Positions 1 to 64,000 of a DNA stretch of 64,000 nucleotides are shown piece after piece (positions within the stretch are counted from its first letter, which is position 1; the number at the start of each line of letters is the position of its first letter). Origin of the DNA: an uncultured Gammaproteobacteria bacterium (GTDB lineage: Bacteria > Patescibacteriota > Microgenomatia > UBA1406); the NCBI GenBank assembly GCA_964414145.1, contig CAYPVH010000007.1, positions 28,640 to 92,639 on the forward strand. The letters run 5' to 3'. Position numbers and translations under genes: made by a program. Below the pieces are notes generated by a model. It was not told the DNA's origin and ran no database searches. It was given only the letters and a program-made list of their open reading frames with translations.

Positions 1-831
1 TAGCCCCACTCGGTCTTTAAAAACGTCAACAAATGCTTTTGGGTTATGTAGTTTTGGCTGGAAAAAAAAGTTGAGTAGAATTTTTGTTTGTTGAAAGTTG
101 TATTTTAATTCAAATAGAATTCGTGGTGTAAATGCAATCAAAAGCCCACTTAAAAAGAAAACCAGATTCTTTATATTCAAAAAATATTTTCTTGAAACCT
201 TAAAAAGCGTAGCAGTAATAAAAAAGGCAGGAATTAGAAATAAGCCAAAAGACAGTTCAAATTCCGAAACTAAGCCTAAAAAAAGCCCTAAAAGAATTGC
301 TATTAAATATTTCTTATTATCAACAATTTCTTTTTTGGTAACTAGCAAATAGTTTAAAAGCAAAAATGCCATAAGACAGGGTAATACCATAATGTTATTG
401 CCCACAAAAAATGAAGTGAAAATAAAGTAAGGCGACAGAACAATAAGTAATGCCGCAAAAACACTAATCAAGGGGCTAAAGTGTTTTATACAAAAATATA
501 CAAAAACTAAAAGTGAAATAAATTGTATAAAAAAGATAAAATAATAGAACGAAATAGGCAGTCCACTGAAAAGAATAAATGGTATTGAAAGAAAATAGTA
601 CCACCAAGCACCGTGATAAAGCCCCATGATTCCTGTTGTTGGCCCAATAAATGTTGGGTTTTTAAAAAGAATAACTTCTGCTGTTTTTAAAAAGTCTCGG
701 CCCTGGTCATAAGTATAAGGAACGGTTTTGTTAATAATTGGTCCAAGGCGGGTTAAGAAAAACAGCATAATTGCCAGCAACAGAGCAAATAGTATAAAAT
801 TCTTGTTATGCTTAAGTTGTTTAAAAAACAT
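1..831 (-). CDS. GT-C fold membrane glycosyltransferase (GT39/ArnT-PMT-like), 3' end outside window
   Basis: Not in the supplied track. The minus-strand frame has no stop from 837 down to base 1, with ATG at 831. Translation MFFKQLKHNKNFILFALLL...YTYDQGRDFLKTAEV... is polytopic and hydrophobic. It shares the DQGRD first-loop motif with 11958..13433. Confidence 0.7.
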   Translation of the reverse strand, partial: MFFKQLKHNKNFILFALLLAIMLFFLTRLGPIINKTVPYTYDQGRDFLKTAEVILFKNPTFIGPTTGIMGLYHGAWWYYFLSIPFILFSGLPISFYYFIFFIQFISLLVFVYFCIKHFSPLISVFAALLIVLSPYFIFTSFFVGNNIMVLPCLMAFLLLNYLLVTKKEIVDNKKYLIAILLGLFLGLVSEFELSFGLFLIPAFFITATLFKVSRKYFLNIKNLVFFLSGLLIAFTPRILFELKYNFQQTKILLNFFFQPKLHNPKAFVDVFKDRVGL

Positions 832-2259
832 ATTGGTTTAGTTCTATTGCTATTGCCCCTAGCTTTTTTTTATTTGTATAGATTAGATTATAGCACGTTA
901 GTAAGTTGGGATGAAGGTTGGTATGCAAGTATTTCAAGGAGCATGCTAAAGACCGGTGATATCTTTAATTTAATCTGGAATGGTAAACCATTTTACGACC
1001 ACCCACCAATGGGTTTTTGGTTAATGGCATTAAGCTATAAAATCTTTGGTATTGGTGAATTTGGTTCCAGATTACCATCGGTAATTACAGGGCTTTTGGC
1101 GGTAGTTTTTGTTTACAAAACAGCTTTACTTATTTTTAAAAATCGTGTTGTTGCTGTTGTTGCCGGATTAATGCTTGGTACCTCTGCTTGGTTTGTATTA
1201 AGGGTACGTTCCGGTAACTTAGACGCTCCTTTCATTTTCTTTTATATACTTACGGTTTATTCGGCATTAAAAGCTAGAGACAACTACAAATATTTTATTA
1301 TTACTATGTTAAGTTTTACTGCTCTGCTTTTAACAAAAACTTTAGTTGGTGTTTCGGCACTTTTTATTATTTTATTATTGGTTTTTAAAAACATAGTTAA
1401 GTCTAAAAATATAAAAATTACTTTAATTGGAGTATTTCTTTTTTTACTCTTGTTATTGCCTTGGTACTTGATTCAATTTATTAAGTATCCCAACTTTTAC
1501 TCCAGTCACTTTATTCAGGTTGGAATGAGAAGTAAAACTTTAATGTCTTACTTTAAACTCAACTATACTCTGCCCCTTTTCTACCTTCATATGGGAGTAA
1601 GAAAATGGTATTACTTGTGGCTTTTGGGTTTGTTTTCTGTAGTTTTTACGCTTTGGTGGCGAAAATACTTGATTTTTGTGGTTTTACTTTGGAACGCCTT
1701 GGTGCTTTACCCGTTCTTAACAACGGACCAGACTCATATCTGGCACCTAATACCGGTTTACTTACCGATGGCACTAATTATGGCCGGAGGAGTATACCGG
1801 TTGGGCTATTTGGTTTTTAAGAATTTAAAGAAAATTAATCTTTTAAAAATTAAAGCGATTAAATCGGTAATGTCAGTTAGTTTGCTAAATACCGTTTATT
1901 TAATTTGTTTTGTGTTAATTGCGGCAATTCAAGTGAGGGGGCTTTTTGGTGAAGTTATCCCTGGTTCCAGGTATGTTCCCGATGACGTGGCAATTTCAAA
2001 GCAAGCCACCAACTATAATAAACCGCTTTACCTGGATGACGACTTTTTACCAATTGCTGTTTTTTATTCAGGAAAAAATGTTAACCCTCTTATTTATCTT
2101 CCCGATAGCAAGAAAAATTTGGTGGGATTTTACCAAAACACCAAAGATAACAATTTCATGGTTATTACCCGAAACTATGCGCTGGATAATTTGGATAAGC
2201 TGGGAATTCAATACAAGATTATCGATCAAAATAACTCTTTTTCAATTATTACCCGCTAG
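808..2259 (+). CDS. GT39/ArnT-PMT family GT-C membrane glycosyltransferase
   Basis: SWDEGWYASISRSM plus PFYDHPPMGFWLMALSYKIFG motifs; about 10 TM helices followed by a soluble C-terminal domain of about 100 aa. Confidence 0.85.
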   Translation: MLKLFKKHIGLVLLLLPLAFFYLYRLDYSTLVSWDEGWYASISRSMLKTGDIFNLIWNGKPFYDHPPMGFWLMALSYKIFGIGEFGSRLPSVITGLLAVVFVYKTALLIFKNRVVAVVAGLMLGTSAWFVLRVRSGNLDAPFIFFYILTVYSALKARDNYKYFIITMLSFTALLLTKTLVGVSALFIILLLVFKNIVKSKNIKITLIGVFLFLLLLLPWYLIQFIKYPNFYSSHFIQVGMRSKTLMSYFKLNYTLPLFYLHMGVRKWYYLWLLGLFSVVFTLWWRKYLIFVVLLWNALVLYPFLTTDQTHIWHLIPVYLPMALIMAGGVYRLGYLVFKNLKKINLLKIKAIKSVMSVSLLNTVYLICFVLIAAIQVRGLFGEVIPGSRYVPDDVAISKQATNYNKPLYLDDDFLPIAVFYSGKNVNPLIYLPDSKKNLVGFYQNTKDNNFMVITRNYALDNLDKLGIQYKIIDQNNSFSIITR

Positions 2260-3045
2260 GTAATTAAGCACAAGATGAATTTTGGTTCGTAGCGGGGCGT
2301 GTTTTAGCCCAAATAGCAATCTGGAATATCTTTGTTTTTTAATGTGAAGAAGCGATCCCGAACCACCGGTTGAGCCGGCATTTTTGTGCCACATAATAAG
2401 TTTTGGGTCGTAAATTAAATCAATACCTTTCTTGATTGCACGAACAGAGTAGTCGGCGTCCTCATAATAAAGAAAAAAGCGACTATCCCAATAACCTGCC
2501 TTGTTAATAACTTTATTGTTGAAGCAGGCAAGTGTACCGGGAATAAAGTTTGTTTTATTTACTTTATCAAACTGGCCCTTATCAACCATATCTACTCCTG
2601 TGTGTTTTACCAGTGCGTTCTGCCAGTCAATAGTGCCGCCGGCATACCAAATAACATTTCCAAGCTCATTTTTTGCATATCTGTTTTTATGAAACTCATA
2701 ACCCTTTGAGTAGTAAATTTTACCCGTAAAAAAATCATACTTTCTAAAATTTTCTTTTACTTGTTCAATAAAATTATTACTAACGGTAGTGTCGTAATTT
2801 AGTACACAGAAAGTATTAAAAGTATCTTTTTGTGCTTGTTTTAAACAAACATTTACCCCGTAGGAGTAGCCCTTGTTTTTAGCGGGTAGAATAGTAATTG
2901 GAAATATATATTTTTTTGAAATCTTAAGGCAGCTGGTAAGATCGGCAACATAAAGGGTAAAATTAGGATTGTTTTTATTTAATGAGTCTAAAAAATCGTG
3001 CAAATTTTTGGGCTTATTATAATAGACTATTATTAGAGCAAGCAT
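2242..3045 (-). CDS. Family 2 glycosyltransferase (soluble, rhamnosyltransferase-like)
   Basis: N-terminal IIVYYN start, NKGYSYGVN and FFLYYEDADYSVR motifs typical of GT2. TACAAT lies 7 nt upstream of the ATG. Confidence 0.75.
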   Translation of the reverse strand: MLALIIVYYNKPKNLHDFLDSLNKNNPNFTLYVADLTSCLKISKKYIFPITILPAKNKGYSYGVNVCLKQAQKDTFNTFCVLNYDTTVSNNFIEQVKENFRKYDFFTGKIYYSKGYEFHKNRYAKNELGNVIWYAGGTIDWQNALVKHTGVDMVDKGQFDKVNKTNFIPGTLACFNNKVINKAGYWDSRFFLYYEDADYSVRAIKKGIDLIYDPKLIMWHKNAGSTGGSGSLLHIKKQRYSRLLFGLKHAPLRTKIHLVLNYLAGNN

Positions 3046-3099
3046 GTGATTAATTGTATCAAAAGCAGTTAAAAGTTCTATGTTAGAATTAGGCTAAAC

Positions 3100-4032
3100 A
3101 TGAAATATTCAATAGTGATTCCGGTTTTCAATGAAGAGGAAAATATTAATACTATATTTAGTAGAATTCAATCCAGTTTTAATAAAGTAAAAGAACCATA
3201 TGAAGTAATATTTGTTAATGATGGTTCAACCGACAATACTCAAAACATACTCGAATCTATTCATAAAAAGAAAAAGCATTTCAAAGTTATTAATTTTTCG
3301 CGTAATTTTGGGCATCAAACAGCAGTTAGTGCCGGTTTGAAGTATGTAAGGGGTGAATATATTGCAATTCTAGACGGTGATTTACAAGACCCACCAGAAG
3401 TGTTGCCCAAATTTTTTAATAAATTGAAAGAAGGTTTTGATGTGGTTTATGCCATTAGAAGACGAAGAAAAGAACCGTTGATAAAAAGAATAATGTATGC
3501 CGCCTTTTACAGAGTTTTAAAAGCTGTAGCCAACATTAGTATTCCCCTAGACAGTGGAGATTTTTGTGTTATGACGAAAAGAGTAGTCAATACAATTAAT
3601 AGCTTGCCTGAAAGAAATCGGTTTGTTCGTGGCTTAAGAAGTTGGGTTGGTTACCGTCAAGTTGGACTTGAATATGAACGAGAAGAAAGGTTTGCAGGCA
3701 GTAGTAAATATTCTTTTGCTAAGCTGTTCAGACTGGCTTTCGACGGTATTGTTTCTTTTTCTTATGTTCCTTTGCAAGTCGTAACCATAATTGGTTTTCT
3801 AATGTTTCTGCTGTCGATTTTTGGCAGCATAATGACAGTTTATTTTAAATTGTTTACCGATGTTTATATTCCTCGTGGTTTTCCAACAACAATCATTATA
3901 ATCATGTTCATTGGCGGTGTTAATATGCTGTCTCTGGGTATTATTGGTGAGTACATTGGGCGAATATACGACGAAGCCAAACAAAGGGTTCCATTTGTTA
4001 TAGAATCTACACTAGGGTTTAAAGATTCATAA
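3100..4032 (+). CDS. GT2 polyprenyl-phosphate sugar synthase (GtrB/ArnC-like) with two C-terminal TM helices
   Basis: YSIVIPVFNEEENI, FVNDGSTDNT, FSRNFGHQTAVSAGL and DGDLQDPPE motifs; C-terminal TM pair. Confidence 0.85.
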   Translation: MKYSIVIPVFNEEENINTIFSRIQSSFNKVKEPYEVIFVNDGSTDNTQNILESIHKKKKHFKVINFSRNFGHQTAVSAGLKYVRGEYIAILDGDLQDPPEVLPKFFNKLKEGFDVVYAIRRRRKEPLIKRIMYAAFYRVLKAVANISIPLDSGDFCVMTKRVVNTINSLPERNRFVRGLRSWVGYRQVGLEYEREERFAGSSKYSFAKLFRLAFDGIVSFSYVPLQVVTIIGFLMFLLSIFGSIMTVYFKLFTDVYIPRGFPTTIIIIMFIGGVNMLSLGIIGEYIGRIYDEAKQRVPFVIESTLGFKDS

Positions 4033-4040
4033 ATATTTAT

Positions 4041-5123
4041 ATGTTATTTATTTACGCTTTAGTCTTGTTTTTGTTTACGGTTTATTCCTATGATTTAGTT
4101 GACCCCAATATGACTCTTTTTTCCAGTAATATTTGGACAACATTCAGAAACGCAATGGTGCAGTTGGGTTATTACCAGCGAGAATTATCATTTGCTATAT
4201 ATATAACGCTAATAATTGCGATGTTTTTACTGAGTGTATATTTTGTGGTTAGTAAAAAACATAGCGCTATAAAACTAGGGCTTATCAGTGTAATTATCTT
4301 ACTTTTTTCATACCCCTTCTTATCTCATGATTTTTTTAACTACTTGTTTGATGCCAAAATTTTAACCTTTTATCATAAAAATCCTTACTTATTTACACCG
4401 CAATACTTTGTTAACGACCCGGATTTGCGATTTATGCACTGGGTTCATAGAACCTACCCCTATGGTCCTTCTTTCTTGTTATTTTCACTCATTCCGTCGT
4501 TTCTTTCATTTGGTAAGTTTGTTTTGTCTTTTTTCTTTTTTAAACTGATGTTTTCTTTTTTTTATCTGACAGCGGTCTATGTAACTAATAAGTTGAATAA
4601 AACAGCAGCTGTATATATTGCAACATCACCGTTAATATTGGTAGAGGGATTAGTTAATTCGCATAATGATTTGATAGGTTTGTCATTATTTATGATGGCA
4701 TATTATGCATTAAAGAAAAGAAAAAAAGCCGCTGCTTTTATAACTGCAATGTTTTCTATTGGTATAAAATATGTCACCTTTGTGTTATTACCTCTTTTTT
4801 CAAAGAACAAGCGTGCTCGGTTTATATCGTTGTTTTTATTTTTTGTCAGTCTGCTGTACATATATTTCAAACTCGGGGTTCACCCTTGGTATTTTTTAAC
4901 CTTATTTGCTTTAGTGGTTTCCTTTGAGAAAATTATTTATCCCTTGTATACCTTATCTTTTTTTCTACTTTTATCGTACTACCCATATATTTATTTTGGC
5001 GGCTGGGATACTGTAGACAAGATACAAGCAAAAGAGTTGATAATAGGTGTTGGAATAGTGGTTTTTTTTGTGCTTTTAATTACAAAACAGAAGTTAAAAA
5101 AATTAGTCGGCCCTTACTTTTAG
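4041..5123 (+). CDS. GT-C-like polytopic membrane glycosyltransferase (DUF2029/GT87-like)
   Basis: SHDFFNYLFDAK acidic loop and HRTYPYGPSFL motif; all-TM protein. Confidence 0.55.
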   Translation: MLFIYALVLFLFTVYSYDLVDPNMTLFSSNIWTTFRNAMVQLGYYQRELSFAIYITLIIAMFLLSVYFVVSKKHSAIKLGLISVIILLFSYPFLSHDFFNYLFDAKILTFYHKNPYLFTPQYFVNDPDLRFMHWVHRTYPYGPSFLLFSLIPSFLSFGKFVLSFFFFKLMFSFFYLTAVYVTNKLNKTAAVYIATSPLILVEGLVNSHNDLIGLSLFMMAYYALKKRKKAAAFITAMFSIGIKYVTFVLLPLFSKNKRARFISLFLFFVSLLYIYFKLGVHPWYFLTLFALVVSFEKIIYPLYTLSFFLLLSYYPYIYFGGWDTVDKIQAKELIIGVGIVVFFVLLITKQKLKKLVGPYF

Positions 5124-6551
5124 AGTATTGATTATCTCAGGTATAAACTTACCCTTCGTTAAAATATAGATCATTGTAGAATAAACGCAAACTCCAACCG
5201 TTGCTGTTACCAAAAGTTCGGTCCATGGTTTGAGTAGTAGTATTTGTTGTATTATATAAATTACCAAACTCATCACTGATGTCGACAATAGTGGGGCACG
5301 AATTGCTTTTAAAAATTGAAAATTAACATAGTCTTTTAATTTTAGAATAACAAGAATAAATGATAAAGAATTAAAGGCAAAAGCAATACTAACTCCGGTA
5401 AAACCAAATTTAAAAATCATTAAGGGGACCACTGTCCAATTAAGTGCAATCCAAAGAAGCATAAATTTAACCGAAGTTCTAACCTTACCAATTGCGTTAA
5501 AAACGTTGATAAAAGGAGAAGTAAAACTTACGAATAAGGTAGAAAGCAGGAAAAAATTAAAAGAAGTAAGGGCTGTTTCCCATTTTATATACTTTGGAAT
5601 GATTACTATCATATATGGCATGGTGAAAAATGCTCCGGCTAATATTGGCATAAGAATTAAACTACTAAAAAAAACGACTTTTTCGATCATCAGAGCAAGT
5701 CTTTCTTTATTGTCCTGAAACTTAGAAAATATAGGAAATAAAACTCTGTTAACGTTATCCATAATAATCTTTAGTGGGGTTTCTGCCCATTTTTTTGCCC
5801 AACCTACGTAGCCCATAGCTCCTAATCCCAGCTGACTGGCAAGGAATAAATTTAATAGATCATCTTTTACAAAAGCGAGAAGTACATTTGATTGAAAAGG
5901 AATACCATAGCTTAAAATCCGTTTAGCATATTTTTTGTTGAAGGTAAATTTTGGAACCCAACGAGTAAAATAATAAATAAGAGAAGTGCCAACAAAAGAG
6001 CGGGCAATTACCGCAAAGGTTAAGGCATATATTTTAAAACCGGCTAAAAGTAAAATTATACTGATTGCATAAAAGGTAGTGCTTTCAACAACTTGAGTTA
6101 AAACAATTTTTGAATAAGCAAGCTGTCTTTCAAGACGGGTTGAGGGAATGGACTTGAAGGAAAGAATAAATAAGGAAAAAATCATTCCCAAGTATAAGCT
6201 AATTCCAGGAGAGGTAAAGCTGTAGAGTTTAATAATTATCGGTGTTAAAAGCAGACCGACAATAACAATAGTGGTAACAAGAGTTAGTTGAATAGTAAAG
6301 GCGGTATGGAATTCTTCTTCTTTTGGGTTTTTGCTTTGCACTAGTGACGCCGCTAACCCAAGATCGGTAAAATAACTAAAGATCATAATTATAGACAAAA
6401 CAATAAAGTAAAGTCCGTATTCTGCCGGAGACAGATAAATAGTAAAAACAAGGTTAGCAATTAAGCCAAGGAAAGCCGAGTAGGCGCTATTGCCTAAAAA
6501 ATACATAATACCAAACAAACCCTTTCGTTTTATTTCGATTTTATCTTCCAT
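5103..6551 (-). CDS. Wzx-like oligo/polysaccharide flippase (MOP superfamily)
   Basis: 482 aa with about 12-14 TM helices and a polysaccharide-biosynthesis-protein-like pattern; sits inside the glycosylation cluster. Confidence 0.8.
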   Translation of the reverse strand: MEDKIEIKRKGLFGIMYFLGNSAYSAFLGLIANLVFTIYLSPAEYGLYFIVLSIIMIFSYFTDLGLAASLVQSKNPKEEEFHTAFTIQLTLVTTIVIVGLLLTPIIIKLYSFTSPGISLYLGMIFSLFILSFKSIPSTRLERQLAYSKIVLTQVVESTTFYAISIILLLAGFKIYALTFAVIARSFVGTSLIYYFTRWVPKFTFNKKYAKRILSYGIPFQSNVLLAFVKDDLLNLFLASQLGLGAMGYVGWAKKWAETPLKIIMDNVNRVLFPIFSKFQDNKERLALMIEKVVFFSSLILMPILAGAFFTMPYMIVIIPKYIKWETALTSFNFFLLSTLFVSFTSPFINVFNAIGKVRTSVKFMLLWIALNWTVVPLMIFKFGFTGVSIAFAFNSLSFILVILKLKDYVNFQFLKAIRAPLLSTSVMSLVIYIIQQILLLKPWTELLVTATVGVCVYSTMIYILTKGKFIPEIINTLKVRAD

Positions 6552-6561
6552 ATTAAATTAC

Positions 6562-6567
6562 TATAAT
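6562..6567 (+). promoter_or_regulatory. -10 hexamer TATAAT, 6 nt upstream of ATG 6574 (leaderless-type)
   Basis: ctATAATaagaaaATG read directly. It overlaps a minus-strand TATAGT (6565..6560) lying 8 nt upstream of wzx ATG 6551. Confidence 0.45.
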
Positions 6568-6573
6568 AAGAAA

Positions 6574-8271
6574 ATGAGGAAAATTATAGTTATTTTTTCC
6601 ACGATTATTCCCATATTTGCTATTGTAGCACTTTTTTCTGATCAATACTTTTCAATGCATGACAGGCAACATATAGTTAGGTTGTTCTTGCTCGACAAGG
6701 GCCTCGGTCAAGGACTTTTATACCCTCGATATGTTGACGGCTTGGGTTTTGGCTTTGGATACCCTTTATTTAATTTTTATCCGCCTCTGATTTATTATAT
6801 TGCCGAAATTTTTAGACTGGTGGGGTTTGGATACGTGGTATCTATCAAGTTAATGTTGATTTTGGGTTTCTATATTTCTTTTACGGGTATGTATTTGCTT
6901 CTAAATAAGTTACTTAAAAAGCCTTATATTGCCTTGCTTGGAGCCACTCTTTTCTTGTTTGCTCCTTACCATGCTGTTTTGGTTTTTGTGAGAGGGGCTT
7001 TTGCCGAGTTTTTTGCCTACAACCTAATTCCCTGGATATTTTGGGCTTTCTTGAAATTAAGCGAAAACAATAAGAGATACTATTTTTCAATATTTATTGC
7101 CCTTTTAATACTGGCGCACCCATTAGTGGCATTCCCTTTTTTATTAATTTTTGGTGTTTTTTTCCTTGTTTATCTTTTGTGTGCGAATAACAAGTTAGAT
7201 CTGATTATTAAAACAGTCTTTGCCTTTTTAGTTGGTTTGGGTTTGTCTGCTTTTTTTTGGTTACCGTCTTTGTTTGAAAGGAAATATACACTGGTTGACA
7301 AAATTCTTACTAATCAATTAGCCAATTATAACCTTCACTTTGTTTACCTTCGGCAATTTTTTAACTCGTCTTGGGGTTTTGGCGGCTCAATATATGGCTT
7401 GTGGGACGGGATGTCTTTTGAAATTGGCAAAATACACTTGGCATTGTCTTTAATTAGTGTTGTTGGTCTTTTTGTTTGTTTACTGAAAGGGGAAAAGTCT
7501 TGTGGTTTAATATTAAAAAAGGCATTGCCATACTTAACGATCTTTGTTGTTGCCGTATTTATGAGTTCGTTTTATTCAAAAATAGTCTGGGACAATGTGC
7601 ATTATTTATGGTATTTGCAATTTCCATGGCGGTTTCTTGTTTTTGCCACATTTGCTTCTTCGCTAAGTGGGGTTTTAATTTTAGTGTTCATAGAAAACAA
7701 TAAAATAAGAGGCGTGTTAGCTGGATTGATAATTGTTTTATCAATAATGTTTTATGCGCCACTTTTTAAACCGGAAAAATTTATTGATGGCGCTGACGAA
7801 AGTTATATAACTAAGGAACAAATTAACTGGGAAGTAAGCAAGACTTCTTATGAATTTATGTACAACGAGGTGAGTACAGTAGTTAACGATGATAATACTA
7901 CAAGTCTTAAGTTACAAAAAAATGAAATTCCAACAATTTCTTATATTAAAAACGAAAACCTTAAGGTAAAACAACTAGAAGATAAATATATTCAAAAAAA
8001 ATATAAAGTTAAGGCGAAAAAGAAAACAAAGTTTGTTATTAACACCAGTTATTTTCCAGGTTGGAATGTGTACGTAAACGGAAATAAACAATTTTTGAGT
8101 AAAACGGGAAAAATAAAACTGCTATCGGTTGAGCTTAAGCCGGGATTATCTGAGGTAGAATTTAGGTTCGAAAACACAACACCAAGAACTGTTGCTAATT
8201 TATTGAGTATTTTTGTGCTGGTTTTATTAATACTTGTTGCCGTGAAGAATTTATTGTTTCACCGAAAATAA
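6574..8271 (+). CDS. GT-C-like large membrane protein (COG5617/YfhO-like)
   Basis: HDRQHIVRL...YPRYVDGLGFGFGYPLFNFYPPLIYY motif block; polytopic, with a C-terminal beta-rich domain and a final TM. Start moved to ATG 6574 (TATAAT 6562-6567); the track start 6490 overlaps wzx. Confidence 0.55.
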   Translation: MRKIIVIFSTIIPIFAIVALFSDQYFSMHDRQHIVRLFLLDKGLGQGLLYPRYVDGLGFGFGYPLFNFYPPLIYYIAEIFRLVGFGYVVSIKLMLILGFYISFTGMYLLLNKLLKKPYIALLGATLFLFAPYHAVLVFVRGAFAEFFAYNLIPWIFWAFLKLSENNKRYYFSIFIALLILAHPLVAFPFLLIFGVFFLVYLLCANNKLDLIIKTVFAFLVGLGLSAFFWLPSLFERKYTLVDKILTNQLANYNLHFVYLRQFFNSSWGFGGSIYGLWDGMSFEIGKIHLALSLISVVGLFVCLLKGEKSCGLILKKALPYLTIFVVAVFMSSFYSKIVWDNVHYLWYLQFPWRFLVFATFASSLSGVLILVFIENNKIRGVLAGLIIVLSIMFYAPLFKPEKFIDGADESYITKEQINWEVSKTSYEFMYNEVSTVVNDDNTTSLKLQKNEIPTISYIKNENLKVKQLEDKYIQKKYKVKAKKKTKFVINTSYFPGWNVYVNGNKQFLSKTGKIKLLSVELKPGLSEVEFRFENTTPRTVANLLSIFVLVLLILVAVKNLLFHRK

Positions 8272-9759
8272 GAATATTTTATTATTACCATAAGGTTTAC
8301 CATAAGCCCTTATTAATTTTAGCGGCCAGTTGGTGGGAAAGCTGGTTCTTTCATGAAAAACTAAATAAACAGGATGGTTTTTTGCTAAATTAACAGCGTA
8401 TTCCAAATCTTCGTCTTTCATAGGCCACCTGGGTTCAAAGTGCAACCTTGGGTCGTCATAGCTGAAATAAATATCAAGAGAGTAGGGCATTAGACCAAAA
8501 GTTCCTTCCGTAAAAACATATATGTCTCCCTCTTTGTTGGCTTTGTTATTCAGGAAGGCTACTATTTCGTTAACTCCCCAGCCAGCAGTGACTCCTTCAA
8601 TGTACTGGCCACGATCGATTTTAGGGAAAGGAATATCTTTGGGTGAAAACAAAATTGTGTAGTTTAAATAAACAACCGACAAGAGGTAAACAGTAAGTAA
8701 TAATATTTTGTATTTAGTGGCTTTTAGAAGATGGATAAAGCCAATAAAGAAGGGAATAGTTAAAAATATTAAATAGCGGGGAAAAATAACCCGGGCGAGG
8801 GCAGAAATTGCCAAGAAAGGTACAATAAAAAAAAGAAACAAATAACTGGCTAGTTCTTTGTTATTTTTAAACATTAATACTAAACCAATTATTCCAAGCA
8901 AAACCAGAATATAGCTGCTCTCGCTTAAAAAGTAAAAAGGTACGGTAATAAGATTATGTAGAAGCGGATTAAAAGGGGAACTAAAATAGTCCATGGGTGA
9001 CATAACAAATGTTGTATTTTTTTGCTCGATGTAGTGCATGAAAGGGGACAGGCGCTGTACATTGTAAATTACAAAAGCAATTAACAAGGCTATAGTAAAA
9101 AGGAATAGATAATTAACAATATTCCTGACTTTATCTTTCTTTTTCAAATAAAATATGAATGGGGCAATTAGGGGTGGTAGTAGAAAGACTCTGATTGTTG
9201 ATTTGGCTAAGGTACCAAGCCCGGCTATAGCACCAAATATTATAGCTATGTCGAGGCGCTTGTTTTTTATTAGTATTAAAGACAATAGAATTATCCAAAT
9301 ATAGAAGCCGTTAACAGTTGCGTCAACAAGTGCCATTCGCTCATAAAAAAGGTAGTAGGGATTAACAATATAAACAAAGGCAGCCAGAAAGGCCAATTTA
9401 GTATTTTTATAGAGGTAATAAACCAAAGAAGATATGCCGGTTAAGGCAAAAAAGCCACTAAAAACGGCAAACATTCTTCCTGCAAAAAGCGGATCCTTAA
9501 AAATCTTTAAAAAAGGGATTGTTCCCCATGTTTGCAAAGGTTGTCGGCCGTCTGTTAAGGAAATAAAGCGCCAGGAAGCATCTCGCCAGGCTTGTTTTGC
9601 CCAGTGAATGTATATTGCTTCATCAGTGAATATTGGTAAATCAGTTAGATTAATCAAACGAGTCGTAAAGAAAATAAAGATAATTAGGGCTATTATCACA
9701 AGGTCGGTTTTTGTTAGCTTTTTCTTTAATTGAGTAAAGATGTTAAATATATCAAACAT
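8251..9759 (-). CDS. GT39/ArnT-like GT-C membrane glycosyltransferase
   Basis: LPIFTDEAIYIHWAKQAW first-loop motif; polytopic; soluble C-terminal domain of about 130 aa. Confidence 0.75.
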   Translation of the reverse strand: MFDIFNIFTQLKKKLTKTDLVIIALIIFIFFTTRLINLTDLPIFTDEAIYIHWAKQAWRDASWRFISLTDGRQPLQTWGTIPFLKIFKDPLFAGRMFAVFSGFFALTGISSLVYYLYKNTKLAFLAAFVYIVNPYYLFYERMALVDATVNGFYIWIILLSLILIKNKRLDIAIIFGAIAGLGTLAKSTIRVFLLPPLIAPFIFYLKKKDKVRNIVNYLFLFTIALLIAFVIYNVQRLSPFMHYIEQKNTTFVMSPMDYFSSPFNPLLHNLITVPFYFLSESSYILVLLGIIGLVLMFKNNKELASYLFLFFIVPFLAISALARVIFPRYLIFLTIPFFIGFIHLLKATKYKILLLTVYLLSVVYLNYTILFSPKDIPFPKIDRGQYIEGVTAGWGVNEIVAFLNNKANKEGDIYVFTEGTFGLMPYSLDIYFSYDDPRLHFEPRWPMKDEDLEYAVNLAKNHPVYLVFHERTSFPTNWPLKLIRAYGKPYGNNKIFLFSVKQ

Positions 9760-9764
9760 ATTTA

Positions 9765-11216
9765 TTACTTTAATAAATAAAGATCCATTGAGTCAAAGGA
9801 TATCATTTTTTTAATGGTTCTGTTAGGTTTTAACTTTTCTTCGGAGCTTAAAGCAACACATTGATATTGGCTTATTTCTGAACCCAGATTAGTTTTTGAA
9901 TAGAAAAACTTAACTGGTTTTTGAAAATAGTAAACCATACTTGGGTGTTCACCCCACCAGTTGGTAGTTGTGATTGTAAGACCCATATCTTTTAGTGTTT
10001 TATAAGTTGTTCTGGCGTTTGGCGATACTAAAACTGCTAAGTTATTACATAAGTTTTTTGCAGACATGGAAAGTTGAATATGAGCGTCGTTATTGGAGTA
10101 AAACGTTTTAAAAAACTGATTTTTTATAACCCCATTATAAAGTATAAATGTTATTACTAATATAAACAGTAAAACTTGAATAGTTCGTTTTTTAAATAGA
10201 ACAAGTGGGTAAAAAGCCAAAAAGATAAATTGGGGAATTACCGGGTATAAGTACCATGATATTTTGGTTTTGGTAAGGTTAAGAAATACAAACCAAGGAA
10301 CAAAAGCAAAAGCTAAAAAAACAGTTTTAGCTTTTATTTGTTTTTTAAAAAATTGCCAGATAATTAAAAGCCCGCCAATAATAGATGGAAAGAGCCAGAT
10401 ACCCAGTTGCTCTACTAATAAGTCCAGGTAAAATGTACGTTGCCCAAAGTGCGATTCGATCGATGCTGACACTCTTCTAAAGTGACTTTCAATTATATGA
10501 GCCTGCCAAAACTCTTTACCAAACAGTACGAGCATCAAGATGTACCATAAGCTAAGAAGCATTATTTGGAATAGAATCACTTTTAATTTTTTTATTAGTT
10601 CTTGCCGATTAATTTGTTTTAGAAAATATAGATAAAAATTAAATAGAAATAACACTCCAAGGGGGTAAAAGCCAAGTAACGACTTACTTTGAATACTTAA
10701 AAAAAGTACAAGTGTAGAAATAATTGGCTTTTTGTAAAACAAAAAAAACCCAAGCCAACCGATTAATAAGAACACGTCTAAGCTTACTACTTGAGAACGT
10801 TGTAAAAAAATGGGGGAAAAAGCTGTAGCGGCTGTTGTAAGAGTTGCAACTAGTTTGTTGTTGCTGACCTTAAAATAAAGAAGGTAAATAAAAGATAGGG
10901 CAATAATAGATGTCGTTAAAGTGAACAGCCTTAAACTTATTTCTGGTGGCACTGTGGGTATCTGTAAAACAATGCCGAATATTAAAATAATTAAAGGTGG
11001 CTTGTCTAGCCATACTTTTCCTTGCCAAAGTGGCGTTAAAAAGTGTTTGCTTTTTATCATTTCAAGCCCGTTTTGAACGTACAATGATTCGTCCCAATCA
11101 AAAAATGGTTGAGCTTCTGTAGTTAGTTTAAAAGCGGAAATAGAAAAAAACAGAAATATAAAGGCAAAAAATAAAGAATGTTTTTTAATAGTTTCTAAAA
11201 TCTTCAACTTAAACAT
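9765..11216 (-). CDS. GT39/ArnT-like GT-C membrane glycosyltransferase
   Basis: FFDWDESLYVQNGLEM and WLDKPPLIILIFG motifs. Start taken at ATG 11216 (MFKLKIL), overlapping the upstream stop by 8 nt (ATGTTTAA); the track start is 11267. Confidence 0.8.
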   Translation of the reverse strand: MFKLKILETIKKHSLFFAFIFLFFSISAFKLTTEAQPFFDWDESLYVQNGLEMIKSKHFLTPLWQGKVWLDKPPLIILIFGIVLQIPTVPPEISLRLFTLTTSIIALSFIYLLYFKVSNNKLVATLTTAATAFSPIFLQRSQVVSLDVFLLIGWLGFFLFYKKPIISTLVLFLSIQSKSLLGFYPLGVLFLFNFYLYFLKQINRQELIKKLKVILFQIMLLSLWYILMLVLFGKEFWQAHIIESHFRRVSASIESHFGQRTFYLDLLVEQLGIWLFPSIIGGLLIIWQFFKKQIKAKTVFLAFAFVPWFVFLNLTKTKISWYLYPVIPQFIFLAFYPLVLFKKRTIQVLLFILVITFILYNGVIKNQFFKTFYSNNDAHIQLSMSAKNLCNNLAVLVSPNARTTYKTLKDMGLTITTTNWWGEHPSMVYYFQKPVKFFYSKTNLGSEISQYQCVALSSEEKLKPNRTIKKMISFDSMDLYLLK

Positions 11217-11961
11217 TCTCGGGATACTTTTTGGTAATTTCGTTGTATTTAATTTTGGCAATATCAAAGAGCGTTTCTATAGAATCTTTAATAAAGTTAA
11301 CATTCTTTGTTTCAACATGACGCCAAGTTACCGGCACTTCTTTAACACAATAATATTTACTAGCTAAATAAAGAAATTCCAAATCGAAGCCGGCGCTAAC
11401 TGAAGAACCACTAATTATTTTTTCATTATTAAACACCTTAAGGTGTTTAATAATGGTTAATGCAGCTTCTTTTTCAAATAGTTTAAAACCGCATTGTGTG
11501 TCATTTATTCCTTTTAAACCAATTAAAAAATTTCGTATATATATAAAACCAACTGCCATCAACTGGCGTACTAAGGGGGCGTCTTGTCTTCTTGAGCTTC
11601 TTGAGCCAATAACAAAGTTATTTCCCTCATTAGAAACACTAATAAGTTTATCGGCTTCTTCAATTGGGGTTGCTAAATCAATATCGGAAAACAGTATGTG
11701 AGTTGTTTTTGATTGTTTAATCCCTTCAATAATGGTATAGGCTTTACCGGAGTGTTCTTTTTCTATTAATTTTAGCTTTGGGTATTTACCAATGTAGTTT
11801 TGACGAATGGTTTGACTACTTTCATCAGTTGAGCCGTCGTCAACAACAAGAACTTCTTTAACAAAACCTTTATTCAGTGCATAATTTAACACTTTATCAA
11901 GGACCCCTTTTTGAAGATTTTTTATTTCATTATAAACCGGCAATATAATTGTTAAAGTCAT
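11209..11961 (-). CDS. GT2 polyprenyl-phosphate hexose synthase (ALG5/DPM1-like, soluble)
   Basis: IILPVYNE, VVDDGSTDES, DIDLATPIEE and DTQCGFKLF motifs. Confidence 0.8.
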   Translation of the reverse strand: MTLTIILPVYNEIKNLQKGVLDKVLNYALNKGFVKEVLVVDDGSTDESSQTIRQNYIGKYPKLKLIEKEHSGKAYTIIEGIKQSKTTHILFSDIDLATPIEEADKLISVSNEGNNFVIGSRSSRRQDAPLVRQLMAVGFIYIRNFLIGLKGINDTQCGFKLFEKEAALTIIKHLKVFNNEKIISGSSVSAGFDLEFLYLASKYYCVKEVPVTWRHVETKNVNFIKDSIETLFDIAKIKYNEITKKYPENV

Positions 11962-13433
11962 GTTTTTTTGTGAACAACTTTGTAAACTCTGATACCTTCA
12001 ATTACCCAAGATTTTTCCACTTTTTTATTACTAAAGGCTGCTATTTGCCATTGTCCATTATTTAATATTTCACACTTATTTTCAAAACACAAAACAAAAA
12101 GTTCATCAGGGTTATCTATTGTATCCTCGGGTAAAGGGGTTTTACCCATAATTTCTATAAAATATCTGTATGGAGCATCGCTTTCGGTGTATGGTAAAGC
12201 TACCATTTGAAAAGAATCTTTCTTAACTTCACTAAATATACTGCTGGCTATTTTTCTGGCTCTAGGTACGGGGTTACTTCCCTTAACTAATATGTACTTT
12301 AAAGATCCTAAATTTGTATAACTTAAGAAGAGTAGCAGTAATAGTATAAAGTATTTACAGATTTTACAACTTTTCCATCTCGTTGCCAGTATGAATGCGA
12401 TAGAAATGAAAAAACTTAGGTAGATGGGTGTAAAGTAATGAATATGTCTATTGCTGGGCAAAATCGAAAAAACAAGTATGTAAATAATGCTACAAGAAGC
12501 AAAAATTGCCGCTAATAAACTTTTGCTTCGATAAGCCAACATTATGGCGGCAAAAGTTATTAAGACAATTAGTAATAAAGCTATGCTTCCGCTCACATTA
12601 ACGTTAAGAGAAAGTTTAACAAAAGCTGTTGCAGTTTCAAAAAGTCGGTTAAAGTAGGGTATTACTGGTTCATTAGTAGAGTTAAAAATTTTAAGAAAAC
12701 TTTTACTGTTAATAAAATCGTGTCTTAGGTCAAAAATAATCAACGGAGAATAAAATACAAAGAAAGAAATAACTGAAATTATGTTTTTTTTAAAAAGAGT
12801 AAGTGGCGACTTAGTTTTAAAGTATTCAGCTATAGTGAATAAAGCAAAAACTACAACTAATGCTGAAACCAAGTAATGAAGTTGCATTGATAAGGAAAAA
12901 AACATCCCGAAAAGAAACGGAAAAAAATATCCTTTACTTTTTAATGATTTATAGAAGAAATAGAGAGTGAAGAATGAAAAATATGGTAATAAGTTTGGAT
13001 TCCAAGAGTATCTCGATAGATCAGTTAAAGCAGCCGATATTGTTAAAAGAAAGGTAGATATTGTGGCAACAGCCTTATTAGTTTCCACTCTTAGAATAAA
13101 ATAAATCAAAATTATAGAAACAACAGAAATAATAGCAACACCATAACCCAAACCAATAGGATTAAAATTGAATAGGAAAAGGAAAGGTGACATTAGATAA
13201 TAATAGAAAGGCCCTAGGAAAACGCCCCCAACAGACATTGATGGTCCAATCAATGGCAGGCGTTCTAACTTAACGATTCTTTTTATTATTATAGCGTCTC
13301 TACCCTGGTCACCAAGGAAAGTTATATGCTCGCTTAACGCATAGAAACGAAGAAAAATGATTACAAATAAAAATAGAACCAATGGTTTGTTATCTAAGAC
13401 TAACTTTTTTACTTTTGCTAAAATGTTTCTCAT
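11958..13433 (-). CDS. GT-C fold membrane glycosyltransferase (ArnT/PMT-like, DQGRD subtype)
   Basis: FLGDQGRDAIIIKRI first-loop motif; polytopic; soluble C-terminal domain. The 4-nt overlap (11958-11961) suggests coupling to the downstream GT2. Confidence 0.7.
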   Translation of the reverse strand: MRNILAKVKKLVLDNKPLVLFLFVIIFLRFYALSEHITFLGDQGRDAIIIKRIVKLERLPLIGPSMSVGGVFLGPFYYYLMSPFLFLFNFNPIGLGYGVAIISVVSIILIYFILRVETNKAVATISTFLLTISAALTDLSRYSWNPNLLPYFSFFTLYFFYKSLKSKGYFFPFLFGMFFSLSMQLHYLVSALVVVFALFTIAEYFKTKSPLTLFKKNIISVISFFVFYSPLIIFDLRHDFINSKSFLKIFNSTNEPVIPYFNRLFETATAFVKLSLNVNVSGSIALLLIVLITFAAIMLAYRSKSLLAAIFASCSIIYILVFSILPSNRHIHYFTPIYLSFFISIAFILATRWKSCKICKYFILLLLLFLSYTNLGSLKYILVKGSNPVPRARKIASSIFSEVKKDSFQMVALPYTESDAPYRYFIEIMGKTPLPEDTIDNPDELFVLCFENKCEILNNGQWQIAAFSNKKVEKSWVIEGIRVYKVVHKKT

Positions 13434-14568
13434 GTGGAATAGGTTAAAACCATATTTTATTATAACTTCTTTAATTTTGCTAAGTACATTTATTTTATGG
13501 CTTCCCTTCCTGTCAAAGTGGGATAGTATTGGTCATCTTGTGTTTAACAATCCCCTGAGTATGTTTGATATTTACAAGCATTGGGACGGAGCGCTTTACG
13601 TTATAGTTGCTAAAACTTTTTATAATCCAAATAACTCGGTTTTGGCAAGTGCGCCACTTGGGTTACCGGTTAACTATTTTGTTGCCCACTTCCCGCTTTA
13701 CCCGCTGTTGATAAAAATAGGTGCATTTTTCGTTGGTTATTTAAAAAGTATGTTAGCCTGGCCTGTGCTGTTTGCCGTTTTATATGGCTCCTTCTTTTAC
13801 TACTTTGTTAAAGAGTTAAAAATTACCAAAAAACCTTTACTTCTTGTTTTGGTGGCACTTTTTTTTACCCCTCGTTTCTTTGTGATCCGGTCGGTACCGG
13901 CTCCGGAAACCATTTTTATGTTTTTAACTTTGGCCTCCGTATTCTTTTTCATTAAAAAGAAATATTTACTAGCTGGTTTAGTCGGCGCTTTTGCCGTTTT
14001 TACCAGAAGCCCGGGAATGCTTCTATTTACAGGTTATGGCTTATATTTTTTAACGAAAGTTTTAAAAACAAAAAAAATAAAACTAGAGTGGTTTGGTATC
14101 TTATTAATACCAATAGCACTATTGTTGGTATTTTTACTCTTTTACCTGCAAACCGGTAACTTTTTTGCTTATTTTTATTCCGGCGATAATATACATCTGC
14201 TATTTCCTCCTTTTCAAGTATTCAATCATCAGGCAACGTGGGTTGGGACGGGTTGGCTTGAAGACATTATGTTTATTTATATGTTCTACTTTTTAGCACT
14301 TCTAAATTTGTGGCAAAAAAAAGAATTAAAACCGGTCTTTTATTTCGTGCTTATTTATTTTCTTGCCATAATTTCTGTGGAGCACAAAGATATTGCTCGC
14401 TATAGTTTACCCATACTCCCCTTTGCTTTGATGGCTTTTGAAAGATTTTTTACGTCTCGAAAACTACTAATAACAGTATTGGTGGTTTTACCGGCGCTTT
14501 ATTTTTATGCCTGGAATTTTATGCTTCACAATGTTGCTCCAATTACAGAGTGGGGTTTGTTTATGTAA
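13432..14568 (+). CDS. GT-C-like membrane glycosyltransferase (PIG-V/GT76-like)
   Basis: YKHWDGALYVIVAKTFY motif; all-TM. Start taken at ATG 13432 (TAAAAT 13419-13424, then 7 nt); the track start is 13357. Confidence 0.5.
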   Translation: MWNRLKPYFIITSLILLSTFILWLPFLSKWDSIGHLVFNNPLSMFDIYKHWDGALYVIVAKTFYNPNNSVLASAPLGLPVNYFVAHFPLYPLLIKIGAFFVGYLKSMLAWPVLFAVLYGSFFYYFVKELKITKKPLLLVLVALFFTPRFFVIRSVPAPETIFMFLTLASVFFFIKKKYLLAGLVGAFAVFTRSPGMLLFTGYGLYFLTKVLKTKKIKLEWFGILLIPIALLLVFLLFYLQTGNFFAYFYSGDNIHLLFPPFQVFNHQATWVGTGWLEDIMFIYMFYFLALLNLWQKKELKPVFYFVLIYFLAIISVEHKDIARYSLPILPFALMAFERFFTSRKLLITVLVVLPALYFYAWNFMLHNVAPITEWGLFM

Positions 14569-14583
14569 CTCGTTGTTTTTAAT

Positions 14584-15717
14584 CTATTTTTTCCAAACCA
14601 CCTTATTGTACATTATGTATGAGTAGGGAATAACTAAGAAGGCAATCAAGAAAACTTTATAAACAATCCAAGAAGGTAGGCTAATGTTTCTAATTGAAAA
14701 TGAAGTATCGCCAAAAATGCTTAATGCTACAAACATACCTACTCCTTGAATTAATAGTGCGCCTGAGGAAACAAGGTTGAATAATATAAATTTTTTAATA
14801 TAAACTTGGGTGTTGCCTTTAATTTGTTTATGTTTAAAAGCCCAAAAATTGTTTAAAAAGAAATTATTTATAATAGCCAGCTCGGCGCTAACAGTATTTG
14901 CCAGTGGTTTGGAAACATTAATATATGTGATCAATAGAAAAGCCATTAGAAAGTCAATAAAAAATCCGGAAAAACCAACAATCAAGTATTTTACAAAAGC
15001 TGAATTACCAATAATGTATGAAAATATATTGAGAATAAAATCAATGAAATTAATTTTTGAAACCCCCTTTTTCCTTTCTTTAAATTTGAGGGGCACCTGT
15101 TCAATTTTGGCATTCATTTTAATTGCCTTGTCAAGAAGAGCAATCTGGAAGACATAGCCGCTGTACTTATTAATTTCAGGCAAAATATTCTTAATAGTTT
15201 TTGCTTTAATTGCGCGAAACCCTGAAGTCCAGTCATTAATTTTAAAGTTCATAAAACCAAGTTGAACAATAATGTTTCCGAATCCGGAAAATATTTTTCT
15301 ATGAATTCCCCAGTCTTTTGGTATGGCGCCACCTTTAATGTATCGCGCCCCAATAACAAAATCTGCTCCCTTGTCTATTCTGGCTAGCATTTTTGGAATT
15401 AAACTTGGGGGGTGAGATAAATCCGCATCCATTTCAAAAACAATATCTGCTTTTAGATTGGTAATAGCATAGCTAAAACCCCTTGTATAAGCTTTGCCTA
15501 AGCCTTCTTTTTTTCCTGTAATTAGATGGATATTTTTGTTTTGTCTTTGTAGTTTTTTTACAATAAATGCAGTTTGATCGAGTGAGTTGTCGTCAACTAC
15601 CAGTATATTAATTAGCCAATTGCTTAATTTTTCTTGTTGTTTAAATATCTCTTGAATAACTTCCTTTATATTTCCGGCCTCGTTATAGGTTGGGAGCACA
15701 ATTGTTGCCGTTTTCAT
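14584..15717 (-). CDS. Polyprenyl-phosphate sugar synthase (DPM1-like GT2) fused to a C-terminal GtrA-like 4-TM domain
   Basis: TIVLPTYNEAGNI, VVDDNSLDQT and DADLSHPP in the catalytic half; C-terminal FVKYLIVGFSGFFIDF...FWAFKH is a GtrA-like membrane domain. Confidence 0.85.
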   Translation of the reverse strand: MKTATIVLPTYNEAGNIKEVIQEIFKQQEKLSNWLINILVVDDNSLDQTAFIVKKLQRQNKNIHLITGKKEGLGKAYTRGFSYAITNLKADIVFEMDADLSHPPSLIPKMLARIDKGADFVIGARYIKGGAIPKDWGIHRKIFSGFGNIIVQLGFMNFKINDWTSGFRAIKAKTIKNILPEINKYSGYVFQIALLDKAIKMNAKIEQVPLKFKERKKGVSKINFIDFILNIFSYIIGNSAFVKYLIVGFSGFFIDFLMAFLLITYINVSKPLANTVSAELAIINNFFLNNFWAFKHKQIKGNTQVYIKKFILFNLVSSGALLIQGVGMFVALSIFGDTSFSIRNISLPSWIVYKVFLIAFLVIPYSYIMYNKVVWKK

Positions 15718-16667
15718 TTTGATAGTAAATTTTTAAAGTAAAATATTGTAGCTTTTAATCCTTCCTCAAGGTTTACTTTTGGTTGCCAATCTAATAGTCT
15801 TTGAGCTTTCTCAATATTCGGCTTTCTTTTTTGTGGATCGTCTTTTGGTAAAGGTTTGTAGCAGATGGTTGCTTTTGATGTGGTTAAACTAAGAATAATT
15901 GTGGCAATTTCTTTTATTGAATATTCTTCCGGGTTGCCCAGATTAATTACTTCCCCTTTTACATTTTTTGTCCCAAGTTTATATAAACCATTAACCAGGT
16001 CAGTAACATAACAAAAAGAACGTGTTTGGCTACCGGTTCCGTTAATCGAAAGCGGCTGATTCATAAGAGCTTGAACAATAAAATTAGAAATTACTCTGCC
16101 GTCATTTTTTTCCATATTTGGGCCATAGGTATTAAAAATTCTGGCTACTCGAATATTAAGATTGTATTTTTTCAAGTAGGTAAAACAAAGTGCTTCACCA
16201 AATCTTTTTGCCTCGTCGTAACATGACCTGGGCCCGAATGAGTTTACATTTCCCCAGTAAGTTTCGATTTGTGGATGGATTAATGGATCACCATAAATTT
16301 CAGAAGTAGAAGCAAACACAAATCCTGCTTTATCCCTCTTAACGATATGTTCTAAAACATTTTCTACTCCTACAGAATTTGCTTTAAGTGTTTCAAGAGG
16401 GTATTTTTCGTACTGAACAGGTGAGGCGGGTGAGGCTAGGTGATAAACAAGGTCGAATTTTATGTTTTGTAACTGCTTTACAAAGTTGGTATTGCTTACA
16501 TCTGCTTTTATAAAGTTAAACTTGGGGTTTTTATTGAATTTACTAATATTGGCAATCGAGCTTGTTAGCAAATTGTCGATTACTACAACATTTTGGTCTC
16601 CAGATAGAAACTTTTCTGTTAAATGAGATCCGATAAATCCAGCACCGCCTGTTATTAAAATATTCAT
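15714..16667 (-). CDS. uxs: UDP-glucuronate decarboxylase (UDP-xylose synthase)
   Basis: GGAGFIGSH, STSEIYGDPLIHPQIETYWGNVN, CYDEAKRFGEAL and RIFNTYGPNM..DGRVISNF are a near-canonical UXS signature. Confidence 0.9.
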   Translation of the reverse strand: MNILITGGAGFIGSHLTEKFLSGDQNVVVIDNLLTSSIANISKFNKNPKFNFIKADVSNTNFVKQLQNIKFDLVYHLASPASPVQYEKYPLETLKANSVGVENVLEHIVKRDKAGFVFASTSEIYGDPLIHPQIETYWGNVNSFGPRSCYDEAKRFGEALCFTYLKKYNLNIRVARIFNTYGPNMEKNDGRVISNFIVQALMNQPLSINGTGSQTRSFCYVTDLVNGLYKLGTKNVKGEVINLGNPEEYSIKEIATIILSLTTSKATICYKPLPKDDPQKRKPNIEKAQRLLDWQPKVNLEEGLKATIFYFKNLLSK

Positions 16668-16672
16668 TTATG

Positions 16673-17968
16673 TTATGTATTTTTTCGACCTACAGAATAA
16701 TAGTGAAAGCCGATTTGTTTCATTTTTTTAACGTCGTACATGTTTCTGCCGTCAAATATAAAGGGGCTTCTGAGTATTTTTTTTACCTTTAATAAGTCTG
16801 CTTGTTTAAATTCATTCCATTCCGTTAGAATAACTAGGGCATCATTGTTTTTAACGGTACTATAAGGATCTGTGCCATACTTAATTTTATTCTTAAAAAT
16901 AGCTTTAATATTGTTCATGGCTTCTTGGTCATAGACGGTAATATTAAAGCCATTTACAAGTAGTTCCTTAATAACATAAATTGACGGAGCTTCTCGAATA
17001 TCATCTGTATTTGGTTTAAAACTTAAACCCCAAATTGCCAGTCTTTTTCCGGGTGCTTCTTTTATTATTGTGTCAACTAAATTTTGTCGGGACTGGGTAT
17101 TGATTGCTTCTACCGCTTTTAAGAATTGACTGTTGACTCCATAGTTTTCGCCTATTTTTATTAAAGCTTTAATGTCTTTGGGTAAACAAGAACCACCATA
17201 ACCTACTCCCGGGTATAGAAAGACTCTACCAATTCGTTTGTCCAGTCCAACGGCATTTAATACTACTTCAACGTCTGCTCCCGTTTTTTGGCAATAAAAA
17301 GAAATCAAGTTGGCAAAAGAAATTTTTGTTGCCAACATGGCGTTTGAAGTATATTTGATTAATTCCGCCGAAGTCAGATCGGTAATAACACGTTCACCAC
17401 TTAAGGGACTGTGAAGAGTTTTTAGTACCGCTATTGCTTCTTTTGAATTAGATCCAATTACTACCCTATCTGGACTGTAAGTGTCCAAAAGAGCTGTTCC
17501 CTCGCGAAGAAATTCGGGGCATGAGGCAACTTCCACAGTAGATTGTTTTGGTTTTACTTGATTAATAATATTTTTAACTTTCTGATTTGTGCCTACCGGA
17601 ACCGTACTTTTACACGAAACCACCGTGAATCCGCTTTTTAGGTTTTTGCCAATCGATTCTGCAACCTTGAGAACATTGGTTAAGTCTGCTTCTCCGTTGT
17701 GTTTGGGTGGTGTACCAACGGCAATAAAAACAATGTCTGATTTTGAAACCGATTCCTTGTAATCGAGTGTAAAAATAATCCTCCCGGCATTTAGGTTTTT
17801 GTGAAGTAGCTCTTTCAATCCGGGCTCATATATTAATGGATCGCCCTTTCGGAGTTTGTTAATTTTTTCTTCATTTCTGCCAACCAAATAAACCGTATTT
17901 CCAAAATCGGCAAAAACACAAGCAGTGACCAAACCAACGTAGCCGTGTCCAACAAAGGTAATAATCAT
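16673..17968 (-). CDS. ugd: UDP-glucose 6-dehydrogenase
   Basis: N-terminal GHGYVGLV Rossmann motif, GGSCLPKD catalytic Cys motif and a length of 431 aa. Confidence 0.9.
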   Translation of the reverse strand: MIITFVGHGYVGLVTACVFADFGNTVYLVGRNEEKINKLRKGDPLIYEPGLKELLHKNLNAGRIIFTLDYKESVSKSDIVFIAVGTPPKHNGEADLTNVLKVAESIGKNLKSGFTVVSCKSTVPVGTNQKVKNIINQVKPKQSTVEVASCPEFLREGTALLDTYSPDRVVIGSNSKEAIAVLKTLHSPLSGERVITDLTSAELIKYTSNAMLATKISFANLISFYCQKTGADVEVVLNAVGLDKRIGRVFLYPGVGYGGSCLPKDIKALIKIGENYGVNSQFLKAVEAINTQSRQNLVDTIIKEAPGKRLAIWGLSFKPNTDDIREAPSIYVIKELLVNGFNITVYDQEAMNNIKAIFKNKIKYGTDPYSTVKNNDALVILTEWNEFKQADLLKVKKILRSPFIFDGRNMYDVKKMKQIGFHYYSVGRKNT

Positions 17969-17996
17969 AGATTTAAATGATATACTAAACTAATCA

Positions 17997-18839
17997 CTAA
18001 TTCAATTTAATGCGCTTTGATATTTCCAGTAACCCTTCTTTAAATGTTTTCATTTTATAAAAATTGTTTTTACTACTTTTAATTTCCATATACTGAGGCC
18101 TTTTAGCTTTATTTCTGAAGTAATTAGCATAAGTTGTTGGAATAATTTTATTCCGGCTAAAGCCAAAAACATCGGCGATTATTAAGCCGACTTCAAAGGG
18201 TGAATGACTAGTTGAACCAACAATATGGTAAATTTCATTTGAGTAGTTTTTGATTAAGAAGCTTAAAGCGTTGGCAATATCATCAATAAAAGTTGGAGTC
18301 ATGGTTGAGTCTTCTACCATTTCAATCGTTTTTTGGTCTTTTAATAAACTTAGAATTACCCGAACAAAATCTTTCTTTTTTTCAAATTCAGATCGGTAGG
18401 GGTAAGAAATTCGAACAATCATGCCTTCTTTGCCAACTATTTTTTCGGCGTCAAATTTACTTTTTGCATAGGTTGAAATTGGATTAGGTTTAGAATTTTC
18501 ATAATAAGGTGGGTTGGTACCATCAAAAACGAAATCGGTAGAAATGAAAATAAACTTAATATTTTTGGATTTTGCCACATTAAAAAGGTTTTTTGTTCCC
18601 AGAACATTAACTTGATGAGTAATACTGGCATTAAATTCCGCCTGATCAACGGCTGTATAAGAGGCAAAATGCAGTAATATATCTGGCTTTATGTTTGAGA
18701 AATACCTGGAAACTGAATCTACTTGAGTAATATCGCAATCCTTATGTAAAATTGGAAAAATTTGGAATGTATTATTTAATAATGATACTACTCTTGATCC
18801 GACCAATCCATTTGCTCCGGTCACTGCAACTTTAACCAT
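17997..18839 (-). CDS. rfbD: dTDP-4-dehydrorhamnose reductase-like (RmlD family)
   Basis: VTGANGLVGSR, STDFVFDG and YAKSK (YxxxK) motifs; 280 aa. Confidence 0.8.
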   Translation of the reverse strand: MVKVAVTGANGLVGSRVVSLLNNTFQIFPILHKDCDITQVDSVSRYFSNIKPDILLHFASYTAVDQAEFNASITHQVNVLGTKNLFNVAKSKNIKFIFISTDFVFDGTNPPYYENSKPNPISTYAKSKFDAEKIVGKEGMIVRISYPYRSEFEKKKDFVRVILSLLKDQKTIEMVEDSTMTPTFIDDIANALSFLIKNYSNEIYHIVGSTSHSPFEVGLIIADVFGFSRNKIIPTTYANYFRNKAKRPQYMEIKSSKNNFYKMKTFKEGLLEISKRIKLN

Positions 18840-18845
18840 GATAAT

Positions 18846-19859
18846 TTATGTACTATATTGCTTTTTATAGTAATCTTGATATTCTTTTGATTTAATTTTT
18901 TTCCACCAATTTTGGTTTTGTTGGTACCACTGAATGGTTTTGAAAAGAGCCGATTGAAAGGAGTGTTCTGGTTTCCAGCCAAGTTCTTGATTGATTGTAC
19001 TCCAGTCAATGGCATATCTTCGGTCGTGACCGGGCCTGTCTTTAACATAGTTTATACTGCTTTCATTTTTTTTCATCAATCTTAAAATTGTTTTAATGAT
19101 AGTAATATTATTAATGTCTTCGGTTTGGCCACCGACTAAATATGTTTTTCCAACCTGCCCCTTTTTTAATATTAAATCTATCGCTCGGCAATGATCTTCT
19201 ACATACAACCAATCTCTTACATACAAACCGTCTCCATAAATTGGCACCGGCTTATTTTCCAGTAAATTAGTTATTGCCAAGGGGATTAACTTTTCTGGAA
19301 ACTGGAATGGGCCAAAGTTATTGGAGCAATTGGAAATAGTTACAGGTAGGTTGAATGTTTCAAAATATGCTCTAACCAGGTGGTCAGATGAAGCCTTTGA
19401 AGCTGAATAAGGGCTTCTGGGGTTATAAGCAGTTTGGTCATTAAATTTTTCCGATGAATCTAAAGGAAGTGCGCCAAAGACTTCGTCGGTAGAAATGTGG
19501 TGAAATCGTTTAATGGCAAATTTTCTGGCAGCTTCAAGTAGTGCATAAGTACCTTCAATATTGGTTTTAATAAAGGGGCTCGGGTCTAAAATTGATCGGT
19601 CCACATGGGTTTCGGCTGCAAAGTGAACAATTGTATCTACTTGTTTAACTACCCTTTTAACCGCCTCTTGGTTACATATATCATCTTTGATAAAGGTATA
19701 ATTCTTATGATTTTCAACCCGGCTTAAATTTTCCAGATTGCCGGCATAGGTGAGATTATCGAAATTGATTATGCGGTCTTGTGGGTATTTTTTTAGCCAA
19801 TACAAAATAAAATTACTACCAATAAAGCCGGCGCCACCGGTTACTAAAAGTGTGTTCAT
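18846..19859 (-). CDS. rfbB: dTDP-glucose 4,6-dehydratase
   Basis: VTGGAGFIGSNF, NLTYAGNLENL, HFAAETHVDRS and YSASKASSDH motifs. Confidence 0.92.
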   Translation of the reverse strand: MNTLLVTGGAGFIGSNFILYWLKKYPQDRIINFDNLTYAGNLENLSRVENHKNYTFIKDDICNQEAVKRVVKQVDTIVHFAAETHVDRSILDPSPFIKTNIEGTYALLEAARKFAIKRFHHISTDEVFGALPLDSSEKFNDQTAYNPRSPYSASKASSDHLVRAYFETFNLPVTISNCSNNFGPFQFPEKLIPLAITNLLENKPVPIYGDGLYVRDWLYVEDHCRAIDLILKKGQVGKTYLVGGQTEDINNITIIKTILRLMKKNESSINYVKDRPGHDRRYAIDWSTINQELGWKPEHSFQSALFKTIQWYQQNQNWWKKIKSKEYQDYYKKQYST

Positions 19860-19860
19860 A

Positions 19861-20616
19861 TTAAAATTTCAAATATTTTAAGAACTGATTTAAATTTTTA
19901 GATTCCTTTTTGGCCCAATATAGGTTGGCTGTTACCAATGTGTCAAAGGTGCCAGCGTCTAGCCAGTAGCCATCAAGTTCAGACCAGCTTAACTTTCCAG
20001 AATTAATATAAAAGTTATTAATATCGGTGATTTCCATCTCACCTCGCTCTGACGGTTTTGATTGTTCAATATAGTTGAATACTTTATTGTCATAAATATA
20101 CAAACCGGTAACAGCAAAGTCTGATGGCGGGGTTTTGGGTTTTTCTATTATTTCTAAAATTTTATTGTTGTCATTGTTAAACCGTGGAACTCCGAATCTT
20201 TCCGGATCGGGGACTTTTTTTAAAAAAACCATTGCTCCGTCTTTGAACTTGTTAACGGCTTGGGAAATGTCGGCGTCTGTTGTGTTATCACCAAGAATTA
20301 CGGTGATTGAACCATTATCGGCAAAGTCTTTGGCTAGGCTAACGGCGTCGGCAATACCCCCTTTTGGGTTTTCTTGATAAGCATATTCAAGATGAGTTAT
20401 TCCAAGCTCTTTACCATTTTTTAAAACATTAATAAAATGACCGCTATGCGGGCCCGAAGTAATTACTAATATTTCGGTAATCCCGGCGTTTACTAGTGTA
20501 GCAATTGGATAGTAGATCATTGGTTTACCATAGATAGGCAATAAATGCTTATTAGTTGCATGTGTTAATGGGTATAGCCTGGTAGCGAGTCCTCCGGCAC
20601 AAATTACACCTTTCAT
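19861..20616 (-). CDS. rfbA: Glucose-1-phosphate thymidylyltransferase-like sugar nucleotidyltransferase (short form)
   Basis: MKGVICAGGLATRLYPLT..NKHLLPIYGKPMIYYP is an RmlA-type N-terminus; 251 aa. Confidence 0.8.
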   Translation of the reverse strand: MKGVICAGGLATRLYPLTHATNKHLLPIYGKPMIYYPIATLVNAGITEILVITSGPHSGHFINVLKNGKELGITHLEYAYQENPKGGIADAVSLAKDFADNGSITVILGDNTTDADISQAVNKFKDGAMVFLKKVPDPERFGVPRFNNDNNKILEIIEKPKTPPSDFAVTGLYIYDNKVFNYIEQSKPSERGEMEITDINNFYINSGKLSWSELDGYWLDAGTFDTLVTANLYWAKKESKNLNQFLKYLKF

Positions 20617-20621
20617 AAATG

Positions 20622-20873
20622 TTAAAGAAAAACTTTTAATGTTAGTAAACCAAATGAGGCAATCAAAATGTATTCTATGATTATCAGATAAGAAATCTTA
20701 CCAATCCTTACCTGATGCAAAATTCCCCAAAGCAGATAATAAAGCACAAACAACAATAATACTTTTTGTCTGGTTTCTTTTGTTTGGATTAAAATAAAAA
20801 GCATGCCACAAAAAAAGGAATATAGTGTTAATAATAAGTATTCGACCTTATGATTTAATAACTCGTTTCTCAT
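20622..20873 (-). CDS. Small membrane protein (3 TM), unknown function
   Basis: ORF with hydrophobic helices, tightly packed between the CAP gene and rmlA. Confidence 0.4.
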   Translation of the reverse strand: MRNELLNHKVEYLLLTLYSFFCGMLFILIQTKETRQKVLLLFVLYYLLWGILHQVRIGKISYLIIIEYILIASFGLLTLKVFL

Positions 20874-21844
20874 AATATTACTCCCGGATTTGTGGCAATT
20901 ATACTTAATATTAAAAGCAGTGTAAACATAAGTTGGGCAATGTGCTTACCCGATAGCTTAAAAACTTTATTTTTTTTAGTAATATAAAAGTCCAGAGCCA
21001 AAACGATTGATAATCCAAGCAAAGCCGAAACCACTATGTATTTTTGTAATCCGGAAATATCAATTAGAGCAGTTTTTTTGATAATATCTGACCCGGCTTT
21101 ATAAAATGATGATGGTGGCGGTTGATTCTTTGAAATTGTTTTAACTATTTGAACACTGGGGGTGGGTGTAAGTGTTGGTGTTGTTTGTTCTGTTACTTCC
21201 GTTTGAATATCTTCTGGAGTAGTAGTATTTAAGGGAGTGGTTGAGGCAAGGGTTGTTGCCTCTTGTGTACCAAATAATTGAACTATTAAAATTGTATTTT
21301 CACCCTGTAGGGTTCCTTCCATCACAGCAAATCCAATTTCTTGGTATTCGGGTTTTAGAATATTTTCTCTGTGTGTGGGAGAGTTCATCCAAGCCTGTAC
21401 AACATCTTTTGTACTAGTGAAATCTTTTGCCAAATTTTCGCCGGCATAAATATAGGGGTAGTTATTTTTTTGAAAAAAGAACCAGGGCGAAGTACCGTCG
21501 GGGGCAAAGTGTGACCAATAATCATTGGCAAAAATATGAGCTGCTTTGTCGGCGGCTGCGTTAACTAGGTTCGGGTTTAATTGAAGTGGTTCCAAACCGT
21601 GCTGTGCTCTTTCAGCGTTTGTATAATTTAACAGTACTTCGACAGAAATATCAATGTTTTCACCAAGTATGTTGGTTGGGTAATTGGTAACCGCAAAGCG
21701 TAAACCGATATTCAGTACCAGTAAAACCAAAATAAGTGAAGTTAAAAAGTCATGTTGAATATATTTAGCACGCCATTGATTATTTTCGTGAGGAATAAAT
21801 AAGTATCTAAAAACTGCCTTTATTTTGTTTATAAGCTTTTTCAT
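20870..21844 (-). CDS. CAP/SCP (PR-1-like, YkwD-type) domain protein, membrane-anchored at both ends, with a Thr/Pro-rich linker
   Basis: NAERAQHGL..L..N..L..AA..KA, YWSHF and WMNSPTHRENIL are the CAP signature. TTPLNTTTPEDIQTEVTEQTTPTLTPTPS linker. Confidence 0.8.
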   Translation of the reverse strand: MKKLINKIKAVFRYLFIPHENNQWRAKYIQHDFLTSLILVLLVLNIGLRFAVTNYPTNILGENIDISVEVLLNYTNAERAQHGLEPLQLNPNLVNAAADKAAHIFANDYWSHFAPDGTSPWFFFQKNNYPYIYAGENLAKDFTSTKDVVQAWMNSPTHRENILKPEYQEIGFAVMEGTLQGENTILIVQLFGTQEATTLASTTPLNTTTPEDIQTEVTEQTTPTLTPTPSVQIVKTISKNQPPPSSFYKAGSDIIKKTALIDISGLQKYIVVSALLGLSIVLALDFYITKKNKVFKLSGKHIAQLMFTLLLILSIIATNPGVIL

Positions 21845-21892
21845 AGAAAATTAATTTTGGCAATGCGTCTTAATTGGATTATAGCAATAAGT

Positions 21893-22303
21893 TTATTTTT
21901 TAAATAATAGCTTTTGCAGTTTGGGATTGGCCTTAATAAACCACCAGGTTAATAGCGCGCCCAGCCCATCAACAAGCGCGTCTCTAAACTTTCCTTCTCT
22001 ACCACTGACAAATCCCTGATGCAGCTCGTCGCTAAAGCCGTAGATAAAGGTTAGTAAAAAAGCCAGAATGTATTGGTTATTAATCTTGATTAAATGAAAA
22101 AACCGTAACCAAAGTAGGAATAGTATGCCATATTCAATTAGGTGGAGTGTTTTGAACATGGCAAAGCTTTTAACATAATCATCAGTAACAGCGATTTTTT
22201 GTACACTAGACATTATAAAAATAAGTCCCATCCACAATACCAGCGGTAAAAGCGAAGTAAAAAAAATTTTAGTTGAAAAGATAAGTTTTATTTTTTGTTT
22301 CAT
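21893..22303 (-). CDS. VanZ-like family membrane protein
   Basis: 4 TM helices plus the FSDELHQGFVSGREGKFRDALVDGLG motif. Confidence 0.75.
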   Translation of the reverse strand: MKQKIKLIFSTKIFFTSLLPLVLWMGLIFIMSSVQKIAVTDDYVKSFAMFKTLHLIEYGILFLLWLRFFHLIKINNQYILAFLLTFIYGFSDELHQGFVSGREGKFRDALVDGLGALLTWWFIKANPKLQKLLFKK

Positions 22304-23573
22304 TGTAAAGCAAAACTAATAAATAAGCGGTAAACAAAATCGATGAAACAAGACTGGTTAAAAATAAATTCTGGGTAACTTGAACAATTTTTAATAAATT
22401 ATTTTTATTTTTACTAGACTGAATTGGTCCAGTATTATTTTTCATAGCCCGGTTTTTGATCGGATAATAGTTTAGTGTTATAAGAATATTATTTGAACCA
22501 GACGGAAAAGGAATATCGGTATTTGATAGATGCTCTGTACTTATACCCATAATGTTATTGCTGCTACTACCCCCATCTGTCGACGTGGTGGCTGAAATAT
22601 TTTCGGAGTCACTTGGGCAAGCCAAGTTGGGATTATTTTTTGTATGTTCGGTTTGGCACCACCAGATACTTTTGGCTGAAACATCTTGGCGGCTATAGCT
22701 TAAACCCTTAGTTGTTACTTGATAGGAGAAGGAATCTACTTCTAAGCTTTGAGAGTTTAGTAGCCGTACTTTATCACCACTATTGTTTAATAGGGCAATA
22801 GGTAATTCGATAGCAACATAGCTAAGAGGCCCCAGATTTGCAGTGAAGTTTTGTGGTTTGCCACCCGCGTTTTCAGTGTCGTCTATATACCAATCTTTAA
22901 GTTCTACTGTGAAAGTATTACCGTTGTATATTTCTACCCATTCTTTGCCCTCATTTGGGTTAGCATGTACTTCGGATAAGAATATATTATTAAAGTTTGT
23001 GGGTATATCTTCGGCTAGTGGTTCTGTAGGGGTGGGAATTATATCGGCAAGGGTTGGTGAAATTAACACGATTGTAGGGCTAGGGGTTGTGAATAAGCAG
23101 CTGCTATTTTCAAAATTATTAAAGCCCAGAGTGGTTAAGCCGACAATCCAGTTTAGTGATCCATCTGTTTCTCGTTGAAAAGACAGGTTTTCTCCCGGGC
23201 TTTTTTCATAGTTGAAGCTGTCGATGAGTATGGCTTCAGTTGAGGTTGGTGGGGCATTATTATTAAATAATCTTGCTACATCGGGGCTGGTTTTATTGAA
23301 GTAAAAATTACTTTCAAAGACTAAACAGCTATTGCCCTGCAATAAAGTTTCGCTTGGTATGGTGAAAAAGGTACTACCGCCACTGTCATCAATAAACCAG
23401 TTGGAAATATCAACTGCGCTTTCAGAATTGTTCCAGATTTCTATCTTTTGACTGGGTTCAATTTGTACTTCGTTGATGAATATTTCTTGATTAGCATAGG
23501 TGGAAGTGGGGATTATTATATTGATTATGAAAACAACTAATAAAGTCGTTAATAATTTAGTTTGTGTAGACAT
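22269..23573 (-). CDS. Secreted protein with two lamin-tail (LTD) domains and a C-terminal TM anchor
   Basis: IFINEVQIEP..IEIWNN..VDISNWFIDD and IFLSEVHANPNEGKEWVEIYNG..VELKDWYIDD; signal peptide; TP-rich spacer. Confidence 0.75.
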   Translation of the reverse strand: MSTQTKLLTTLLVVFIINIIIPTSTYANQEIFINEVQIEPSQKIEIWNNSESAVDISNWFIDDSGGSTFFTIPSETLLQGNSCLVFESNFYFNKTSPDVARLFNNNAPPTSTEAILIDSFNYEKSPGENLSFQRETDGSLNWIVGLTTLGFNNFENSSCLFTTPSPTIVLISPTLADIIPTPTEPLAEDIPTNFNNIFLSEVHANPNEGKEWVEIYNGNTFTVELKDWYIDDTENAGGKPQNFTANLGPLSYVAIELPIALLNNSGDKVRLLNSQSLEVDSFSYQVTTKGLSYSRQDVSAKSIWWCQTEHTKNNPNLACPSDSENISATTSTDGGSSSNNIMGISTEHLSNTDIPFPSGSNNILITLNYYPIKNRAMKNNTGPIQSSKNKNNLLKIVQVTQNLFLTSLVSSILFTAYLLVLLYNETKNKTYLFN

Positions 23574-24765
23574 GTAAGTAATAGGTTGTAATATTGCTGT
23601 CTTTATGCTTAACCATTACATAGGGTAAGGCACATCCGCCGCCACCTGTGTAAGCGCCAGAATATAATGTTCCGTCGGCAACCGAGACAACATCATATCC
23701 AGATCCTTGAATATCAATTCCGTTATGGAAAGAATATATGGATCTGACCCAAGTATTTCTAACTGCCCATGTTTCACCGTATCCTTGAGTTAGTATTATT
23801 TTTGGATTAAGTGGCCAGTCCCAACTTCCGCTTGGATTAAAAGCATCGCCGTCCCAACTTCCGCACGAGGAGCCGGAACAGTTCTCTGAATCAACAGATT
23901 TTAAATAGCTAAATGGATTTGCTTCGCCGCTTCCCTCTTTGACTATAAAGTGCAGATGTGGCCCGCCCGAATTACATGAAGCGGTTGGAATAACTGAAGC
24001 GATCTTATTACCTTTAACAACTTCCCTAACCTCTGTTTCTGTTCCACCACCTGAAACAATAGCTCTTATAGCTTCAAATTCTGCTCTGGTTTGTGCCAAA
24101 ATTTGTTGATATTTTTTTTCGTCATTTTTGGTAACTTCAAGCAAGTGCTCTTTTGCCTGTTGTTGTGAGGCTAAAGAAAGTTTATATGTTTCTAGTCTGG
24201 CCGATAGTTCGGTTAATTCTTGTTCTTTTTCTTCTCTTAAGCCCCTTTGTTCTTTAAAAGTTACCTTGGTGTTTTGCAGTTTTAGTAATAATTCCCTATC
24301 GTTTTTTTGAGATTTTTGCAGATATTGAATAGACCGAAGAAAACTAGATAGGTTATTGGCAGATATAAAAGTATAAACATTACTAACTCGTTGTTTGCGG
24401 TACATTTGGTTTATTTTTTCGGCTACAGCACTCGAAACTTTATTGGTTGTTTTATCTAGTTCCGTAATTCGCGAACCCAGTTCTTTAATTTCTTTTTTTA
24501 AAACCTCTGTTTGTTGTTTATTTTGATTTATCTGAAGTTCTGTTAAATTAATCTGAGTGTCCATAAACTGGATTTGGCTGGCTAAAGTATTTTTTTCCTC
24601 ATTCAAGGATTGTAATTTAGATCCACAAGCTTCAATTACTTTTTGTAGTTCTTGTGGGTCATTACTATCTATAGATTTACATTCCTGACCAATTGCTGGG
24701 CTTGAGTAAAATAAAAATGAAGTAGCAAGAAAGAAGGCAATAAGAACAAAGAAAAATTTCTTCAT
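23557..24765 (-). CDS. Coiled-coil M23/LytM metallopeptidase (EnvC-like), catalytic-domain halves in swapped order
   Basis: Signal/TM segment, then a coiled coil of about 200 aa. Next comes GNKIASV..SGGPHLHFIVKEG..NPFSYL, followed by LTQGYGE..FHNGIDIQGSG..VSVADGTLY..YVMVKHKD..TTYYLHV. Start taken at ATG 24765 (TACAAT plus 6 nt); the track start is 24846. Confidence 0.8.
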   Translation of the reverse strand: MKKFFFVLIAFFLATSFLFYSSPAIGQECKSIDSNDPQELQKVIEACGSKLQSLNEEKNTLASQIQFMDTQINLTELQINQNKQQTEVLKKEIKELGSRITELDKTTNKVSSAVAEKINQMYRKQRVSNVYTFISANNLSSFLRSIQYLQKSQKNDRELLLKLQNTKVTFKEQRGLREEKEQELTELSARLETYKLSLASQQQAKEHLLEVTKNDEKKYQQILAQTRAEFEAIRAIVSGGGTETEVREVVKGNKIASVIPTASCNSGGPHLHFIVKEGSGEANPFSYLKSVDSENCSGSSCGSWDGDAFNPSGSWDWPLNPKIILTQGYGETWAVRNTWVRSIYSFHNGIDIQGSGYDVVSVADGTLYSGAYTGGGGCALPYVMVKHKDSNITTYYLHVYTN

Positions 24766-24771
24766 ATGCCT

Positions 24772-24777
24772 ATTGTA
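24772..24777 (-). promoter_or_regulatory. -10-like hexamer TACAAT, 6 nt upstream of ATG 24765 (inside the 3' end of ftsX)
   Basis: The minus strand reads TACAAT-aggcat-ATG. Confidence 0.35.
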
Positions 24778-24820
24778 TACTACTTGCCCGTTTCTTTTCA
24801 AAGTGTGCTGGAGGGTAAAC

Positions 24821-25717
24821 TTACTTAATGTATTTGGAAGCAGCAAGCGAGGTGGTTAGCCAAATTAAAACATAGCCAATAACAAATGTAATTAAGCTTA
24901 AAACCATAAAGAAGTAGGCGTTTGGCGGCCATAGGTTAATGCTGAAAGTGGAATATTGAAATAAATTAAGCGACGGAATTCCGGTTAAGAAAAATTGAAG
25001 GCGGGGAATAAAAATAAGAAAGGTACCAACAAATATTGCGGAACTCGTTAAAACAGCCAGTAGATTAATCAATAAATTCTGTTTTAAAAATGGTCTGGTA
25101 ATAAAATAACGACTAGCGCCCAGTAATCGCATTATTTCGATTTCTTCTTTTTTAGCAACGATTTTATAGGTAATTGTAGTAAAAATAATAAAGAAAACAA
25201 TTAAAAATTGGGCCGATAAGAACACAATTGCAGCCAAGCGGATACTATTGGTGACGTTGATTAAGCTGTCAATGATGTCTTTTTGGAATGCGACTTCTTC
25301 AACTCCGGGTTCTTTTTCGGCAATCTTGGCAATGTCGGTTAAGTATTCCGGTTTTAAAGTATAGGCCTCAAGTGATGGAGGCAAAGACTCTTTGTTAACC
25401 ATTTCCAGCAAAAGTGGTTCGTCTTTATTTAAATTTTTGTAAATTGTTAAAGCTTTGTCTTGGGATATATAGTCAACCTTTTTTACTTTTTGTGTTTCAA
25501 GTAATTTTTCCCTAAGCTTATAAATATCGGATTCGGGGGTAGTTTTTAAAAAATAAATTGTAACTTGTGGCTGTGACTGAATATGGTCTACAATTTTAGA
25601 TAAGACCATTATTGATGAGGAAAAGAAAAGCAAAATTAAAAAGCTGAACGTAAGCGCAAAAAATATGCCTAGTGTTTGGTAAGGGGATCTTCTTAGTGAT
25701 TTTAATGTAATTCCCAT
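24821..25717 (-). CDS. ftsX: Cell-division ABC permease-like protein FtsX
   Basis: TM1, a large extracellular loop, then 3 TM helices; directly downstream of ftsE. Confidence 0.85.
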   Translation of the reverse strand: MGITLKSLRRSPYQTLGIFFALTFSFLILLFFSSSIMVLSKIVDHIQSQPQVTIYFLKTTPESDIYKLREKLLETQKVKKVDYISQDKALTIYKNLNKDEPLLLEMVNKESLPPSLEAYTLKPEYLTDIAKIAEKEPGVEEVAFQKDIIDSLINVTNSIRLAAIVFLSAQFLIVFFIIFTTITYKIVAKKEEIEIMRLLGASRYFITRPFLKQNLLINLLAVLTSSAIFVGTFLIFIPRLQFFLTGIPSLNLFQYSTFSINLWPPNAYFFMVLSLITFVIGYVLIWLTTSLAASKYIK

Positions 25718-25727
25718 TTTTTATATT

Positions 25728-26411
25728 TTATATTCTGTCTAAATTATATACACCTTCGCGGTTATCTTTTATTAATTTGCCTTCCTTTAAAACAATAACT
25801 CTCTTTTTTAGAGTATTCACAATATCAGTGTTATGTGTGGCAAAAAGTATGGTCGTTTTTTCGGAATGAATTTGGCGGAACAACCGCATAATTTCCCAAC
25901 TGGTAATTGGGTCTAAATTACCGGTTGGTTCGTCGGCAAGAATAATTTCGCGACCACCAACAATAGAACGGGCTATTGCAAGTCGTTGCAGTTCACCAGC
26001 CGACAGTTGAACCGGGAAAAATAAGCTTTTGTTTTCCAGACCAACTTTTTTAAGCGTTTTTAGTGCTTCTTCTTTTGGGTCATTATGTTTTAAGATTTCC
26101 AAAGATATGAGCAGGTTTTCCAAAATATTCTTATCTTGAACGATTTTAAAGTCTTGAAAAATTGTGCCAATTTTTTTTCTTAGGTCTTCTACCTCTTTAA
26201 ATTTTTTACTGCTAATAAGTTGGCTGTCTACAAATATGTTACCGGATTTTGGGATAGATTCCCTAAGTATCATTTTTAGTATTGTAGTTTTTCCGGCTCC
26301 TGAGGGACCAATTAAGAAGACAAAGTCACCTTTTTCAACTTCAAAGTTTATGTCTTCCAACTTAAAGTTACCGGCAAGATAATCTTGGTATACGTGCTCA
26401 AAACGGATCAT
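25728..26411 (-). CDS. ftsE: Cell-division ABC ATPase FtsE
   Basis: GPSGAGKTT Walker A, LSAGELQRLAIARS signature and ILADEPTGNLD Walker B. Confidence 0.9.
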   Translation of the reverse strand: MIRFEHVYQDYLAGNFKLEDINFEVEKGDFVFLIGPSGAGKTTILKMILRESIPKSGNIFVDSQLISSKKFKEVEDLRKKIGTIFQDFKIVQDKNILENLLISLEILKHNDPKEEALKTLKKVGLENKSLFFPVQLSAGELQRLAIARSIVGGREIILADEPTGNLDPITSWEIMRLFRQIHSEKTTILFATHNTDIVNTLKKRVIVLKEGKLIKDNREGVYNLDRI

Positions 26412-26413
26412 AT

Positions 26414-26860
26414 TTATTTTACTTCTATATAACAGGCATCCATTAACCAGCCGGCCTGTTGTGCGGCATAAGTTTTACCCCAAACTTCTACTTTTTTACC
26501 AACTAATTTATCAAGATCTATGGTAGACGATGTTAAATAAACATTTTGCGACTCGCCCCCCTTTCTGGTTAAGTGGTGCGTACCTTCATCTTCCACACCC
26601 CCTTTTCTTAAAACTCCTTCAGCTTGATCGGGACACATTTTATTGTCTTTCTTGCCGTATTTACCGCTAGTCATTTCTTTGTTTGTAGCGTATTCCGGTA
26701 GGTTGGCGGTATCTGAGTTCTTGATTAGTAGGCCCGATATTATGTTTCCCGAAATAATGGCAAGGATTATTACAGCTGAAACAACAACAATAGTAATTGC
26801 CGGTTCTGGAATTAAAACATTATTCTTATTTTCTAGTTTGTGAAAAATCTGTTTGCTCAT
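26414..26860 (-). CDS. Membrane-anchored hypothetical protein
   Basis: ORF with one N-terminal TM helix; 2-nt gap to ftsE. No recognisable domain. Confidence 0.45.
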   Translation of the reverse strand: MSKQIFHKLENKNNVLIPEPAITIVVVSAVIILAIISGNIISGLLIKNSDTANLPEYATNKEMTSGKYGKKDNKMCPDQAEGVLRKGGVEDEGTHHLTRKGGESQNVYLTSSTIDLDKLVGKKVEVWGKTYAAQQAGWLMDACYIEVK

Positions 26861-26906
26861 TTGCTTTTTTTAATTAACTACATAATTAGTAATTCATTAT
26901 ATTTGC

Positions 26907-27920
26907 TTAAGAGAATTTTAGCAAATATGCTTGTATGAATTCGTCCAGTTCGCCGTTTAAAACTGCGTCGGGGTTTTTACTTTCATAATCAGTTCGTAGA
27001 TCTTTTACTAGCTTGTAAGGGTGGAGCACATAAGAACGAATCTGTAATCCCCAACTTGCCATTTTACTGGTTTTAAATTCGTCTTGCTGTTTTTTGTTGC
27101 TTTCTTCTTCCAGTTGCCATAATTTACTTCGGAGTAGTTGTAGCGCGATTTGTCTGTTTTGTTGCTGACGCCTTTCTTGCTGGCTGGTTATTATAATTCC
27201 AGATGGCTTGTGTGTTAATCGAACGGCAGTTGACACTTTATTTACATTTTGCCCACCATGGCCGCCACTTCTGTAGAATTGCCATTCTAAATCATCTTCT
27301 TTTATTTCGATTTCTTTATCTTCAATAACAGGAGCAACTTCAACTAAGGCAAACGATGTTTGCCGAAGTGCGTTAGCGTTGAACGGAGACTGCCTAACTA
27401 ATCGATGCACCCCGGCTTCGGATTTAAGATTGCCATAAGCATAAGAGCCGCTGACATTCATAATAACGGTTTTAATTCCGGCTTCTTCACCGGCAATATG
27501 ATCAATCATTTCTGTTTTATACCCCTTCTTTTCAAAAAAGCGGTTGTACATTCTCAATAGCATAGAAACCCAATCCATAGCTTCTGTACCGCCTTGCCCA
27601 GCGTGGATTGAAAAAATTACATTACGCTTGTCGTATTTTCCGGAAAATAAGAGTAGTTTTTCGTATTGGCGAACCAACTTTTCCAGTTCTTTATTGTCGC
27701 CTTCTTGGTGAAGAAGTTCCATAATTTCAAAATCCTCGATTTCTTTAGTAATGTCGCTAAGCTCTTTTAAGATTTGAGCTGCTTTTTTTGGGTCTGTCCA
27801 AAGATTTGGGTCTTTAGTTTGTTCTTCAAGTTTTTTTGCTGCCTTTTTCTTTTCCGTTAAGTTTATTTTTTCTTTTATTTCACTATATTTCTCTTCAAGA
27901 TCAAAATTATTCTGTAACAT
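26907..27920 (-). CDS. prfB: Peptide chain release factor 2 (no programmed frameshift)
   Basis: SPF tripeptide (RQSPFNA) and GGQ motif ([12 protein letters not shown]). The ORF begins at the position equivalent to just after the E. coli frameshift site. Confidence 0.92.
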
Positions 27921-27925
27921 GTTTT

Positions 27926-29395
27926 TTAGTCAAGATTAAGATCTTCACCAACGATGATGGTAGTGCTTTCTGAATCGGATTTTTCAAACTTGGGATTGAT
28001 TGAGCCAAGTGTTTTTAGATCTTTTTTAATTATATTGAATACGTTTTTGTCTGTAGCAATAACAGTGGTTATTTCGTAGTCGTAACTATCTGCATTTCCG
28101 ACTTCACCAACAGTGTAGCCAAGGGCGGTAAATTTAGTCTTTGCTTTTCCGGCGAGACCGGCTGTGCCTACTCCGTTTAAAATTGATAAATCAATTTCCT
28201 CTTTTTTAATTTGGGGGGCTGGAGTTGGTGACGGCTTTAAAATTTTAGTTGGAGCTGGAGTTGGTGATAATTTTGAGATGTTAATTTTTGGTAATGTAGG
28301 TAATTTTATGTTTTTGAAATTAGCAATTCCATAGTTAATTACTAATAATGTTAAGCTGAATGACAAAAGGGCAAAGAAAAGAATTTTTACATATTTAGCA
28401 AAATTAAGTTTCTTATATTTTTGCGAAGTTAATGGATTAAAAGGGTTGGTGTTGTTTGCTTTGATTGGTAATGCATAATTTTTTTCTGACTTATTTTCAA
28501 TCAGTTTAAGTAAGGATAATTCCCTACAAAATTGCAATACTTCGTTAGCAAGATTTATTTTACCGGCAAAGTTTTTGTAACTTGAATGTTCTAAAACTTT
28601 TTCAAGAGGATTTGTCCAGATTGTGGTTTCTTTGGTAAAGCTGTCTTGTCGGATTTCTTTTGATAAGTTACCGCCAAGTATAAGTCTGGCGATATTACTG
28701 GTTTCTTCAAGTTTAAGTTGTTTAAGTTCTTTTTTAATGTTGTCGGAATTAACAGTTATCTGTTTTTCCTTTAATAATCCGGCGCTATCAAAGAGTAAAC
28801 CGGTACTTATGTTTTTTTCATATTCCAAGAAAAGCGCGGATTCTTCTTTTTTCTTGTTTAAAGTATGTTCAAAGAGGTGAAATATTAAAACTGCTTCCGG
28901 ATAAATTTCGCTAACCTTAATGTTATAGAAAGAAAGGAGTGTTTTTACGCTATTTAAAGTGGTCTTTGGTAGAAAAAAAATATTAGCAATTTTTTTGCCC
29001 TTAATTTCTGAAAGGAAGAATTTATAGTAACTGTCTTGTTGAAAATCTTCAAATTTTTTAACAAGTTCAGTTTTAAGAAATTGTTCCATTGCTGTTTCTT
29101 GTACATCGGTTGGAATTTCAATACGACTGAATTTAAAAAATCGTTGCGCTAAGATAAGTCTGGTGCCTTTACCAAATTTGGCTTCTGGAATTTTGTTTAA
29201 AGCTTGCTTAAGTACAAAAGCCCATCGATCAACATCGAATTGTGTTGTGTCGTCTACAGGTATATCGGCTGACGCATGCAGTACTTTGCTTTTACCCACT
29301 AACGAACTGGAAATAGAAAGAAGCTGGATTTTATTATAAAGTAGGGTAATGATACTCATACATATAATTTTGGCACAAAAAGTTCTATTGTGCAA
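27926..29395 (-). CDS. Bitopic protein: cytoplasmic PilM/FtsA-like N-domain, TM helix, Pro-rich spacer, extracellular LytR_C domain
   Basis: C-terminal [45 protein letters not shown] is LytR_C-like. TM segment [18 protein letters not shown] and [18 protein letters not shown] repeat. Alternative start at ATG 29359 (the track start is TTG). Confidence 0.6.
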
Positions 29396-29417
29396 CAGGA
29401 GGCGTGTTTAACTAATT

Positions 29418-29903
29418 TTAAAATCCACCTTCTACATTATTAGCAATTCTGGAACTAGACAAACCACTAATTATTGGGGTAACGGTAACAACAGTTGCTC
29501 TAACCTTGCTGGCCTGACTTTTTTTATTCTTCAGTTGAGGATCATTTTCAGATACTGCAATAATTTTGGGCTGTAGAACTTCTACTAATTTCTGATAGTA
29601 TTCGTTTTTGGTAAAGTAGGGAAGCTGTATTACCCAATCAACAACACGTAAACTTTCTAATATTGTTTTTCTTTGTTCTTGGTTGTGAATTGGGTTTCTA
29701 CCCTTGTTTTTGGCTATAAATTCATCTGATTCAAGTGCAATTGCCATTACATATCCATCAATATAGGACTTGTTTAAAAACTGAATATGACCATAGTGAA
29801 GAATGTCGAAACAACCACCGGCTAAAACTATTTTTCTATTTTTATATTTTGTATTTCTGACTGTGCTTAAACTATGAAAAAACAGATCAATTTTTTCCGG
29901 CAT
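29418..29903 (-). CDS. Cytidylyltransferase-family nucleotidyltransferase (RfaE domain II/TagD-like)
   Basis: VLAGGCFDILHYGHIQFL (HxGH) motif; 161 aa. Confidence 0.75.
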   Translation of the reverse strand: MPEKIDLFFHSLSTVRNTKYKNRKIVLAGGCFDILHYGHIQFLNKSYIDGYVMAIALESDEFIAKNKGRNPIHNQEQRKTILESLRVVDWVIQLPYFTKNEYYQKLVEVLQPKIIAVSENDPQLKNKKSQASKVRATVVTVTPIISGLSSSRIANNVEGGF

Positions 29904-29907
29904 TATT

Positions 29908-30849
29908 TTAAAGATTTACACTTTTTTTTATGAGGAATGGTGGTCTGTTTTGGGTTTCCTTGTACATTTTCCCGATGTATTCGCCAATTATTCCAATAGT
30001 AATCAGTTGTGTTCCTCCCAGAAACATAATTGCCACAAATAAACCGGTCCAACCTGTTACCCAGTATTCGTGAGGTAGAAAGAATCGGCGATAAATAGCG
30101 TACAGAATGCCAGTAAAACCAAGAAGTGATGTAAAAAAGCCCATATATGAAGCGATTCGAAGTGGTTTTGTGGAAAAAGAAATAATACCATCCAGGGCAA
30201 AGTTCATCATTTTTGAAAAGTTATAGTTAGTTTTACCGGCATTTCTTTTGCTTCGGTCGAAGCTAACTGTACTTTCTTTAAAACCGCTCCAAGCAACTAA
30301 ACCTCTTAAAAATTTATTGTGTTCGGGTAGGTTTGTTAAATATTTATTAACTTTTTTGTCGTGAAGCCGAAAATCACCCGTATCGGTTGGGATTTTAGTA
30401 TCCGACAGAAAGTTAATAAAACGATAAAAAATATAAGCCGTTAACTTTTTAAAAAATGTGTCTTGTCTGGTTTTTCTTTTTGCGTAAACTATTTCAGCAC
30501 CTTGTTGCCACTTATTAACCATTTCCTTAATAATTTCTGGTGGGTCTTGTAAATCGGCGTCTATTGTAACAACACAATCCCCCTTTGCATTTTGATACCC
30601 GCAAGACAGCGCATTTTGGTGACCAAAGTTACGTGTGAATGAAATTAATTTAATATTCTTGTTTATTTTAGCCAAGCTTTCAATAACGCTTTCTGTTTGG
30701 TCTGTTGAACCGTCGTCTACAAAAATAACTTCGTATCCACCGAAGGGCTCTATTACCGGAATTAACCTTTCGAGTAAAAGTAATATGTTTTTTTCCTCGT
30801 TATGAACCGGAACAACAACAGAGATATTAAAACTGTCTGTTTTTACCAT
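29908..30849 (-). CDS. GT2 polyprenyl-phosphate sugar synthase (GtrB/ArnC-like), paralog of 3100..4032
   Basis: VVVPVHNEEKNI, FVDDGSTDQT, FTRNFGHQNALSCG and DADLQDPPE motifs; two C-terminal TM helices. Confidence 0.85.
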   Translation of the reverse strand: MVKTDSFNISVVVPVHNEEKNILLLLERLIPVIEPFGGYEVIFVDDGSTDQTESVIESLAKINKNIKLISFTRNFGHQNALSCGYQNAKGDCVVTIDADLQDPPEIIKEMVNKWQQGAEIVYAKRKTRQDTFFKKLTAYIFYRFINFLSDTKIPTDTGDFRLHDKKVNKYLTNLPEHNKFLRGLVAWSGFKESTVSFDRSKRNAGKTNYNFSKMMNFALDGIISFSTKPLRIASYMGFFTSLLGFTGILYAIYRRFFLPHEYWVTGWTGLFVAIMFLGGTQLITIGIIGEYIGKMYKETQNRPPFLIKKSVNL

Positions 30850-30925
30850 ACGACTATTATAACGATAATTATAAAAAATAACATAAGTTTTACTGAATCA
30901 GTGTATATCGGCAAATGAATTAATG

Positions 30926-30994
30926 TTGCGGAGCTGGGAGTCGAACCCAGTCTAAAAGGTTATGAGCCTTTTGTGCACCGTACACTACCCCGCA
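30926..30994 (-). tRNA. tRNA with CAU anticodon (elongator Met or Ile2/lysidine type), compact, no encoded CCA
   Basis: Hand-folded cloverleaf. Acceptor UGCGGGG/CUCCGCA; D arm GUGU-ACGGU-GCAC; anticodon arm AAAGG-CUCAUAA-CCUUU. Variable loop is 4 nt; T arm CUGGG-UUCGACU-CCCAG. Ends are good to +/- 2 nt. Confidence 0.8.
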
Positions 30995-31062
30995 CTTATT
31001 TGGAATTATAACAAATTATAGAGCTAAATTACAAACCAGACCTGCTTTTTACATAACAGTTG

Positions 31063-31794
31063 TTAGTACTCTATAAAGTACTTGATTTCGGCTTTTTGTT
31101 TTAGCTCTTGAATTAAATTTTGAGCCTCTGTTGTAAGCTTTTGGTTTTCAAGTTGAGTACGAACCTCAGTTTTTAACTGTTTTTCACCAAGTTCCTCCGG
31201 CAAATTTTCTTTATTTGTTTCAATATAGTTTGCAACTTCTTTGTCGGAAACTGTTACTTTACTGCTAAGCAGTTTTTCCAAAAGCAGCTGAACTTCTATT
31301 TGGTCTCGTAATTCTTCTCTGGTTAAACCTTGTAGGGTAAGTAAGCTGTCTAAGTCTTTACCCTGGTCTTTTACGGTTTTTTCGATTTCTTCAATCTGCT
31401 TATCTATATCTGCGCTTGTAACTTCAACTTTTTCTTGCCTTGCGTGTTGGAGCAATAGTTTTCGAGAAATAAGCGAATCCAGCGCTTGCTGACCGCCTTG
31501 TTTTTCAAGTTCTTTAACTACTTCAAGCCGGGTAACATATTGACCGTTAACAGTAGCTGCAACAAAAACTTTTCTTAAATAAAATAACAACCCAAAAACA
31601 AGTAGAAAAACTAATATACCACCGGCTATCATGGGTAATTTTTTAGCAAGACTGGGATTTAATTGCAGTTTGGGTTCGTTTACCTGCTTTTTTTCTGCAG
31701 GTAGTTTAGTAGTAACCTTTTTTACAGACTTTGCTTTCGTCTGTGTTTTTTTAGTGGTTTTGGGCTTTTTAGCCGTTGTTTTTTTTGTTGCCAT
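31063..31794 (-). CDS. Membrane-anchored SurA N-terminal-domain-like chaperone (no PPIase domain seen)
   Basis: Lys-rich N-terminus, one TM helix, ATVNGQYVTRLEV..ALDSLISRKLLLQHA. Start taken at ATG 31794 (TATACT plus 6 nt); the track start is TTG 31800. Confidence 0.6.
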   Translation of the reverse strand: MATKKTTAKKPKTTKKTQTKAKSVKKVTTKLPAEKKQVNEPKLQLNPSLAKKLPMIAGGILVFLLVFGLLFYLRKVFVAATVNGQYVTRLEVVKELEKQGGQQALDSLISRKLLLQHARQEKVEVTSADIDKQIEEIEKTVKDQGKDLDSLLTLQGLTREELRDQIEVQLLLEKLLSSKVTVSDKEVANYIETNKENLPEELGEKQLKTEVRTQLENQKLTTEAQNLIQELKQKAEIKYFIEY

Positions 31795-31800
31795 TTGCAA

Positions 31801-31806
31801 AGTATA
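31801..31806 (-). promoter_or_regulatory. -10-like hexamer TATACT, 6 nt upstream of ATG 31794
   Basis: The minus strand reads TATACT-ttgcaa-ATG. Confidence 0.35.
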
Positions 31807-31818
31807 ACATATTAAATT

Positions 31819-33522
31819 TTATTTACTTATTCTATATTGAATTTGTTTGTCGAGTTGGGCAAGTTGATTGACAATTTTTTCACCTGTTTCAAAAATAGCT
31901 ATAGCTGTTTTCTTAATCATAAATATTAACGGGTTGCCAAGAATAATACTAATCGAGTTAGCCTCTTCTGTTTTATAGTTGTTTGTGCTTTCAAATTTGT
32001 GATTATCATTTGTTTCAACATACAGTTTATATGGTCCGCTGGATTGGTTAACCACAACCGAAACCGTGCTTTTCTTCTCTAGAACTGGAATTTCTTGGTC
32101 ACTTATTATTAGAGCTGCTTTGGTAATTTGGCGATAAGGTTCGTAGGGGTTTTCTATATTAACACTAATATTAATACGTTTAATAATAACTTCTTGGCTA
32201 GGCTCTATTAGTTCAAAAGGATTGGTAGCTGTTGGTTGTGGTTTTGTGGGGTGTTGGATTATGTTTGTAACACTAGGGTTTTTAGGAGAAGGTGTAGGCG
32301 TGGGAATTTGGGGTGGTAGAGTTGGTTGTGGTTTTGTGGTAGGAATTGGGGTGGGTGAAACGCTTGTATTTTTTGAATAAATGGCTACAGTTTCCAAGCT
32401 GTCCAAAAGAATAGAATTTTTTACTCCACTATACACGTTTTCGCCTCTTGTATTTGAAACGGAATAATGGTTGGAAAAATCTACTGATCTACTAAAGCCA
32501 AGAGTAGTTGGCGAGCTTGCAGAGTTTGTGAAAAGCATGTAATAACCATTATTTTTATAACCAACAACACCCACAATTGTATAGTTGTCATTAATATCAT
32601 AGGGGGCGCCATTTGGACCAACGGCTATTGGCCACAATACATTTGGTGAAGTCCCTATGATTTTTGAAATTGCATGATAAATTGATTTTTCTAATTGGGA
32701 AGCGGTGAAATAATTATTTATAACAATATATTTTATTGGTGCTTTTTTGGCTTTGTCTTGGGTTTGAATTGAGGTAACAATTGCAGAACTGATAACACCG
32801 GTGGTAAAAGACAGGGCCTGAGACCCAGAGGGGCTTTTGGTAGAAATACCAATCAAAGAAAGTTTAGAGTTAGCCGGATATCTTAATTTTATGTCTGATG
32901 TACCGGGTACATCAGACGAGGCATCAAATAGAGTATCAAACATGATTTTTATTTTGTCGTATTGGGTTCCTTGCAAGTCTTTTTCGTCTACATAAAAGCT
33001 AATAGCTTCAATGGTTGGCGGTGGAGTACTGTCTAATATAGACTTAGCTTCGTCTCTTTGCCAATACAAAATATTGCCTGTGTGAATATTAATATTAGGG
33101 TAGCTTTGTGCCAAATTACTAATTCCCGACCCGTCGGGTGTCATGATTTGGATAACTGTATTAGTGGGCAAACTGGAAGCTGTGGAACTTAAAAAAGCAG
33201 AGGCAGCTTGACTATTTTGAAAGTTGAAATACCAGCCAAAGCTGGTTTTTAGACTGTTAAAAGTTGGACTTGAAATAAAGGCAGTGGTAGGATTATTAAC
33301 TTTTAAATACACTTTGTTATTTGAAAAATGAGTGCTTATTTCTTGAATCTGGCTGCTACTTATACTTGGAGGGATTGCAATTACCAGGTGTTGGTTGATA
33401 TTTCCGTAACCGTTACCTGGGTCAAATTCTATATTAACGTTTCCGGCACAGGCTGTTTTTGGTAAAACAAGCATAATAAGAAGTAAGAGCAGCGGTAATA
33501 AGTATTTGTTTAAGAAACTCAT
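31819..33522 (-). CDS. Secreted hypothetical protein with a Pro/Thr-rich linker
   Basis: Signal peptide LLPLLLLLIMLVLPKTACA; linker SPTPIPTTKPQPTLPPQIPTPTPSPKNP...KPQPTATNP. No recognisable domain. Confidence 0.5.
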   Translation of the reverse strand: MSFLNKYLLPLLLLLIMLVLPKTACAGNVNIEFDPGNGYGNINQHLVIAIPPSISSSQIQEISTHFSNNKVYLKVNNPTTAFISSPTFNSLKTSFGWYFNFQNSQAASAFLSSTASSLPTNTVIQIMTPDGSGISNLAQSYPNINIHTGNILYWQRDEAKSILDSTPPPTIEAISFYVDEKDLQGTQYDKIKIMFDTLFDASSDVPGTSDIKLRYPANSKLSLIGISTKSPSGSQALSFTTGVISSAIVTSIQTQDKAKKAPIKYIVINNYFTASQLEKSIYHAISKIIGTSPNVLWPIAVGPNGAPYDINDNYTIVGVVGYKNNGYYMLFTNSASSPTTLGFSRSVDFSNHYSVSNTRGENVYSGVKNSILLDSLETVAIYSKNTSVSPTPIPTTKPQPTLPPQIPTPTPSPKNPSVTNIIQHPTKPQPTATNPFELIEPSQEVIIKRINISVNIENPYEPYRQITKAALIISDQEIPVLEKKSTVSVVVNQSSGPYKLYVETNDNHKFESTNNYKTEEANSISIILGNPLIFMIKKTAIAIFETGEKIVNQLAQLDKQIQYRISK

Positions 33523-33547
33523 TATTTCATTATATATAATGAAATAA
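33522..33547. promoter_or_regulatory. Perfect 26-bp palindrome carrying back-to-back -10 hexamers
   Basis: TTATTTCATTATATATAATGAAATAA equals its own reverse complement. On the minus strand TATAAT (33534..33529) sits 6 nt before ATG 33522. On the plus strand TATAAT (33535..33540) sits 9 nt before ATG 33550. Confidence 0.45.
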
Positions 33548-33549
33548 GA

Positions 33550-33696
33550 ATGGTAATTTTGAAAGACAAAAAAACACTGTTAAAATTATTTACTTTATAT
33601 TTTTTTGCATTAATTTTGGCAAAATTATTTGAGGTTCGTTATGACGGCGCTGGGTTGGACTATTTTTTTTGGCAGTTAGAAAACACAATTTTTTAA
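33550..33696 (+). CDS. Possible 48-aa small membrane protein (below the track size cut-off)
   Basis: ATG..TAA ORF MVILKDKKTLLKLFTLYFFALILAKLFEVRYDGAGLDYFFWQLENTIF ends 1 nt before the next ATG. No homology evidence. Confidence 0.2.
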   Translation: MVILKDKKTLLKLFTLYFFALILAKLFEVRYDGAGLDYFFWQLENTIF

Positions 33697-33697
33697 A

Positions 33698-34000
33698 ATG
33701 AAAATCGGATCGCTCTATTTTGACGAAAAAGACTTGTTAATGGTTTTTGCATTGGTTTTAATGGCGGTTTTAAAGTATTTTCAAGTAGATGTAATACCTT
33801 TCTTTTTACCGGAGCAAATTTTTATTGTGCTACTTCTTGCGTTTATTGTAAGAATATTTTTAGGCAAACGTAAGGAAGAGTTGATATTGATTACAGTTGT
33901 TATTTCGCTTCTTTTAAGTAATATTTTGTCGCTGATGGGTTTGGTTATTTTCTTACTAGTAACATATTCTTTATTTGTTTTTGTGTTTAGAAAATATTAA
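33698..34000 (+). CDS. Small membrane protein (3 TM), unknown
   Basis: Hydrophobic ORF only. Confidence 0.4.
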   Translation: MKIGSLYFDEKDLLMVFALVLMAVLKYFQVDVIPFFLPEQIFIVLLLAFIVRIFLGKRKEELILITVVISLLLSNILSLMGLVIFLLVTYSLFVFVFRKY

Positions 34001-34004
34001 TGAC

Positions 34005-34487
34005 ATGAAACACTCTCTAAAAAAGGGAATTAGTTTTGGCTTAACTTCGGGTGTAATAACAACGATTGGCTTAATTGTTGGTCTAAACGCCGGTACCGGT
34101 TCGCAACTAGCAATCTTAGGTGGGGTACTTACAATTGCCATTGCCGATTCATTTTCAGACGCATTGGGAATTCATGTTTCGGAAGAATCGGAAGGTAAGC
34201 ATACACAAAAAGAAATTTGGGAAGCCACAATTTCCACGTTTTTCACAAAATTACTGTTTGCTTCTTCGTTTATTTTGCCTATATTATTATTTCCATTAAC
34301 AACGGCGGTTATTATATGTGTTGCCTGGGGGCTTTTTATACTTGTCTTGTCTAGTATTTATATTGCCAAGCAGCAAAAAAGCAATGTTTACAGTGTAGTT
34401 TTTGAACATGTTTTGATTAGTATTGCCGTAATTATTATTACTCAACTTGTTGGCAAGTTTATTTCTGGTTATTTTGATACAATATAA
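34005..34487 (+). CDS. VIT1/CCC1-family (DUF125) membrane domain protein
   Basis: GLTSGVITTIGLIVGL..LTIAIADSFSDALGIHVSEES pattern. Start taken at ATG 34005; the track start is TTG 33975. Confidence 0.6.
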   Translation: MKHSLKKGISFGLTSGVITTIGLIVGLNAGTGSQLAILGGVLTIAIADSFSDALGIHVSEESEGKHTQKEIWEATISTFFTKLLFASSFILPILLFPLTTAVIICVAWGLFILVLSSIYIAKQQKSNVYSVVFEHVLISIAVIIITQLVGKFISGYFDTI

Positions 34488-34492
34488 GCACT

Positions 34493-34569
34493 CGGGACGT
34501 AGTTCAGATGGCTAGAACGCACGCATGGGGTGCGTGAGGTCAGCGGTTCAAGTCCGCTCGTCCCGACCA
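34493..34569 (+). tRNA. tRNA-Pro (GGG), CCA encoded
   Basis: Acceptor CGGGACG/CGTCCCG; D arm GTTC-AGATGGCTA-GAAC; anticodon arm CACGC-ATGGGGT-GCGTG (U33, GGG, G37). T arm AGCGG-TTCAAGT-CCGCT; A73 followed by CCA. Confidence 0.9.
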
Positions 34570-34594
34570 GTTAAGACCAGACCCTCCAAAAGCA

Positions 34595-34638
34595 TTGATA
34601 CACAAGCATTATCAATTTGATACATCATATGTATCAAA
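34595..34638. repeat. Two adjacent inverted repeats built on a TTGATA/TATCAA core (operator-like)
   Basis: IR1 is TTGATA(34595-34600)...TATCAA(34610-34615). IR2 is TTTGATACA-tcata-TGTATCAAA (34616-34638), with perfect 9-bp arms. Confidence 0.35.
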
Positions 34639-34765
34639 TCTATCCGAATTTTTAATAAAACTGCGATTTAGCTTGATATGTAAACGTTTTCTCTGTTCAA
34701 GTCCTGTCAGGTGTCAGGCTATTTTCCGTTCGTAAATATAGTTGAATGATGATAAAATTATAACT

Positions 34766-35989
34766 ATGAAAAGCAAATACATAAAACAAATACTATTATT
34801 AGTCGTCGTTATACTTATATCCGTCGCGGCAAGTTATTTGATTTGGGGGAAAGATAGAAATCGCGACAATGAGGTTAATAGTGATTATAATTGTAGTGTT
34901 GATAGTCTTAGAGATAATGCTAGTTTTCTTAAAACCTATGAAGAAACCCTTAATTTGGTGAAATTGTATTGTGGTGAACCAGATTCGGATATTGGCTCTG
35001 GTATATATATTCCACGATGGAATTTATCCAAGACCGAAAGTTTAACACTTTATCAATTTAGGGGGTTGATTTATTCAAAAGATGATAAATCTGAATATTT
35101 AATACAAACAATAAACTATATAATTGACAATATTTATGGGGATTACAGTATCTCTTATAATGACATTGCAAATAATCAACAAATCTGGCTTGGAACTTTA
35201 AGACTTAATCAAAATGGGAATTATGAGTATTACGAGCTGTCGAAATTTAGCGATGATGTAAAGGAAGAAATAAAGGATACTTTCTTTGTGAAGAATCCTA
35301 ATGGTAATTTTACTCTTTCATTCGAGAACAAAAATATCAAAACAACAAGACTAGAAGAATTAGAAGACAATGAGATCATTTTAAGAGTTAGTTTTTCAGA
35401 TCAGAACGATTCATTTGATCAGTTTATTAGAGTAGATACCGGAAGTAGAGAGTTATATTTTCACTCAACTATCAGCGAAATAGAAAAGTTACGTATTAAT
35501 AAAGGATGGACCAACTCATACTATGAACCTAATATTAGTAGGAGCGAATACGAAATAACAATTCCAGATTATTATTTCAATTACAATTCTCATGGGAATA
35601 ATATCGATATAAGTCCTCAAGCTTCGCTATTAGAAGATATCCAATTTTTTGATCCACAGGGTAATTTTTCTTTCTTCCTATGGGAGCCTACGAAAATAAG
35701 TGAACCAGCTAGAAATACAGTAGAAGATGAAAAATGGATGGAAAATAAAATGAAAGTATTCCTTCCTCAAGCAGCGACAAATATTCGTTCTAACAATATA
35801 TCGATTAATGGCTCAAGATTTACAAGACTGACGTATGATGTATACTCTTTGCCAGAAATGGATGAATATATTGGAACAGAGTATGTGTATGGCATAGAAC
35901 TGAATAGTTATTATGTATTTTTTACTCATGTATCTATGTCTGATGTAGAGTTCGAAGAATTATTAACAACATTTAGGATTTTAGATTGA
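34766..35989 (+). CDS. Membrane-anchored orphan protein (Asn/Tyr/Ser-rich)
   Basis: N-terminal TM segment ILLLVVVILISVAASYLIW; no recognisable motif. Start taken at ATG 34766 (TAAAAT plus 7 nt); the track start is TTG 34742. Confidence 0.5.
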   Translation: MKSKYIKQILLLVVVILISVAASYLIWGKDRNRDNEVNSDYNCSVDSLRDNASFLKTYEETLNLVKLYCGEPDSDIGSGIYIPRWNLSKTESLTLYQFRGLIYSKDDKSEYLIQTINYIIDNIYGDYSISYNDIANNQQIWLGTLRLNQNGNYEYYELSKFSDDVKEEIKDTFFVKNPNGNFTLSFENKNIKTTRLEELEDNEIILRVSFSDQNDSFDQFIRVDTGSRELYFHSTISEIEKLRINKGWTNSYYEPNISRSEYEITIPDYYFNYNSHGNNIDISPQASLLEDIQFFDPQGNFSFFLWEPTKISEPARNTVEDEKWMENKMKVFLPQAATNIRSNNISINGSRFTRLTYDVYSLPEMDEYIGTEYVYGIELNSYYVFFTHVSMSDVEFEELLTTFRILD

Positions 35990-36101
35990 GAAGTGCAGGT
36001 AGAAACCCCCACTTATACTCAAACTCTTTAAAACATGAGATAATCGTATCAATAAAGGGAAGTAGTCGTTCGTACATAGTACGATCACCCCGACATAAAT
36101 T

Positions 36102-36851
36102 ATGATCTTAACTCAGTTTGCCATAAAAACACCAGGTGGAATAGTGGTAAAGGGTGAATACGAAGGCAATATACAATCCGGGAAAGTAATTATTTTTTCT
36201 CATGGTTTTGGCGTTGCCAGAGATTCGCGCGGAATGTTTACCCAAATTGGCAATAGTATGAAAGACAAGTATTTAATTGTTCGCTTTGACTACGCAATAG
36301 TAAACAAAAAAGAGAATTGGCTAAAGATACCCTCTTATAGTAAACAAGTAGAAATGCTTAGAACAGTGCATGATTACGTTAACAAAGCATTTTCACCAAA
36401 TGAGGTAAATATTATTGCTCATTCAATGGGCTGTTTAATAGCTGGTTTGGTACAACTTGAAAAGATTAACAAAACCATACTTCTTGCTGGGCCACCAACT
36501 TCACCATATAAGCGAATGAAAGAATATTTTTCAAGGCGAGCAGGAACAGTTATTAATGAGTTAGCCACAAGTGTAATTATGCGTTCTGATGGTAGTAAAA
36601 CATATGTTGAAAGTGACTTTTGGGTAGAGATGAAAAGTGTTAAACCGGTTGAAATGTATAAGAAGTTGGCAAACAGGCATACTGTTAGTTTTATTAGGGC
36701 TTTACTTGATCAAGTGATTACAGAAAAAAATTATGAAAGCATAAAGCAAATTAAACAGCTTAAATATTTTGAAATTGAAGCCAATCATGATTTTGAAGAC
36801 GAGGCGAGGAATAAGCTTACTTCTAGTATTCAAAAGATACTGATTCTTTAA
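36102..36851 (+). CDS. Alpha/beta hydrolase
   Basis: HGFGV oxyanion region and nucleophile elbow IIAHSMGC (GxSxG-type). Confidence 0.75.
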   Translation: MILTQFAIKTPGGIVVKGEYEGNIQSGKVIIFSHGFGVARDSRGMFTQIGNSMKDKYLIVRFDYAIVNKKENWLKIPSYSKQVEMLRTVHDYVNKAFSPNEVNIIAHSMGCLIAGLVQLEKINKTILLAGPPTSPYKRMKEYFSRRAGTVINELATSVIMRSDGSKTYVESDFWVEMKSVKPVEMYKKLANRHTVSFIRALLDQVITEKNYESIKQIKQLKYFEIEANHDFEDEARNKLTSSIQKILIL

Positions 36852-36905
36852 TTGTTTTTTGTTTTTCTTCAACTATTATAATCAATACCTTTCTTCTAAT
36901 TTATT

Positions 36906-36911
36906 TATAAT
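36906..36911 (+). promoter_or_regulatory. -10 hexamer TATAAT, 6 nt upstream of ATG 36918
   Basis: TATAAT-taagcc-ATG read directly; no Shine-Dalgarno sequence. Confidence 0.45.
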
Positions 36912-36917
36912 TAAGCC

Positions 36918-37736
36918 ATGGATAAAATAACAAAAGATAACGAGTCTAAGTGGAATAAATTAGCTAAATCAGATGTGCCTTGCGGTCGACCTCAAGTTAA
37001 TTTAACCTCACAGAAAGCTAAATTATGGCTAAATAAGGATGGAATTTTTGGCAACTTGAAAAACAAAAAAGTTCTTTGTCTTGCGTCGGGTGGTGGTCAG
37101 CAAAGTATTGGATTTGCACTGCTTGGCGCGGATGTAACAGTTACAGATTTTAGCAGTGAACAGCTTAAGAAAGATAAGGTTGTAGCAAAAAAATTCAATA
37201 AAAATGTACGTATTGTTAAATCAGACATGCGTGACTTATCAATGTTCAAAGACAATGAGTTTAATATTGTTTATCAACCGTATTCAATAAACTATATTCC
37301 AGATATCTCAAAAATCTTTAATGAGGTTGCTAGAGTTACAAAGATCGGTGGGATATATTACCTAATGTTTCATAATCCATTTGTTCATGGTACTTGGAAA
37401 GATGGTTGCTGGGGCAGTAAATGGGATAAAAAAGACTTATGGAATGGTAAGGGATACCCAATTTGGCAACCCTACAAAGATGGTTATAAAATTAGAACGA
37501 ATGATCCTTACTGGAATTTTTCTGATACTAAAGGCAAAGATTTAAAGATCGAAAGTCCTCAAGAATTTAAACACACATTATCAACAATTCTAAATGGGCT
37601 TACAGAAAGAGGTTTTCGGTTATTAAAATTTGAGGAGCATAAAGAATATGTTAGTAATAGTCAACCCGGAACCTGGGACCATTATGTTTCTGTAGTAGCA
37701 CCATGGTTTTACTTGTGGATGAAAAAAAGTGGCTAG
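36918..37736 (+). CDS. Class I SAM-dependent methyltransferase
   Basis: VLCLASGGGQQS (motif I) followed by VTVTDFS (acidic motif II). Confidence 0.8.
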   Translation: MDKITKDNESKWNKLAKSDVPCGRPQVNLTSQKAKLWLNKDGIFGNLKNKKVLCLASGGGQQSIGFALLGADVTVTDFSSEQLKKDKVVAKKFNKNVRIVKSDMRDLSMFKDNEFNIVYQPYSINYIPDISKIFNEVARVTKIGGIYYLMFHNPFVHGTWKDGCWGSKWDKKDLWNGKGYPIWQPYKDGYKIRTNDPYWNFSDTKGKDLKIESPQEFKHTLSTILNGLTERGFRLLKFEEHKEYVSNSQPGTWDHYVSVVAPWFYLWMKKSG

Positions 37737-37862
37737 AATTAGATAAATTATTCACTCTTTTCAGTTAATTATTCATAATTTAAAGCGTTTAAATGATATA
37801 GTAAAACTTTATTTGTGTTATAATTCAACGCAGGTGGCAAATTATTAAAAGTAAAAATAGCA

Positions 37863-38780
37863 ATGCCAAAAAACAAAAAAGAAGATTATCAAACACTTCT
37901 GTGGGTTGTAATACTTGCAGCTCTTGGGGGTGGTGTACCTACCTTTTCAAAGATGGCTTTAGAAGTATTGCCTACTTTTACGTTTATATTTCTTAGATTC
38001 TTAACTGCAGCAATTATTCTTGTTCCTCTCTTTATTAAAGCAAAGGAAAAAATTTTAAAAAAAGATATATGGCCAATTATTTTAGTTTCGCTTTTTGGAA
38101 CAGGAAATGTGGTTTTATTTGCTTTTGGAGTTAAAGAAACTACAGCTACAGTTGCTCAGGTATTATATGCTGCTGTTCCAATAGTAGCCCTAATAGCTTC
38201 TTTTATAATTCTAAAAACTACTTTTCAAAAGAAAAAAATAATCGGTGTTTTACTTGGTTTAATAGGTGTTTTGATTATTATTCTAACACCAACATTTGGT
38301 GACAACGGCAGTGGTATTGGTACACTCTCTGGGAATTTACTAGTTTTGTTTGCTGTTATTTCTTATTCGCTTTACACTGTTTTTTCAAAGAACCTTCTAA
38401 AAATTTATTCACCATTGATGTTAACAACAATGATGGTTATTACTACTCTTGCCATTCAATCAATTTTGATTGCTTCCGAGGTTTCTCATTATCCAGACAC
38501 ACTGAATGTAGTAACTTTTAAAGGTGTTGTTGGTGTTTTATATGTTGGAATTATTGGTACAGCATTATTTTTTCTTTTCTATCAGAAAATTATAAGAAAA
38601 GCGAACCCTGTAGTTGCTTCAATGACTTTTTACTTGCAGCCAATTTTTAGTTTTGTGTGGGCCTTTTTTCTTTTGGGTGAAAGATTAACACCAACTTTAG
38701 TTGTAGGAAGTATTTTGGCGTTTTTAGGAGCTAGTTTGGTGACTAAGAAAGTGGATCAAAGGAACAATAATACAAAATAA
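37863..38780 (+). CDS. EamA/DMT-family transporter
   Basis: 10 TM helices in a duplicated 5+5 EamA-like pattern. Confidence 0.85.
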   Translation: MPKNKKEDYQTLLWVVILAALGGGVPTFSKMALEVLPTFTFIFLRFLTAAIILVPLFIKAKEKILKKDIWPIILVSLFGTGNVVLFAFGVKETTATVAQVLYAAVPIVALIASFIILKTTFQKKKIIGVLLGLIGVLIIILTPTFGDNGSGIGTLSGNLLVLFAVISYSLYTVFSKNLLKIYSPLMLTTMMVITTLAIQSILIASEVSHYPDTLNVVTFKGVVGVLYVGIIGTALFFLFYQKIIRKANPVVASMTFYLQPIFSFVWAFFLLGERLTPTLVVGSILAFLGASLVTKKVDQRNNNTK

Positions 38781-38850
38781 TTACAGAAAACAATCAAAAA
38801 CCCAATCAGTATATTTAGTGATTCGAAAAATTATTATAATTGAAAAATCA

Positions 38851-39774
38851 ATGGATAAAAAACAAATTCAAAAAATTTCTCTTGTTGCAGGTATTGGCAA
38901 TACAACCAGCATTAAGAATATAAATATTGGCTTTTCAAACAAAATTCAGTTAATAAACGATAGATATATTTTAAAAACTACCGCGAAAACTAATAATAAT
39001 CTTAGCAAAGAATATGCCCTACTAACTTTTTTTAAGAACAAACTACCTGTCCCGAAAATTATACATGCAGACTTTTCAAGAAGTTTTGTAGAACCACACT
39101 TTATTTTAATGGAGAAAATTGAAGGCTTACCACTTTACCAAGTATGGAGCTCAATTACAGAAAATGATCGCAAATTAATCATTAAACAAATTTCGAATTA
39201 TTTAAGGTTGATTAATAATTCAGACCTAACAACTCTCAAAAAACACTTTATTAAACCCGGAAGCTGGAAACTGTATATTAAAAATAGATTTGAAAAAACA
39301 CAAGCAAAACATCTTGCTTTAAAAATTGTAAATGAAAAATTGTTAAACAATTTTAGTCGATATTTAAACAAAAAATTGTATTTATTTGATGAGGCGGTAA
39401 TACGCCCAATTTATTACGATATTCATTTTGATAATTTTGTTATCAAAAACAATAAAGTTGTAGGAATGCTTGACTTTGAATCTATAAAATACTTGTCGCT
39501 AGACTATTCGTTACTGGCAATAAAAAGAATGTGTGACATGCCAAAAGAATTTGCTTCAGAAGCCTTTGAAGCCAGTGTTGTCGAAAAGGATTACAAAGAA
39601 ATCTACCAATATTTTAAAGATTATTACCCTGAGTTATATAGTTTTGTTGAAGTTGAAGAACGAGTAAAAATATATTCGATAATATACGACTTGGAAATTC
39701 TGGTTAAATTCCCTAAAGCGGGTGACCGAATTGCTAGGGTTGAGAATGAGATTAAATGTAATTTGAGTCATTGA
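38851..39774 (+). CDS. Aminoglycoside-phosphotransferase (APH)/choline-kinase-fold small-molecule kinase
   Basis: Brenner-type YYDIHFDNFVI (HxDxxxxN) and MLDFE (DFE) motifs. Start taken at ATG 38851; the track start is GTG 38818. Confidence 0.7.
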   Translation: MDKKQIQKISLVAGIGNTTSIKNINIGFSNKIQLINDRYILKTTAKTNNNLSKEYALLTFFKNKLPVPKIIHADFSRSFVEPHFILMEKIEGLPLYQVWSSITENDRKLIIKQISNYLRLINNSDLTTLKKHFIKPGSWKLYIKNRFEKTQAKHLALKIVNEKLLNNFSRYLNKKLYLFDEAVIRPIYYDIHFDNFVIKNNKVVGMLDFESIKYLSLDYSLLAIKRMCDMPKEFASEAFEASVVEKDYKEIYQYFKDYYPELYSFVEVEERVKIYSIIYDLEILVKFPKAGDRIARVENEIKCNLSH

Positions 39775-39807
39775 CTTCTGCAGTTTGTTTTAGGACAATA
39801 GCTAGAT

Positions 39808-40365
39808 ATGCAATTTTTATCTGTTGATTGGCAGGGATTACATGACCGGGTTTTTAAGCTTTCAGAAGCGGTGGAAAAGGATAATAATTTTGATGTAATT
39901 GTAGCGGTAGCCAGGGGCGGACTAACAATTTCGCACATTTTAAGCGATACCTTAGGTTTACCCATAACTTCATTTACCGTTTCCAGTTACCGCGACCTTA
40001 AACAGCAAGAAAACCTGAAAGTTACTTTTAAAATCGGCAATAAGCTGGAAAACAAAAAAATATTGCTTGTTGATGATATTTCAGATACAGGCACTACCTT
40101 TATTCGGGGCATAAATTATCTACATGAATTAGGGGCAACCGAAATAAAAACGGCGGCACTTTTTACAAAGCCCTGGACAAAATTTGTTCCCGATTACTAT
40201 GTTGAAGAAGTGGATAAATGGATCATTTTCCCCTATGAGGGTAAAGAAACGGTACAAAGTTTAGCAAAAAAACTTATAAAGGATGGTAAAAGTCGGACAG
40301 AAATCAAAACCTTTTTAACAAAACTCAATATTCACCCCAAATATATTGATAAATTTCTTAATTAA
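39808..40365 (+). CDS. Purine/xanthine-guanine-type phosphoribosyltransferase
   Basis: PRPP-binding loop KILLVDDISDTGTT. Confidence 0.8.
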   Translation: MQFLSVDWQGLHDRVFKLSEAVEKDNNFDVIVAVARGGLTISHILSDTLGLPITSFTVSSYRDLKQQENLKVTFKIGNKLENKKILLVDDISDTGTTFIRGINYLHELGATEIKTAALFTKPWTKFVPDYYVEEVDKWIIFPYEGKETVQSLAKKLIKDGKSRTEIKTFLTKLNIHPKYIDKFLN

Positions 40366-41560
40366 AAAACGACCCAAATTTAGCTTTAATTTTGTCTAGT
40401 AACGACATATTCAACGCCTGAAGTGAATATAAATAAGCCAAAAAAGTAGTCCCCCCGGCAAACAGAAACGGCGCCGATGTACCTATAAATTCAAAAAGCC
40501 CTCCCCCCAAAATTGGGCCACTAATTCTGCCTAAGCTACCCGAACTTTGCAAATAACCCAAAACTTGCCCGTAATGTTTTTGGTCAACATTTTCCGAAGC
40601 TATAGATTGAAGTGTTGGTTCCGAAATTCCGTTACCTATTGCGATAAAGAAAAAAGAAATATAAATAACAAATGGAAAAACAGAAAAGGGTACCAATACT
40701 AGGCCAATTGAGCGCATTAAAACTCCAAGTTGTAATAATTTTATTTCTTTTATTCGTTTTAATAGTTCGGGCAGTATTTTCAGCTGTGTTAATACCGACA
40801 GTATGCCAATATAGGCAAATAAGTAACCAATGTTTTGCGGGCCAAAATTAAGTTTTCTTTCTGCCCACAGGGCAAAAATACCCTGAAATGAAGAAAAGGC
40901 CAAATTTAGTGCAAAAAATAAAATAATTAAAAAACCAATTGGCTTTTGCTTTAATAACGAGTAAAGTTTTTTAAAATTAATTTTTCTTCTTTGAATAGGA
41001 GCTACTTTATTGTTTTTTACTGTTTCCTTAAGTAAAAACATAGTGGCAAAAATAGACAAAAGAGAAATAAAGGCAGCAAAAAAAGCCGGTGCAGCAAAAC
41101 CAAATTGAGCTAAGAAACCACCAAGGGCTGGCCCGAAAATAAAACCTAAACCAAAGGCAGCACCAATAATACCCATACCCCTGGCCCGATTTTTACTGGT
41201 GGTTACATCGGCTATATAGGCTTGAGCTATCGAAATATTACCTCCGGTTAGCCCGTCGATTAGTCTAGATAAAAATATTAACCATAAACTGTTGGCAAAG
41301 CCAAGCAATAAAAATCCGGCAAAGGTACCGATTTGCGAAATTAACAATATTTTTTTCCTGCCAAAGCGATCTGATAAGTCGCCAAGTATTGGTGCACCAA
41401 CAAATTGAAAAAAAGAATAAGTGGCAGCCAGTAAACCAACCTGGAAGTCTGAGGCCTTAAATTTTTCGGCAATAAAGGGTAATAGGGGCAAAATTATGCC
41501 AAAGCCGAGTAAATCTATAAATACAATTAAAAAGATAGTATAGAGGGGCTTTTTTTTCAT
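40358..41560 (-). CDS. MFS transporter (drug:H+ antiporter-like)
   Basis: 12 TM helices and the GDLSDRFGRKKILL MFS loop 2-3 motif. Confidence 0.88.
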   Translation of the reverse strand: MKKKPLYTIFLIVFIDLLGFGIILPLLPFIAEKFKASDFQVGLLAATYSFFQFVGAPILGDLSDRFGRKKILLISQIGTFAGFLLLGFANSLWLIFLSRLIDGLTGGNISIAQAYIADVTTSKNRARGMGIIGAAFGLGFIFGPALGGFLAQFGFAAPAFFAAFISLLSIFATMFLLKETVKNNKVAPIQRRKINFKKLYSLLKQKPIGFLIILFFALNLAFSSFQGIFALWAERKLNFGPQNIGYLFAYIGILSVLTQLKILPELLKRIKEIKLLQLGVLMRSIGLVLVPFSVFPFVIYISFFFIAIGNGISEPTLQSIASENVDQKHYGQVLGYLQSSGSLGRISGPILGGGLFEFIGTSAPFLFAGGTTFLAYLYSLQALNMSLLDKIKAKFGSFFN

Positions 41561-41724
41561 CAGAAAACTAACTTTAGCAGATTAGAGAATTATTTCAAGT
41601 GTTTTCATTTTTGAAAAGTATTTACAGAGGTAGTCTGGGAGCTAGATAGTCAATATTTAATTACTTGTAGTAATAAGTACGTAAGTTATTGATTCGGCAT
41701 CTTCTTTTTATTAGACTGGTTTAT

Positions 41725-43086
41725 ATGCCAGATAACCAAAGCTTGAAAGATAAAACATTAGTAATTGTTTTTGCTTATGCGCCAGCCGGTCTTGGGCACT
41801 TACGTGTGACCGACGCTCTTTACGACGGCTTACCTTCTCAAGCCGCACCAATTTTGCTTGGAGCTCAAGACAAATCAATAACTTGGATTCATAGAATTAT
41901 TAGTATTCACCCTATAATGAGAAGTATTTTTGAATGGGGTCAGCACGGCTTACAACAATATTTGGTTACGGCTATTTATAGATATTTTTTGCGAAGAAGG
42001 TCTAAATTAATTTATCAACAAATATCTACTATTCTTAGTCAACGAATGGAATTGCCAAAAACCATATTGATTGTTGCAACCCATTTTGGTTTAGCACACC
42101 AGATTGCTTCTTTAAAAAATAAGATACATAAAGAAATAAAAGTAAAGGTTGTATTGGCGGTTCAGGTTACAGATGATAGTCCCCAATTTATGTGGTATGT
42201 GCCTGGCGCTGATATAACATTTGTTCCAAGCCAAAGAACAAAATTAAAACTGGAGCAGTATGGTAAGCAAAGTAAATTAAAAAAAATAGATATAAGGGTA
42301 ACGCCTTATCCGGTTAGCCCAGAATTAACAGTAAGGCTAACAGAAAATAAATACAGAGAAAAATTAAAACAATTCAATGATGTGGAAAAAACAAAAATTA
42401 ATGTTGCAATTCCAATTTCTGGGGCGGCTGTGGGTATGGCTTTTTTCGTAAGGTTGGTTGATCAGCTTTATCAGAAGTCACCCCGATTTCAGTTTCATGT
42501 TATTTCTAAAATCACGCTATATACTTTGCCATACTTAAATGAGTTTATGAGCAGGCCCTATGTTAAGCTACACTTAGCCAAATATGATAAAGAAGTTGTG
42601 CGAAAATACGAAGAAATTTATAAGAAAAATGTGATTGGTTTGGAAATTACCAAACCATCCGAGCAAGCTTTTAAAGCTTTGATTAAACCAGAAAAAGTGG
42701 GCGGACCGATACTTTTGTTTGCAAAACCAGTTGGCAGGCAAGAATACGATAATGTTGACTTTTTAACAAGACATGGGCTTATACCAACAAAAGCAGAACA
42801 CAAGTTTTTATATGATCACGCAGAAAGAAACATATCTTTAAAAACTAGCCTAGAAGGAAAAAAGTTGTTGGAAAAATCTCGTCTTTGGCGTGGAATTTTA
42901 TTACCTAACCATTCCAATAAATGTGCTAATTTAGTTTTCTGGGCTTTAAAAGAATGGCTGTTTTTACAAATGGTGAAGTGTAGGATTAATGCAGAAAGAA
43001 AAGATACAAGAATTGAGGAACTTAACCCAACCGGAGTAGAGGAATTTTGGCAGTCGGTTACAAACTACCTTGATGAAAAGCTTTAG
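41725..43086 (+). CDS. Putative GT-B glycosyltransferase of the MGDG-synthase/UgtP (GT28-like) type
   Basis: By eye, LVIVFAYAPAGLGHLRVTDALYD aligns with the UgtP N-terminus (ILTANYGNGHVQVAKTLYE). QVTDDSPQFMWYVPGADITFVPS aligns with [23 protein letters not shown]. Confidence 0.5.
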   Translation: MPDNQSLKDKTLVIVFAYAPAGLGHLRVTDALYDGLPSQAAPILLGAQDKSITWIHRIISIHPIMRSIFEWGQHGLQQYLVTAIYRYFLRRRSKLIYQQISTILSQRMELPKTILIVATHFGLAHQIASLKNKIHKEIKVKVVLAVQVTDDSPQFMWYVPGADITFVPSQRTKLKLEQYGKQSKLKKIDIRVTPYPVSPELTVRLTENKYREKLKQFNDVEKTKINVAIPISGAAVGMAFFVRLVDQLYQKSPRFQFHVISKITLYTLPYLNEFMSRPYVKLHLAKYDKEVVRKYEEIYKKNVIGLEITKPSEQAFKALIKPEKVGGPILLFAKPVGRQEYDNVDFLTRHGLIPTKAEHKFLYDHAERNISLKTSLEGKKLLEKSRLWRGILLPNHSNKCANLVFWALKEWLFLQMVKCRINAERKDTRIEELNPTGVEEFWQSVTNYLDEKL

Positions 43087-43131
43087 TCTTTGAATAAAGC
43101 GTAATTTTTACAAAAATGTTAGCATAATGCT

Positions 43132-43464
43132 ATGAGAATAATAATAAACTTGGTTTTACAGGCGTTGGCGGTTTTAATTAGTGCTTACCTAATTCCTTCC
43201 GTGGTAGTTGATTCGTTCTTGGCGGCGCTTTCTGTTGCTGTTGTTTTGGGTTTATTAAATACTTTTCTTAAACCTTTGCTTTTGCTATTAACTTTACCTC
43301 TGAATGTTTTAACTTTGGGCCTGTTTACTCTAGTGATTAATACAGTGGTGGTACTAATTGCGAGCAGTCTTGTTTCGGGGTTTAGCGTTGACTCTTTTTG
43401 GTCTGCTCTATTGTTTAGTTTAATACTTTCCTTGGTTAACTTTGTCTTGTCTACATTTAAGTAA
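43132..43464 (+). CDS. Phage-holin-4-2/DUF360 (YvlD-like) 4-TM membrane protein
   Basis: 110 aa with 4 TM helices; LLNTFLKPLL..LTLPLNVLTLGLFTLVIN pattern. Confidence 0.7.
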   Translation: MRIIINLVLQALAVLISAYLIPSVVVDSFLAALSVAVVLGLLNTFLKPLLLLLTLPLNVLTLGLFTLVINTVVVLIASSLVSGFSVDSFWSALLFSLILSLVNFVLSTFK

Positions 43465-43493
43465 AGAAGGAGAGGTTAAAAATATACGAACAA

Positions 43494-44084
43494 ATGAAGT
43501 TGGAAAAAGGATTTACTTTACTTGAATTTGTAATCATTGTTGCTTTACTTGGTTTGGTGCTAAGCGCTTCATATATTTTTGTACCACAGCAGTTAAAGAA
43601 AAGTAGAGATGCCAGAAGGAAGAGTGATTTGGAAAACATTAAAGGTGTCTATGAAGATTACTATCAAGACAAAGGCATTTATCCTGATTCATTACCAAGT
43701 TGTGGAGAGTCTTTCAGAATAGGGAATGAAGTATTACTGTCAAGCGTTCCGTGCGATCCTTTAACCGGAGAAGACTATTTTTACATGTTTTGTAATGGTG
43801 AAAAAACAAATTGGTATAAGATTTATACTAATTTGGAAATAGAAACAGACCCGGAAATTGGATATATTAATTGTAGCTCGGGTTGTGGCCCAGACTGCGA
43901 ATATAATTATGGCGTAAGTAGTGCAAATGTGAAATTGGATACATGCGGTGTTACTTATGCTTGTGGGCCCGGTGGGGGAAGTTTAGGTGCTTGCGAAATA
44001 TTTCAAAATCCAGATATGAGCAATTGCCCCAAAGTATTTTTGGATGACCCAACATGTAATAATGAATGTTCAAAAAAAATGTAA
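43494..44084 (+). CDS. Type IV pilin-like protein with a Cys-rich C-terminal domain
   Basis: Prepilin leader MKLEKG/FTLLEFVIIVALLGLV (G-1, E+5). I count 12 Cys in the globular domain. Confidence 0.8.
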   Translation: MKLEKGFTLLEFVIIVALLGLVLSASYIFVPQQLKKSRDARRKSDLENIKGVYEDYYQDKGIYPDSLPSCGESFRIGNEVLLSSVPCDPLTGEDYFYMFCNGEKTNWYKIYTNLEIETDPEIGYINCSSGCGPDCEYNYGVSSANVKLDTCGVTYACGPGGGSLGACEIFQNPDMSNCPKVFLDDPTCNNECSKKM

Positions 44085-44164
44085 GGTGTGAAAACTCGAG
44101 CGGTAAATCTGTTCCTGTACAAAAATTACCGGAACTGTGTGAATAGTTTTGTTATTATGCTTTT

Positions 44165-44995
44165 ATGTATACCTTTTACGTTGAAAAAACTAATGGGCAG
44201 AGCGAAGCCTTTAGTGAGGAAAAACTGGCTCGGTCATTAAAAAAGGCGGGTGTGGCGGAATTTGAATCTGCTAAATTTATTAATATTTTAAAAAAGAATT
44301 TATATCAAGGAATAACTACTGAAGAAATTGCCGAAAGAATACATAATTATTTGGAAAAATCTAATCCAAACGCTGAACGAAAATATGGCTTAAGGCAAGC
44401 TTTAATGGAAATGGGACCAAGTGGTTTTCCGTTTGAAAAGTTTGTGTCGGCGTTGCTTAAAAAGTATAGTTACAAAACTAAATGCAACACTTTACTTCAA
44501 GGCCATTGTGTTGTGCATGAAATAGATGTTATTGCTGAAAAACAAAATAGGATTTATTTTGTTGAATGCAAATATCACAACTCAGTCGGTAGCCGATCAG
44601 ATTTAAAGGTAACTTTATACGTTAAAGCTCGAGCCGACGACATTATTTCAAAAATTAAAGAACTAAAAGACAAAAGTAAAGAAACTAAAGCTTGGATTTT
44701 TACCAATACCAAATTTTCAAAAGAAGCTATTGCTTATGGTGAATGTATGAATTTAAGGTTAACCGGTTGGAATTATCCGGAAAAAACCAGCTTGCAAAAA
44801 ATGATAGAAGATAACGGGCTTTATCCAATAACTATGTTGTCGATGCTAAACCGTAATGAAAAAATGGAACTATTGAAAGAAAATATCATATTAGCTGCCG
44901 AGGTTTTAGAAAACGATCGCTTTGCCAAAATTTTGAATTTGTCGAAAGACAGGCAGGAAAAAATAATTAATGAAGCCAAAATGTTATTTAGCTAG
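44165..44995 (+). CDS. ATP-cone domain fused to an Mrr/restriction-endonuclease-like (PD-(D/E)xK) domain
   Basis: The N-terminus VEKTNGQSEAFSEEKLARSLKKAGV is ATP-cone-like. The core HEIDVIAEKQNRIYFVECKYH is a D...E-x-K nuclease motif. Confidence 0.7.
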   Translation: MYTFYVEKTNGQSEAFSEEKLARSLKKAGVAEFESAKFINILKKNLYQGITTEEIAERIHNYLEKSNPNAERKYGLRQALMEMGPSGFPFEKFVSALLKKYSYKTKCNTLLQGHCVVHEIDVIAEKQNRIYFVECKYHNSVGSRSDLKVTLYVKARADDIISKIKELKDKSKETKAWIFTNTKFSKEAIAYGECMNLRLTGWNYPEKTSLQKMIEDNGLYPITMLSMLNRNEKMELLKENIILAAEVLENDRFAKILNLSKDRQEKIINEAKMLFS

Positions 44996-45777
44996 AAAAC
45001 ATTTAACAAACCCTTGTCTTTTGCTTTTTTAAAAGACCTATTAATAAACCAAAGAGAAATTAATAAATAAATAATATTTAGAAAAAAGCTAAGAGCCACT
45101 TCTTGCATATTCACATTTCTTCCGGCAATTAGATTTCTGCCGTTTTCAAATATATAACTGGGGGGAATAAATCTGGCTATGGATTGAGCCCATTCTGGAA
45201 GGCTAGAAACAGGATAATATATGGCAGAGAAAGGAGAAACAACAGCCACAGCTGTCCAGGCTAGTGTTTGAATTCTAGTTCCATAACGGACAATAATACC
45301 CGTTATAAATAAGCCAATAGCCCAACCGGTTAAAATTAAGCTGAACGAAAATGGAATTAAGTATAGACCATAGTTTAAAAAATTGGTTTTGTAGAGTATA
45401 AAGGCTAAAACAGCGGCAAAAGAAAGGCTTAAAGTAGCCTTGATAATACCAATAATGAAAACAGAGATAACCCACTCGCCTAATTTAAGGGGTGATACAA
45501 AAAGGTTTACTAAATTTTTATTCCAAAGCTCATCTAAAAAATTAACCGTAATTTCGTATTGACCCCGCCAAATCAGTATCCAAAAAAGCAAGCCGGAAAT
45601 AACCATAAAAACTATATTTATACTTGAGGTGTTGTTTTCATTAAAGAACCTACTAGTTAAACCCCAGATAACCAAATCCATTGCCGGCCAGTAAAACATA
45701 TCGGAAAGACGGTCTAAACTGTGTTTTAAGTAGTACCAGTACCGCAGTACCATGGCATAAATTCGATGTATTTTCAT
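44992..45777 (-). CDS. ABC-2 type transporter permease
   Basis: 6 TM helices; 4-nt overlap with the upstream ATPase gene. Confidence 0.8.
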   Translation of the reverse strand: MKIHRIYAMVLRYWYYLKHSLDRLSDMFYWPAMDLVIWGLTSRFFNENNTSSINIVFMVISGLLFWILIWRGQYEITVNFLDELWNKNLVNLFVSPLKLGEWVISVFIIGIIKATLSLSFAAVLAFILYKTNFLNYGLYLIPFSFSLILTGWAIGLFITGIIVRYGTRIQTLAWTAVAVVSPFSAIYYPVSSLPEWAQSIARFIPPSYIFENGRNLIAGRNVNMQEVALSFFLNIIYLLISLWFINRSFKKAKDKGLLNVF

Positions 45778-46706
45778 GCTTTGTTTTTTACAACTTCCAA
45801 AAAAAAGTCTTCAAGACCGGGTTTTTTTATGCTAATTTGATCATATTCAATACCGCGTTGAGCTAGAGTATTTAACAAGAATGCGATTTGTTTTTCTTCA
45901 ATTTTTATTTCAATAGCTCTTTTTTTAACTATATATTGAAAGTTTTGTTTCTGACAAATTTCAACGGTTCTTTTTAATCCGTCAACCATGACCAGCTCCA
46001 GACTGGAATGTTTTATTATTTTGGGTAAGTTTTCGGGGGTATCTTCGGCAAAGATTCTGCCGTTTTGAATAAAAATAACACGATCGCAAATATCTTCAAT
46101 CTCACTCATATTGTGTGATGTAAAAAGAATTGATACATCATATTCTTCTTTTTGTAGCATAATAAATTTTCTAATATGATTGGCAGTTTCTGGGTCTAGT
46201 GAAGCGGTAGGCTCGTCTAGAAGTAGCACTTTCGGAAAATTCAGAAAAGCCTTGGCTAAGTTTAATCTGGTAATTTGCCCGGTAGACAATTCTGCAATTT
46301 CCTTTTTCATTAGAGAATTGAGCCTAAACAACGAAGCTATTCTGTTTACTCTTTCACTTCTATTTTTAATGTTGTACAAATATGACGAATATTTCAGAGC
46401 CTCAAAAACTTTTAATCTCCAGGGAAAATTTGTATACGTACTTGAAAAATTAACTTTTTCTAGTATTTCTTCTCGATGTTTTTTTAATTCTTTGCCAAAA
46501 TAAACTACATTACCCGAAGTTACGGTTAAAATCCCGAGTAGCATTTGAATGGTAGTAGTTTTGCCGGCACCGTTTGGACCAAGTAGCCCAAGAATTTCAC
46601 CCCTTTTTAATTTAAAAGATAAATTATCAACGGCTTTAAAAAGGCTAGAGCCTATTTTAAATGTTTTTGATAAATTATTTGCCTCGAGTACATAATTTTG
46701 CAACAT
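45774..46706 (-). CDS. ABC transporter ATP-binding protein
   Basis: GPNGAGKTT, LSTGQITRLNLAKA and LLLDEPTASLD motifs. Start taken at ATG 46706 (TATAAT plus 7 nt); the track start is TTG 46724. Confidence 0.9.
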   Translation of the reverse strand: MLQNYVLEANNLSKTFKIGSSLFKAVDNLSFKLKRGEILGLLGPNGAGKTTTIQMLLGILTVTSGNVVYFGKELKKHREEILEKVNFSSTYTNFPWRLKVFEALKYSSYLYNIKNRSERVNRIASLFRLNSLMKKEIAELSTGQITRLNLAKAFLNFPKVLLLDEPTASLDPETANHIRKFIMLQKEEYDVSILFTSHNMSEIEDICDRVIFIQNGRIFAEDTPENLPKIIKHSSLELVMVDGLKRTVEICQKQNFQYIVKKRAIEIKIEEKQIAFLLNTLAQRGIEYDQISIKKPGLEDFFLEVVKNKA

Positions 46707-46713
46707 AGCTAGA

Positions 46714-46719
46714 ATTATA
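46714..46719 (-). promoter_or_regulatory. -10 hexamer TATAAT, 7 nt upstream of ATG 46706
   Basis: The minus strand reads TATAAT-tctagct-ATG. Confidence 0.4.
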
Positions 46720-46801
46720 TGCAAATAAATAAAAAGAGGAAAGTAGAAAAGATTTGTATAACGCCAAGAAAATAAAAATAGAGTTATTAATATAAAACTT
46801 A

Positions 46802-46807
46802 TATAAT
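46802..46807 (+). promoter_or_regulatory. -10 hexamer TATAAT, 6 nt upstream of ATG 46814
   Basis: TATAAT-aaattt-ATG read directly. Confidence 0.45.
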
Positions 46808-46813
46808 AAATTT

Positions 46814-47206
46814 ATGCAAGATTGTATTTTCTGCAAAATTGTAAAAGGGCATATTCCCAGCTACAAAGTTTATGAAGATAAGTTATTTTTTGGATTTTTA
46901 GATATTAATCCCGTTGTTCCTGGGCATGTATTGTTAATTCCAAAAAAACATTATCGGTGGGTATACGAAACAGAGCCATTTGATAAATATTGGTTAGTTG
47001 TGTTAGAAATAACAAAAGCATTACAAAGGGCGTTAAAACCTGGTTGGATAAGTTATTTTACTCATGGTTTTGTGCCTCATGCGCACATTCATATTTTGCC
47101 TCGAAAAGGTAAGCCTGGTGGTGCTCCAGTGTTACCAACAAAAACTTTAAAGATAGATTCGAAAACAATGGAAAGTATTGCCAATAAAATTCGAAAAGAG
47201 ATTTAA
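46814..47206 (+). CDS. HIT-family nucleotide hydrolase/transferase
   Basis: CIFCKI zinc-ribbon-like start and histidine triad HAHIHILP. Confidence 0.9.
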   Translation: MQDCIFCKIVKGHIPSYKVYEDKLFFGFLDINPVVPGHVLLIPKKHYRWVYETEPFDKYWLVVLEITKALQRALKPGWISYFTHGFVPHAHIHILPRKGKPGGAPVLPTKTLKIDSKTMESIANKIRKEI

Positions 47207-47384
47207 AAAAAAATAAAAAGCCCGCCTTGCACATCGAAATCAAAATTATGAACTAATCTTTTTTGAAGGCTTTGTTTCCAAGACAGACGCTCAAAAAAGA
47301 GAGTTATACTTAAAAACCACTCAGGGTAGAAGATGCCTACGGCTAATGTTAAAATATAGTCTGAAAGAAAAACAAACCGGAATT

Positions 47385-47456
47385 GCCAACGTAGCTCAGG
47401 GGTAGAGCAATCGTTTCATAAGCGATGGGCCGGAGGTTCAAATCCTCCCGTTGGCA
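47385..47456 (+). tRNA. tRNA with CAU anticodon (elongator Met or Ile2 type), no encoded CCA
   Basis: Acceptor GCCAACG/CGTTGGC; D arm GCTC-AGGGGTA-GAGC; anticodon arm ATCGT-TTCATAA-GCGAT; T arm GGAGG-TTCAAAT-CCTCC; A73. Confidence 0.85.
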
Positions 47457-47472
47457 CATAAACAATTATTTG

Positions 47473-48510
47473 TTATACAAACATATCTAAACTAGCCCGA
47501 GGTGCTCGATCTAGTTTTTCCAAGTTTTGAAGGACTATGCCTTTTTGGTATTTATAATGAGCAACAACCCCAATCATAGAAGCGTTATCGGACGACAAGT
47601 ATTTTAGTGAAGGAAAATAAACTTTTGCTTTATATTTTTTAGCTAGTTTACGTACTCTCTTTCTTAGATTCATATTAGCGCTTACCCCGCCACCGAAAAC
47701 AATATTTTTATAACTTTCATTTTTTAAGGCTCTTTCAAGTTTCACTAACAATGCAGTAAAAACTGCATTTTGAAAACTTGCAGCTAAGTTTTCCATGTTC
47801 TTGTTTATTTCGTCTTCAGACATTTTCCTAAGTAATCGGTTGAATGCCGTTTTTAAACCGGAAAAAGAAAAATCTAGTCCTTGGTGCTTTTGCATTCCAA
47901 TTGGCAGTTTAAAACTATCATTTTTTCCATTTTTTGCCAATCTTTCAATAACGGCGCCTCCGGGGTAACCTAAACCCAACATTCGTGCCGCTTTGTCGAG
48001 TGCTTCGCCGGCCGCGTCATCTAGAGTTTCTCCAATAATTTTATACTTAATATGATCAGTGACTAACACTAATTGAGTGTGGCCTCCGGAAATAATAAAA
48101 GCCAAAAAGGGAAATTCAATATTTCTATTTGGTTTTCCGGCACTGTTTTGAACGTATGAAGAGTAAATATGACCTTCAATGTGATCAACAGGAATTAGTG
48201 GCTTGTTATGTTTTTTAGCTAGGTTTTTGGCGGTGTTTATTCCTACTTCCAAGGCTGGTGCTAAACCCGGACCGAATGTAACGGCAAAAGCATCTATTTT
48301 TTCAATACTAAGACGAGTCCTTTTTAAAGCAAGATGTATTGCCGGATTAATTTTGGTTAAATGTTCTCGTTTAGCTAGCGACGGATAAACACCGCCGTAG
48401 GGCTGATGAACTTTAATTTGTGAAAACTCAACATGTGTTATTGTTTTTCTTCCCTCTGTAATTGCAATGCTGGTTTCGTCGCAACTTGTGTCGATGCTAA
48501 GAATTTTCAT
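47473..48510 (-). CDS. tsaD: tRNA N6-adenosine threonylcarbamoyltransferase TsaD
   Basis: MKILSIDTSCDETSIAI, HIEGHIY metal site and GGVSAN motif. Confidence 0.92.
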   Translation of the reverse strand: MKILSIDTSCDETSIAITEGRKTITHVEFSQIKVHQPYGGVYPSLAKREHLTKINPAIHLALKRTRLSIEKIDAFAVTFGPGLAPALEVGINTAKNLAKKHNKPLIPVDHIEGHIYSSYVQNSAGKPNRNIEFPFLAFIISGGHTQLVLVTDHIKYKIIGETLDDAAGEALDKAARMLGLGYPGGAVIERLAKNGKNDSFKLPIGMQKHQGLDFSFSGLKTAFNRLLRKMSEDEINKNMENLAASFQNAVFTALLVKLERALKNESYKNIVFGGGVSANMNLRKRVRKLAKKYKAKVYFPSLKYLSSDNASMIGVVAHYKYQKGIVLQNLEKLDRAPRASLDMFV

Positions 48511-49589
48511 TATTGGCTTACCTTAAAAACTTCTATTAGTCTTTTTGAAGGCGAAGCTTCGCTCAAATAAATTAAAAGTAGTTCTGAATTTCCACTTTTC
48601 ATTTTTTCAAATACAGATCCAAGTTTCTCGCCCCACTCAATGGCTAAAACTTCATTTTTTTTAACCAGAGCTTTTATATTCAAAACCTCTAGGTCTTGAC
48701 TGTTATCAACATTATATAAATCAAAGTGATGAAACTTTTTAACAGTATTGTTTTCTGGTTGATACTCGTAATAAGTCACATATGTGGGCGACACAATGTT
48801 TGGAATGCCTAAGCTGTCCCCGAGGCCTTTAGCAAAAACTGTTTTACCGCTACCCAAATTGCCGATTAATACAAAAACCAATGCTTTTTCTTGTATGCCT
48901 GGCAAATACATTTCTAGTATTTTTTTTGCCACATTTTTTGTTTGAGTTTCAGAAGTTGTAATTCTTTCAATTATTTTTTCAATATTTAGAAAGCCTTTTC
49001 TGAGTGTTTTTAGCGATGATTGAGACATATCGAGTACGGTAGAGGGGGGGTTGTGTGGAAGTTTGCCTTGGTCGATAATTAAATCAATCATTGCTTTTTT
49101 TTTGTTTGAAAGAGTTTTTAGAAAAGCACTAATGGAATAATGGGGTCCTTTTAGATGGATATTGGCGGAAGTAGCGGTGATGGGGTAATCTAAACTTTTA
49201 CTTAAAGCTTGAGTAAACTTATTATTGGGTATTCTCACACCTAAGGTGTTGTTTTCTGCCTCTAGTCCTTTTGCCAGTTTATTTTTGGAAGGCAAAACAA
49301 TAGTGAATGGACCGGGAAGAAGGGTTTTAATTACTTTAATCTGGGCTGGTGTGGTTTTAACAATGTTTTGCAAAGTAGTCATGTCTTTAACAATGACAGA
49401 TACAGATTTACCAACCGGTCTATCTTTAAAGTCGAATAGTTTTTGAACAGCTGTTTGTGACTTTGCGTTTAATGCCAAGCCATAAACCGTATCTGAAGGA
49501 AATACAACAAGACCGTCATTTTGTAAGGTTTTTCTGCATTCTTTTATAGCAACGCTTAAGTTGTTTTTTGTCAGCTTTATTATTTTCAT
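48510..49589 (-). CDS. Fusion protein: threonylcarbamoyl-AMP synthase (TsaC/YrdC domain) plus TsaE P-loop ATPase
   Basis: The N-terminal half has FPSDTVYGLALNA, KDRPVGKSVSV, TATSAN and PSTVLDM (YrdC fold). The C-terminal half has LIGNLGSGKTVFAKGL, VSPTYV, HHFDLYN and AIEWGEKL (TsaE signature). Confidence 0.8.
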   Translation of the reverse strand: MKIIKLTKNNLSVAIKECRKTLQNDGLVVFPSDTVYGLALNAKSQTAVQKLFDFKDRPVGKSVSVIVKDMTTLQNIVKTTPAQIKVIKTLLPGPFTIVLPSKNKLAKGLEAENNTLGVRIPNNKFTQALSKSLDYPITATSANIHLKGPHYSISAFLKTLSNKKKAMIDLIIDQGKLPHNPPSTVLDMSQSSLKTLRKGFLNIEKIIERITTSETQTKNVAKKILEMYLPGIQEKALVFVLIGNLGSGKTVFAKGLGDSLGIPNIVSPTYVTYYEYQPENNTVKKFHHFDLYNVDNSQDLEVLNIKALVKKNEVLAIEWGEKLGSVFEKMKSGNSELLLIYLSEASPSKRLIEVFKVSQ

Positions 49590-49676
49590 TAATCTAGATT
49601 ATATCAACCGTAATTTAAGTTAAGACTAAAAAAGTTTTGTTGACAATGCTTTAATTTTCCTAGTAAACTTAATAAT

Positions 49677-50135
49677 GTGAGTATAGTAACTGAAATAAAA
49701 AGAAACCTAAGTAAATTAGAAAGTTTGCTAGACTCTTATTTAATCGAAAAAATACCCGGTTTACCTTCAGCTTGGAAAGAATTAATTGTTAAAGTTTTAC
49801 CCTGGTTGATTATAGTTGTTACCGTTTTGTCTTTACCCCAACTATTGGTAGTCTTTGGTTTGGGAGCAATAGTTATGCCTTTTTCATACCTTGGTTCTCC
49901 TTTAACACAGAATAGCCTCACTATAAATTGGTTATTTGCAGTTATCTCAATGGTATTGGCTGTGTTTTCGGTTCCCAAGCTATTTAAAAAAGAAAGAGAA
50001 GGTTGGAATTTACTGTTTTATTCCTCGTTAGTTAGTGCCCTTAGTAGTTTATTATTTTTAAATTTAGGAAACCTAATTATAGGCACGGGTCTTTCTCTAT
50101 ATATACTTTTTCAAATTAAAGAATTCTATAAATAA
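49677..50135 (+). CDS. Hypothetical membrane protein (4 TM)
   Basis: GTG-start ORF with a hydrophobic pattern only. Confidence 0.4.
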   Translation: MSIVTEIKRNLSKLESLLDSYLIEKIPGLPSAWKELIVKVLPWLIIVVTVLSLPQLLVVFGLGAIVMPFSYLGSPLTQNSLTINWLFAVISMVLAVFSVPKLFKKEREGWNLLFYSSLVSALSSLLFLNLGNLIIGTGLSLYILFQIKEFYK

Positions 50136-50192
50136 AACAGAGGCTTAATTCATAATTTGTTTTTTGGCTGGATACAATAAAGCAACTCTTGC

Positions 50193-50198
50193 TATAAT
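50193..50198 (+). promoter_or_regulatory. -10 hexamer TATAAT, 6 nt upstream of valS ATG 50205
   Basis: TATAAT-tctaaa-ATG read directly. Confidence 0.45.
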
Positions 50199-50204
50199 TC
50201 TAAA

Positions 50205-52412
50205 ATGGAAAAAAAATATAAGCCCAGTATTTACGAAAAATCGATCTATAATTTTTGGGAAAAAAACAACTTATTGGCACCGAGCCATAACAATAATCCC
50301 TTTACTATATTAATGCCGCCACCAAACGCTAATGCTTCACTCCACGCTGGGCACGGGATGTACACAATAGACGATATTATGATTCGCTACTGGCGAATAC
50401 TGGGCAAGGCTTCTTTGTGGGTTCCGGGTATGGATCACGCCGGGTTTGAAACTCAATTTGTTTATGAAAAACATTTACGAAAGCAGGGAAAGTCGAGAAT
50501 GGATTTTGACAGAGATACGCTTTATAAAAATATATTCAAGTTTGTGCAAGAAAACTCGGGATTAATTTACCAGCAATTTAAACAACTTGGGTTTCTAGCA
50601 GACTGGAATAGAAGTGTTTTTACTTTAGACGAACACGTGTTGGAAACGGTTTTTGAAACGTTTAGAAAAATGGAAAAGAGTGGTTATATTTATAGAGATG
50701 AGTACATAGTAAATTATTGCAACTATTGTGGTACCAGTTTTTCAGAGCTTGAAGCAAAGCATATTGATAGAAACGATCCACTTTATTATTTCCGTTATGG
50801 ACCGCTAGAGTTTGCCACAGTCCGTCCGGAAACTGTTTTTGCCGATGTTGCTTTGGCGGTCAACCCAAAAGATAAACGCTACAAGAAATATATTGGTAAG
50901 AAAATTAAGGTAGACAACCTGTTTTGGATAAAAGAAATTCCCGTAGTTGAGGACGAAATGGTTGATCGGGAATTTGGTACCGGAGTGGTAAAAATTACCC
51001 CGGCACATGACCCAAATGATTTTCTAGTTGGTAAGAAAAATAACCTTCCTTTACTTCAGGCTATAAATAAAGAAGGACGAATGACAAAATTATCCGGGCC
51101 CTATTCAGGAATGAATGTAAGGCGGGCCAGACAAGAATTTTTGAGTGATATTGAAAAAGGAAAATATAAAAACTTTTTAGTAAAAACAGATAGTAAATAC
51201 AACCACGCTGTTTCTACATGTTATAAATGCAATCGTGATCTTGAGCCAACCGTTATTCCTAATTGGTATATAAAGGTAGAGAAGTTGAAAAAGAATACTA
51301 TAAAAGTTATTGAAAGTGATGAGGTAAAGTTTTATCCAGCAAGATATAAAAAACAAATATTAAACTGGCTGGAAAACATGAGGGATTGGCCAATTTCCAG
51401 ACAGATTGTATGGGGAATACGGATCCCGGCTTGGTACGATATTAAAAAAGTTCCAAACCTGACAGTTGTTTTTTTAAACAATAATAAAGAATCAATTAAG
51501 GGTAAGCTTAGCAAACTAATTCATCAATACTCATTAAAGGAAATAGAGACAGGTTTACAGGAATTAATTGCACCGGTTGGCTCACCATATGTTGTAAGTA
51601 AAACAAAACCGGGAAATAACTATTTACAAGAAACAGACACCTTTGACACCTGGTTTTCTTCCGGGCAATGGCCACTTGTAACTTTAAGGGAAGAGGAATA
51701 TAAGGATAGATACCCAACCGATGTTTTGGGAACGCTAGCAGACATTCTACCTTTTTGGGTTTCCAGAATGATCATGTTTTCGCTTTATGCCAAGAACAAA
51801 GTGCCGTTTAAAACTGTTTATTTGTGGTCGATGGTTGCAGATAAGACCGGTCAGAAAATGAGTAAAAGTAAGGGTAATGTAGTTAATCCAATAAGTTTAG
51901 TTGAAACATATGGAGCTGATGCTTTTCGGGCAGCTTTATTGTTTGGCGTTTCAACAGGTAATAGAGTGTCTTTATCAGACGATAAGGTAAGAGCCATGAG
52001 AAACTTTGGCAACAAAATCTGGAATATTGGTAGATTTATTTTGCTCAATGCTAATGTAACAAAAAGCCAGAAAGAAGCAGAAGTAATATCAAGTGTTAAT
52101 AAACATGAATTAATAGGAAAATTAGAAACTGAGTTCAATGTTCTAGATAAAGATTATCACAAATCAATGAAAGGCTACGAATTTTCTATGGCATTTGGGA
52201 TAATCTATGAATTTATTTGGCACCGGTTTGCCGATTTTTATATAGAGGCATTGAAAGAGGAAATAAAAAGTGGTAATATAGAAGTGCTTAAAGAAGTGCA
52301 GCAAGTATACTTGAACTTACTGCAGATGCTCCATCCTTTTATGCCGTTTATTACAGAAGTAGTATATAAGGAGTTTAAGGGAGTAAACGCAACTTTATTA
52401 GTTAAAGAATAA
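50205..52412 (+). CDS. valS: Valyl-tRNA synthetase, short form (no C-terminal coiled-coil extension)
   Basis: [13 protein letters not shown] (HIGH region), KMSKSKGN and an editing-domain block ([15 protein letters not shown]). Confidence 0.9.
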
Positions 52413-52414
52413 AT

Positions 52415-52564
52415 ATGGGTTACAAAGGCAATAAGACATCTAAAATCAAAAGGTCCAGAACACACGGGTTTAGAGAGAGAATAAAAACAGTAACAGGAAG
52501 GCGGGTTTTAAAAAAAAGAATGCTTAAGGGCAGAAAACGCTTAGTTGTTAAGGTTCAGAAGTGA
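52415..52564 (+). CDS. rpmH: 50S ribosomal protein L34
   Basis: 49-aa ORF missed by the track: [49 protein letters not shown]. It matches the L34 pattern (K-R-x-R-x-HGFR-x-R, GR-x-VL-x-RR-x-KGRKRL). Confidence 0.85.
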
Positions 52565-53448
52565 GTAAAAATTCAGATACTCAAAATAAAAAAAGCGGCA
52601 TTGTTCTTATTTTAGGCAGGCCAAACGTTGGTAAGTCAACATTCTTAAATAATATTATTGGCCAAAAAGTTAGTATTACTTCTCCTAAGTCCCAAACTAC
52701 CAGAAGATCTATAAAAGCCATTTATGAAGATCCACGTGGTCAATTATTGTTTATTGATACCCCGGGAATATTTAAGAAGGCTTTAGATCCTTTATCAAAA
52801 AAAATAAACGCCAGAGTGCTTGATTCAATGGAAAATGAGTTTGATGTTGTTCTATATATGGTTGATCATACCAGGGCTAGAGGTTATGAAGAAGGTAGGG
52901 TTTTGGGATTGGTTCGAAAAATTAAAAAGCCAATTTTTTTATTGGTGAATAAGATAGACGTTAAAGAACCCAGTTTTCTAGCTGAGTACAGATATTTAGA
53001 AGACGAAACCGACAAAGTGTTTTTAGTGTCGGCGCTAAAAAAAATGCATTTAAAACCGGTTATTAATGAAATATTTAATCTTGTTAATAGAAAGTACCCA
53101 ATAATAGATACAAAAGATATGCCCATTCCCGTTGTTAATGTTCATGCCAAAGAATTTCTGGAAGAACTTATTCGTGAAAAGATATATATATTTGCCAGGC
53201 AAGAAGTTCCATATAAAACAAGGGTTGAAGTTACAAAAATAGAAGAAAAAAAGAATGGCATGTTACATATTAATGCAATAATTTACACGCTGGATAAGCG
53301 CTATAAGCGAATGTTGATAGGAAGGGCCGGTCGAATGGTAGAAGAAATAGGTAGAGCTGCCAGAAAAGAAATTGAACTGTCTGCAAATAAAAAAGTTTTT
53401 TTAGATTTGAAAGTAGACGTTGATTATCACTTGCTAACAAATTTTTAA
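52561..53448 (+). CDS. era: GTPase Era
   Basis: GRPNVGKST (G1), DTPG (G3), NKID (G4) and a C-terminal KH domain. The GTG start overlaps the rpmH stop (GTGA). Confidence 0.9.
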
Positions 53449-54857
53449 ACTGATTCTAAAATTTTTTTTAGTCTGTTGAGTGTACTTTTTTTACCAATTA
53501 TTTCCATTCCTTCAAATAAAGGAGCGGTTATTTTTTGATTGGAAAGAGCAAAACGAATATCCATGTATAATTTTATAGGTTTTATGTTCATTTCTTTAGC
53601 GACAGTTTCTGTTACTTTGTATATCTTTTTGTGTTGCCAATCAATTAGTTCATAAGAATTGAACAACTTATTTTTAGCCTGTTTAAGAAAGTTGAGCGTA
53701 TTATCAATTATAGGCGGTTGTGTATATATAAACGATGCTAAATCCCAGTAATCACTAAGTTTTTTCATCCTTGTTTGAACAAGGGGAATGGTTTGTTCAA
53801 CAATATTTTCGGGTAACTTTTTGTTTTGGTATTTGGAGTAATAATTTATTATTCTTGTTTTCAATTCTATAGTTGGTAACTTTCTTATATACTCTCCATT
53901 TATCCATTCTAGTTTTTTTATGTCAAAAATCGGGCCGGTTGAGTCGATATCATTTAAGTCAAGAACGTCTATATATTCTTTAAGGTTAAATATTTCCTTT
54001 TCTTGCGGATGCGACCATCCCATAAGCGCCAGGTAGTTTAGTACCGCTTCTGGTAAAAAACCTTGTTCCAAGTACCATGAAGACCATACCGGGTTTTTCC
54101 GTTTTGATAATTTACTTTTATCTGGATTTCGTAAAAGTGGTAGATGGGCAAAAATAGGTAATTTCCAGCCCAAACCTTCATATATCAGAACATGCTTCGG
54201 AGTAGAAGGGATCCACTCTTCTCCTCTTAATATATGGGTTATTTTCATCAAATAATCATCAACAACAACAGCTAAATGATATGTTGGAAAGCCGTCGGAT
54301 TTAATTAGTACTTGGTCATCTAATATTTTGTTTTGAACTGTTATTTTACCTCTTATTTTGTCTATAAAACTTGTCTCGCCTTCGGGAATTCTTAAACGTA
54401 TAACGCAAGGTAGTTTTTTTTCTAATTTTTTCTTAATATCTTCATTGCTCAGAGAAAGGCAATGCCGGTCATATTTTGGTTGTTTTTTAAGTTGCTTGGC
54501 TTTTTCCCTAATTTCTTCCAATCTTTCTTGAATACAAAAGCAGTAATAAGCTTTCTTTTTGTCTACCAATATTTTTGCGTAGTGATTATATAAGTTAAGT
54601 CTTTCAGATTGCCTATAAGGAGCATAGGGCCCTCCTTTAATACTATCTTCATCTGGTTCAAGACCAAACTGTCTAAATGTTTTTAAAATTTTCTCTTCAG
54701 CCCCAGGAACAAATCTTTTTCTGTCTGTGTCTTCTGTTCGTACAATAAACTGCCCCTTATGCTTTTTGGCAAAGGCATAATTTACAAGAGTGGTAGCCAA
54801 ACTACCGATGTGTAAATTTTCACCTGTTGGTGAGGGAGCAATTCTTGTTCTAACCAT
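53445..54857 (-). CDS. gltX: Glutamyl-tRNA synthetase
   Basis: RIAPSPTGENLHIGS (HIGH), EDTD and KLSKRK (KMSKS) motifs. Confidence 0.92.
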   Translation of the reverse strand: MVRTRIAPSPTGENLHIGSLATTLVNYAFAKKHKGQFIVRTEDTDRKRFVPGAEEKILKTFRQFGLEPDEDSIKGGPYAPYRQSERLNLYNHYAKILVDKKKAYYCFCIQERLEEIREKAKQLKKQPKYDRHCLSLSNEDIKKKLEKKLPCVIRLRIPEGETSFIDKIRGKITVQNKILDDQVLIKSDGFPTYHLAVVVDDYLMKITHILRGEEWIPSTPKHVLIYEGLGWKLPIFAHLPLLRNPDKSKLSKRKNPVWSSWYLEQGFLPEAVLNYLALMGWSHPQEKEIFNLKEYIDVLDLNDIDSTGPIFDIKKLEWINGEYIRKLPTIELKTRIINYYSKYQNKKLPENIVEQTIPLVQTRMKKLSDYWDLASFIYTQPPIIDNTLNFLKQAKNKLFNSYELIDWQHKKIYKVTETVAKEMNIKPIKLYMDIRFALSNQKITAPLFEGMEIIGKKSTLNRLKKILESV

Positions 54858-54931
54858 AGCTACTAATTATATCTCAATTTAGATTTTAAAACCACGACGG
54901 AGTGTAAGGACTTATACACGCTAATAAAATT

Positions 54932-56008
54932 ATGTATACTTTTAATATGACCTTAATTGAGTTTTCAAATCAAGCAAGATTGATGGGAAAGTTAATCGCC
55001 TTCATATTTGGGGTTTTAGTATTTAGTTACTTAATGATTGTTGCATTAGTAACAATTTTAAAGAAACCAGCAACAGATACTATAAGGTATAACACAACAT
55101 ATGGGCAAATCGAAAAGCCAAATTTTAGTTATGTTAAAGACAAAGCTAAATACAATTTTGTTCTGGATACTATTGATGGCAGTTATCCAAATACTACCAT
55201 GTCGGCGCATATCTATTTTATCCCCGAAAAAAAGACGACTTTGGCATATTTAACCAGAGCAGAGTCTGTGGCAAAATATTTTGGTTTTGAAGATATTGAA
55301 TCTGCAAGAGTAAATGAAGGAATATTAAAATTTGAGGATAATAACCAGGTATTGGATTTTGATGTTAAGGACTATCATTTTAATTATCAGCTAAAATATA
55401 CTCCATTACTTGAGGAATTGGTAGAGGCAACTCCAGAGGCTAACTTTACTCTTTTTGAAGACAATTTTATTGATACGGCTAGGGAAGTACTCCAAGACTT
55501 AGATTCTTATCCAACGTTTCTTGCTGCCGGTAAGAGCAATATTGTTTATCTAAAGTACGACTATGCCAAAAAGAGTTTTATTCCAATTGGTTCCGGAGAC
55601 ATACCTCAAGCTGTTAGAGTAGATTTCTTTCGAAAAGATGAGGAATTACCGGTAATACCACCGAACTATTTTGAAAGTCAAAACTATGTAATTCTGGCAC
55701 CTTTAAGTCGCTACCCAGAATTAATTGAAGCCCAATTTAGGGCATTTGATAAATTAGATACCGAACCCGGAGAATATCCATTAATTTCTTCACAAGAAGC
55801 TTGGAAAGCTTTAGAAAAAGGCAAAGCCAGGGTTATATCCATAGATAGCAACGCCAAAAAGACAATTAAAATTAAAGATATTTATCTAGCTTATTATGAT
55901 CCGTTACTTTACCAAAAATATTTTCAACCTGTCTTTGTATTTTTAGGTGACTATAACTTTGTGGCATATCTTGAGGCAGTTAAACCGGAATATTTTATTA
56001 CCGACTAA
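54932..56008 (+). CDS. Membrane-anchored hypothetical protein
   Basis: N-terminal TM helix plus an extracytoplasmic domain of about 310 aa; no recognisable motif. Confidence 0.45.
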   Translation: MYTFNMTLIEFSNQARLMGKLIAFIFGVLVFSYLMIVALVTILKKPATDTIRYNTTYGQIEKPNFSYVKDKAKYNFVLDTIDGSYPNTTMSAHIYFIPEKKTTLAYLTRAESVAKYFGFEDIESARVNEGILKFEDNNQVLDFDVKDYHFNYQLKYTPLLEELVEATPEANFTLFEDNFIDTAREVLQDLDSYPTFLAAGKSNIVYLKYDYAKKSFIPIGSGDIPQAVRVDFFRKDEELPVIPPNYFESQNYVILAPLSRYPELIEAQFRAFDKLDTEPGEYPLISSQEAWKALEKGKARVISIDSNAKKTIKIKDIYLAYYDPLLYQKYFQPVFVFLGDYNFVAYLEAVKPEYFITD

Positions 56009-56919
56009 TAGGGATTAGAATAACTTAAGCCACTATTGATTACATTAATTAACTGAATTGCGTCGTTAAACCTATCCGAACTTTTAAGGAGAATAATTAT
56101 TATTGGTTTATTTTTATATCGATAAAAAGAGATTAAATTTTGACCTGCTTGCTCTGTAGTTCCGGTTTTTAACCCGCCAATGTGAGCAATTTCGCCAAGT
56201 AATTGATTACTACTATAGAGGTGGTGAAAATACTGGAAGTCTTCGTCGGAAACTGTTATTGATTTAGTTGATGTTATGTTCAGAAGAATTTTATGTTTTA
56301 TAAATTCTCTTGAAAGGAGCGCTAGGTCTTTTGCTGTTGTATATTGGTTTGAGTTATCGAAACCAATAGAATTAGTAAAAAAAGTGTTTTTCATACCAAT
56401 TTTTTTGGCCAAGTTATTCATTGCTTTAATAAATGCCACTTCACCTTCCGGATAGTTTTCAGCAAGGGTGTATGCTGCGTCGTTAGCCGAATAAACCAGT
56501 GTGCCATAAAGAAGGCTTAAAGCACTGATTTTTTCATTTTTAACCAAGCCCATTTTCGACTCTTCATTTATCACTTTATTGACGGTTAATACTTTGTCTA
56601 GAGAGTAGGTATTGTAGGCAACTAAAGCTGTTGCCAGTTTTACGGTTGACGCTGGAAACATCCTTTTATTTATGTTTTTACTGATTATTGGAGTAAATGA
56701 ATTCAAGTCGAGCACTAAATAAGATTCTGCAGTAATAAAGGGTAAATTTGTTGAATTAAGAAATGGAATTGGATGTGGTTTGAAGTTAAAGGCAGGTTCT
56801 TCGATATATGCCTCTGTTTTTTCGTTGGGTAAGCCTAAAATATTATTGTTTCCGGAGTAGTAAATAAAGAATAAACAACAAAATAAAAAAAGGGAAATTT
56901 TAACCGTTATTTTTTTCAT
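56005..56919 (-). CDS. D-alanyl-D-alanine carboxypeptidase (peptidase S11, PBP5-like)
   Basis: PASTVKLATAL (SxxK), YSANDAA (SxN) and GLKTGTT (KTG) motifs. Confidence 0.85.
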   Translation of the reverse strand: MKKITVKISLFLFCCLFFIYYSGNNNILGLPNEKTEAYIEEPAFNFKPHPIPFLNSTNLPFITAESYLVLDLNSFTPIISKNINKRMFPASTVKLATALVAYNTYSLDKVLTVNKVINEESKMGLVKNEKISALSLLYGTLVYSANDAAYTLAENYPEGEVAFIKAMNNLAKKIGMKNTFFTNSIGFDNSNQYTTAKDLALLSREFIKHKILLNITSTKSITVSDEDFQYFHHLYSSNQLLGEIAHIGGLKTGTTEQAGQNLISFYRYKNKPIIIILLKSSDRFNDAIQLINVINSGLSYSNPY

Positions 56920-58309
56920 TTACAGTTTTGATTCCGAGTTCTTGTAATTGTTCGCTTTCTGCTTTTGATGGTGCGTTCATAACAGAAGTACTACCACTGC
57001 TACTGGCTGGGAAAGCAATAACCTCACGTAGTGAGGGTTCACCAAGAACTGCAAAGAGAAGCCGGTCAATTCCGGGAGCTATGCCTCCATGAGGAGGAAC
57101 ACCAAAGGCAAAGGCTTCTAGCATATGGTTAAATTGTTGTTTTTGGTTTTTAGTAAAGCCTATCAAATCAAAAACGGTATTTTGTATTTCGGATTTATGA
57201 ATTCTAATACTGCCACCACCAACTTCAAAACCGTTTAAAACCAAGTCGTGCTGAAGACCCCTAACTTTTTCGGGGTGGGTTTTAAGTAATGGTATATCTT
57301 CCTCTTTTGGAGCGGTAAACATATGATGTGAAGGGGCAAAAGTAGCATTGCCTGAGCCGTGAAAATAATCTTCTTTGGATTGTTTGGTAAACAGGGGAAA
57401 GTCTAGTACCCACGTGAATGCTAATTCGTCTTTGTTATTTTTGTCTTTTCGTAAATCTGGCCTGTCTGAACCATACTTTGTTGTAGCTTCTTTGTGAGTA
57501 AGCCTGGGCCAAGGGGTTTGAGATAATTTTTTGTGAGGAAATATTTTTTTAATAAGTTGTGTGAATAGATCTTCGGTAAGATTTAAAATATCTTCCTGGG
57601 TAACAAAAGACATTTCTATATCAAGTTGAGTAAATTCGCCATAAGCGCGGTCTCGTCTTGAGTCTTCGTCTCTAAAACAACGAGCAATTTGGAAATAGCG
57701 CTCAATGCCGGCAACCATGAGTAGCTGTTTATATTGTTGGGGAGATTGAGGTAATGCATAAAAATTTCCAGGCTGGAGTCTGGAAGGAACCAAAAAGTCG
57801 CGCGCACCTTCGGGTGTTGTTTTTGTAAGAATGGGCGTTTCTACTTCAATAAACTTATTTTCTTTTAAGTAATTTCTAATAAATTGTAATGTTTCAAAAC
57901 GAAAAGTTAAATTTTTCAGCATTCTTTCTCTTCTTAAATCCAGATAGCGATACTTTAAACGAAGCTCTTCATCTATTTGTAGTCCATCAGTATCTATGGG
58001 GAAAATCGGAGTTTTTGCAATTGAAATAACTTCAATCTTTTTGGCTTCTGCTTCTATATGACCGTTAATTACTTTTTTGTTAATATTTCTTTCATTCCTA
58101 TTTTTTATCAGTGCAGTTATTGACACAACCGACTCATTAACAATATGATCTAGTTCTCTATTACCAACTATTTGCACAGTGGCAGTGTGATCTCTTAAAT
58201 CAAGAAATGTGATTTTACCATGACTTCTTTTATTACTAACCCAGCCCATAAGTTCAACTTCTTTACCAATATGTGTCGACAGATCACTAAAAAATATTTT
58301 TTTTGTCAT
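56900..58309 (-). CDS. aspS: Aspartyl-tRNA synthetase, bacterial-type core lacking the GAD insertion domain
   Basis: OB-fold N-terminus, QSPQQYKQLLM, FRDEDSRRDR..EFTQLDIEMSF (motif 2) and GGGSIRIH..GIAPGIDRL (motif 3). YGSDRPDLR is followed almost directly by WVLDFPLF. Confidence 0.9.
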   Translation of the reverse strand: MTKKIFFSDLSTHIGKEVELMGWVSNKRSHGKITFLDLRDHTATVQIVGNRELDHIVNESVVSITALIKNRNERNINKKVINGHIEAEAKKIEVISIAKTPIFPIDTDGLQIDEELRLKYRYLDLRRERMLKNLTFRFETLQFIRNYLKENKFIEVETPILTKTTPEGARDFLVPSRLQPGNFYALPQSPQQYKQLLMVAGIERYFQIARCFRDEDSRRDRAYGEFTQLDIEMSFVTQEDILNLTEDLFTQLIKKIFPHKKLSQTPWPRLTHKEATTKYGSDRPDLRKDKNNKDELAFTWVLDFPLFTKQSKEDYFHGSGNATFAPSHHMFTAPKEEDIPLLKTHPEKVRGLQHDLVLNGFEVGGGSIRIHKSEIQNTVFDLIGFTKNQKQQFNHMLEAFAFGVPPHGGIAPGIDRLLFAVLGEPSLREVIAFPASSSGSTSVMNAPSKAESEQLQELGIKTVNEKNNG

Positions 58310-60447
58310 TTGTATTCAAATAAATAATTATTATTATTTTGGTAAATTGGTTTTCCTATTTTATAAAATTTATCTATCTTAAGCGAGCTGTATTTATCTT
58401 TTTCTAGGTTTGTAATAATAATGTATTTTATATTGTACTTATCTAGTATTTTTTTGATTTTTTTCAGTTTAGACATGGGGGACTCGTATACAAAGCGAAC
58501 TTCCTCAGCTCGTTTGTTAACCAAATCTATTGAGCCTCGCCACAACCATTCATGAACCGGCCAGCCAACTACAGTAGCAACACCGGTATGGGCCGAAATA
58601 ATGTTATAGTCTGTATAGGAATTTCCATGTGCCTCTAGAATAGAAAAATTATTGTCTGTTTGTTTTTTTATCTTGATAATTTCAATTATTTCTGAAATTT
58701 GCGGGTAGCTATTTTTAATCCAAGCACTTCCGTCTAGAGATTTGAAGCTTCCATTGAAATAAGATGGTACGGCAATAAAGGGATATAAGAGTACAAAAAA
58801 TAGACTCGGAAAAATAACTAAAATATAGATAATTCTTTTTATACTGATTTTTTTTGTGTTTGCCAGTATAAATGTGATAACCACACCGGAAAGCAGAGAC
58901 ATAATAATAAAAGCTTGATATCCTAACTTGAACATTGTGTTTGCTCTAAAGTGGGCAGGATAAATATCTTTAAAATAGAAAAACTCGGCAAAAAGCGTTA
59001 GTAATATTGATTCTACAAACAGAAAGAAAATAAAGTAAAAGATTTTATCTTTTGTATTTGGAAATTTCCTTTTATTAAAAAAGATAAAAATAAGAAAAGC
59101 AATAAAGTTAAACCAAAATAATCCCCATAAGACAAATAACATCCACAAAGGCGTAGTCTGACATTTACCAGCCTCGAAAATAAATGGACCTAATTTGCCA
59201 ATACTTGTTAAAAAATTTGGAGCACAGTTTACCCCGATGGTACTCGCAAAAGGTTTAAAGTTAACTGAAAACGGTAAAGTTAATAAAAGAGAACTTAAGA
59301 TTATGAATGGATAAGTAATGAATATTTTAATAATTTTTTCGAATTTGATTACCAAAATAAATAAAAATAAAGATCCATATATTAGAAAGTCGGTGGAGTT
59401 TGTCATGTATGTGATAGACAGAAAAAGGGAACACAGAATAAGAATGATCTTATCTATTATTTTATTCTGATTTATTACCAATACTAAAAATAATGCTATT
59501 AACATTAAAACAAAAATTATATCTAGAACGTGTCCATGCAAGTCTGAAACAACATAGGAATATGAAGGGAATTCGTGGATTGTAAAAGGAATAAAGCGAG
59601 TAGCATTAGGATACCAATAGTCCTTGAGGTTGAATGATGAAAGAATTTTCCAGAAGGGGATTGGTTGTTCTGCCGGATAGCCTTTAGTGAAAATGTATAT
59701 GGTATGCAAGTTACCACCCAGATTGACCAGGACAGCTGAAAGTATTCCGGCAACAGTGGGTTTAAACCATTGCAACTTTTCTTTTACCTGCCCAAATTTA
59801 TTTCTTAAATATATATAAATGTTGTAACCCAGCGAAAAACTCATTGTCATGGAAGAGGCAAAAATAGTGGTCAGCATTAAGTTATAACTTATGCTGGGGG
59901 AAATAGAGTTTATTTTAATCATGAAAGCAGTAATAAAGTGGCCAAAATAATAGTAGTTAATTGAAAAAAAGTTGTTTTGAGTAGAGGCAAACCAGTGATC
60001 TTGTGGAGGCAAAAAACGGCTATTAAGTATGCTATTGATAAAACCAAAATCCATAAATTTTTCTAAACTTCTTATTGTTGGATCAATCCCTTTTAAATAA
60101 GTCCAGAAAGCTAATAAAACAAAGAAGCAGATTTCATATACGACGAGCAGTTTAATATTGGGTGATTTTGGCGTAAATTTTTTTTTAATAAAATAATTAA
60201 AAATTAACCATAAAAAAAGTAATGCAAAAATAGATAACTGGGTAAAAGGTAGCACCTTGAAGCTAGAAAGCAGAAACATAACGTAACCGACAACACCAAG
60301 GCTTATGATTCTAAAAAAGGGATAACCCCGATCTTTAAAGCTTGAAAAAATGAGAGAACCAACTGGAAGCGAAGCAATAGACAATACAAGCGTGCCTAAA
60401 TACCAAATCAATACAACAACTCCCCAGTATAGAAAACTGTTATCCAT
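58306..60447 (-). CDS. DUF2298 (Chlor_Arch_YYY) large polytopic membrane protein, GT-C-like
   Basis: INYYYFGHFITAF (YYY motif), HEFPSYSYVVSDLHGHV and WPVHEWLWRGS motifs; about 20 TM helices. Confidence 0.75.
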   Translation of the reverse strand: MDNSFLYWGVVVLIWYLGTLVLSIASLPVGSLIFSSFKDRGYPFFRIISLGVVGYVMFLLSSFKVLPFTQLSIFALLFLWLIFNYFIKKKFTPKSPNIKLLVVYEICFFVLLAFWTYLKGIDPTIRSLEKFMDFGFINSILNSRFLPPQDHWFASTQNNFFSINYYYFGHFITAFMIKINSISPSISYNLMLTTIFASSMTMSFSLGYNIYIYLRNKFGQVKEKLQWFKPTVAGILSAVLVNLGGNLHTIYIFTKGYPAEQPIPFWKILSSFNLKDYWYPNATRFIPFTIHEFPSYSYVVSDLHGHVLDIIFVLMLIALFLVLVINQNKIIDKIILILCSLFLSITYMTNSTDFLIYGSLFLFILVIKFEKIIKIFITYPFIILSSLLLTLPFSVNFKPFASTIGVNCAPNFLTSIGKLGPFIFEAGKCQTTPLWMLFVLWGLFWFNFIAFLIFIFFNKRKFPNTKDKIFYFIFFLFVESILLTLFAEFFYFKDIYPAHFRANTMFKLGYQAFIIMSLLSGVVITFILANTKKISIKRIIYILVIFPSLFFVLLYPFIAVPSYFNGSFKSLDGSAWIKNSYPQISEIIEIIKIKKQTDNNFSILEAHGNSYTDYNIISAHTGVATVVGWPVHEWLWRGSIDLVNKRAEEVRFVYESPMSKLKKIKKILDKYNIKYIIITNLEKDKYSSLKIDKFYKIGKPIYQNNNNYLFEYK

Positions 60448-60508
60448 GTTGTTTATTATATTACTAATAAATGTAGAATAAGTACAAATAGAGAAAGGAT
60501 AATTTTAA

Positions 60509-60514
60509 TATAAT
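60509..60514 (+). promoter_or_regulatory. -10 hexamer TATAAT, 6 nt upstream of ATG 60521
   Basis: TATAAT-taattt-ATG read directly. Confidence 0.45.
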
Positions 60515-60520
60515 TAATTT

Positions 60521-61531
60521 ATGAAAATCTGGATAAAGGGACTTGCCGAAGATGACTTATCAAAAATAAGAGGAATTGGTAGTTATGTGGATATGGCTAA
60601 AGAAGCCATAGAAAGATATGGGGAAAAATATAATTTATTTTTAGACCAAAAAGAGTCCAAAACAATTATTCAACCGGGATTTTCACCTTACCAAAGACTT
60701 AGTTATGAAAATGGGATTCATAACATAGTTGTGATTCATGACCTTATTCCAATAAAATTTCCCAAAGAATTCAAAGCTGGGCTGAAAGGTTATGTAATAA
60801 ATTTGCTAAACCGTTTTCAACTAAAGAAATATAAGGGAGTAATTACCGATTCAGAAACAGTTAAACAGGAACTAATAGAATACTTCAAGTTTCCACCTAA
60901 TAAAGTTGAAGTGGTATACCCGGCAGCAAAACGTGTTTTTGAAACCAAGCAATACTTGAAAGATAATATTACTGGTCACTTGTTACCAAAAAAGTATCTT
61001 CTTTATGTTGGTGATGTAACATGGAATAAGAATTTAATGAAAATAGCCAATGCCGTAATAAGAGCAAAACTAGAATTAGTGCTAGTCGGGAAGGCATTAC
61101 AAAACAGCAGAGTTAACAATAATATCTGGCTTAAATCTTTTAATGAATTTAAATCAATTACTAAAAATAAACCCAATTTTCATTTTCTTGGGTTTATTAC
61201 CGATCTTGAATTGGCAAAAATCTATAAACAAGCTGTAGCTTTGTTATTACCATCTATAGATGAAGGCTTTGGTTTGCCGTGGCTAGAGGCATCTTATTAC
61301 GAAACAGTATCTATTGTTTCAAATATTCCTATTTTTAAAGAAATAACTAAAGGTGGGGCGATTTATGTTAATCCAACAAGTGAAAGTAGTATTGTTCGGG
61401 CTATAGAAAGCGTTTGGCAAGATAATACTCTAAACAATATACGAAAAAAGCAAAAAGCAGCAATTAAATACTACTCACAAGAAGAGTTTTGTAAAAGTTT
61501 AAAACAGGCAATATTAAAATTAATTAATTAA
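60521..61531 (+). CDS. GT4-family (GT-B) glycosyltransferase
   Basis: C-terminal LLLPSIDEGFGLPWLEAS (E-x7-E) motif. Confidence 0.8.
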   Translation: MKIWIKGLAEDDLSKIRGIGSYVDMAKEAIERYGEKYNLFLDQKESKTIIQPGFSPYQRLSYENGIHNIVVIHDLIPIKFPKEFKAGLKGYVINLLNRFQLKKYKGVITDSETVKQELIEYFKFPPNKVEVVYPAAKRVFETKQYLKDNITGHLLPKKYLLYVGDVTWNKNLMKIANAVIRAKLELVLVGKALQNSRVNNNIWLKSFNEFKSITKNKPNFHFLGFITDLELAKIYKQAVALLLPSIDEGFGLPWLEASYYETVSIVSNIPIFKEITKGGAIYVNPTSESSIVRAIESVWQDNTLNNIRKKQKAAIKYYSQEEFCKSLKQAILKLIN

Positions 61532-61573
61532 TAAAAAACAAATAAAAAAAGAGAATATCGATATTAATTTTGC

Positions 61574-61579
61574 TATAGT
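61574..61579 (+). promoter_or_regulatory. -10 hexamer TATAGT, 6 nt upstream of ATG 61586
   Basis: TATAGT-gtaagt-ATG read directly. Confidence 0.4.
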
Positions 61580-61585
61580 GTAAGT

Positions 61586-63610
61586 ATGATCTCTATTCCT
61601 TTTTTAACAAAAAAAGAAGAAAAAAGTGAGGGTTATGTTTTAATGCTTTTTTTAGCTGGTGATAAAGTTCATGGTTTTGCTTTTGAAGAGGCAGATATGA
61701 ACAATAGAACGGCACTATATACTGCCCATATAGATCCTTTTTTAGATGACGCTATAGATAAAATCGAAAAGATTATTTTTGATTGTGAAAAGGACTTGGG
61801 TAAAGATATCTATTTAGTAAATACGGCACTTTTGTTGAACTCGTTATATATTAACGATGCCGGATCGGTTAGGGATGACTTTATTCAGAAAATAAAGAAA
61901 ATATTTAAAACACTTGACTTAAATAATCTTGGATACATAAATTTCTGCGAGGCAGTAACATTTGGTTTAAATAAGAAAAATTTTACCTTCGTTGAAGAAA
62001 CAATTTACGACTTTATTATTTATGAAATAGTTAATAATACAGTAAAAAACACCAAAAAAATTGCTAAAACGCAAAATGAGAGTGATAGTACCAGTGAGTT
62101 ACATAAAGCACTAGCTGAATATGATGAAATAGTATATTTTATTGGTAGTAATGAATTTAGGAAAAATACAACTTTAAAAGGTGACTTTATTGAAACCGAT
62201 CAACTAAGAGAAATTTTTATCGAAATATACAAAAAAAACAAGTGCGATGATAATCAAGATAATGTAACAATTACTGATGAAAATAATAAAACTATTAAAG
62301 AGAACACTGAGACTAATGAATCAAATAATGATAGTGTTTTTGCTGCGCTGCCAGTTATGCCTGGGTTTAGTGCAGAAGCGAGTCAAGATTTGAAGTCGAC
62401 CTACGCATTTGAAGAAACCAACGTCACGAAAACGAACATTAACTTGGTTGGCAATCTTAAAAAGTTTATTAGCAGAATAAAATTTCCATCTATAGCCTTG
62501 TTTTCAAAAAAACCAGCAAACATACTTCTACTGCTTCCGGTGCTAATATTAATCATTCCAGTTTATTTGTTGTTATTTCATCGATCAGATATTACCATAA
62601 CAACCAAGAAAGAGAATTTCTCTTCCGAAACGAATTTTGTTGTAAGTAAAGACAAAAATTATGTTGGTATTTTTACAGATAGTGTTGATGTTAAAGTTTC
62701 AGCAAATACTACCGGAGAAAAAGAAGTAGGCGAAAAAGCAGAAGGTGAAATAAGTTTATACAATGGCACTTTTAAAGCACAAGAAATAGTGCAAGATACA
62801 CGTCTTACAACAGGTAATGGAGTAACTTTTATAATAACAGAGACTACTACCATACCCGCAGCTACTACTTCGGCTAATCTAGATGAGGGAGTGGTTACCA
62901 AATCATTTGGCAAAAAAAATAGTAAAGTTAAAGCACTGGCAATTGGAGCCGATGGAAATATTGATGATGGTGTTAAGCTGACTATAGCCGAGTTAGATGA
63001 AGATGAGATCTATGCTTTGGCTGTGGCGAATTTTAAGGGAGGCTATAAAAAAACAGTTAGTGTTTTTTCAGACGAAGACAAGGCAGATCTTGAAGAAAAA
63101 GCCGAGGCACAAGCTAAAAAAAAGTTATTGCAACTTTTTGCTGACAAAAATGGCACAGACAGTATATTATTAACAGATACTTTTGAAATTAATGAAGGAA
63201 GTAGAAAATACTCAGTTGATGAGGGTGAAGAAGCAGACAGGGCTGATATTTCTATTCAAGGGAAGGCAACAGCACTTTATATAGAAAAAGCTGAGCTGGA
63301 AAAAAAAGTACAGAATGAAGAACTAAAGGAAAAGCAGTTTGTTGATGGCACTTTTCAATTAACAGATATAAAGTTAGCAAGCAATAAACCTGGCACTTAT
63401 AATTATCGGGCAATTGTAAATGGAAAGGTACAAAACTTTATTGATAAGGATGAGCTCAAACAAAAAATATCTGGTAAATTTAAGGGAACTGCAAGTGATT
63501 TATTAAAAGAAGAAAGAAATATTATTAATTTTGATATTAAAACTAAGCCAATATCTTTACCTATTATTCCCTTTAATTCTAAGTTTATTAATTTTATTTT
63601 TGAGCGATAG
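61586..63610 (+). CDS. Bitopic hypothetical protein (cytoplasmic N-domain, TM helix, extracellular beta-rich domain)
   Basis: TM segment ILLLLPVLILIIPVYLLLF near aa 310. The extracellular block TGEKEVGEKAEGEISLYNGTF..TRLTTGNGVTFII..TIPAA resembles CPR proteins I recall being annotated as baseplate-J-like (from memory, unverified). Confidence 0.5.
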   Translation: MISIPFLTKKEEKSEGYVLMLFLAGDKVHGFAFEEADMNNRTALYTAHIDPFLDDAIDKIEKIIFDCEKDLGKDIYLVNTALLLNSLYINDAGSVRDDFIQKIKKIFKTLDLNNLGYINFCEAVTFGLNKKNFTFVEETIYDFIIYEIVNNTVKNTKKIAKTQNESDSTSELHKALAEYDEIVYFIGSNEFRKNTTLKGDFIETDQLREIFIEIYKKNKCDDNQDNVTITDENNKTIKENTETNESNNDSVFAALPVMPGFSAEASQDLKSTYAFEETNVTKTNINLVGNLKKFISRIKFPSIALFSKKPANILLLLPVLILIIPVYLLLFHRSDITITTKKENFSSETNFVVSKDKNYVGIFTDSVDVKVSANTTGEKEVGEKAEGEISLYNGTFKAQEIVQDTRLTTGNGVTFIITETTTIPAATTSANLDEGVVTKSFGKKNSKVKALAIGADGNIDDGVKLTIAELDEDEIYALAVANFKGGYKKTVSVFSDEDKADLEEKAEAQAKKKLLQLFADKNGTDSILLTDTFEINEGSRKYSVDEGEEADRADISIQGKATALYIEKAELEKKVQNEELKEKQFVDGTFQLTDIKLASNKPGTYNYRAIVNGKVQNFIDKDELKQKISGKFKGTASDLLKEERNIINFDIKTKPISLPIIPFNSKFINFIFER

Positions 63611-63612
63611 TT

Positions 63613-64000
63613 ATGAGGTATGTCTACATCAAAAAACATAAAAAGAAAAAAAGACATCCTTACTTGGTAGTATTTTCTACAGTTTTTTTAATGGTTGGAA
63701 CAATTTCGTTGCTGTGGTCGTTTTATCCTATAGTAGCATATAATGTAAGTAGTCGATTCATTAGTCGAAAAAGTGTTAGTCCGGTTCCATCATCATCATT
63801 GGCTTCATCGCTAAAAAAGGGTCTTACGGTTTATAATGATAAAAGTGCTCCGTACTATTCCAGTTATTTGAAGGATTTTACTAAAGTAGCCGACTGGTTT
63901 CCAGAAAAGCCCCAAAGGTTAACAAGAAAAACAAATATTTCAAAGTACTTTATTACCATTCCTAAACTAGGAATTGTTAACGAAATGGTAAAAGTAGGAG
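63613..64000 (+). CDS. Probable sortase, N-terminal part (runs off the window)
   Basis: Not in the track. MRYVYIKKHKKKKRHPYLVVFSTVFLMVGTISLLWSF (basic N-terminus plus TM helix) then ...YFITIPKLGIVNEMVKVG. This resembles a sortase beta-1 start, but the catalytic motifs lie outside the window. Confidence 0.5.
   Translation, partial: MRYVYIKKHKKKKRHPYLVVFSTVFLMVGTISLLWSFYPIVAYNVSSRFISRKSVSPVPSSSLASSLKKGLTVYNDKSAPYYSSYLKDFTKVADWFPEKPQRLTRKTNISKYFITIPKLGIVNEMVKVG

Follow-up and report, generated by a model that had tools for sequence, protein, structure and literature searches.

In a 64 kb stretch of DNA (the window; 33 % GC) from an ultrasmall, uncultured CPR/Patescibacteria bacterium of the Microgenomates group, −10 boxes at about three-quarters of the operons appear to be spaced for an mRNA that starts on the start codon. 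The recurrent −10/ATG architecture itself is real and is confirmed in the window, which is a small share of the genome. Its leaderless reading is supported, with every computational test favouring a promoter −10 over chance or a translational motif, and the model as a whole (extended −10 promoters, predicted leaderless leading genes, and coupled internal genes without a Shine–Dalgarno (SD) sequence) is judged to be quite probable. The sites are listed below, Nx being the number of nucleotides between hexamer and start codon.

795–810, +, TAAAAT-N7-ATG, PMT_2-family glycosyltransferase (808–2259)
3043–3058, −, TGaTACAAT-N7-ATG, GT2 glycosyltransferase (2242–3045); Pfam profile position 2 = residue 4
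3084–3102, +, TAGAAT-N10-ATG, GT2 gene (3100–4032); N10 class, 3–4 nt leader predicted
6549–6565, −, TATAGT-N8-ATG, polysaccharide flippase-like gene (5103–6551); −10 overlaps the opposite-strand −10 of 6574
6562–6576, +, TATAAT-N6-ATG, membrane protein (6574–8271); supersedes the TTG 6490 long form
13419–13434, +, TGcTAAAAT-N7-ATG, membrane protein (13432–14568); supersedes ATG 13357
13431–13446, −, TAACCT-N7-ATG, weak, PMT_2 paralogue (11958–13433); alternatively leadered from a TATAAT at N25
17966–17982, −, TATCAT-N8-ATG, UDP-glucose dehydrogenase (16673–17968); candidate internal promoter
24763–24777, −, TACAAT-N6-ATG, M23 peptidase (23557–24765)
25715–25730, −, TAAAAT-N7-ATG, ftsX (24821–25717); candidate internal promoter, 10 nt past ftsE
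30847–30861, −, TATAAT-N6-ATG, GT2 gene (29908–30849), head of a long minus-strand cluster
31792–31806, −, TGtTATACT-N6-ATG, SurA_N-like protein (31063–31794)
33520–33534, −, TATAAT-N6-ATG, 567-aa protein (31819–33522), family unknown
34753–34768, +, TGaTAAAAT-N7-ATG, 407-aa membrane-anchored protein (34766–35989)
36906–36920, +, TATAAT-N6-ATG, methyltransferase (36918–37736)
38835–38853, +, TATAAT-N10-ATG, APH-family kinase (38851–39774); short-leader class
41558–41576, −, TGcTAAAGT-N10-ATG, MFS transporter (40358–41560); short-leader class
41712–41727, +, TAGACT-N7-ATG, weak, 453-aa protein (41725–43086)
43120–43134, +, TAGCAT-N6-ATG, weak, holin-family protein (43132–43464); start confirmed, Pfam 1–105 of 105
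44153–44167, +, TGtTATTAT-N6-ATG, ATP-cone/Mrr_cat protein (44165–44995)
46704–46719, −, TATAAT-N7-ATG, ABC ATPase (45774–46706)
46802–46816, +, TATAAT-N6-ATG, HIT-family protein (46814–47206)
49587–49603, −, TGaTATAAT-N8-ATG, TsaC/Sua5-TsaE fusion (48510–49589), head of the tsaD operon
49664–49679, +, TTGACA-N18-TAAACT-N7-GTG, weak hexamer, 152-aa ORF (49677–50135); candidate GTG leaderless start
50193–50207, +, TGcTATAAT-N6-ATG, valS (50205–52412)
52549–52563, +, TAAGGT-N6-GTG, weak, era (52561–53448); sole start candidate listed within the first 45 codons
54855–54871, −, TATAAT-N8-ATG, gltX (53445–54857); start confirmed, Pfam residues 1–318 vs profile 1–314
54935–54949, +, TGtTATACT-N6-ATG, membrane protein (54947–56008); other possible ATG at 54932
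60445–60460, −, TATAAT-N7-ATG, DUF2298 membrane protein (58306–60447), head of the aspS operon
60509–60523, +, TATAAT-N6-ATG, GT1 glycosyltransferase (60521–61531)
61574–61588, +, TGcTATAGT-N6-ATG, 674-aa protein (61586–63610)

All 15 sites named in the earlier note were recovered with the same hexamer, spacer length and ATG (13432 lying on the + strand), but its list was incomplete. At least eight further sites occur, including a seventh TATAAT-N6-ATG at 30849(−), TATAAT at N7 at 60447(−) and at N8 at 49589(−) and 54857(−), TATAGT N8 at 6551(−), TAAAAT N7 at 25717(−), TATCAT N8 at 17968(−) and TATACT N6 at 54947(+). Weaker TANNNT sites outside that list lie at 41725, 43132, 49677 (GTG), 52561 (GTG) and 13433(−); the weak hexamers TAACCT, TAAGGT, TAGACT and TAGCAT could be due to chance in DNA of 33 % GC. 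The earlier note had understated the case: there are more sites, SD is wholly absent and the pattern is lineage-wide.

Across both strands TATAAT-N6-ATG is found seven times, against a mean of 1.40 in dinucleotide shuffles (sd 1.15, maximum 5), and none of 100 shuffles reached seven, which bears out the earlier claim that the exact hexamers exceed what AT-richness would give. Each of the seven is the first in-frame ATG of an ORF that is 100 codons or longer. The two TATAAT-N7-ATG matches in the window do not exceed chance as a bare pattern (1.4 expected), but each of them, 46706(−) and 60447(−), marks the start of a gene. When the first ATG of every ORF of 100 codons or more is taken (59 sites), TANNNT is found 13 times at N6 and 9 times at N7, compared with about 3 at each other offset upstream of these ATGs; scaling from all other ATGs gives about 1.6. 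Likewise, 11 hexamers at N6 and 6 at N7 agree with TATAAT in at least five of the six positions, versus about 1.4.

The motif is largely restricted to genes that lead a transcription unit. In the gene table TANNNT stands 6–8 nt before the start of 25 of 34 leading genes versus 4 of 25 operon-internal genes (Fisher p=1.6e-5); the background over all ATGs is 9.7 % (binomial p=1e-18 for 25/34), and an automated gene caller gives 26/33 and 4/24, respectively. With longest-ORF starts only, 18/34 leading genes still carry it (p=3e-10), thus the choice of starts is not circular. Leaderless mRNAs are predicted for 74 % of units and about 49 % of genes; 9/34 leading genes have no motif at N6–8. N6 is the mode; the four N8 and three N10 sites in the window imply leaders of 1–4 nt, not strictly none.

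The element also has the character of a promoter. A TGn extension is present at 10/29 sites (TG dinucleotide frequency, 5.4 %), and a −35 signal is weak, with G at the ‘TTG’ position in 12/29. The −1 base is a pyrimidine in 22/29 sites versus a 46 % background (p=0.001), and a Y−1/R+1/Y+2 context surrounds the A of the ATG, matching the Y−1R+1Y+2 start element and the transcription start site (TSS) 7–8 bp past the −10 described elsewhere (PMC12641261). A generic two-hexamer sigma-70 scan found sites no more numerous than in shuffles. Additionally, TGnTAnAAT lies upstream of all three tRNA genes in the window:

31005–31013, −, TGtTATAAT promoter, 10 nt upstream of tRNA-Met (30925–30994); a non-coding control for the promoter consensus
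34475–34483, +, TGaTACAAT promoter, 9 nt upstream of tRNA-Pro (34493–34569)
47347–47355, +, TGtTAAAAT promoter, 29 nt upstream of tRNA-Met (47385–47457)

The absence of SD sequences, previously noted for the spacers, extends to the whole −20..−1 region of essentially all genes. No SD 4-mer was found at d=0–11 in the 59 first-ATG sites, and anti-SD pairing upstream of starts averages −0.21 kcal/mol versus −1.39 for random 20-mers of the window, a depletion of SD; the corresponding values in non-CPR controls are −5.04 versus −2.34 kcal/mol. A/T-rich upstream regions are common to all genes. Those of internal genes are also G-poor, with neither SD nor, in 21/25, a −10 box, and 19/25 internal genes start −8 to +10 nt from the stop codon of the gene before, often in an ATGA or TAATG overlap.

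The pattern is conserved in relatives, sampled over approximately 645 kb alongside non-CPR controls. A −10 peak at N6–7 recurs with SD near background, and the controls are reversed. TANNNT at N6 numbers 46 versus 3.9 expected in Microgenomates-type loci and 40 versus 5.8 in an independent collection, counts that are not phylogenetically or genomically independent because the loci are all valS neighbourhoods. The architecture is kept at 12/18 loci of valS orthologues and at orthologous starts in relatives with 42–50 % GC. Gene families are bimodal for the motif (e.g. 11/11, 16/18 and 14/19 versus 0/23 and 0/22), and two conserved families have the N10 spacing. The proposed leaderless signature gains support from the near-restriction of the motif to leading genes in the window, the promoter features, the tRNA genes and the conservation, which together point to start sites at or near the ATG.

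The preference for internal ATGs over longest-ORF starts at 6574, 13432, 24765, 31794, 34766 and 46706 is plausible. The start at 24765 uncovers a classical signal peptide in the M23 peptidase (MKKFFFVLIAFFLATSFLFYSSPAIG), and those at 6574, 13432 and 34766 uncover N-terminal transmembrane or anchor segments. TTG is the start codon in 5/6 of the long forms. Starting at 6490 or 13357 would make the gene run 62 or 77 nt, respectively, into its divergent neighbour, and a start at 24846 would place 26 nt of the gene within ftsX. Pfam/NCBIfam N-terminal alignments place the gltX, holin and UDP-glucose dehydrogenase starts at the motif-associated ATG, the last confirmed at 17968 (Pfam residues 1–184 vs profile 1–186).

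A by-product of AT-rich intergenic composition and biased start-codon choice is scarcely credible as an explanation, although the 33 % GC, the sigma-70 scan and the 12 table starts that differ from the longest ORF (8 among the 34 leading genes) lean towards it. The shuffles, the positional peak within the same upstream regions (13 + 9 vs about 3 per offset), its persistence with longest-ORF starts, its recurrence in relatives of 42–50 % GC and its absence from non-CPR controls effectively refute it. It is very improbable that the hexamer is instead a translational signal in leadered mRNAs, an AU-rich non-SD element bound by the ribosome or S1, as in GeneMarkS-2 group B (Bacteroidetes). Such a signal would be expected equally at internal genes, not at 4/25 versus 25/34, and would account neither for the TGn extension and weak −35, nor for recurrence before untranslated tRNA genes, nor for a sharp spacing peak at the RNA polymerase start distance; what it does fit is the lack of SD, the A/T-rich regions upstream of all genes and the AT-rich non-SD ribosome-binding motifs of other phyla (PMC6028130).

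The elements may also be true −10s of mRNAs that are not strictly leaderless, with 1–5 nt or variable leaders or with dominant leadered transcripts from upstream promoters. The N8 (4 sites) and N10 (3 sites; two families in relatives) spacings, a TATAAT 25–38 nt upstream of a few starts, and the more variable −10-to-TSS distance in the sole CPR species with TSS data (PMC12641261) are in keeping with this. It is nonetheless unlikely, given that the N6 mode puts the A of the ATG at the canonical seventh position in a YRY context; moreover, leaders of up to 5–8 nt functionally count as leaderless because they are too short for a ribosome-binding site (PMC10568206).

Under the favoured leaderless model, housekeeping promoters would be of the extended −10 type (TGnTAnAAT) with slight −35 information. 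At about three-quarters of transcription units the −10 ends 6–8 nt, most often 6, ahead of the A of the start codon and, since polymerase normally starts at the seventh to eighth base after the −10 (a purine with pyrimidine flanks), transcription would probably begin on, or within 1–2 nt of, the AUG. The resulting 5′-AUG mRNAs may be decoded by the leaderless route, with a 70S ribosome or IF2-fMet-tRNA on the 5′-terminal AUG and no part for SD/anti-SD pairing. Leaderless decoding is established in E. coli cI, mycobacteria and Deinococcus. Termination-reinitiation or coupling would most likely account for translation of the downstream cistrons. In a minority of units a leader is predicted, either of 3–4 nt (N10 class) or of about 20–30 nt and SD-less.

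The architecture is that of the known bacterial leaderless type (GeneMarkS-2 group C, ‘TA-led’ genes), minus the SD component. As in group C (Actinobacteria, Deinococcus-Thermus), a TANNNT −10 lies 6–8 nt before first-gene starts, such genes are without SD, and ATG or GTG stands at the predicted 5′ end (PMC6028130, PMC3160421). SD, which group C uses at leadered and internal genes, is absent here and even depleted, and the GC content of 33 % contrasts with the high GC of nearly all group C genomes with code 11 (MetaGeneMark-2 preprint). The predicted share (74 % of units, about 49 % of genes) lies at the upper end of reported figures or beyond them (25–50 % of operons, >20 % of genes and, for D. 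deserti, 64 % of mapped genes).

Mycoplasma pneumoniae promoters are reportedly −10-dominated with a weak −35. That species also resembles the present case in its small AT-rich genome and very low SD usage (8.1 % of its genes); during normal growth it makes leaderless-like transcripts, and its translation depends little on anti-SD pairing (PMC10568206). However, its leaderless-like transcripts amount to only about 16 %, several-fold below the share predicted here, and it has genetic code 4 and no ribosomal protein S1, whereas the window belongs to an unrelated lineage (CPR) with code 11. Group B (Bacteroidetes/FCB) shares little or no SD use and A-rich sequence just upstream of internal-gene starts, yet its AT-rich motif is non-promoter and found at all genes, in contrast to the unit-leading, promoter-like element here. 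Archaeal leaderless transcription (group D) is similar in its preponderance of units predicted to be leaderless and in the tight coupling of internal genes; it differs in its TATA box, about 26 nt before the start, while the element here is at −12..−7, of bacterial sigma-70 type and with TGn. The gene set of the window (ftsEX, prfB, era, tsaD) is also bacterial. Promoters that fire in both directions from symmetric, overlapping −10 elements have reportedly been described. The 6549–6576 region is alike, with divergent starts 22 nt apart and −10s overlapping on opposite strands (ACTATAAT), but it is the one clear case in the window, with a leaderless or almost leaderless transcript predicted in each direction.

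The leaderless mechanism is already known; what is unusual here is the degree of its dominance and the lineage, the CPR group in question being one for which such an architecture appears to have gone undescribed so far.

An extended −10 element lies at a fixed distance from the starts of unit-leading genes in the window; these starts are free of Shine–Dalgarno (SD) sequence, the junctions between cistrons are tight, and the arrangement is kept in relatives. The window has a GC content of 33 % and holds about 59 densely packed genes and three tRNAs. Spacings are written N6, N7 and so on, for the number of nucleotides between the end of the −10 hexamer and the start codon, and TANNNT at N6–8 is referred to as the motif. 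When upstream sequences were re-read, hexamer, spacer and ATG were all present at each of the 15 sites listed in an earlier note as TATAAT-like hexamers 6 or 7 nt before an ATG. The entries of that list are right but the list is incomplete: a TATAAT-N6-ATG site at 30849 (minus strand) was overlooked, as were the following.

Further −10-like sites before gene starts
60447, minus strand: TATAAT at N7
49589 and 54857, minus strand: TATAAT at N8
6551, minus strand: TATAGT at N8
25717, minus strand: TAAAAT at N7
17968, minus strand: TATCAT at N8
54947, plus strand: TATACT at N6
Several weaker TANNNT sites, two of them with GTG: 49677 and era (52561)

The exact pattern TATAAT-N6-ATG occurs seven times over both strands, compared with a mean of 1.40 and a maximum of 5 in 100 dinucleotide-preserving shuffles, none of which reaches 7; the earlier claim of an excess beyond AT-richness is borne out. 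Each of the seven matches is the start of an ORF that has 100 codons or more and lacks an in-frame ATG further upstream. The bare TATAAT-N7-ATG pattern is at chance level (2 against 1.4 expected), and both matches are gene starts. For the 59 ORFs of 100 codons or more, the region before the first ATG is positionally enriched in TANNNT, with 13 occurrences at N6 and 9 at N7, compared with approximately 3 per other offset in the same upstream regions and approximately 1.6 (scaled) from other ATGs. For hexamers matching TATAAT at 5 or more of 6 positions the counts are 11 (N6) and 6 (N7) against approximately 1.4. As the N6 and N7 counts exceed those of other offsets within the same regions, the peak is positional rather than a side effect of AT-rich spacers.

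A gene table was built with Pfam and NCBIfam annotation and every gene was classed as leading (next to a divergent gene, after a tRNA, or behind a gap of 45 nt or more) or internal (same strand, with overlap or a gap below 45 nt). Unit boundaries were defined without terminator-like hairpins, which are marginally more frequent than in shuffles in two of three 20-kb segments.

Occurrence of TANNNT at N6–8
Leading genes: 25/34 (74 %)
Internal genes: 4/25 (16 %)
All ATGs of the window: 9.7 %

The motif thus belongs to operon-leading genes, as had been proposed (Fisher p=1.6e-5; binomial p=1e-18 for leading genes), and the rate in internal genes does not differ from the background (p=0.22). An automated ORF caller with automatic classing gives 26/33 leading and 4/24 internal genes. 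When only longest-ORF starts are allowed, so that the choice of start cannot be guided by the motif, 18/34 leading genes still carry it (p=3e-10).

Restriction to leading genes, a TGn extension, a pyrimidine at −1 and the match to tRNA promoters all favour reading the hexamer as a −10 promoter element. The TGn extension is found at 10 of 29 aligned sites, compared with a TG dinucleotide frequency of 5.4 %, while the −35 region, expected at a spacing of 16–18 nt, holds only a weak TTG, with G at the expected position in 12/29 sites. Position −1 is a pyrimidine at 22/29 sites (background 46 %, p=0.001) and, together with the A and T of the ATG, gives a Y−1R+1Y+2 start element. At N6 the A of the ATG is the seventh base after the −10; this distance and Y−1R+1Y+2 form the preferred transcription start context across bacteria (PMC12641261). 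Starts associated with the motif comprise 27 ATG and 2 GTG, with no TTG (n=29). The tRNA genes, which serve as an untranslated control, are preceded in all three cases by such an element (TGtTATAAT-N10, TGaTACAAT-N9 and TGtTAAAAT-N29).

Were the motif a translational signal, it would be expected equally before internal cistrons, and the distribution of 4/25 against 25/34 speaks against this. The same holds for group B of the GeneMarkS-2 genome classes, in which a non-SD ribosome-binding site precedes all genes, internal ones included; just 16 % of internal genes have the motif. Archaeal leaderless genomes (group D) would have a TATA box about 26 nt upstream, and scattered single matches with no peak are found near a distance of 20–30 nt; a DPANN origin with a TATA box was rejected on the bacterial gene content as well as on the motif position. 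Matches at 25–38 nt are likewise scattered, with no peak that would indicate a fixed-length leader class near N33. A two-hexamer sigma-70 scan over 60 kb returned 69, 84 and 51 sites, not above the shuffle means of approximately 69–73, and is uninformative in DNA this rich in AT. Rfam searches of the window returned three tRNAs only, with no leader RNAs or riboswitches.

The absence of SD sequences reported for the listed genes extends to all 59 first ATGs, at which GGAG, GAGG and AGGA occur 0 times at 0–11 nt upstream. Anti-SD pairing was calculated as the duplex energy of positions −20 to −1 with the canonical anti-SD tail, using a threshold of −4.4 kcal/mol. The mean is −0.21 kcal/mol at the 59 starts compared with −1.39 for random 20-mers of the window, and 1/59 starts reaches the threshold compared with 11 % of random 20-mers. 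The same analysis of non-CPR control loci gives −5.04 vs −2.34, with 52 % of starts past the threshold. SD-like sequence upstream of starts is therefore depleted, not just missing, and 15 loci of relatives (L001–L015) are alike in this (−1.71 vs −2.29).

Internal genes are preceded by A/T-rich, G-poor sequence, also without SD. In 19/25 of them the start lies between −8 and +10 nt from the preceding stop codon, often as an ATGA or TAATG overlap, and this proximity is what termination–reinitiation coupling requires. An ATG start is possible for almost all genes; only 49677 and era need GTG. Release factor 2 (prfB, 26907–27920, minus strand) is one unbroken ORF covering positions 4–352 of 353 of TIGR00020, with no programmed +1 frameshift site. 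The prfB frameshift depends on an internal SD; its absence fits an SD-independent ribosome, though many bacteria share the trait. No 16S 3′ end, which would carry the anti-SD, was found in the window or in any of the relatives' loci. The anti-SD is reported to be retained in most CPR 16S rRNAs, with a lower detection rate confined to one Parcubacteria subgroup, so the lack of SD in the window may coexist with a kept anti-SD; bS1 is short in CPR, and bS21 is missing from some groups, including Collierbacteria (PMC9297842).

The internal ATGs that the earlier note preferred over longest-ORF starts give canonical N-termini, and the reassignments are probably correct, as judged from N-termini, overlaps with neighbours and TTG long forms. 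The start at 24765 exposes a Sec-type signal peptide (MKKFFFVLIAFFLATSFLFYSSPAIG), and those at 6574, 13432 and 34766 expose N-terminal membrane segments. Starting instead at 6490 or 13357 would create overlaps of 62 or 77 nt, respectively, with the divergent neighbour; the long form from 24846 overlaps ftsX by 26 nt, and 5/6 long forms begin with TTG. Profile alignments fix the start at the motif-associated ATG for gltX (residues 1–318 on profile 1–314), UDP-glucose dehydrogenase (residues 1–184 on profile 1–186) and a holin (residues 1–105 of 105). For 12/59 genes a longer alternative start exists and is probably wrong. Gene callers driven by SD or by the longest ORF will misplace starts in such genomes, affecting N-termini, signal-peptide calls and protein-family alignments across a very large uncultured radiation.

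Two divergent gene pairs have closely packed starts. At 13431–13434 the start codons of 11958–13433 (minus) and 13432–14568 (plus) overlap in the palindrome CATG, each putative −10 being located inside the other gene's first codons (TAAAAT at 13419–13424, plus; TAACCT at 13441–13446, minus). The start at 13433 is backed by the domain register of a paralogue, PMT_2 beginning at residue 75 in both this protein and the 9759 paralogue. At 6549–6576 the starts at 6551 (minus) and 6574 (plus) are 22 nt apart, and within ACTATAAT (6560–6567) the −10 hexamer of one, TATAGT, overlaps that of the other, TATAAT, on the opposite strand; this is a predicted compact bidirectional promoter of symmetric −10 type.

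The region 808–30849 is a large cell-envelope glycosylation region with four PMT_2/PMT-family paralogues (808, 8251, 9765, 11958), six GT2 glycosyltransferases, a flippase-like gene, rmlA/B/D-like genes (17997–20616), UDP-glucose dehydrogenase, and ftsE-ftsX followed by an M23 peptidase. The gene at 44165–44995 (plus) encodes 276 aa with an N-terminal ATP-cone, an Mrr_cat/NERD-type nuclease domain and an AF1548-like C-terminal domain, a predicted nucleotide-sensing nuclease of unusual architecture. At 47473–49589 (minus) a TsaC/Sua5–TsaE fusion of 359 aa, with both domains over NCBIfam cut-offs, is followed by tsaD via a TAATG overlap; several relatives have tsaD at the head of a separate unit, preceded by TATAAT at N7–N8. 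ValS (50205–52412) has only 735 aa, its anticodon-binding domain match ending at residue 725; domain annotation detected no C-terminal coiled-coil domain, and relatives are of similar length. Near the studied promoters, no unexplained intergenic stretch is longer than the valS–era spacer (52413–52560; 148 nt, purine-rich, no ORF, no Rfam match).

Taxonomic assignment was made from a single marker, valS, searched against 185,579 species genomes. The top loci with an informative label, at 43–47 % identity, are Woesebacteria, Gottesmanbacteria, Collierbacteria, Microgenomates group and Patescibacteria group, while Saccharibacteria reach 38–39 % and other phyla at most 38 %. Of the other top loci, several are unclassified or carry unrelated labels, e.g. 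Pseudomonadales, the latter being taken as mislabelled. The single best match (53 %) is an unclassified 'bacterium' MAG, the best identity in a metagenome scan is 54 %, and exact-protein look-ups of three window proteins returned no record. Judged from these matches, the source genome is that of a CPR/Microgenomates-group bacterium without a close relative (best 53–54 %).

Signals upstream of starts in relatives and controls (the loci of relatives all surround valS, and their counts are therefore not independent)
15 Microgenomates-type genome loci, 273 kb: TANNNT at N6 46 against 3.9 expected; SD at most 2–4x background
26 Microgenomates-type metagenome loci, 372 kb: N6 40 against 5.8, N7 26 against 7.4; SD near background
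Non-CPR controls: no −10 peak at N6 or N7; strong SD peak, e.g. 96/621 at a distance of 8 nt

At the homologous valS start, TAnnnT is located 6–9 nt upstream in 12/18 loci, including loci of 43–50 % GC. Among clustered downstream protein families the architecture is bimodal, with 11/11, 16/18 and 14/19 in some families vs 0/23, 0/22 and 0/16 in others, as is expected if operon position is conserved. At least one relative, a Gottesmanbacteria locus (L008, 38 % GC), has the −10 signal at N6–8 in 0/21 genes and slightly commoner SD-like motifs; the trait thus varies within the Microgenomates group. In L006, L010, L012, L013 and L014 two orthologous families, of approximately 203 aa starting MADF and approximately 265 aa starting MDxF, keep TATAAT-N10-ATG and with it a predicted fixed leader of 3–4 nt, e.g. 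L006:2117 and L006:2935 (both minus). The N10 peak in relatives consists mostly of these two families and was not retained as an independent class.

The leaderless signature that the earlier note read in these sites is supported at the level of sequence, and most N6/N7 sites are probably true leaderless or near-leaderless promoters. RNA polymerase would start on the AUG or 1–2 nt before it, and the 5′-AUG mRNA would be bound directly by 70S ribosomes with initiator tRNA, a mode of binding well documented for cI of E. coli and for mRNAs of mycobacteria and Deinococcus. The later cistrons of a unit would be read by ribosomes reinitiating after termination. A minority of units (3100, 38851, 41560; N10) would have leaders of 3–4 nt, and other units probably have SD-less leaders of approximately 20–30 nt.

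Leaderless architecture of this kind is known in bacteria. A 2011 catalogue of 'TA-led' genes, which have a TA-like signal about 10 bp before the start, put them at more than 20 % of the genes of Actinobacteria and Deinococcus-Thermus (PMC3160421). Group C of the GeneMarkS-2 classes is defined by a Pribnow box 6–8 nt from first-gene starts, with 25–50 % of operons leaderless; in D. deserti 167/262 mapped genes are leaderless (PMC6028130). The window resembles group C in having TANNNT about 6–8 nt upstream of first genes only, no SD there, and ATG or GTG at the predicted 5′ end. However, its leadered and internal genes are also without SD, unlike those of group C. Among genomes with code 11, group C members nearly always have a high GC content (MetaGeneMark-2 preprint), whereas the window combines code 11 with low GC. 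Its predicted leaderless share (74 % of units, approximately 49 % of genes) equals or exceeds the highest values reported. In function, Mycoplasma pneumoniae comes closest: 8.1 % of its genes have an SD, 16 % of its transcripts are leaderless-like, and it translates independently of anti-SD pairing (PMC10568206). It is, however, unrelated to the window's organism and has a far smaller leaderless share. A full-text literature search found no account of leaderless mRNAs or of the use of SD in CPR, Patescibacteria, Saccharibacteria or Microgenomates. The case is a known kind of architecture with a textbook mechanism, in an apparently undescribed lineage and with an SD-free twist.

A CPR lineage is thus predicted to express most operons as leaderless mRNAs with SD unused, in a low-GC, code-11 genome in which this would not be expected, and this offers a testable link between ribosome reduction and initiation. 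It also bears on the debate on leaderless initiation, adding a data point to the question of whether that mode is ancestral or arose repeatedly as genomes were reduced. The rule TGnTAnAAT-N6-ATG may also serve as a simple predictor of promoters and starts for expression constructs and for reading metatranscriptomes. A wider proposal, advanced tentatively and judged somewhat improbable, is that the Microgenomates-group CPR bacteria as a whole have abandoned SD-dependent 30S initiation, with 5′-AUG first cistrons, reinitiated downstream cistrons, essentially 70S-type loading throughout and active avoidance of SD-like sequences. If true, the pared-down CPR ribosome, with its short bS1, no uL30/bL9 and, in some groups, no bS21, would be tied to a distinct and possibly ancestral-like initiation regime, and CPR annotations would carry systematic start-codon errors.

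Follow-up and report, generated by a model that had tools for sequence, protein, structure and literature searches.

Which sugar does the last enzyme of this operon transfer, and does the gene next to it supply that sugar? Six minus-strand genes, rmlA, rmlB, rmlD, ugd, uxs and a GT2 glycosyltransferase gene, occupy positions 14584 to 20616 of the window, the 64-kb stretch of DNA analysed here, and the host genome is Roizmanbacteria-like (Patescibacteria). The reading frames are found exactly where the initial annotation had placed them, its family assignments hold by profile and PDB matches, and the co-directional arrangement with small gaps and an overlap is borne out: 1 nt separates rmlA from rmlB, 6 nt rmlB from rmlD, 28 nt rmlD from ugd and 5 nt ugd from uxs, whilst uxs and GT2 share 4 nt (ATGA) that hold the stop of the one and the start of the other. 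Such packing is the norm in this genome. Same-strand gaps in the window have a median of 7 nt and are 28 nt or less in 25 of 40 cases, five more 4-nt overlaps join unrelated genes, and the co-directional run spans 30849 to 14584 and takes in ftsEX, prfB and a peptidase gene, so that spacing alone is not special. Promoter and terminator scans gave results at background level. The signal above chance is the conservation of gene order, and the six genes are best read as the 3′ portion of a long operon devoted to an envelope glycan.

The first gene encodes an RmlA-like, short-form glucose-1-phosphate thymidylyltransferase (19861..20616; PF00483, E = 9e-55; best PDB match 3hl3, E = 3e-69), which scores 237 bits against TIGR01207, under the cutoff of 361. 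The dTDP-glucose 4,6-dehydratase RmlB (18846..19859) exceeds its cutoff (TIGR01181, 483 bits, cutoff 365), the RmlD-like 4-reductase (17997..18839; PF04321, E = 4e-58; PDB 3sc6, E = 6e-35) falls under its own (TIGR01214, 187 bits, cutoff 224), and the UDP-glucose 6-dehydrogenase Ugd (16673..17968), with all three UDPG_MGDP_dh domains, is again above (TIGR03026, 427 bits, cutoff 190). By homology the RmlA-like, RmlB and RmlD-like enzymes supply a dTDP-6-deoxyhexose, and Ugd together with Uxs to UDP-GlcA and UDP-Xyl; rmlC was not found in the window. Among related loci with sufficient upstream DNA, RmlB is kept in 56 of 57 and an rmlA homolog is present in just 6 of 55, which places rmlA outside the conserved block. 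The RmlD-like gene is kept in 60 of 64 related loci and Ugd in 66 of 69 Roizmanbacteria loci.

Uxs (15714..16667), a UDP-glucuronate decarboxylase or UDP-xylose synthase, matches human UXS1 (PDB codes 4gll and 2b69) with E = 1e-99 and 51% identity, and ArnA only with E = 4e-33. The window protein and all 75 upstream homologs have the catalytic Thr/Ser-Ser-Glu, Tyr, Lys, Asn and Arg, residues that mark the SDRs preceding GT2 in those loci as true Uxs. The suggestion that Ugd and then Uxs make UDP-GlcA and then UDP-Xyl is well supported by these matches.

We compared 78 related Roizmanbacteria loci in which over 1 kb of DNA is available upstream of GT2: 76 carry a Uxs homolog there and in 73 it is the immediately preceding ORF; the two genes overlap by 4 nt in 49 loci, and in 67 the gap does not exceed 10 nt. 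The initial annotation had named a loss of this adjacency in relatives as evidence against its own reading, and what we find is that it is kept. No Uxs lies near GT2 in any of approximately 60 catalytic-domain-only DPMS-like loci of other lineages. The rmlD-ugd adjacency is about as conserved in Roizmanbacteria, though no substrate link joins those genes, so the synteny partly reflects shared ancestry. In most loci the genes downstream of GT2 encode a PEGA/SH3 protein, ArgRS and argininosuccinate synthase, and the sugar cassette and GT2 stay together while the flanks change entirely.

The GT2 protein (14584..15717) is a type-III DPMS-like polyprenyl-phosphate glycosyltransferase with the domains PF00535 and PF04138 (GtrA_DPMS_TM); Pfam's current name for the GtrA-type domain is GtrA/DPMS TM. 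Its sequence matches PfDPMS (PDB code 5mlz) with E = 4e-36, ArnC with 2.5e-14 and GtrB with 3e-7, and an AF2 model (pLDDT 88.7, four C-terminal helices) has 5mlz as its top Foldseek match (E = 2e-24) over the full length, membrane domain included. What had been described as a GT2::GtrA fusion is the ordinary type-III DPMS architecture rather than a new kind of fusion. The archaeal relatives AglJ and Dol-P-hexose transferases give comparable NCBIfam scores.

The contact residues of PfDPMS (PMC5526996) were transferred to the window protein by alignment, not from a ligand-bound model. The acceptor-phosphate site Arg117, Arg131 and Ser135 corresponds to Arg125, Arg140 and Ser144 and is invariant in 201 homologs, in keeping with the original assignment of the last gene as a polyprenyl-phosphate glycosyltransferase. 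In PfDPMS numbering the GDP contacts (Tyr10, Asp39, Gly68, Leu69 and Ala90), the metal/diphosphate network (Glu12, Asp91, Arg202 and Lys208) and the mannose contacts (Asp89, His94 and Arg117) are retained; the only mapped residues to change are Gln93 to Ser and Lys178 to Val. At the position of the guanine-binding Asp39 the window protein has Asp, and 151 of 201 close homologs have Ser.

GT2 is very probably a polyprenyl-phosphate glycosyltransferase whose product feeds GT-C enzymes. To judge from its conserved residues and fold, it would act at the cytoplasmic face of the membrane, with a nucleotide sugar as donor and a polyprenyl monophosphate as acceptor. Its own four-helix GtrA/DPMS domain would serve as membrane anchor and may help to flip the product, which PMT-, MptA/B- and ArnT-like GT-C enzymes would then use outside the membrane. 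GDP-mannose appears the most likely donor, and the enzyme, placed at the junction of cassette and GT-C genes, could well be a Ppm1/DPMS-like polyprenyl-phosphate-mannose synthase, a reading from sequence that we hold with middling confidence. Polyprenyl-P-mannose is the donor of characterised members of the PMT/PMT_2 and MptA_B/GT87-like families, to which the neighbouring GT-C proteins belong. This is a weak indication, at family level. Several points count against mannose. The 64-kb window shows no Gmd and no gene for GDP-mannose synthesis (manA/B/C), and none was seen in 80 Roizmanbacteria loci at up to 10 kb from GT2; the Asp39 equivalent is mostly Ser, the uxs-GT2 pair is persistent, and the Ppm1-like PpgS uses UDP-GalNAc (PMC3485146), so DPMS-like motifs are no proof of a GDP-mannose donor.

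A wider sample covers 22 more distant full-length GT2 homologs. Directly 5′ of GT2 stands Uxs in eight, a GDP-mannose 4,6-dehydratase (PDB 2z1m, E = 1e-124) in five, an Rmd-like gene in two, a GalE-like gene in one and a CAP, small-protein or other gene in six. The uxs-GT2 pair is the most persistent of the gene pairs and is kept where Gmd and Rmd replace the rml genes (L084, L085, L089, L101, L103 and L104). GT2 is also kept where Uxs is missing, in operons otherwise identical (L081, L092, L096, L099 and L112) and in eleven more loci (L030, L051, L072, L083, L087, L091, L093, L095, L100, L105 and L106). Operons of the order ugd-Rmd-Gmd-uxs-GT2 and ugd-Rmd-Gmd-GT2 differ only in Uxs and interleave in the GT2 clustering; the GT2 of L101, with Uxs, is nearest to that of P0139, without it (57% identity, same contact residues), and the PfDPMS contact residues are identical between GT2s with and without Uxs. 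This interleaving and identity argue for a constant, Uxs-independent function of GT2. The presence of Gmd and Rmd shows that these relatives have GDP-mannose at their disposal. Ugd occurs in most distant operons too (L089, L091, L092, L095, L099, L101-L105 and L112) and is absent from L083, L093, L100 and L106.

The constant elements are an upstream CAP and small-protein frame and, downstream, GT2 with GT-C genes; the sugar cassette is variable. Uxs would close a nucleotide-sugar cassette of variable content, inserted ahead of a GT2 that stays constant, and would adjoin GT2 for that reason rather than as the maker of its substrate. The CAP and small-protein frame precedes the cassette in distant relatives, and two minus-strand genes of the window belong there: the immediate upstream neighbour of rmlA, coding for a membrane protein of 83 aa (20622..20873; no Pfam match), and, overlapping it by 4 nt, the gene for a secreted CAP/YkwD-domain protein (20870..21844; PF00188, E = 2e-21). 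Homologs of the 83-aa protein occur in L091, L092 and L093 (E = 1e-5 to 1e-9) with the common motif WGI[LF]HH..EY, and a CAP gene holds the same position in L001, L002, L053, L059, L091-L093, L105 and L106.

The initial annotation had favoured another product, with GT2::GtrA taking UDP-xylose from the translationally coupled Uxs to form polyprenyl-phosphate-xylose, flipped and passed to GT-C xylosyltransferases in an amine-free, Arn-like pathway. The adjacency on which it relied is conserved, with the frequent 4-nt overlap, true Uxs throughout and no nearby Uxs in the DPMS-like loci of other lineages, and 8 of 22 distant homologs retain the pair although the remainder of the cassette differs. 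Ser at the Asp39 position in 75% of Roizmanbacteria orthologs, the example of PpgS for UDP-sugar use and the lack of nearby GDP-mannose genes agree with it. We nevertheless consider xylose unlikely. In the wider sample adjacency does not track GT2, which is kept without Uxs in the operons listed above, and the clustering mixes GT2s from operons with Uxs and from operons without it, all mapped contact residues being common to both. Those residues are of the GDP-mannose type, and PfDPMS has only residual activity with UDP-Glc (PMC5526996); the synteny is in part ancestral, as rmlD-ugd indicates, and UDP-Xyl might just as plausibly serve two ArnC/GtrB-type GT2s of the window. A lipid-linked neutral pentose donor for GT-C enzymes, thought undescribed in bacteria, is in fact known, as Und-P-Ribf/Xylf have this role (PMC11127046). 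Were the xylose reading true, the new part would be the UDP-Xyl route only. DPA is another known lipid-linked neutral pentose donor for GT-C enzymes.

It is similarly doubtful that GT2 makes a different lipid-linked sugar, be it polyprenyl-P-GlcA or -Glc, a 6-deoxyhexose, or one whose donor depends on the clade and follows the neighbouring SDR (Uxs, Gmd/Rmd or GalE). Ugd is the most constant member of the cassette, the gene 5′ of GT2 almost always encodes a nucleotide-sugar-modifying SDR of a type varying by clade, and the comparable scores of the archaeal enzymes point the same way. However, a switch among GDP-6-deoxyhexose, UDP-pentose and UDP-hexose with unchanged mapped contact residues is improbable, and four distant operons are without Ugd. 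To our knowledge no characterised DPMS-like enzyme uses UDP-GlcA; RgtE, the Dod-P-GalA synthase, is ArnC-like. It is highly improbable that the linkage is functionally uninformative, GT2 having come to follow sugar genes by chance in the long co-directional packing of a small genome: the short gaps, the overlaps of unrelated genes, the mixed content of the run and the background-level scans would fit, but cassette and GT2 remain joined though their flanks change completely, and nucleotide-sugar and GT-C/GT2 genes flank GT2 across many 50%-identity clusters.

A GT-C array on the minus strand of the window (8251..13433; Pfam PMT_2/PMT and Glycos_transf_2) holds three PMT/PMT_2-type GT-C genes (11958-13433, 9765-11267 and 8251-9759) and one GT2 gene (11209-11961). 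GT2 14584..15717 had been said to abut this array; GT-C genes do recurrently follow GT2, but the array adjoins the operon, in this order, only here and in five close relatives (L001, L002, L047, L053 and L059). Between operon and array, and convergent with the operon, a plus-strand gene (13357..14568) encodes a conserved membrane-associated protein, 56-67% identical in L001, L002, L053 and L059, which has no Pfam match and in NCBIfam resembles only the AZOBR_p60025 glycopolymer family, weakly. One more GT-C gene and one candidate lie on the plus strand. The protein of 808..2259 is an ArnT/PMT-like GT-C (PMT_2, E = 3e-22; ArnT model 60 bits, far under the cutoff of 567), and that of 4041..5123, with no direct Pfam match, is a candidate MptA/B- or GT87-like GT-C, since proteins of L081 and L093 that are annotated as MptA_B_family (PF26314) share 32-34% identity with it (E = 1e-25 to 1e-32); the L081 protein has a weak GT87 match.

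How does the locus compare with known systems? The GT2 protein is like type-III DPMS, represented by PfDPMS, in domain order, fold and acceptor site. It differs from the UDP-dependent ArnC/GtrB type, where the motifs are G-Q/H and DxDLQ[ND] in place of its G-L and DADLSH and the RYxKGG..W insert is missing. The parallel drawn with the Arn pathway holds in part: Ugd, Uxs, a lipid glycosyltransferase and GT-C enzymes are present, and, as first reported, no aminotransferase, formyltransferase or deformylase domain occurs in any scanned ORF of the window, but GT2 lacks the ArnC/GtrB motifs. Two GtrB/ArnC/PgfS-type polyprenyl-phosphate glycosyltransferases do carry them, one on the plus strand (3100..4032; UDP-sugar type, RNFGH and DGDLQDPP; full-length matches to PgfS with 273 bits and to ArnC with 175 bits, each under its equivalog cutoff) and one on the minus strand (29908..30849; RNFGH and DADLQDPP; PgfS 280 bits and ArnC 183 bits, full length). 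These paralogs, rather than GT2 14584..15717, would be the closer analogues of ArnC.

The six genes between 14584 and 20616 all lie on the minus strand, exactly where the initial annotation had placed them. In order of transcription they encode a short-form glucose-1-phosphate thymidylyltransferase (RmlA, 19861-20616; PDB code 3hl3, E 3e-69), RmlB (18846-19859), which exceeds its curated cutoff, an RmlD-like protein (17997-18839), which does not reach it, Ugd (16673-17968, assigned by Pfam), a UDP-xylose synthase (Uxs, 15714-16667) and a GT2 glycosyltransferase carrying a GtrA/DPMS membrane domain (14584-15717, also assigned by Pfam). The earlier gene names are thus upheld, with nuances, by the Pfam, NCBIfam and PDB comparisons. 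In the sequence itself, the first four junctions are of 1, 6, 28 and 5 nt and the fifth is a 4-nt overlap of uxs and the GT2 gene at ATGA. This close spacing is unremarkable, since gaps between same-strand genes are small throughout the window (median 7 nt, with 25 of 40 not exceeding 28 nt) and, in the upstream direction, genes of this orientation run on to about 30849, taking in ftsEX, prfB and a peptidase gene. Promoter and terminator scans intended to bound the operon gave counts equal to the shuffled expectation and were uninformative. The minus-strand run as a whole (14584-30849, about 16 kb, with tiny gaps) holds, besides the sugar operon, genes for a GtrB-like GT2, a cytidylyltransferase, a LytR_C protein, PrfB, FtsE/FtsX, an M23 peptidase, a lamin-tail-domain protein, VanZ and a CAP protein, and possibly forms a super-operon for cell division and the envelope.

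The dTDP-L-rhamnose pathway would call for RmlC (PF00908), for which there is no match in the window, although the gene could be elsewhere in the genome. Among related loci it was found in only three (L059, 5318-5761; L083, 1637-2215; and L095), and nearly all Roizmanbacteria loci are without it. Either rmlC is located elsewhere, or the product of rmlB-rmlD (17997-19859) is a dTDP-6-deoxy-D-hexose and not L-rhamnose.

The assignment of Uxs is secure. The protein is nearest to human UXS1 (E 1e-99, 51% identity), with the next family at E 4e-43 and ArnA at E 4e-33, and the catalytic residues are complete: Thr-Ser-Glu, Tyr-x3-Lys, Asn176 and Arg277 in human numbering. They are kept in all 75 homologs encoded upstream of related GT2 genes, save for a Thr/Ser exchange at the first position. 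The identities of these upstream SDRs are bimodal (46-51% against 53-61%), and the possibility of two enzyme types was considered and rejected; every one is 45-55% identical to human UXS1 with the catalytic residues intact.

The GT2 enzyme comprises a catalytic domain (PF00535, E 1e-27) and, at residues 243-375, a GtrA/DPMS domain (PF04138, E 4e-16). Among solved structures the best sequence match is the DPMS of Pyrococcus furiosus (PfDPMS, E 4e-36), followed by ArnC (2.5e-14) and GtrB (3e-7). An AlphaFold (AF2) model, with pLDDT 88.7, displays a GT-A domain and interface helices, with four membrane helices at the C-terminus (240-264, 270-293, 303-335 and 349-374). The top Foldseek match of this model is 5mlz (E 2e-24), full length over 389 aligned columns. 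The enzyme had been described as a GT2::GtrA fusion and two domains are indeed fused, but the arrangement is not new. PfDPMS leads both by sequence and, over the full length, by Foldseek, and the architecture is therefore that of a known type-III DPMS. A Rosetta-stone fusion of Uxs with GT2 was also looked for. None occurs among 150 family representatives, where no long protein contains an SDR; the long forms are GT2-GT2, GtrA-GT2 or C-terminally extended.

The residues that contact ligands in PfDPMS (PMC5526996) were transferred to GT2 by alignment. Invariant in 201 homologs are D97-A-D99, E13 (PfDPMS Glu12), Arg215 and Lys221 of the A-loop and the acceptor-phosphate site formed by Arg125, Arg140 and Ser144 (PfDPMS Arg117, Arg131 and Ser135). 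In PfDPMS numbering, the window enzyme retains the GDP contacts Tyr10, Asp39, Gly68 and Leu69 and the mannose contacts Asp89, His94 and Arg117, and differs only in the replacement of Gln93 by Ser and of Lys178 by Val. The motifs of the UDP-dependent ArnC/GtrB type are unlike those of the window enzyme, and the ArnC structure paper offers no base-specificity rule. In 151 of 201 close homologs Ser replaces the Asp39 equivalent, which is Asp in the window enzyme. The Asp39 and Gln93 equivalents were considered as a specificity signal because the D,Q state clusters with three loci lacking Uxs (L030, L051 and L072). The signal was rejected; the same state is found in Uxs-linked sister loci (L004, L033, L040 and L043) and so reflects phylogeny and not the partner.

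Homologs of GT2 number in the thousands. Identity is 51% or higher in the best 120, which share the same architecture and come from sources named Roizmanbacteria, Patescibacteria group or plain 'bacterium'. We compared 80 genome loci in which GT2 is 48-62% identical to that of the window. Of these, 78 have more than 1 kb of sequence upstream of GT2, and 76 of them carry a Uxs homolog there on the same strand. Its ORF immediately precedes GT2 in 73, is no more than 10 nt away in 67 and overlaps by 4 nt in 49. The initial annotation had proposed that its reading would fall if the uxs-GT2 adjacency were not conserved in relatives, and conserved it is. However, the signal owes something to shared ancestry, since within the lineage gene pairs without a substrate link, such as rmlD-ugd, are conserved as well. 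Ugd is present in 66 of 69 loci, the RmlD-like protein in 60 of 64 and RmlB in 56 of 57, almost as constant as Uxs. RmlA is present in six of 55. On the 3′ side of GT2 most loci have unrelated genes (a PEGA/SH3 protein, ArgRS, argininosuccinate synthase), and the GT-C array of the window (8251-13433, minus strand, three PMT/PMT_2-type GT-C genes and one GT2) recurs in only five of the 80 (L001, L002, L047, L053 and L059). Many third-party MAG records entitled 'uncultured Gammaproteobacteria bacterium' (L007, L008, L012, L015, L019-L021 and others) carry this operon of Patescibacteria type, with GT2 48-55% identical to that of the window, and these titles are probably wrong.

At a wider scale the association loosens. 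In a set of 50%-identity representatives the Roizmanbacteria enzymes form a single cluster, and identity falls to 35-45% in the next full-length relatives. The neighbours of 22 of these were typed by BLAST and PDB comparison. Directly upstream of GT2 there is Uxs in eight (L084, L085, L088, L089 and L101-L104), GDP-mannose 4,6-dehydratase (Gmd) in five (L081, L092, L096, L099 and L112), an Rmd-like reductase in two (L095 and L098), a GalE-like epimerase in one (L093), a pair of CAP and small-protein genes in three (L091, L105 and L106) and an unrelated gene in three (L083, L087 and L100). Over both samples Uxs is linked to GT2 in 84 loci and Gmd in five relatives, a mixed context for GDP-mannose as donor, and GT-C genes often follow GT2 directly (L081, L085, L095, L098, L099, L104 and L112). 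Among about 60 loci of other lineages encoding only the catalytic domain of a DPMS-like protein, none has Uxs nearby. Two operon forms, ugd-Rmd-Gmd-uxs-GT2 and ugd-Rmd-Gmd-GT2, have Uxs as their sole difference and interleave when GT2 is clustered by identity. The GT2 of L101, with Uxs, is nearest to P0139, an ortholog without it; the two are 57% identical and equal at all mapped contact residues.

The remaining genes also appear exchangeable. In seven loci the dTDP-L-rhamnose genes are replaced at the same position by Gmd and Rmd (L089, 4041-6048; L092, 5770-7937; L099, L101, L103, L104 and L112), the replacing pair matching PDB codes 2z1m (E 1e-124) and 2pk3 (E 2e-86), respectively. Such a replacement resembles an exchange of cassettes between L- and D-rhamnose supply. 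At L091 (3896-6248) GT2 is followed by another GT2, Ugd and a UDP-glucuronate 4-epimerase (PDB code 6zl6, E 3e-56), and to judge from these assignments this cassette, downstream of GT2, would supply UDP-GalA in place of UDP-Xyl. By contents, then, a cassette has dTDP-L-Rha or GDP-D-Rha genes and Ugd, with or without Uxs, GalE or UDP-GlcA 4-epimerase. It is preceded, in the window and in L091-L093, by a CAP-domain gene and one for a homologous membrane protein of 83-91 residues, and the pair persists, before the cassette or before GT2, where GT2 identity is only 36-40%. The CAP/YkwD protein and the small protein, which has a WGI[LF]HH...EY motif, occupy 20622-21844 of the window, 856-1957 of L091, 502-2014 of L092 and 5731-6976 of L093. 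No family is assigned to the small protein, which, by analogy with GacJ for GacI and Rv3632 for PpgS, might be a partner of GT2. The picture is of a constant frame, CAP and small protein followed by GT2 and GT-C or GT2 genes, around a swappable nucleotide-sugar cassette.

Which sugar does the enzyme transfer? That GT2 loads a sugar onto polyprenyl phosphate for use by GT-C enzymes is well supported and we hold it with considerable confidence. For the identity of the sugar we favour mannose, to which we would give an even chance. Uxs comes and goes while the enzyme is unchanged, the contact residues are of DPMS type, and Gmd, for which GDP-mannose is also the substrate, is directly linked in five relatives; these observations point to a function independent of Uxs, most simply with GDP-mannose as donor. 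The presence of Gmd in the five distant relatives implies that GDP-mannose is present in those organisms. Against polyprenyl-P-mannose as product, no mannose-pathway gene, whether manB or manC, was found in the 64-kb window nor in the 80 loci, the longest of which span 21 kb, the Ser in place of Asp39 in most Roizmanbacteria orthologs weakens the case, and so does PpgS, a Ppm1-like enzyme with a UDP-sugar donor (PMC3485146).

The adjacency of uxs favours xylose as the donor sugar, so that GT2 would turn UDP-xylose into polyprenyl-P-xylose, but Uxs is lost or gained among relatives while GT2 stays as it is, and we consider this unlikely. Equally doubtful is the fuller scheme for Roizmanbacteria and related Patescibacteria, in which a DPMS-type GT2 in translational coupling with Uxs would convert UDP-xylose to polyprenyl-phosphate-xylopyranose and PMT/ArnT-like GT-C enzymes would then, outside the membrane, add xylose from it to envelope glycans or proteins. 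A different donor, or one that varies by clade, is likewise improbable. That the sugar genes and GT2 have no functional link at all is very hard to credit. The initial annotation, which proposed a polyprenyl-phosphate-xylose pathway resembling Arn without the amine, was right in what it observed, and its interpretation is supported in part; the parallel with Arn fails, the novelty of the pentose donor was overstated and mannose is rated above xylose.

The window contains other candidates for such chemistry. Two full-length polyprenyl-phosphate glycosyltransferases of GtrB/ArnC/PgfS type, below the ArnC cutoff, are encoded at 3100-4032 (plus strand) and 29908-30849 (minus), bringing the candidate lipid-sugar synthases in 64 kb to three, two GtrB/ArnC-type and one DPMS-type, alongside at least five GT-C-like genes. 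The 360-residue product of 4041-5123 (plus) has no Pfam match at E up to 1 and none in NCBIfam; it is 32-34% identical to L081 and L093 proteins annotated MptA_B_family (GT-C, with weak GT87), and homologs occur near GT2 in L004, L040, L051 and L072. Large membrane proteins of the PTPS_related and DUF2298 families at 6490-8271 (plus) and 58306-60447 (minus) could likewise be GT-C-like enzymes; in L093, too, the GT-C genes are followed by PTPS_related ones. A conserved gene with no Pfam match at E up to 1, 13357-14568 (plus), is convergent with the operon and has 77 nt in common with the first GT-C gene (11958-13433, minus) at that gene's annotated start; one of the two start codons has probably been called too early.

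If the enzyme is an ordinary DPMS-type synthase, then Patescibacteria, whose envelopes are almost uncharacterised, share an actinobacterial and archaeal strategy in which such a synthase feeds many GT-C enzymes. The synthase would mark the constant point at which an exchangeable nucleotide-sugar cassette (L-Rha or D-Rha, GlcA, Xyl, Gal) meets the GT-C genes, a layout that provides a useful map for predicting surface glycans in this group. If xylose is the donor, this would be the first gene assigned to a lipid-P-xylose synthase and a new lipid-linked donor in bacterial glycobiology, by a pentose route distinct from the PRPP-based routes to furanoses.

How does the locus compare with known systems? 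In common with Arn there are Ugd and a UDP-GlcA decarboxylating SDR, a GT2 that loads polyprenyl phosphate and GT-C transfer outside the membrane. In contrast, the SDR is a true Uxs and not of ArnA type, the Uxs-coupled GT2 is DPMS-like, its 59 bits on the ArnC model falling short of the 529-bit cutoff, and the best ArnT-like GT-C (808-2259) reaches 60 bits where the ArnT cutoff is 567. Pfam domains for an aminotransferase (ArnB), formyltransferase (ArnA) or deformylase (ArnD) are absent from the scanned window ORFs, as is that for RmlC. With a Uxs-type decarboxylase, no amine-handling enzymes, a GT2 other than ArnC and no GT-C at the ArnT cutoff, this is not an Arn pathway.

A lipid-linked neutral pentose feeding GT-C enzymes had been thought undescribed, yet the general idea is established. 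Und-P-Ribf and Und-P-Xylf serve, with GT136 GT-C enzymes, in three-component pentofuranose systems (Kelly et al. 2024, PMC11127046), and these, together with mycobacterial DPA and Dec-P-methylthioxylose, are neutral pentoses on a lipid monophosphate that serve GT-C enzymes outside the membrane. The known donors are furanoses assembled on the lipid from PRPP (or methylthioadenosine), where an epimerase modifies the sugar once it is lipid-linked, and none is made from UDP-xylose by a DPMS-like GT2. The PRPP route combines a polyprenyl-phosphate phosphoribosyltransferase, a phosphatase and a GT136 GT-C, a set that the window does not show: among the scanned ORFs there was no UbiA-type transferase, and the sole PRT domain, at 39808-40365, belongs to a soluble type-I phosphoribosyltransferase. 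Dolichyl-phosphate D-xylosyltransferase (EC 2.4.2.32) presumably catalyses the reaction first proposed for GT2, UDP-Xyl plus polyprenyl or dolichyl phosphate giving lipid-P-Xyl; to our knowledge the activity has been described in animal membranes only and has no gene assigned. Full-text searches of the accessible literature found no mention of Und-P-Xyl, Dol-P-Xyl or polyprenyl phosphate xylose, nor of Patescibacteria together with UDP-xylose, and a search on Roizmanbacteria and sugars returned unrelated papers only. Were xylose the donor, the new part would be a gene-assigned synthase making lipid-P-xylopyranose from UDP-Xyl.

The closer parallels are with DPMS-like systems. The PfDPMS complexes (PDB codes 5mlz, 5mm0 and 5mm1) define the residues that bind GDP, mannose and acceptor phosphate (PMC5526996). 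PfDPMS and the window enzyme have in common the GT-A GT2 domain, interface helices and four-helix membrane domain (now in Pfam GtrA_DPMS_TM), the DAD motif, the acceptor-phosphate triad, the A-loop Arg and Lys and, by alignment, most of the GDP and mannose contacts. According to a proposal of 2026, the product may be flipped by this membrane domain (PMC12992685). The differences are an identity of about 32%, the Ser and Val substitutions, a bacterial (Patescibacteria) origin with presumably a bacterial polyprenyl phosphate as acceptor, and the embedding in a nucleotide-sugar operon with Uxs. PpgS/Rv3632 of M. tuberculosis, a polyprenyl-P-GalNAc synthase and its small membrane protein, shows that the enzyme class is not confined to GDP-mannose (PMC3485146). 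It too is a Ppm1-like GT2, there with a small integral membrane partner, whose product is used by a GT-C, but it is a split system with UDP-GalNAc as donor whereas the window GT2 is fused, scoring 38 bits on the NCBIfam PpgS model against a cutoff of 370. In actinobacteria Ppm1 is the polyprenyl-phosphate-mannose synthase, with Pmt and MptA/MptB as the PPM-dependent GT-C enzymes (PMC3485146). There, by a logic that the window locus would share, a DPM1-like GT2 makes a polyprenyl-P-sugar and PMT- or MptA/B-type GT-Cs use it outside the membrane of a monoderm-like envelope; the GT-C neighbours in the window are of PMT/PMT_2 and MptA_B-like families, a weak family assignment. The membrane partner of Ppm1 is Lnt-like, separate or fused, in place of which GT2 has the GtrA/DPMS domain, and mannose-pathway genes are not linked at the window locus. 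The locus is best filed as a DPMS-type lipid-sugar synthase within a Patescibacteria envelope-glycan operon, and by analogy its predicted mode of working is that of the actinobacterial Ppm1 with Pmt and MptA/B and of the archaeal DPMS systems.
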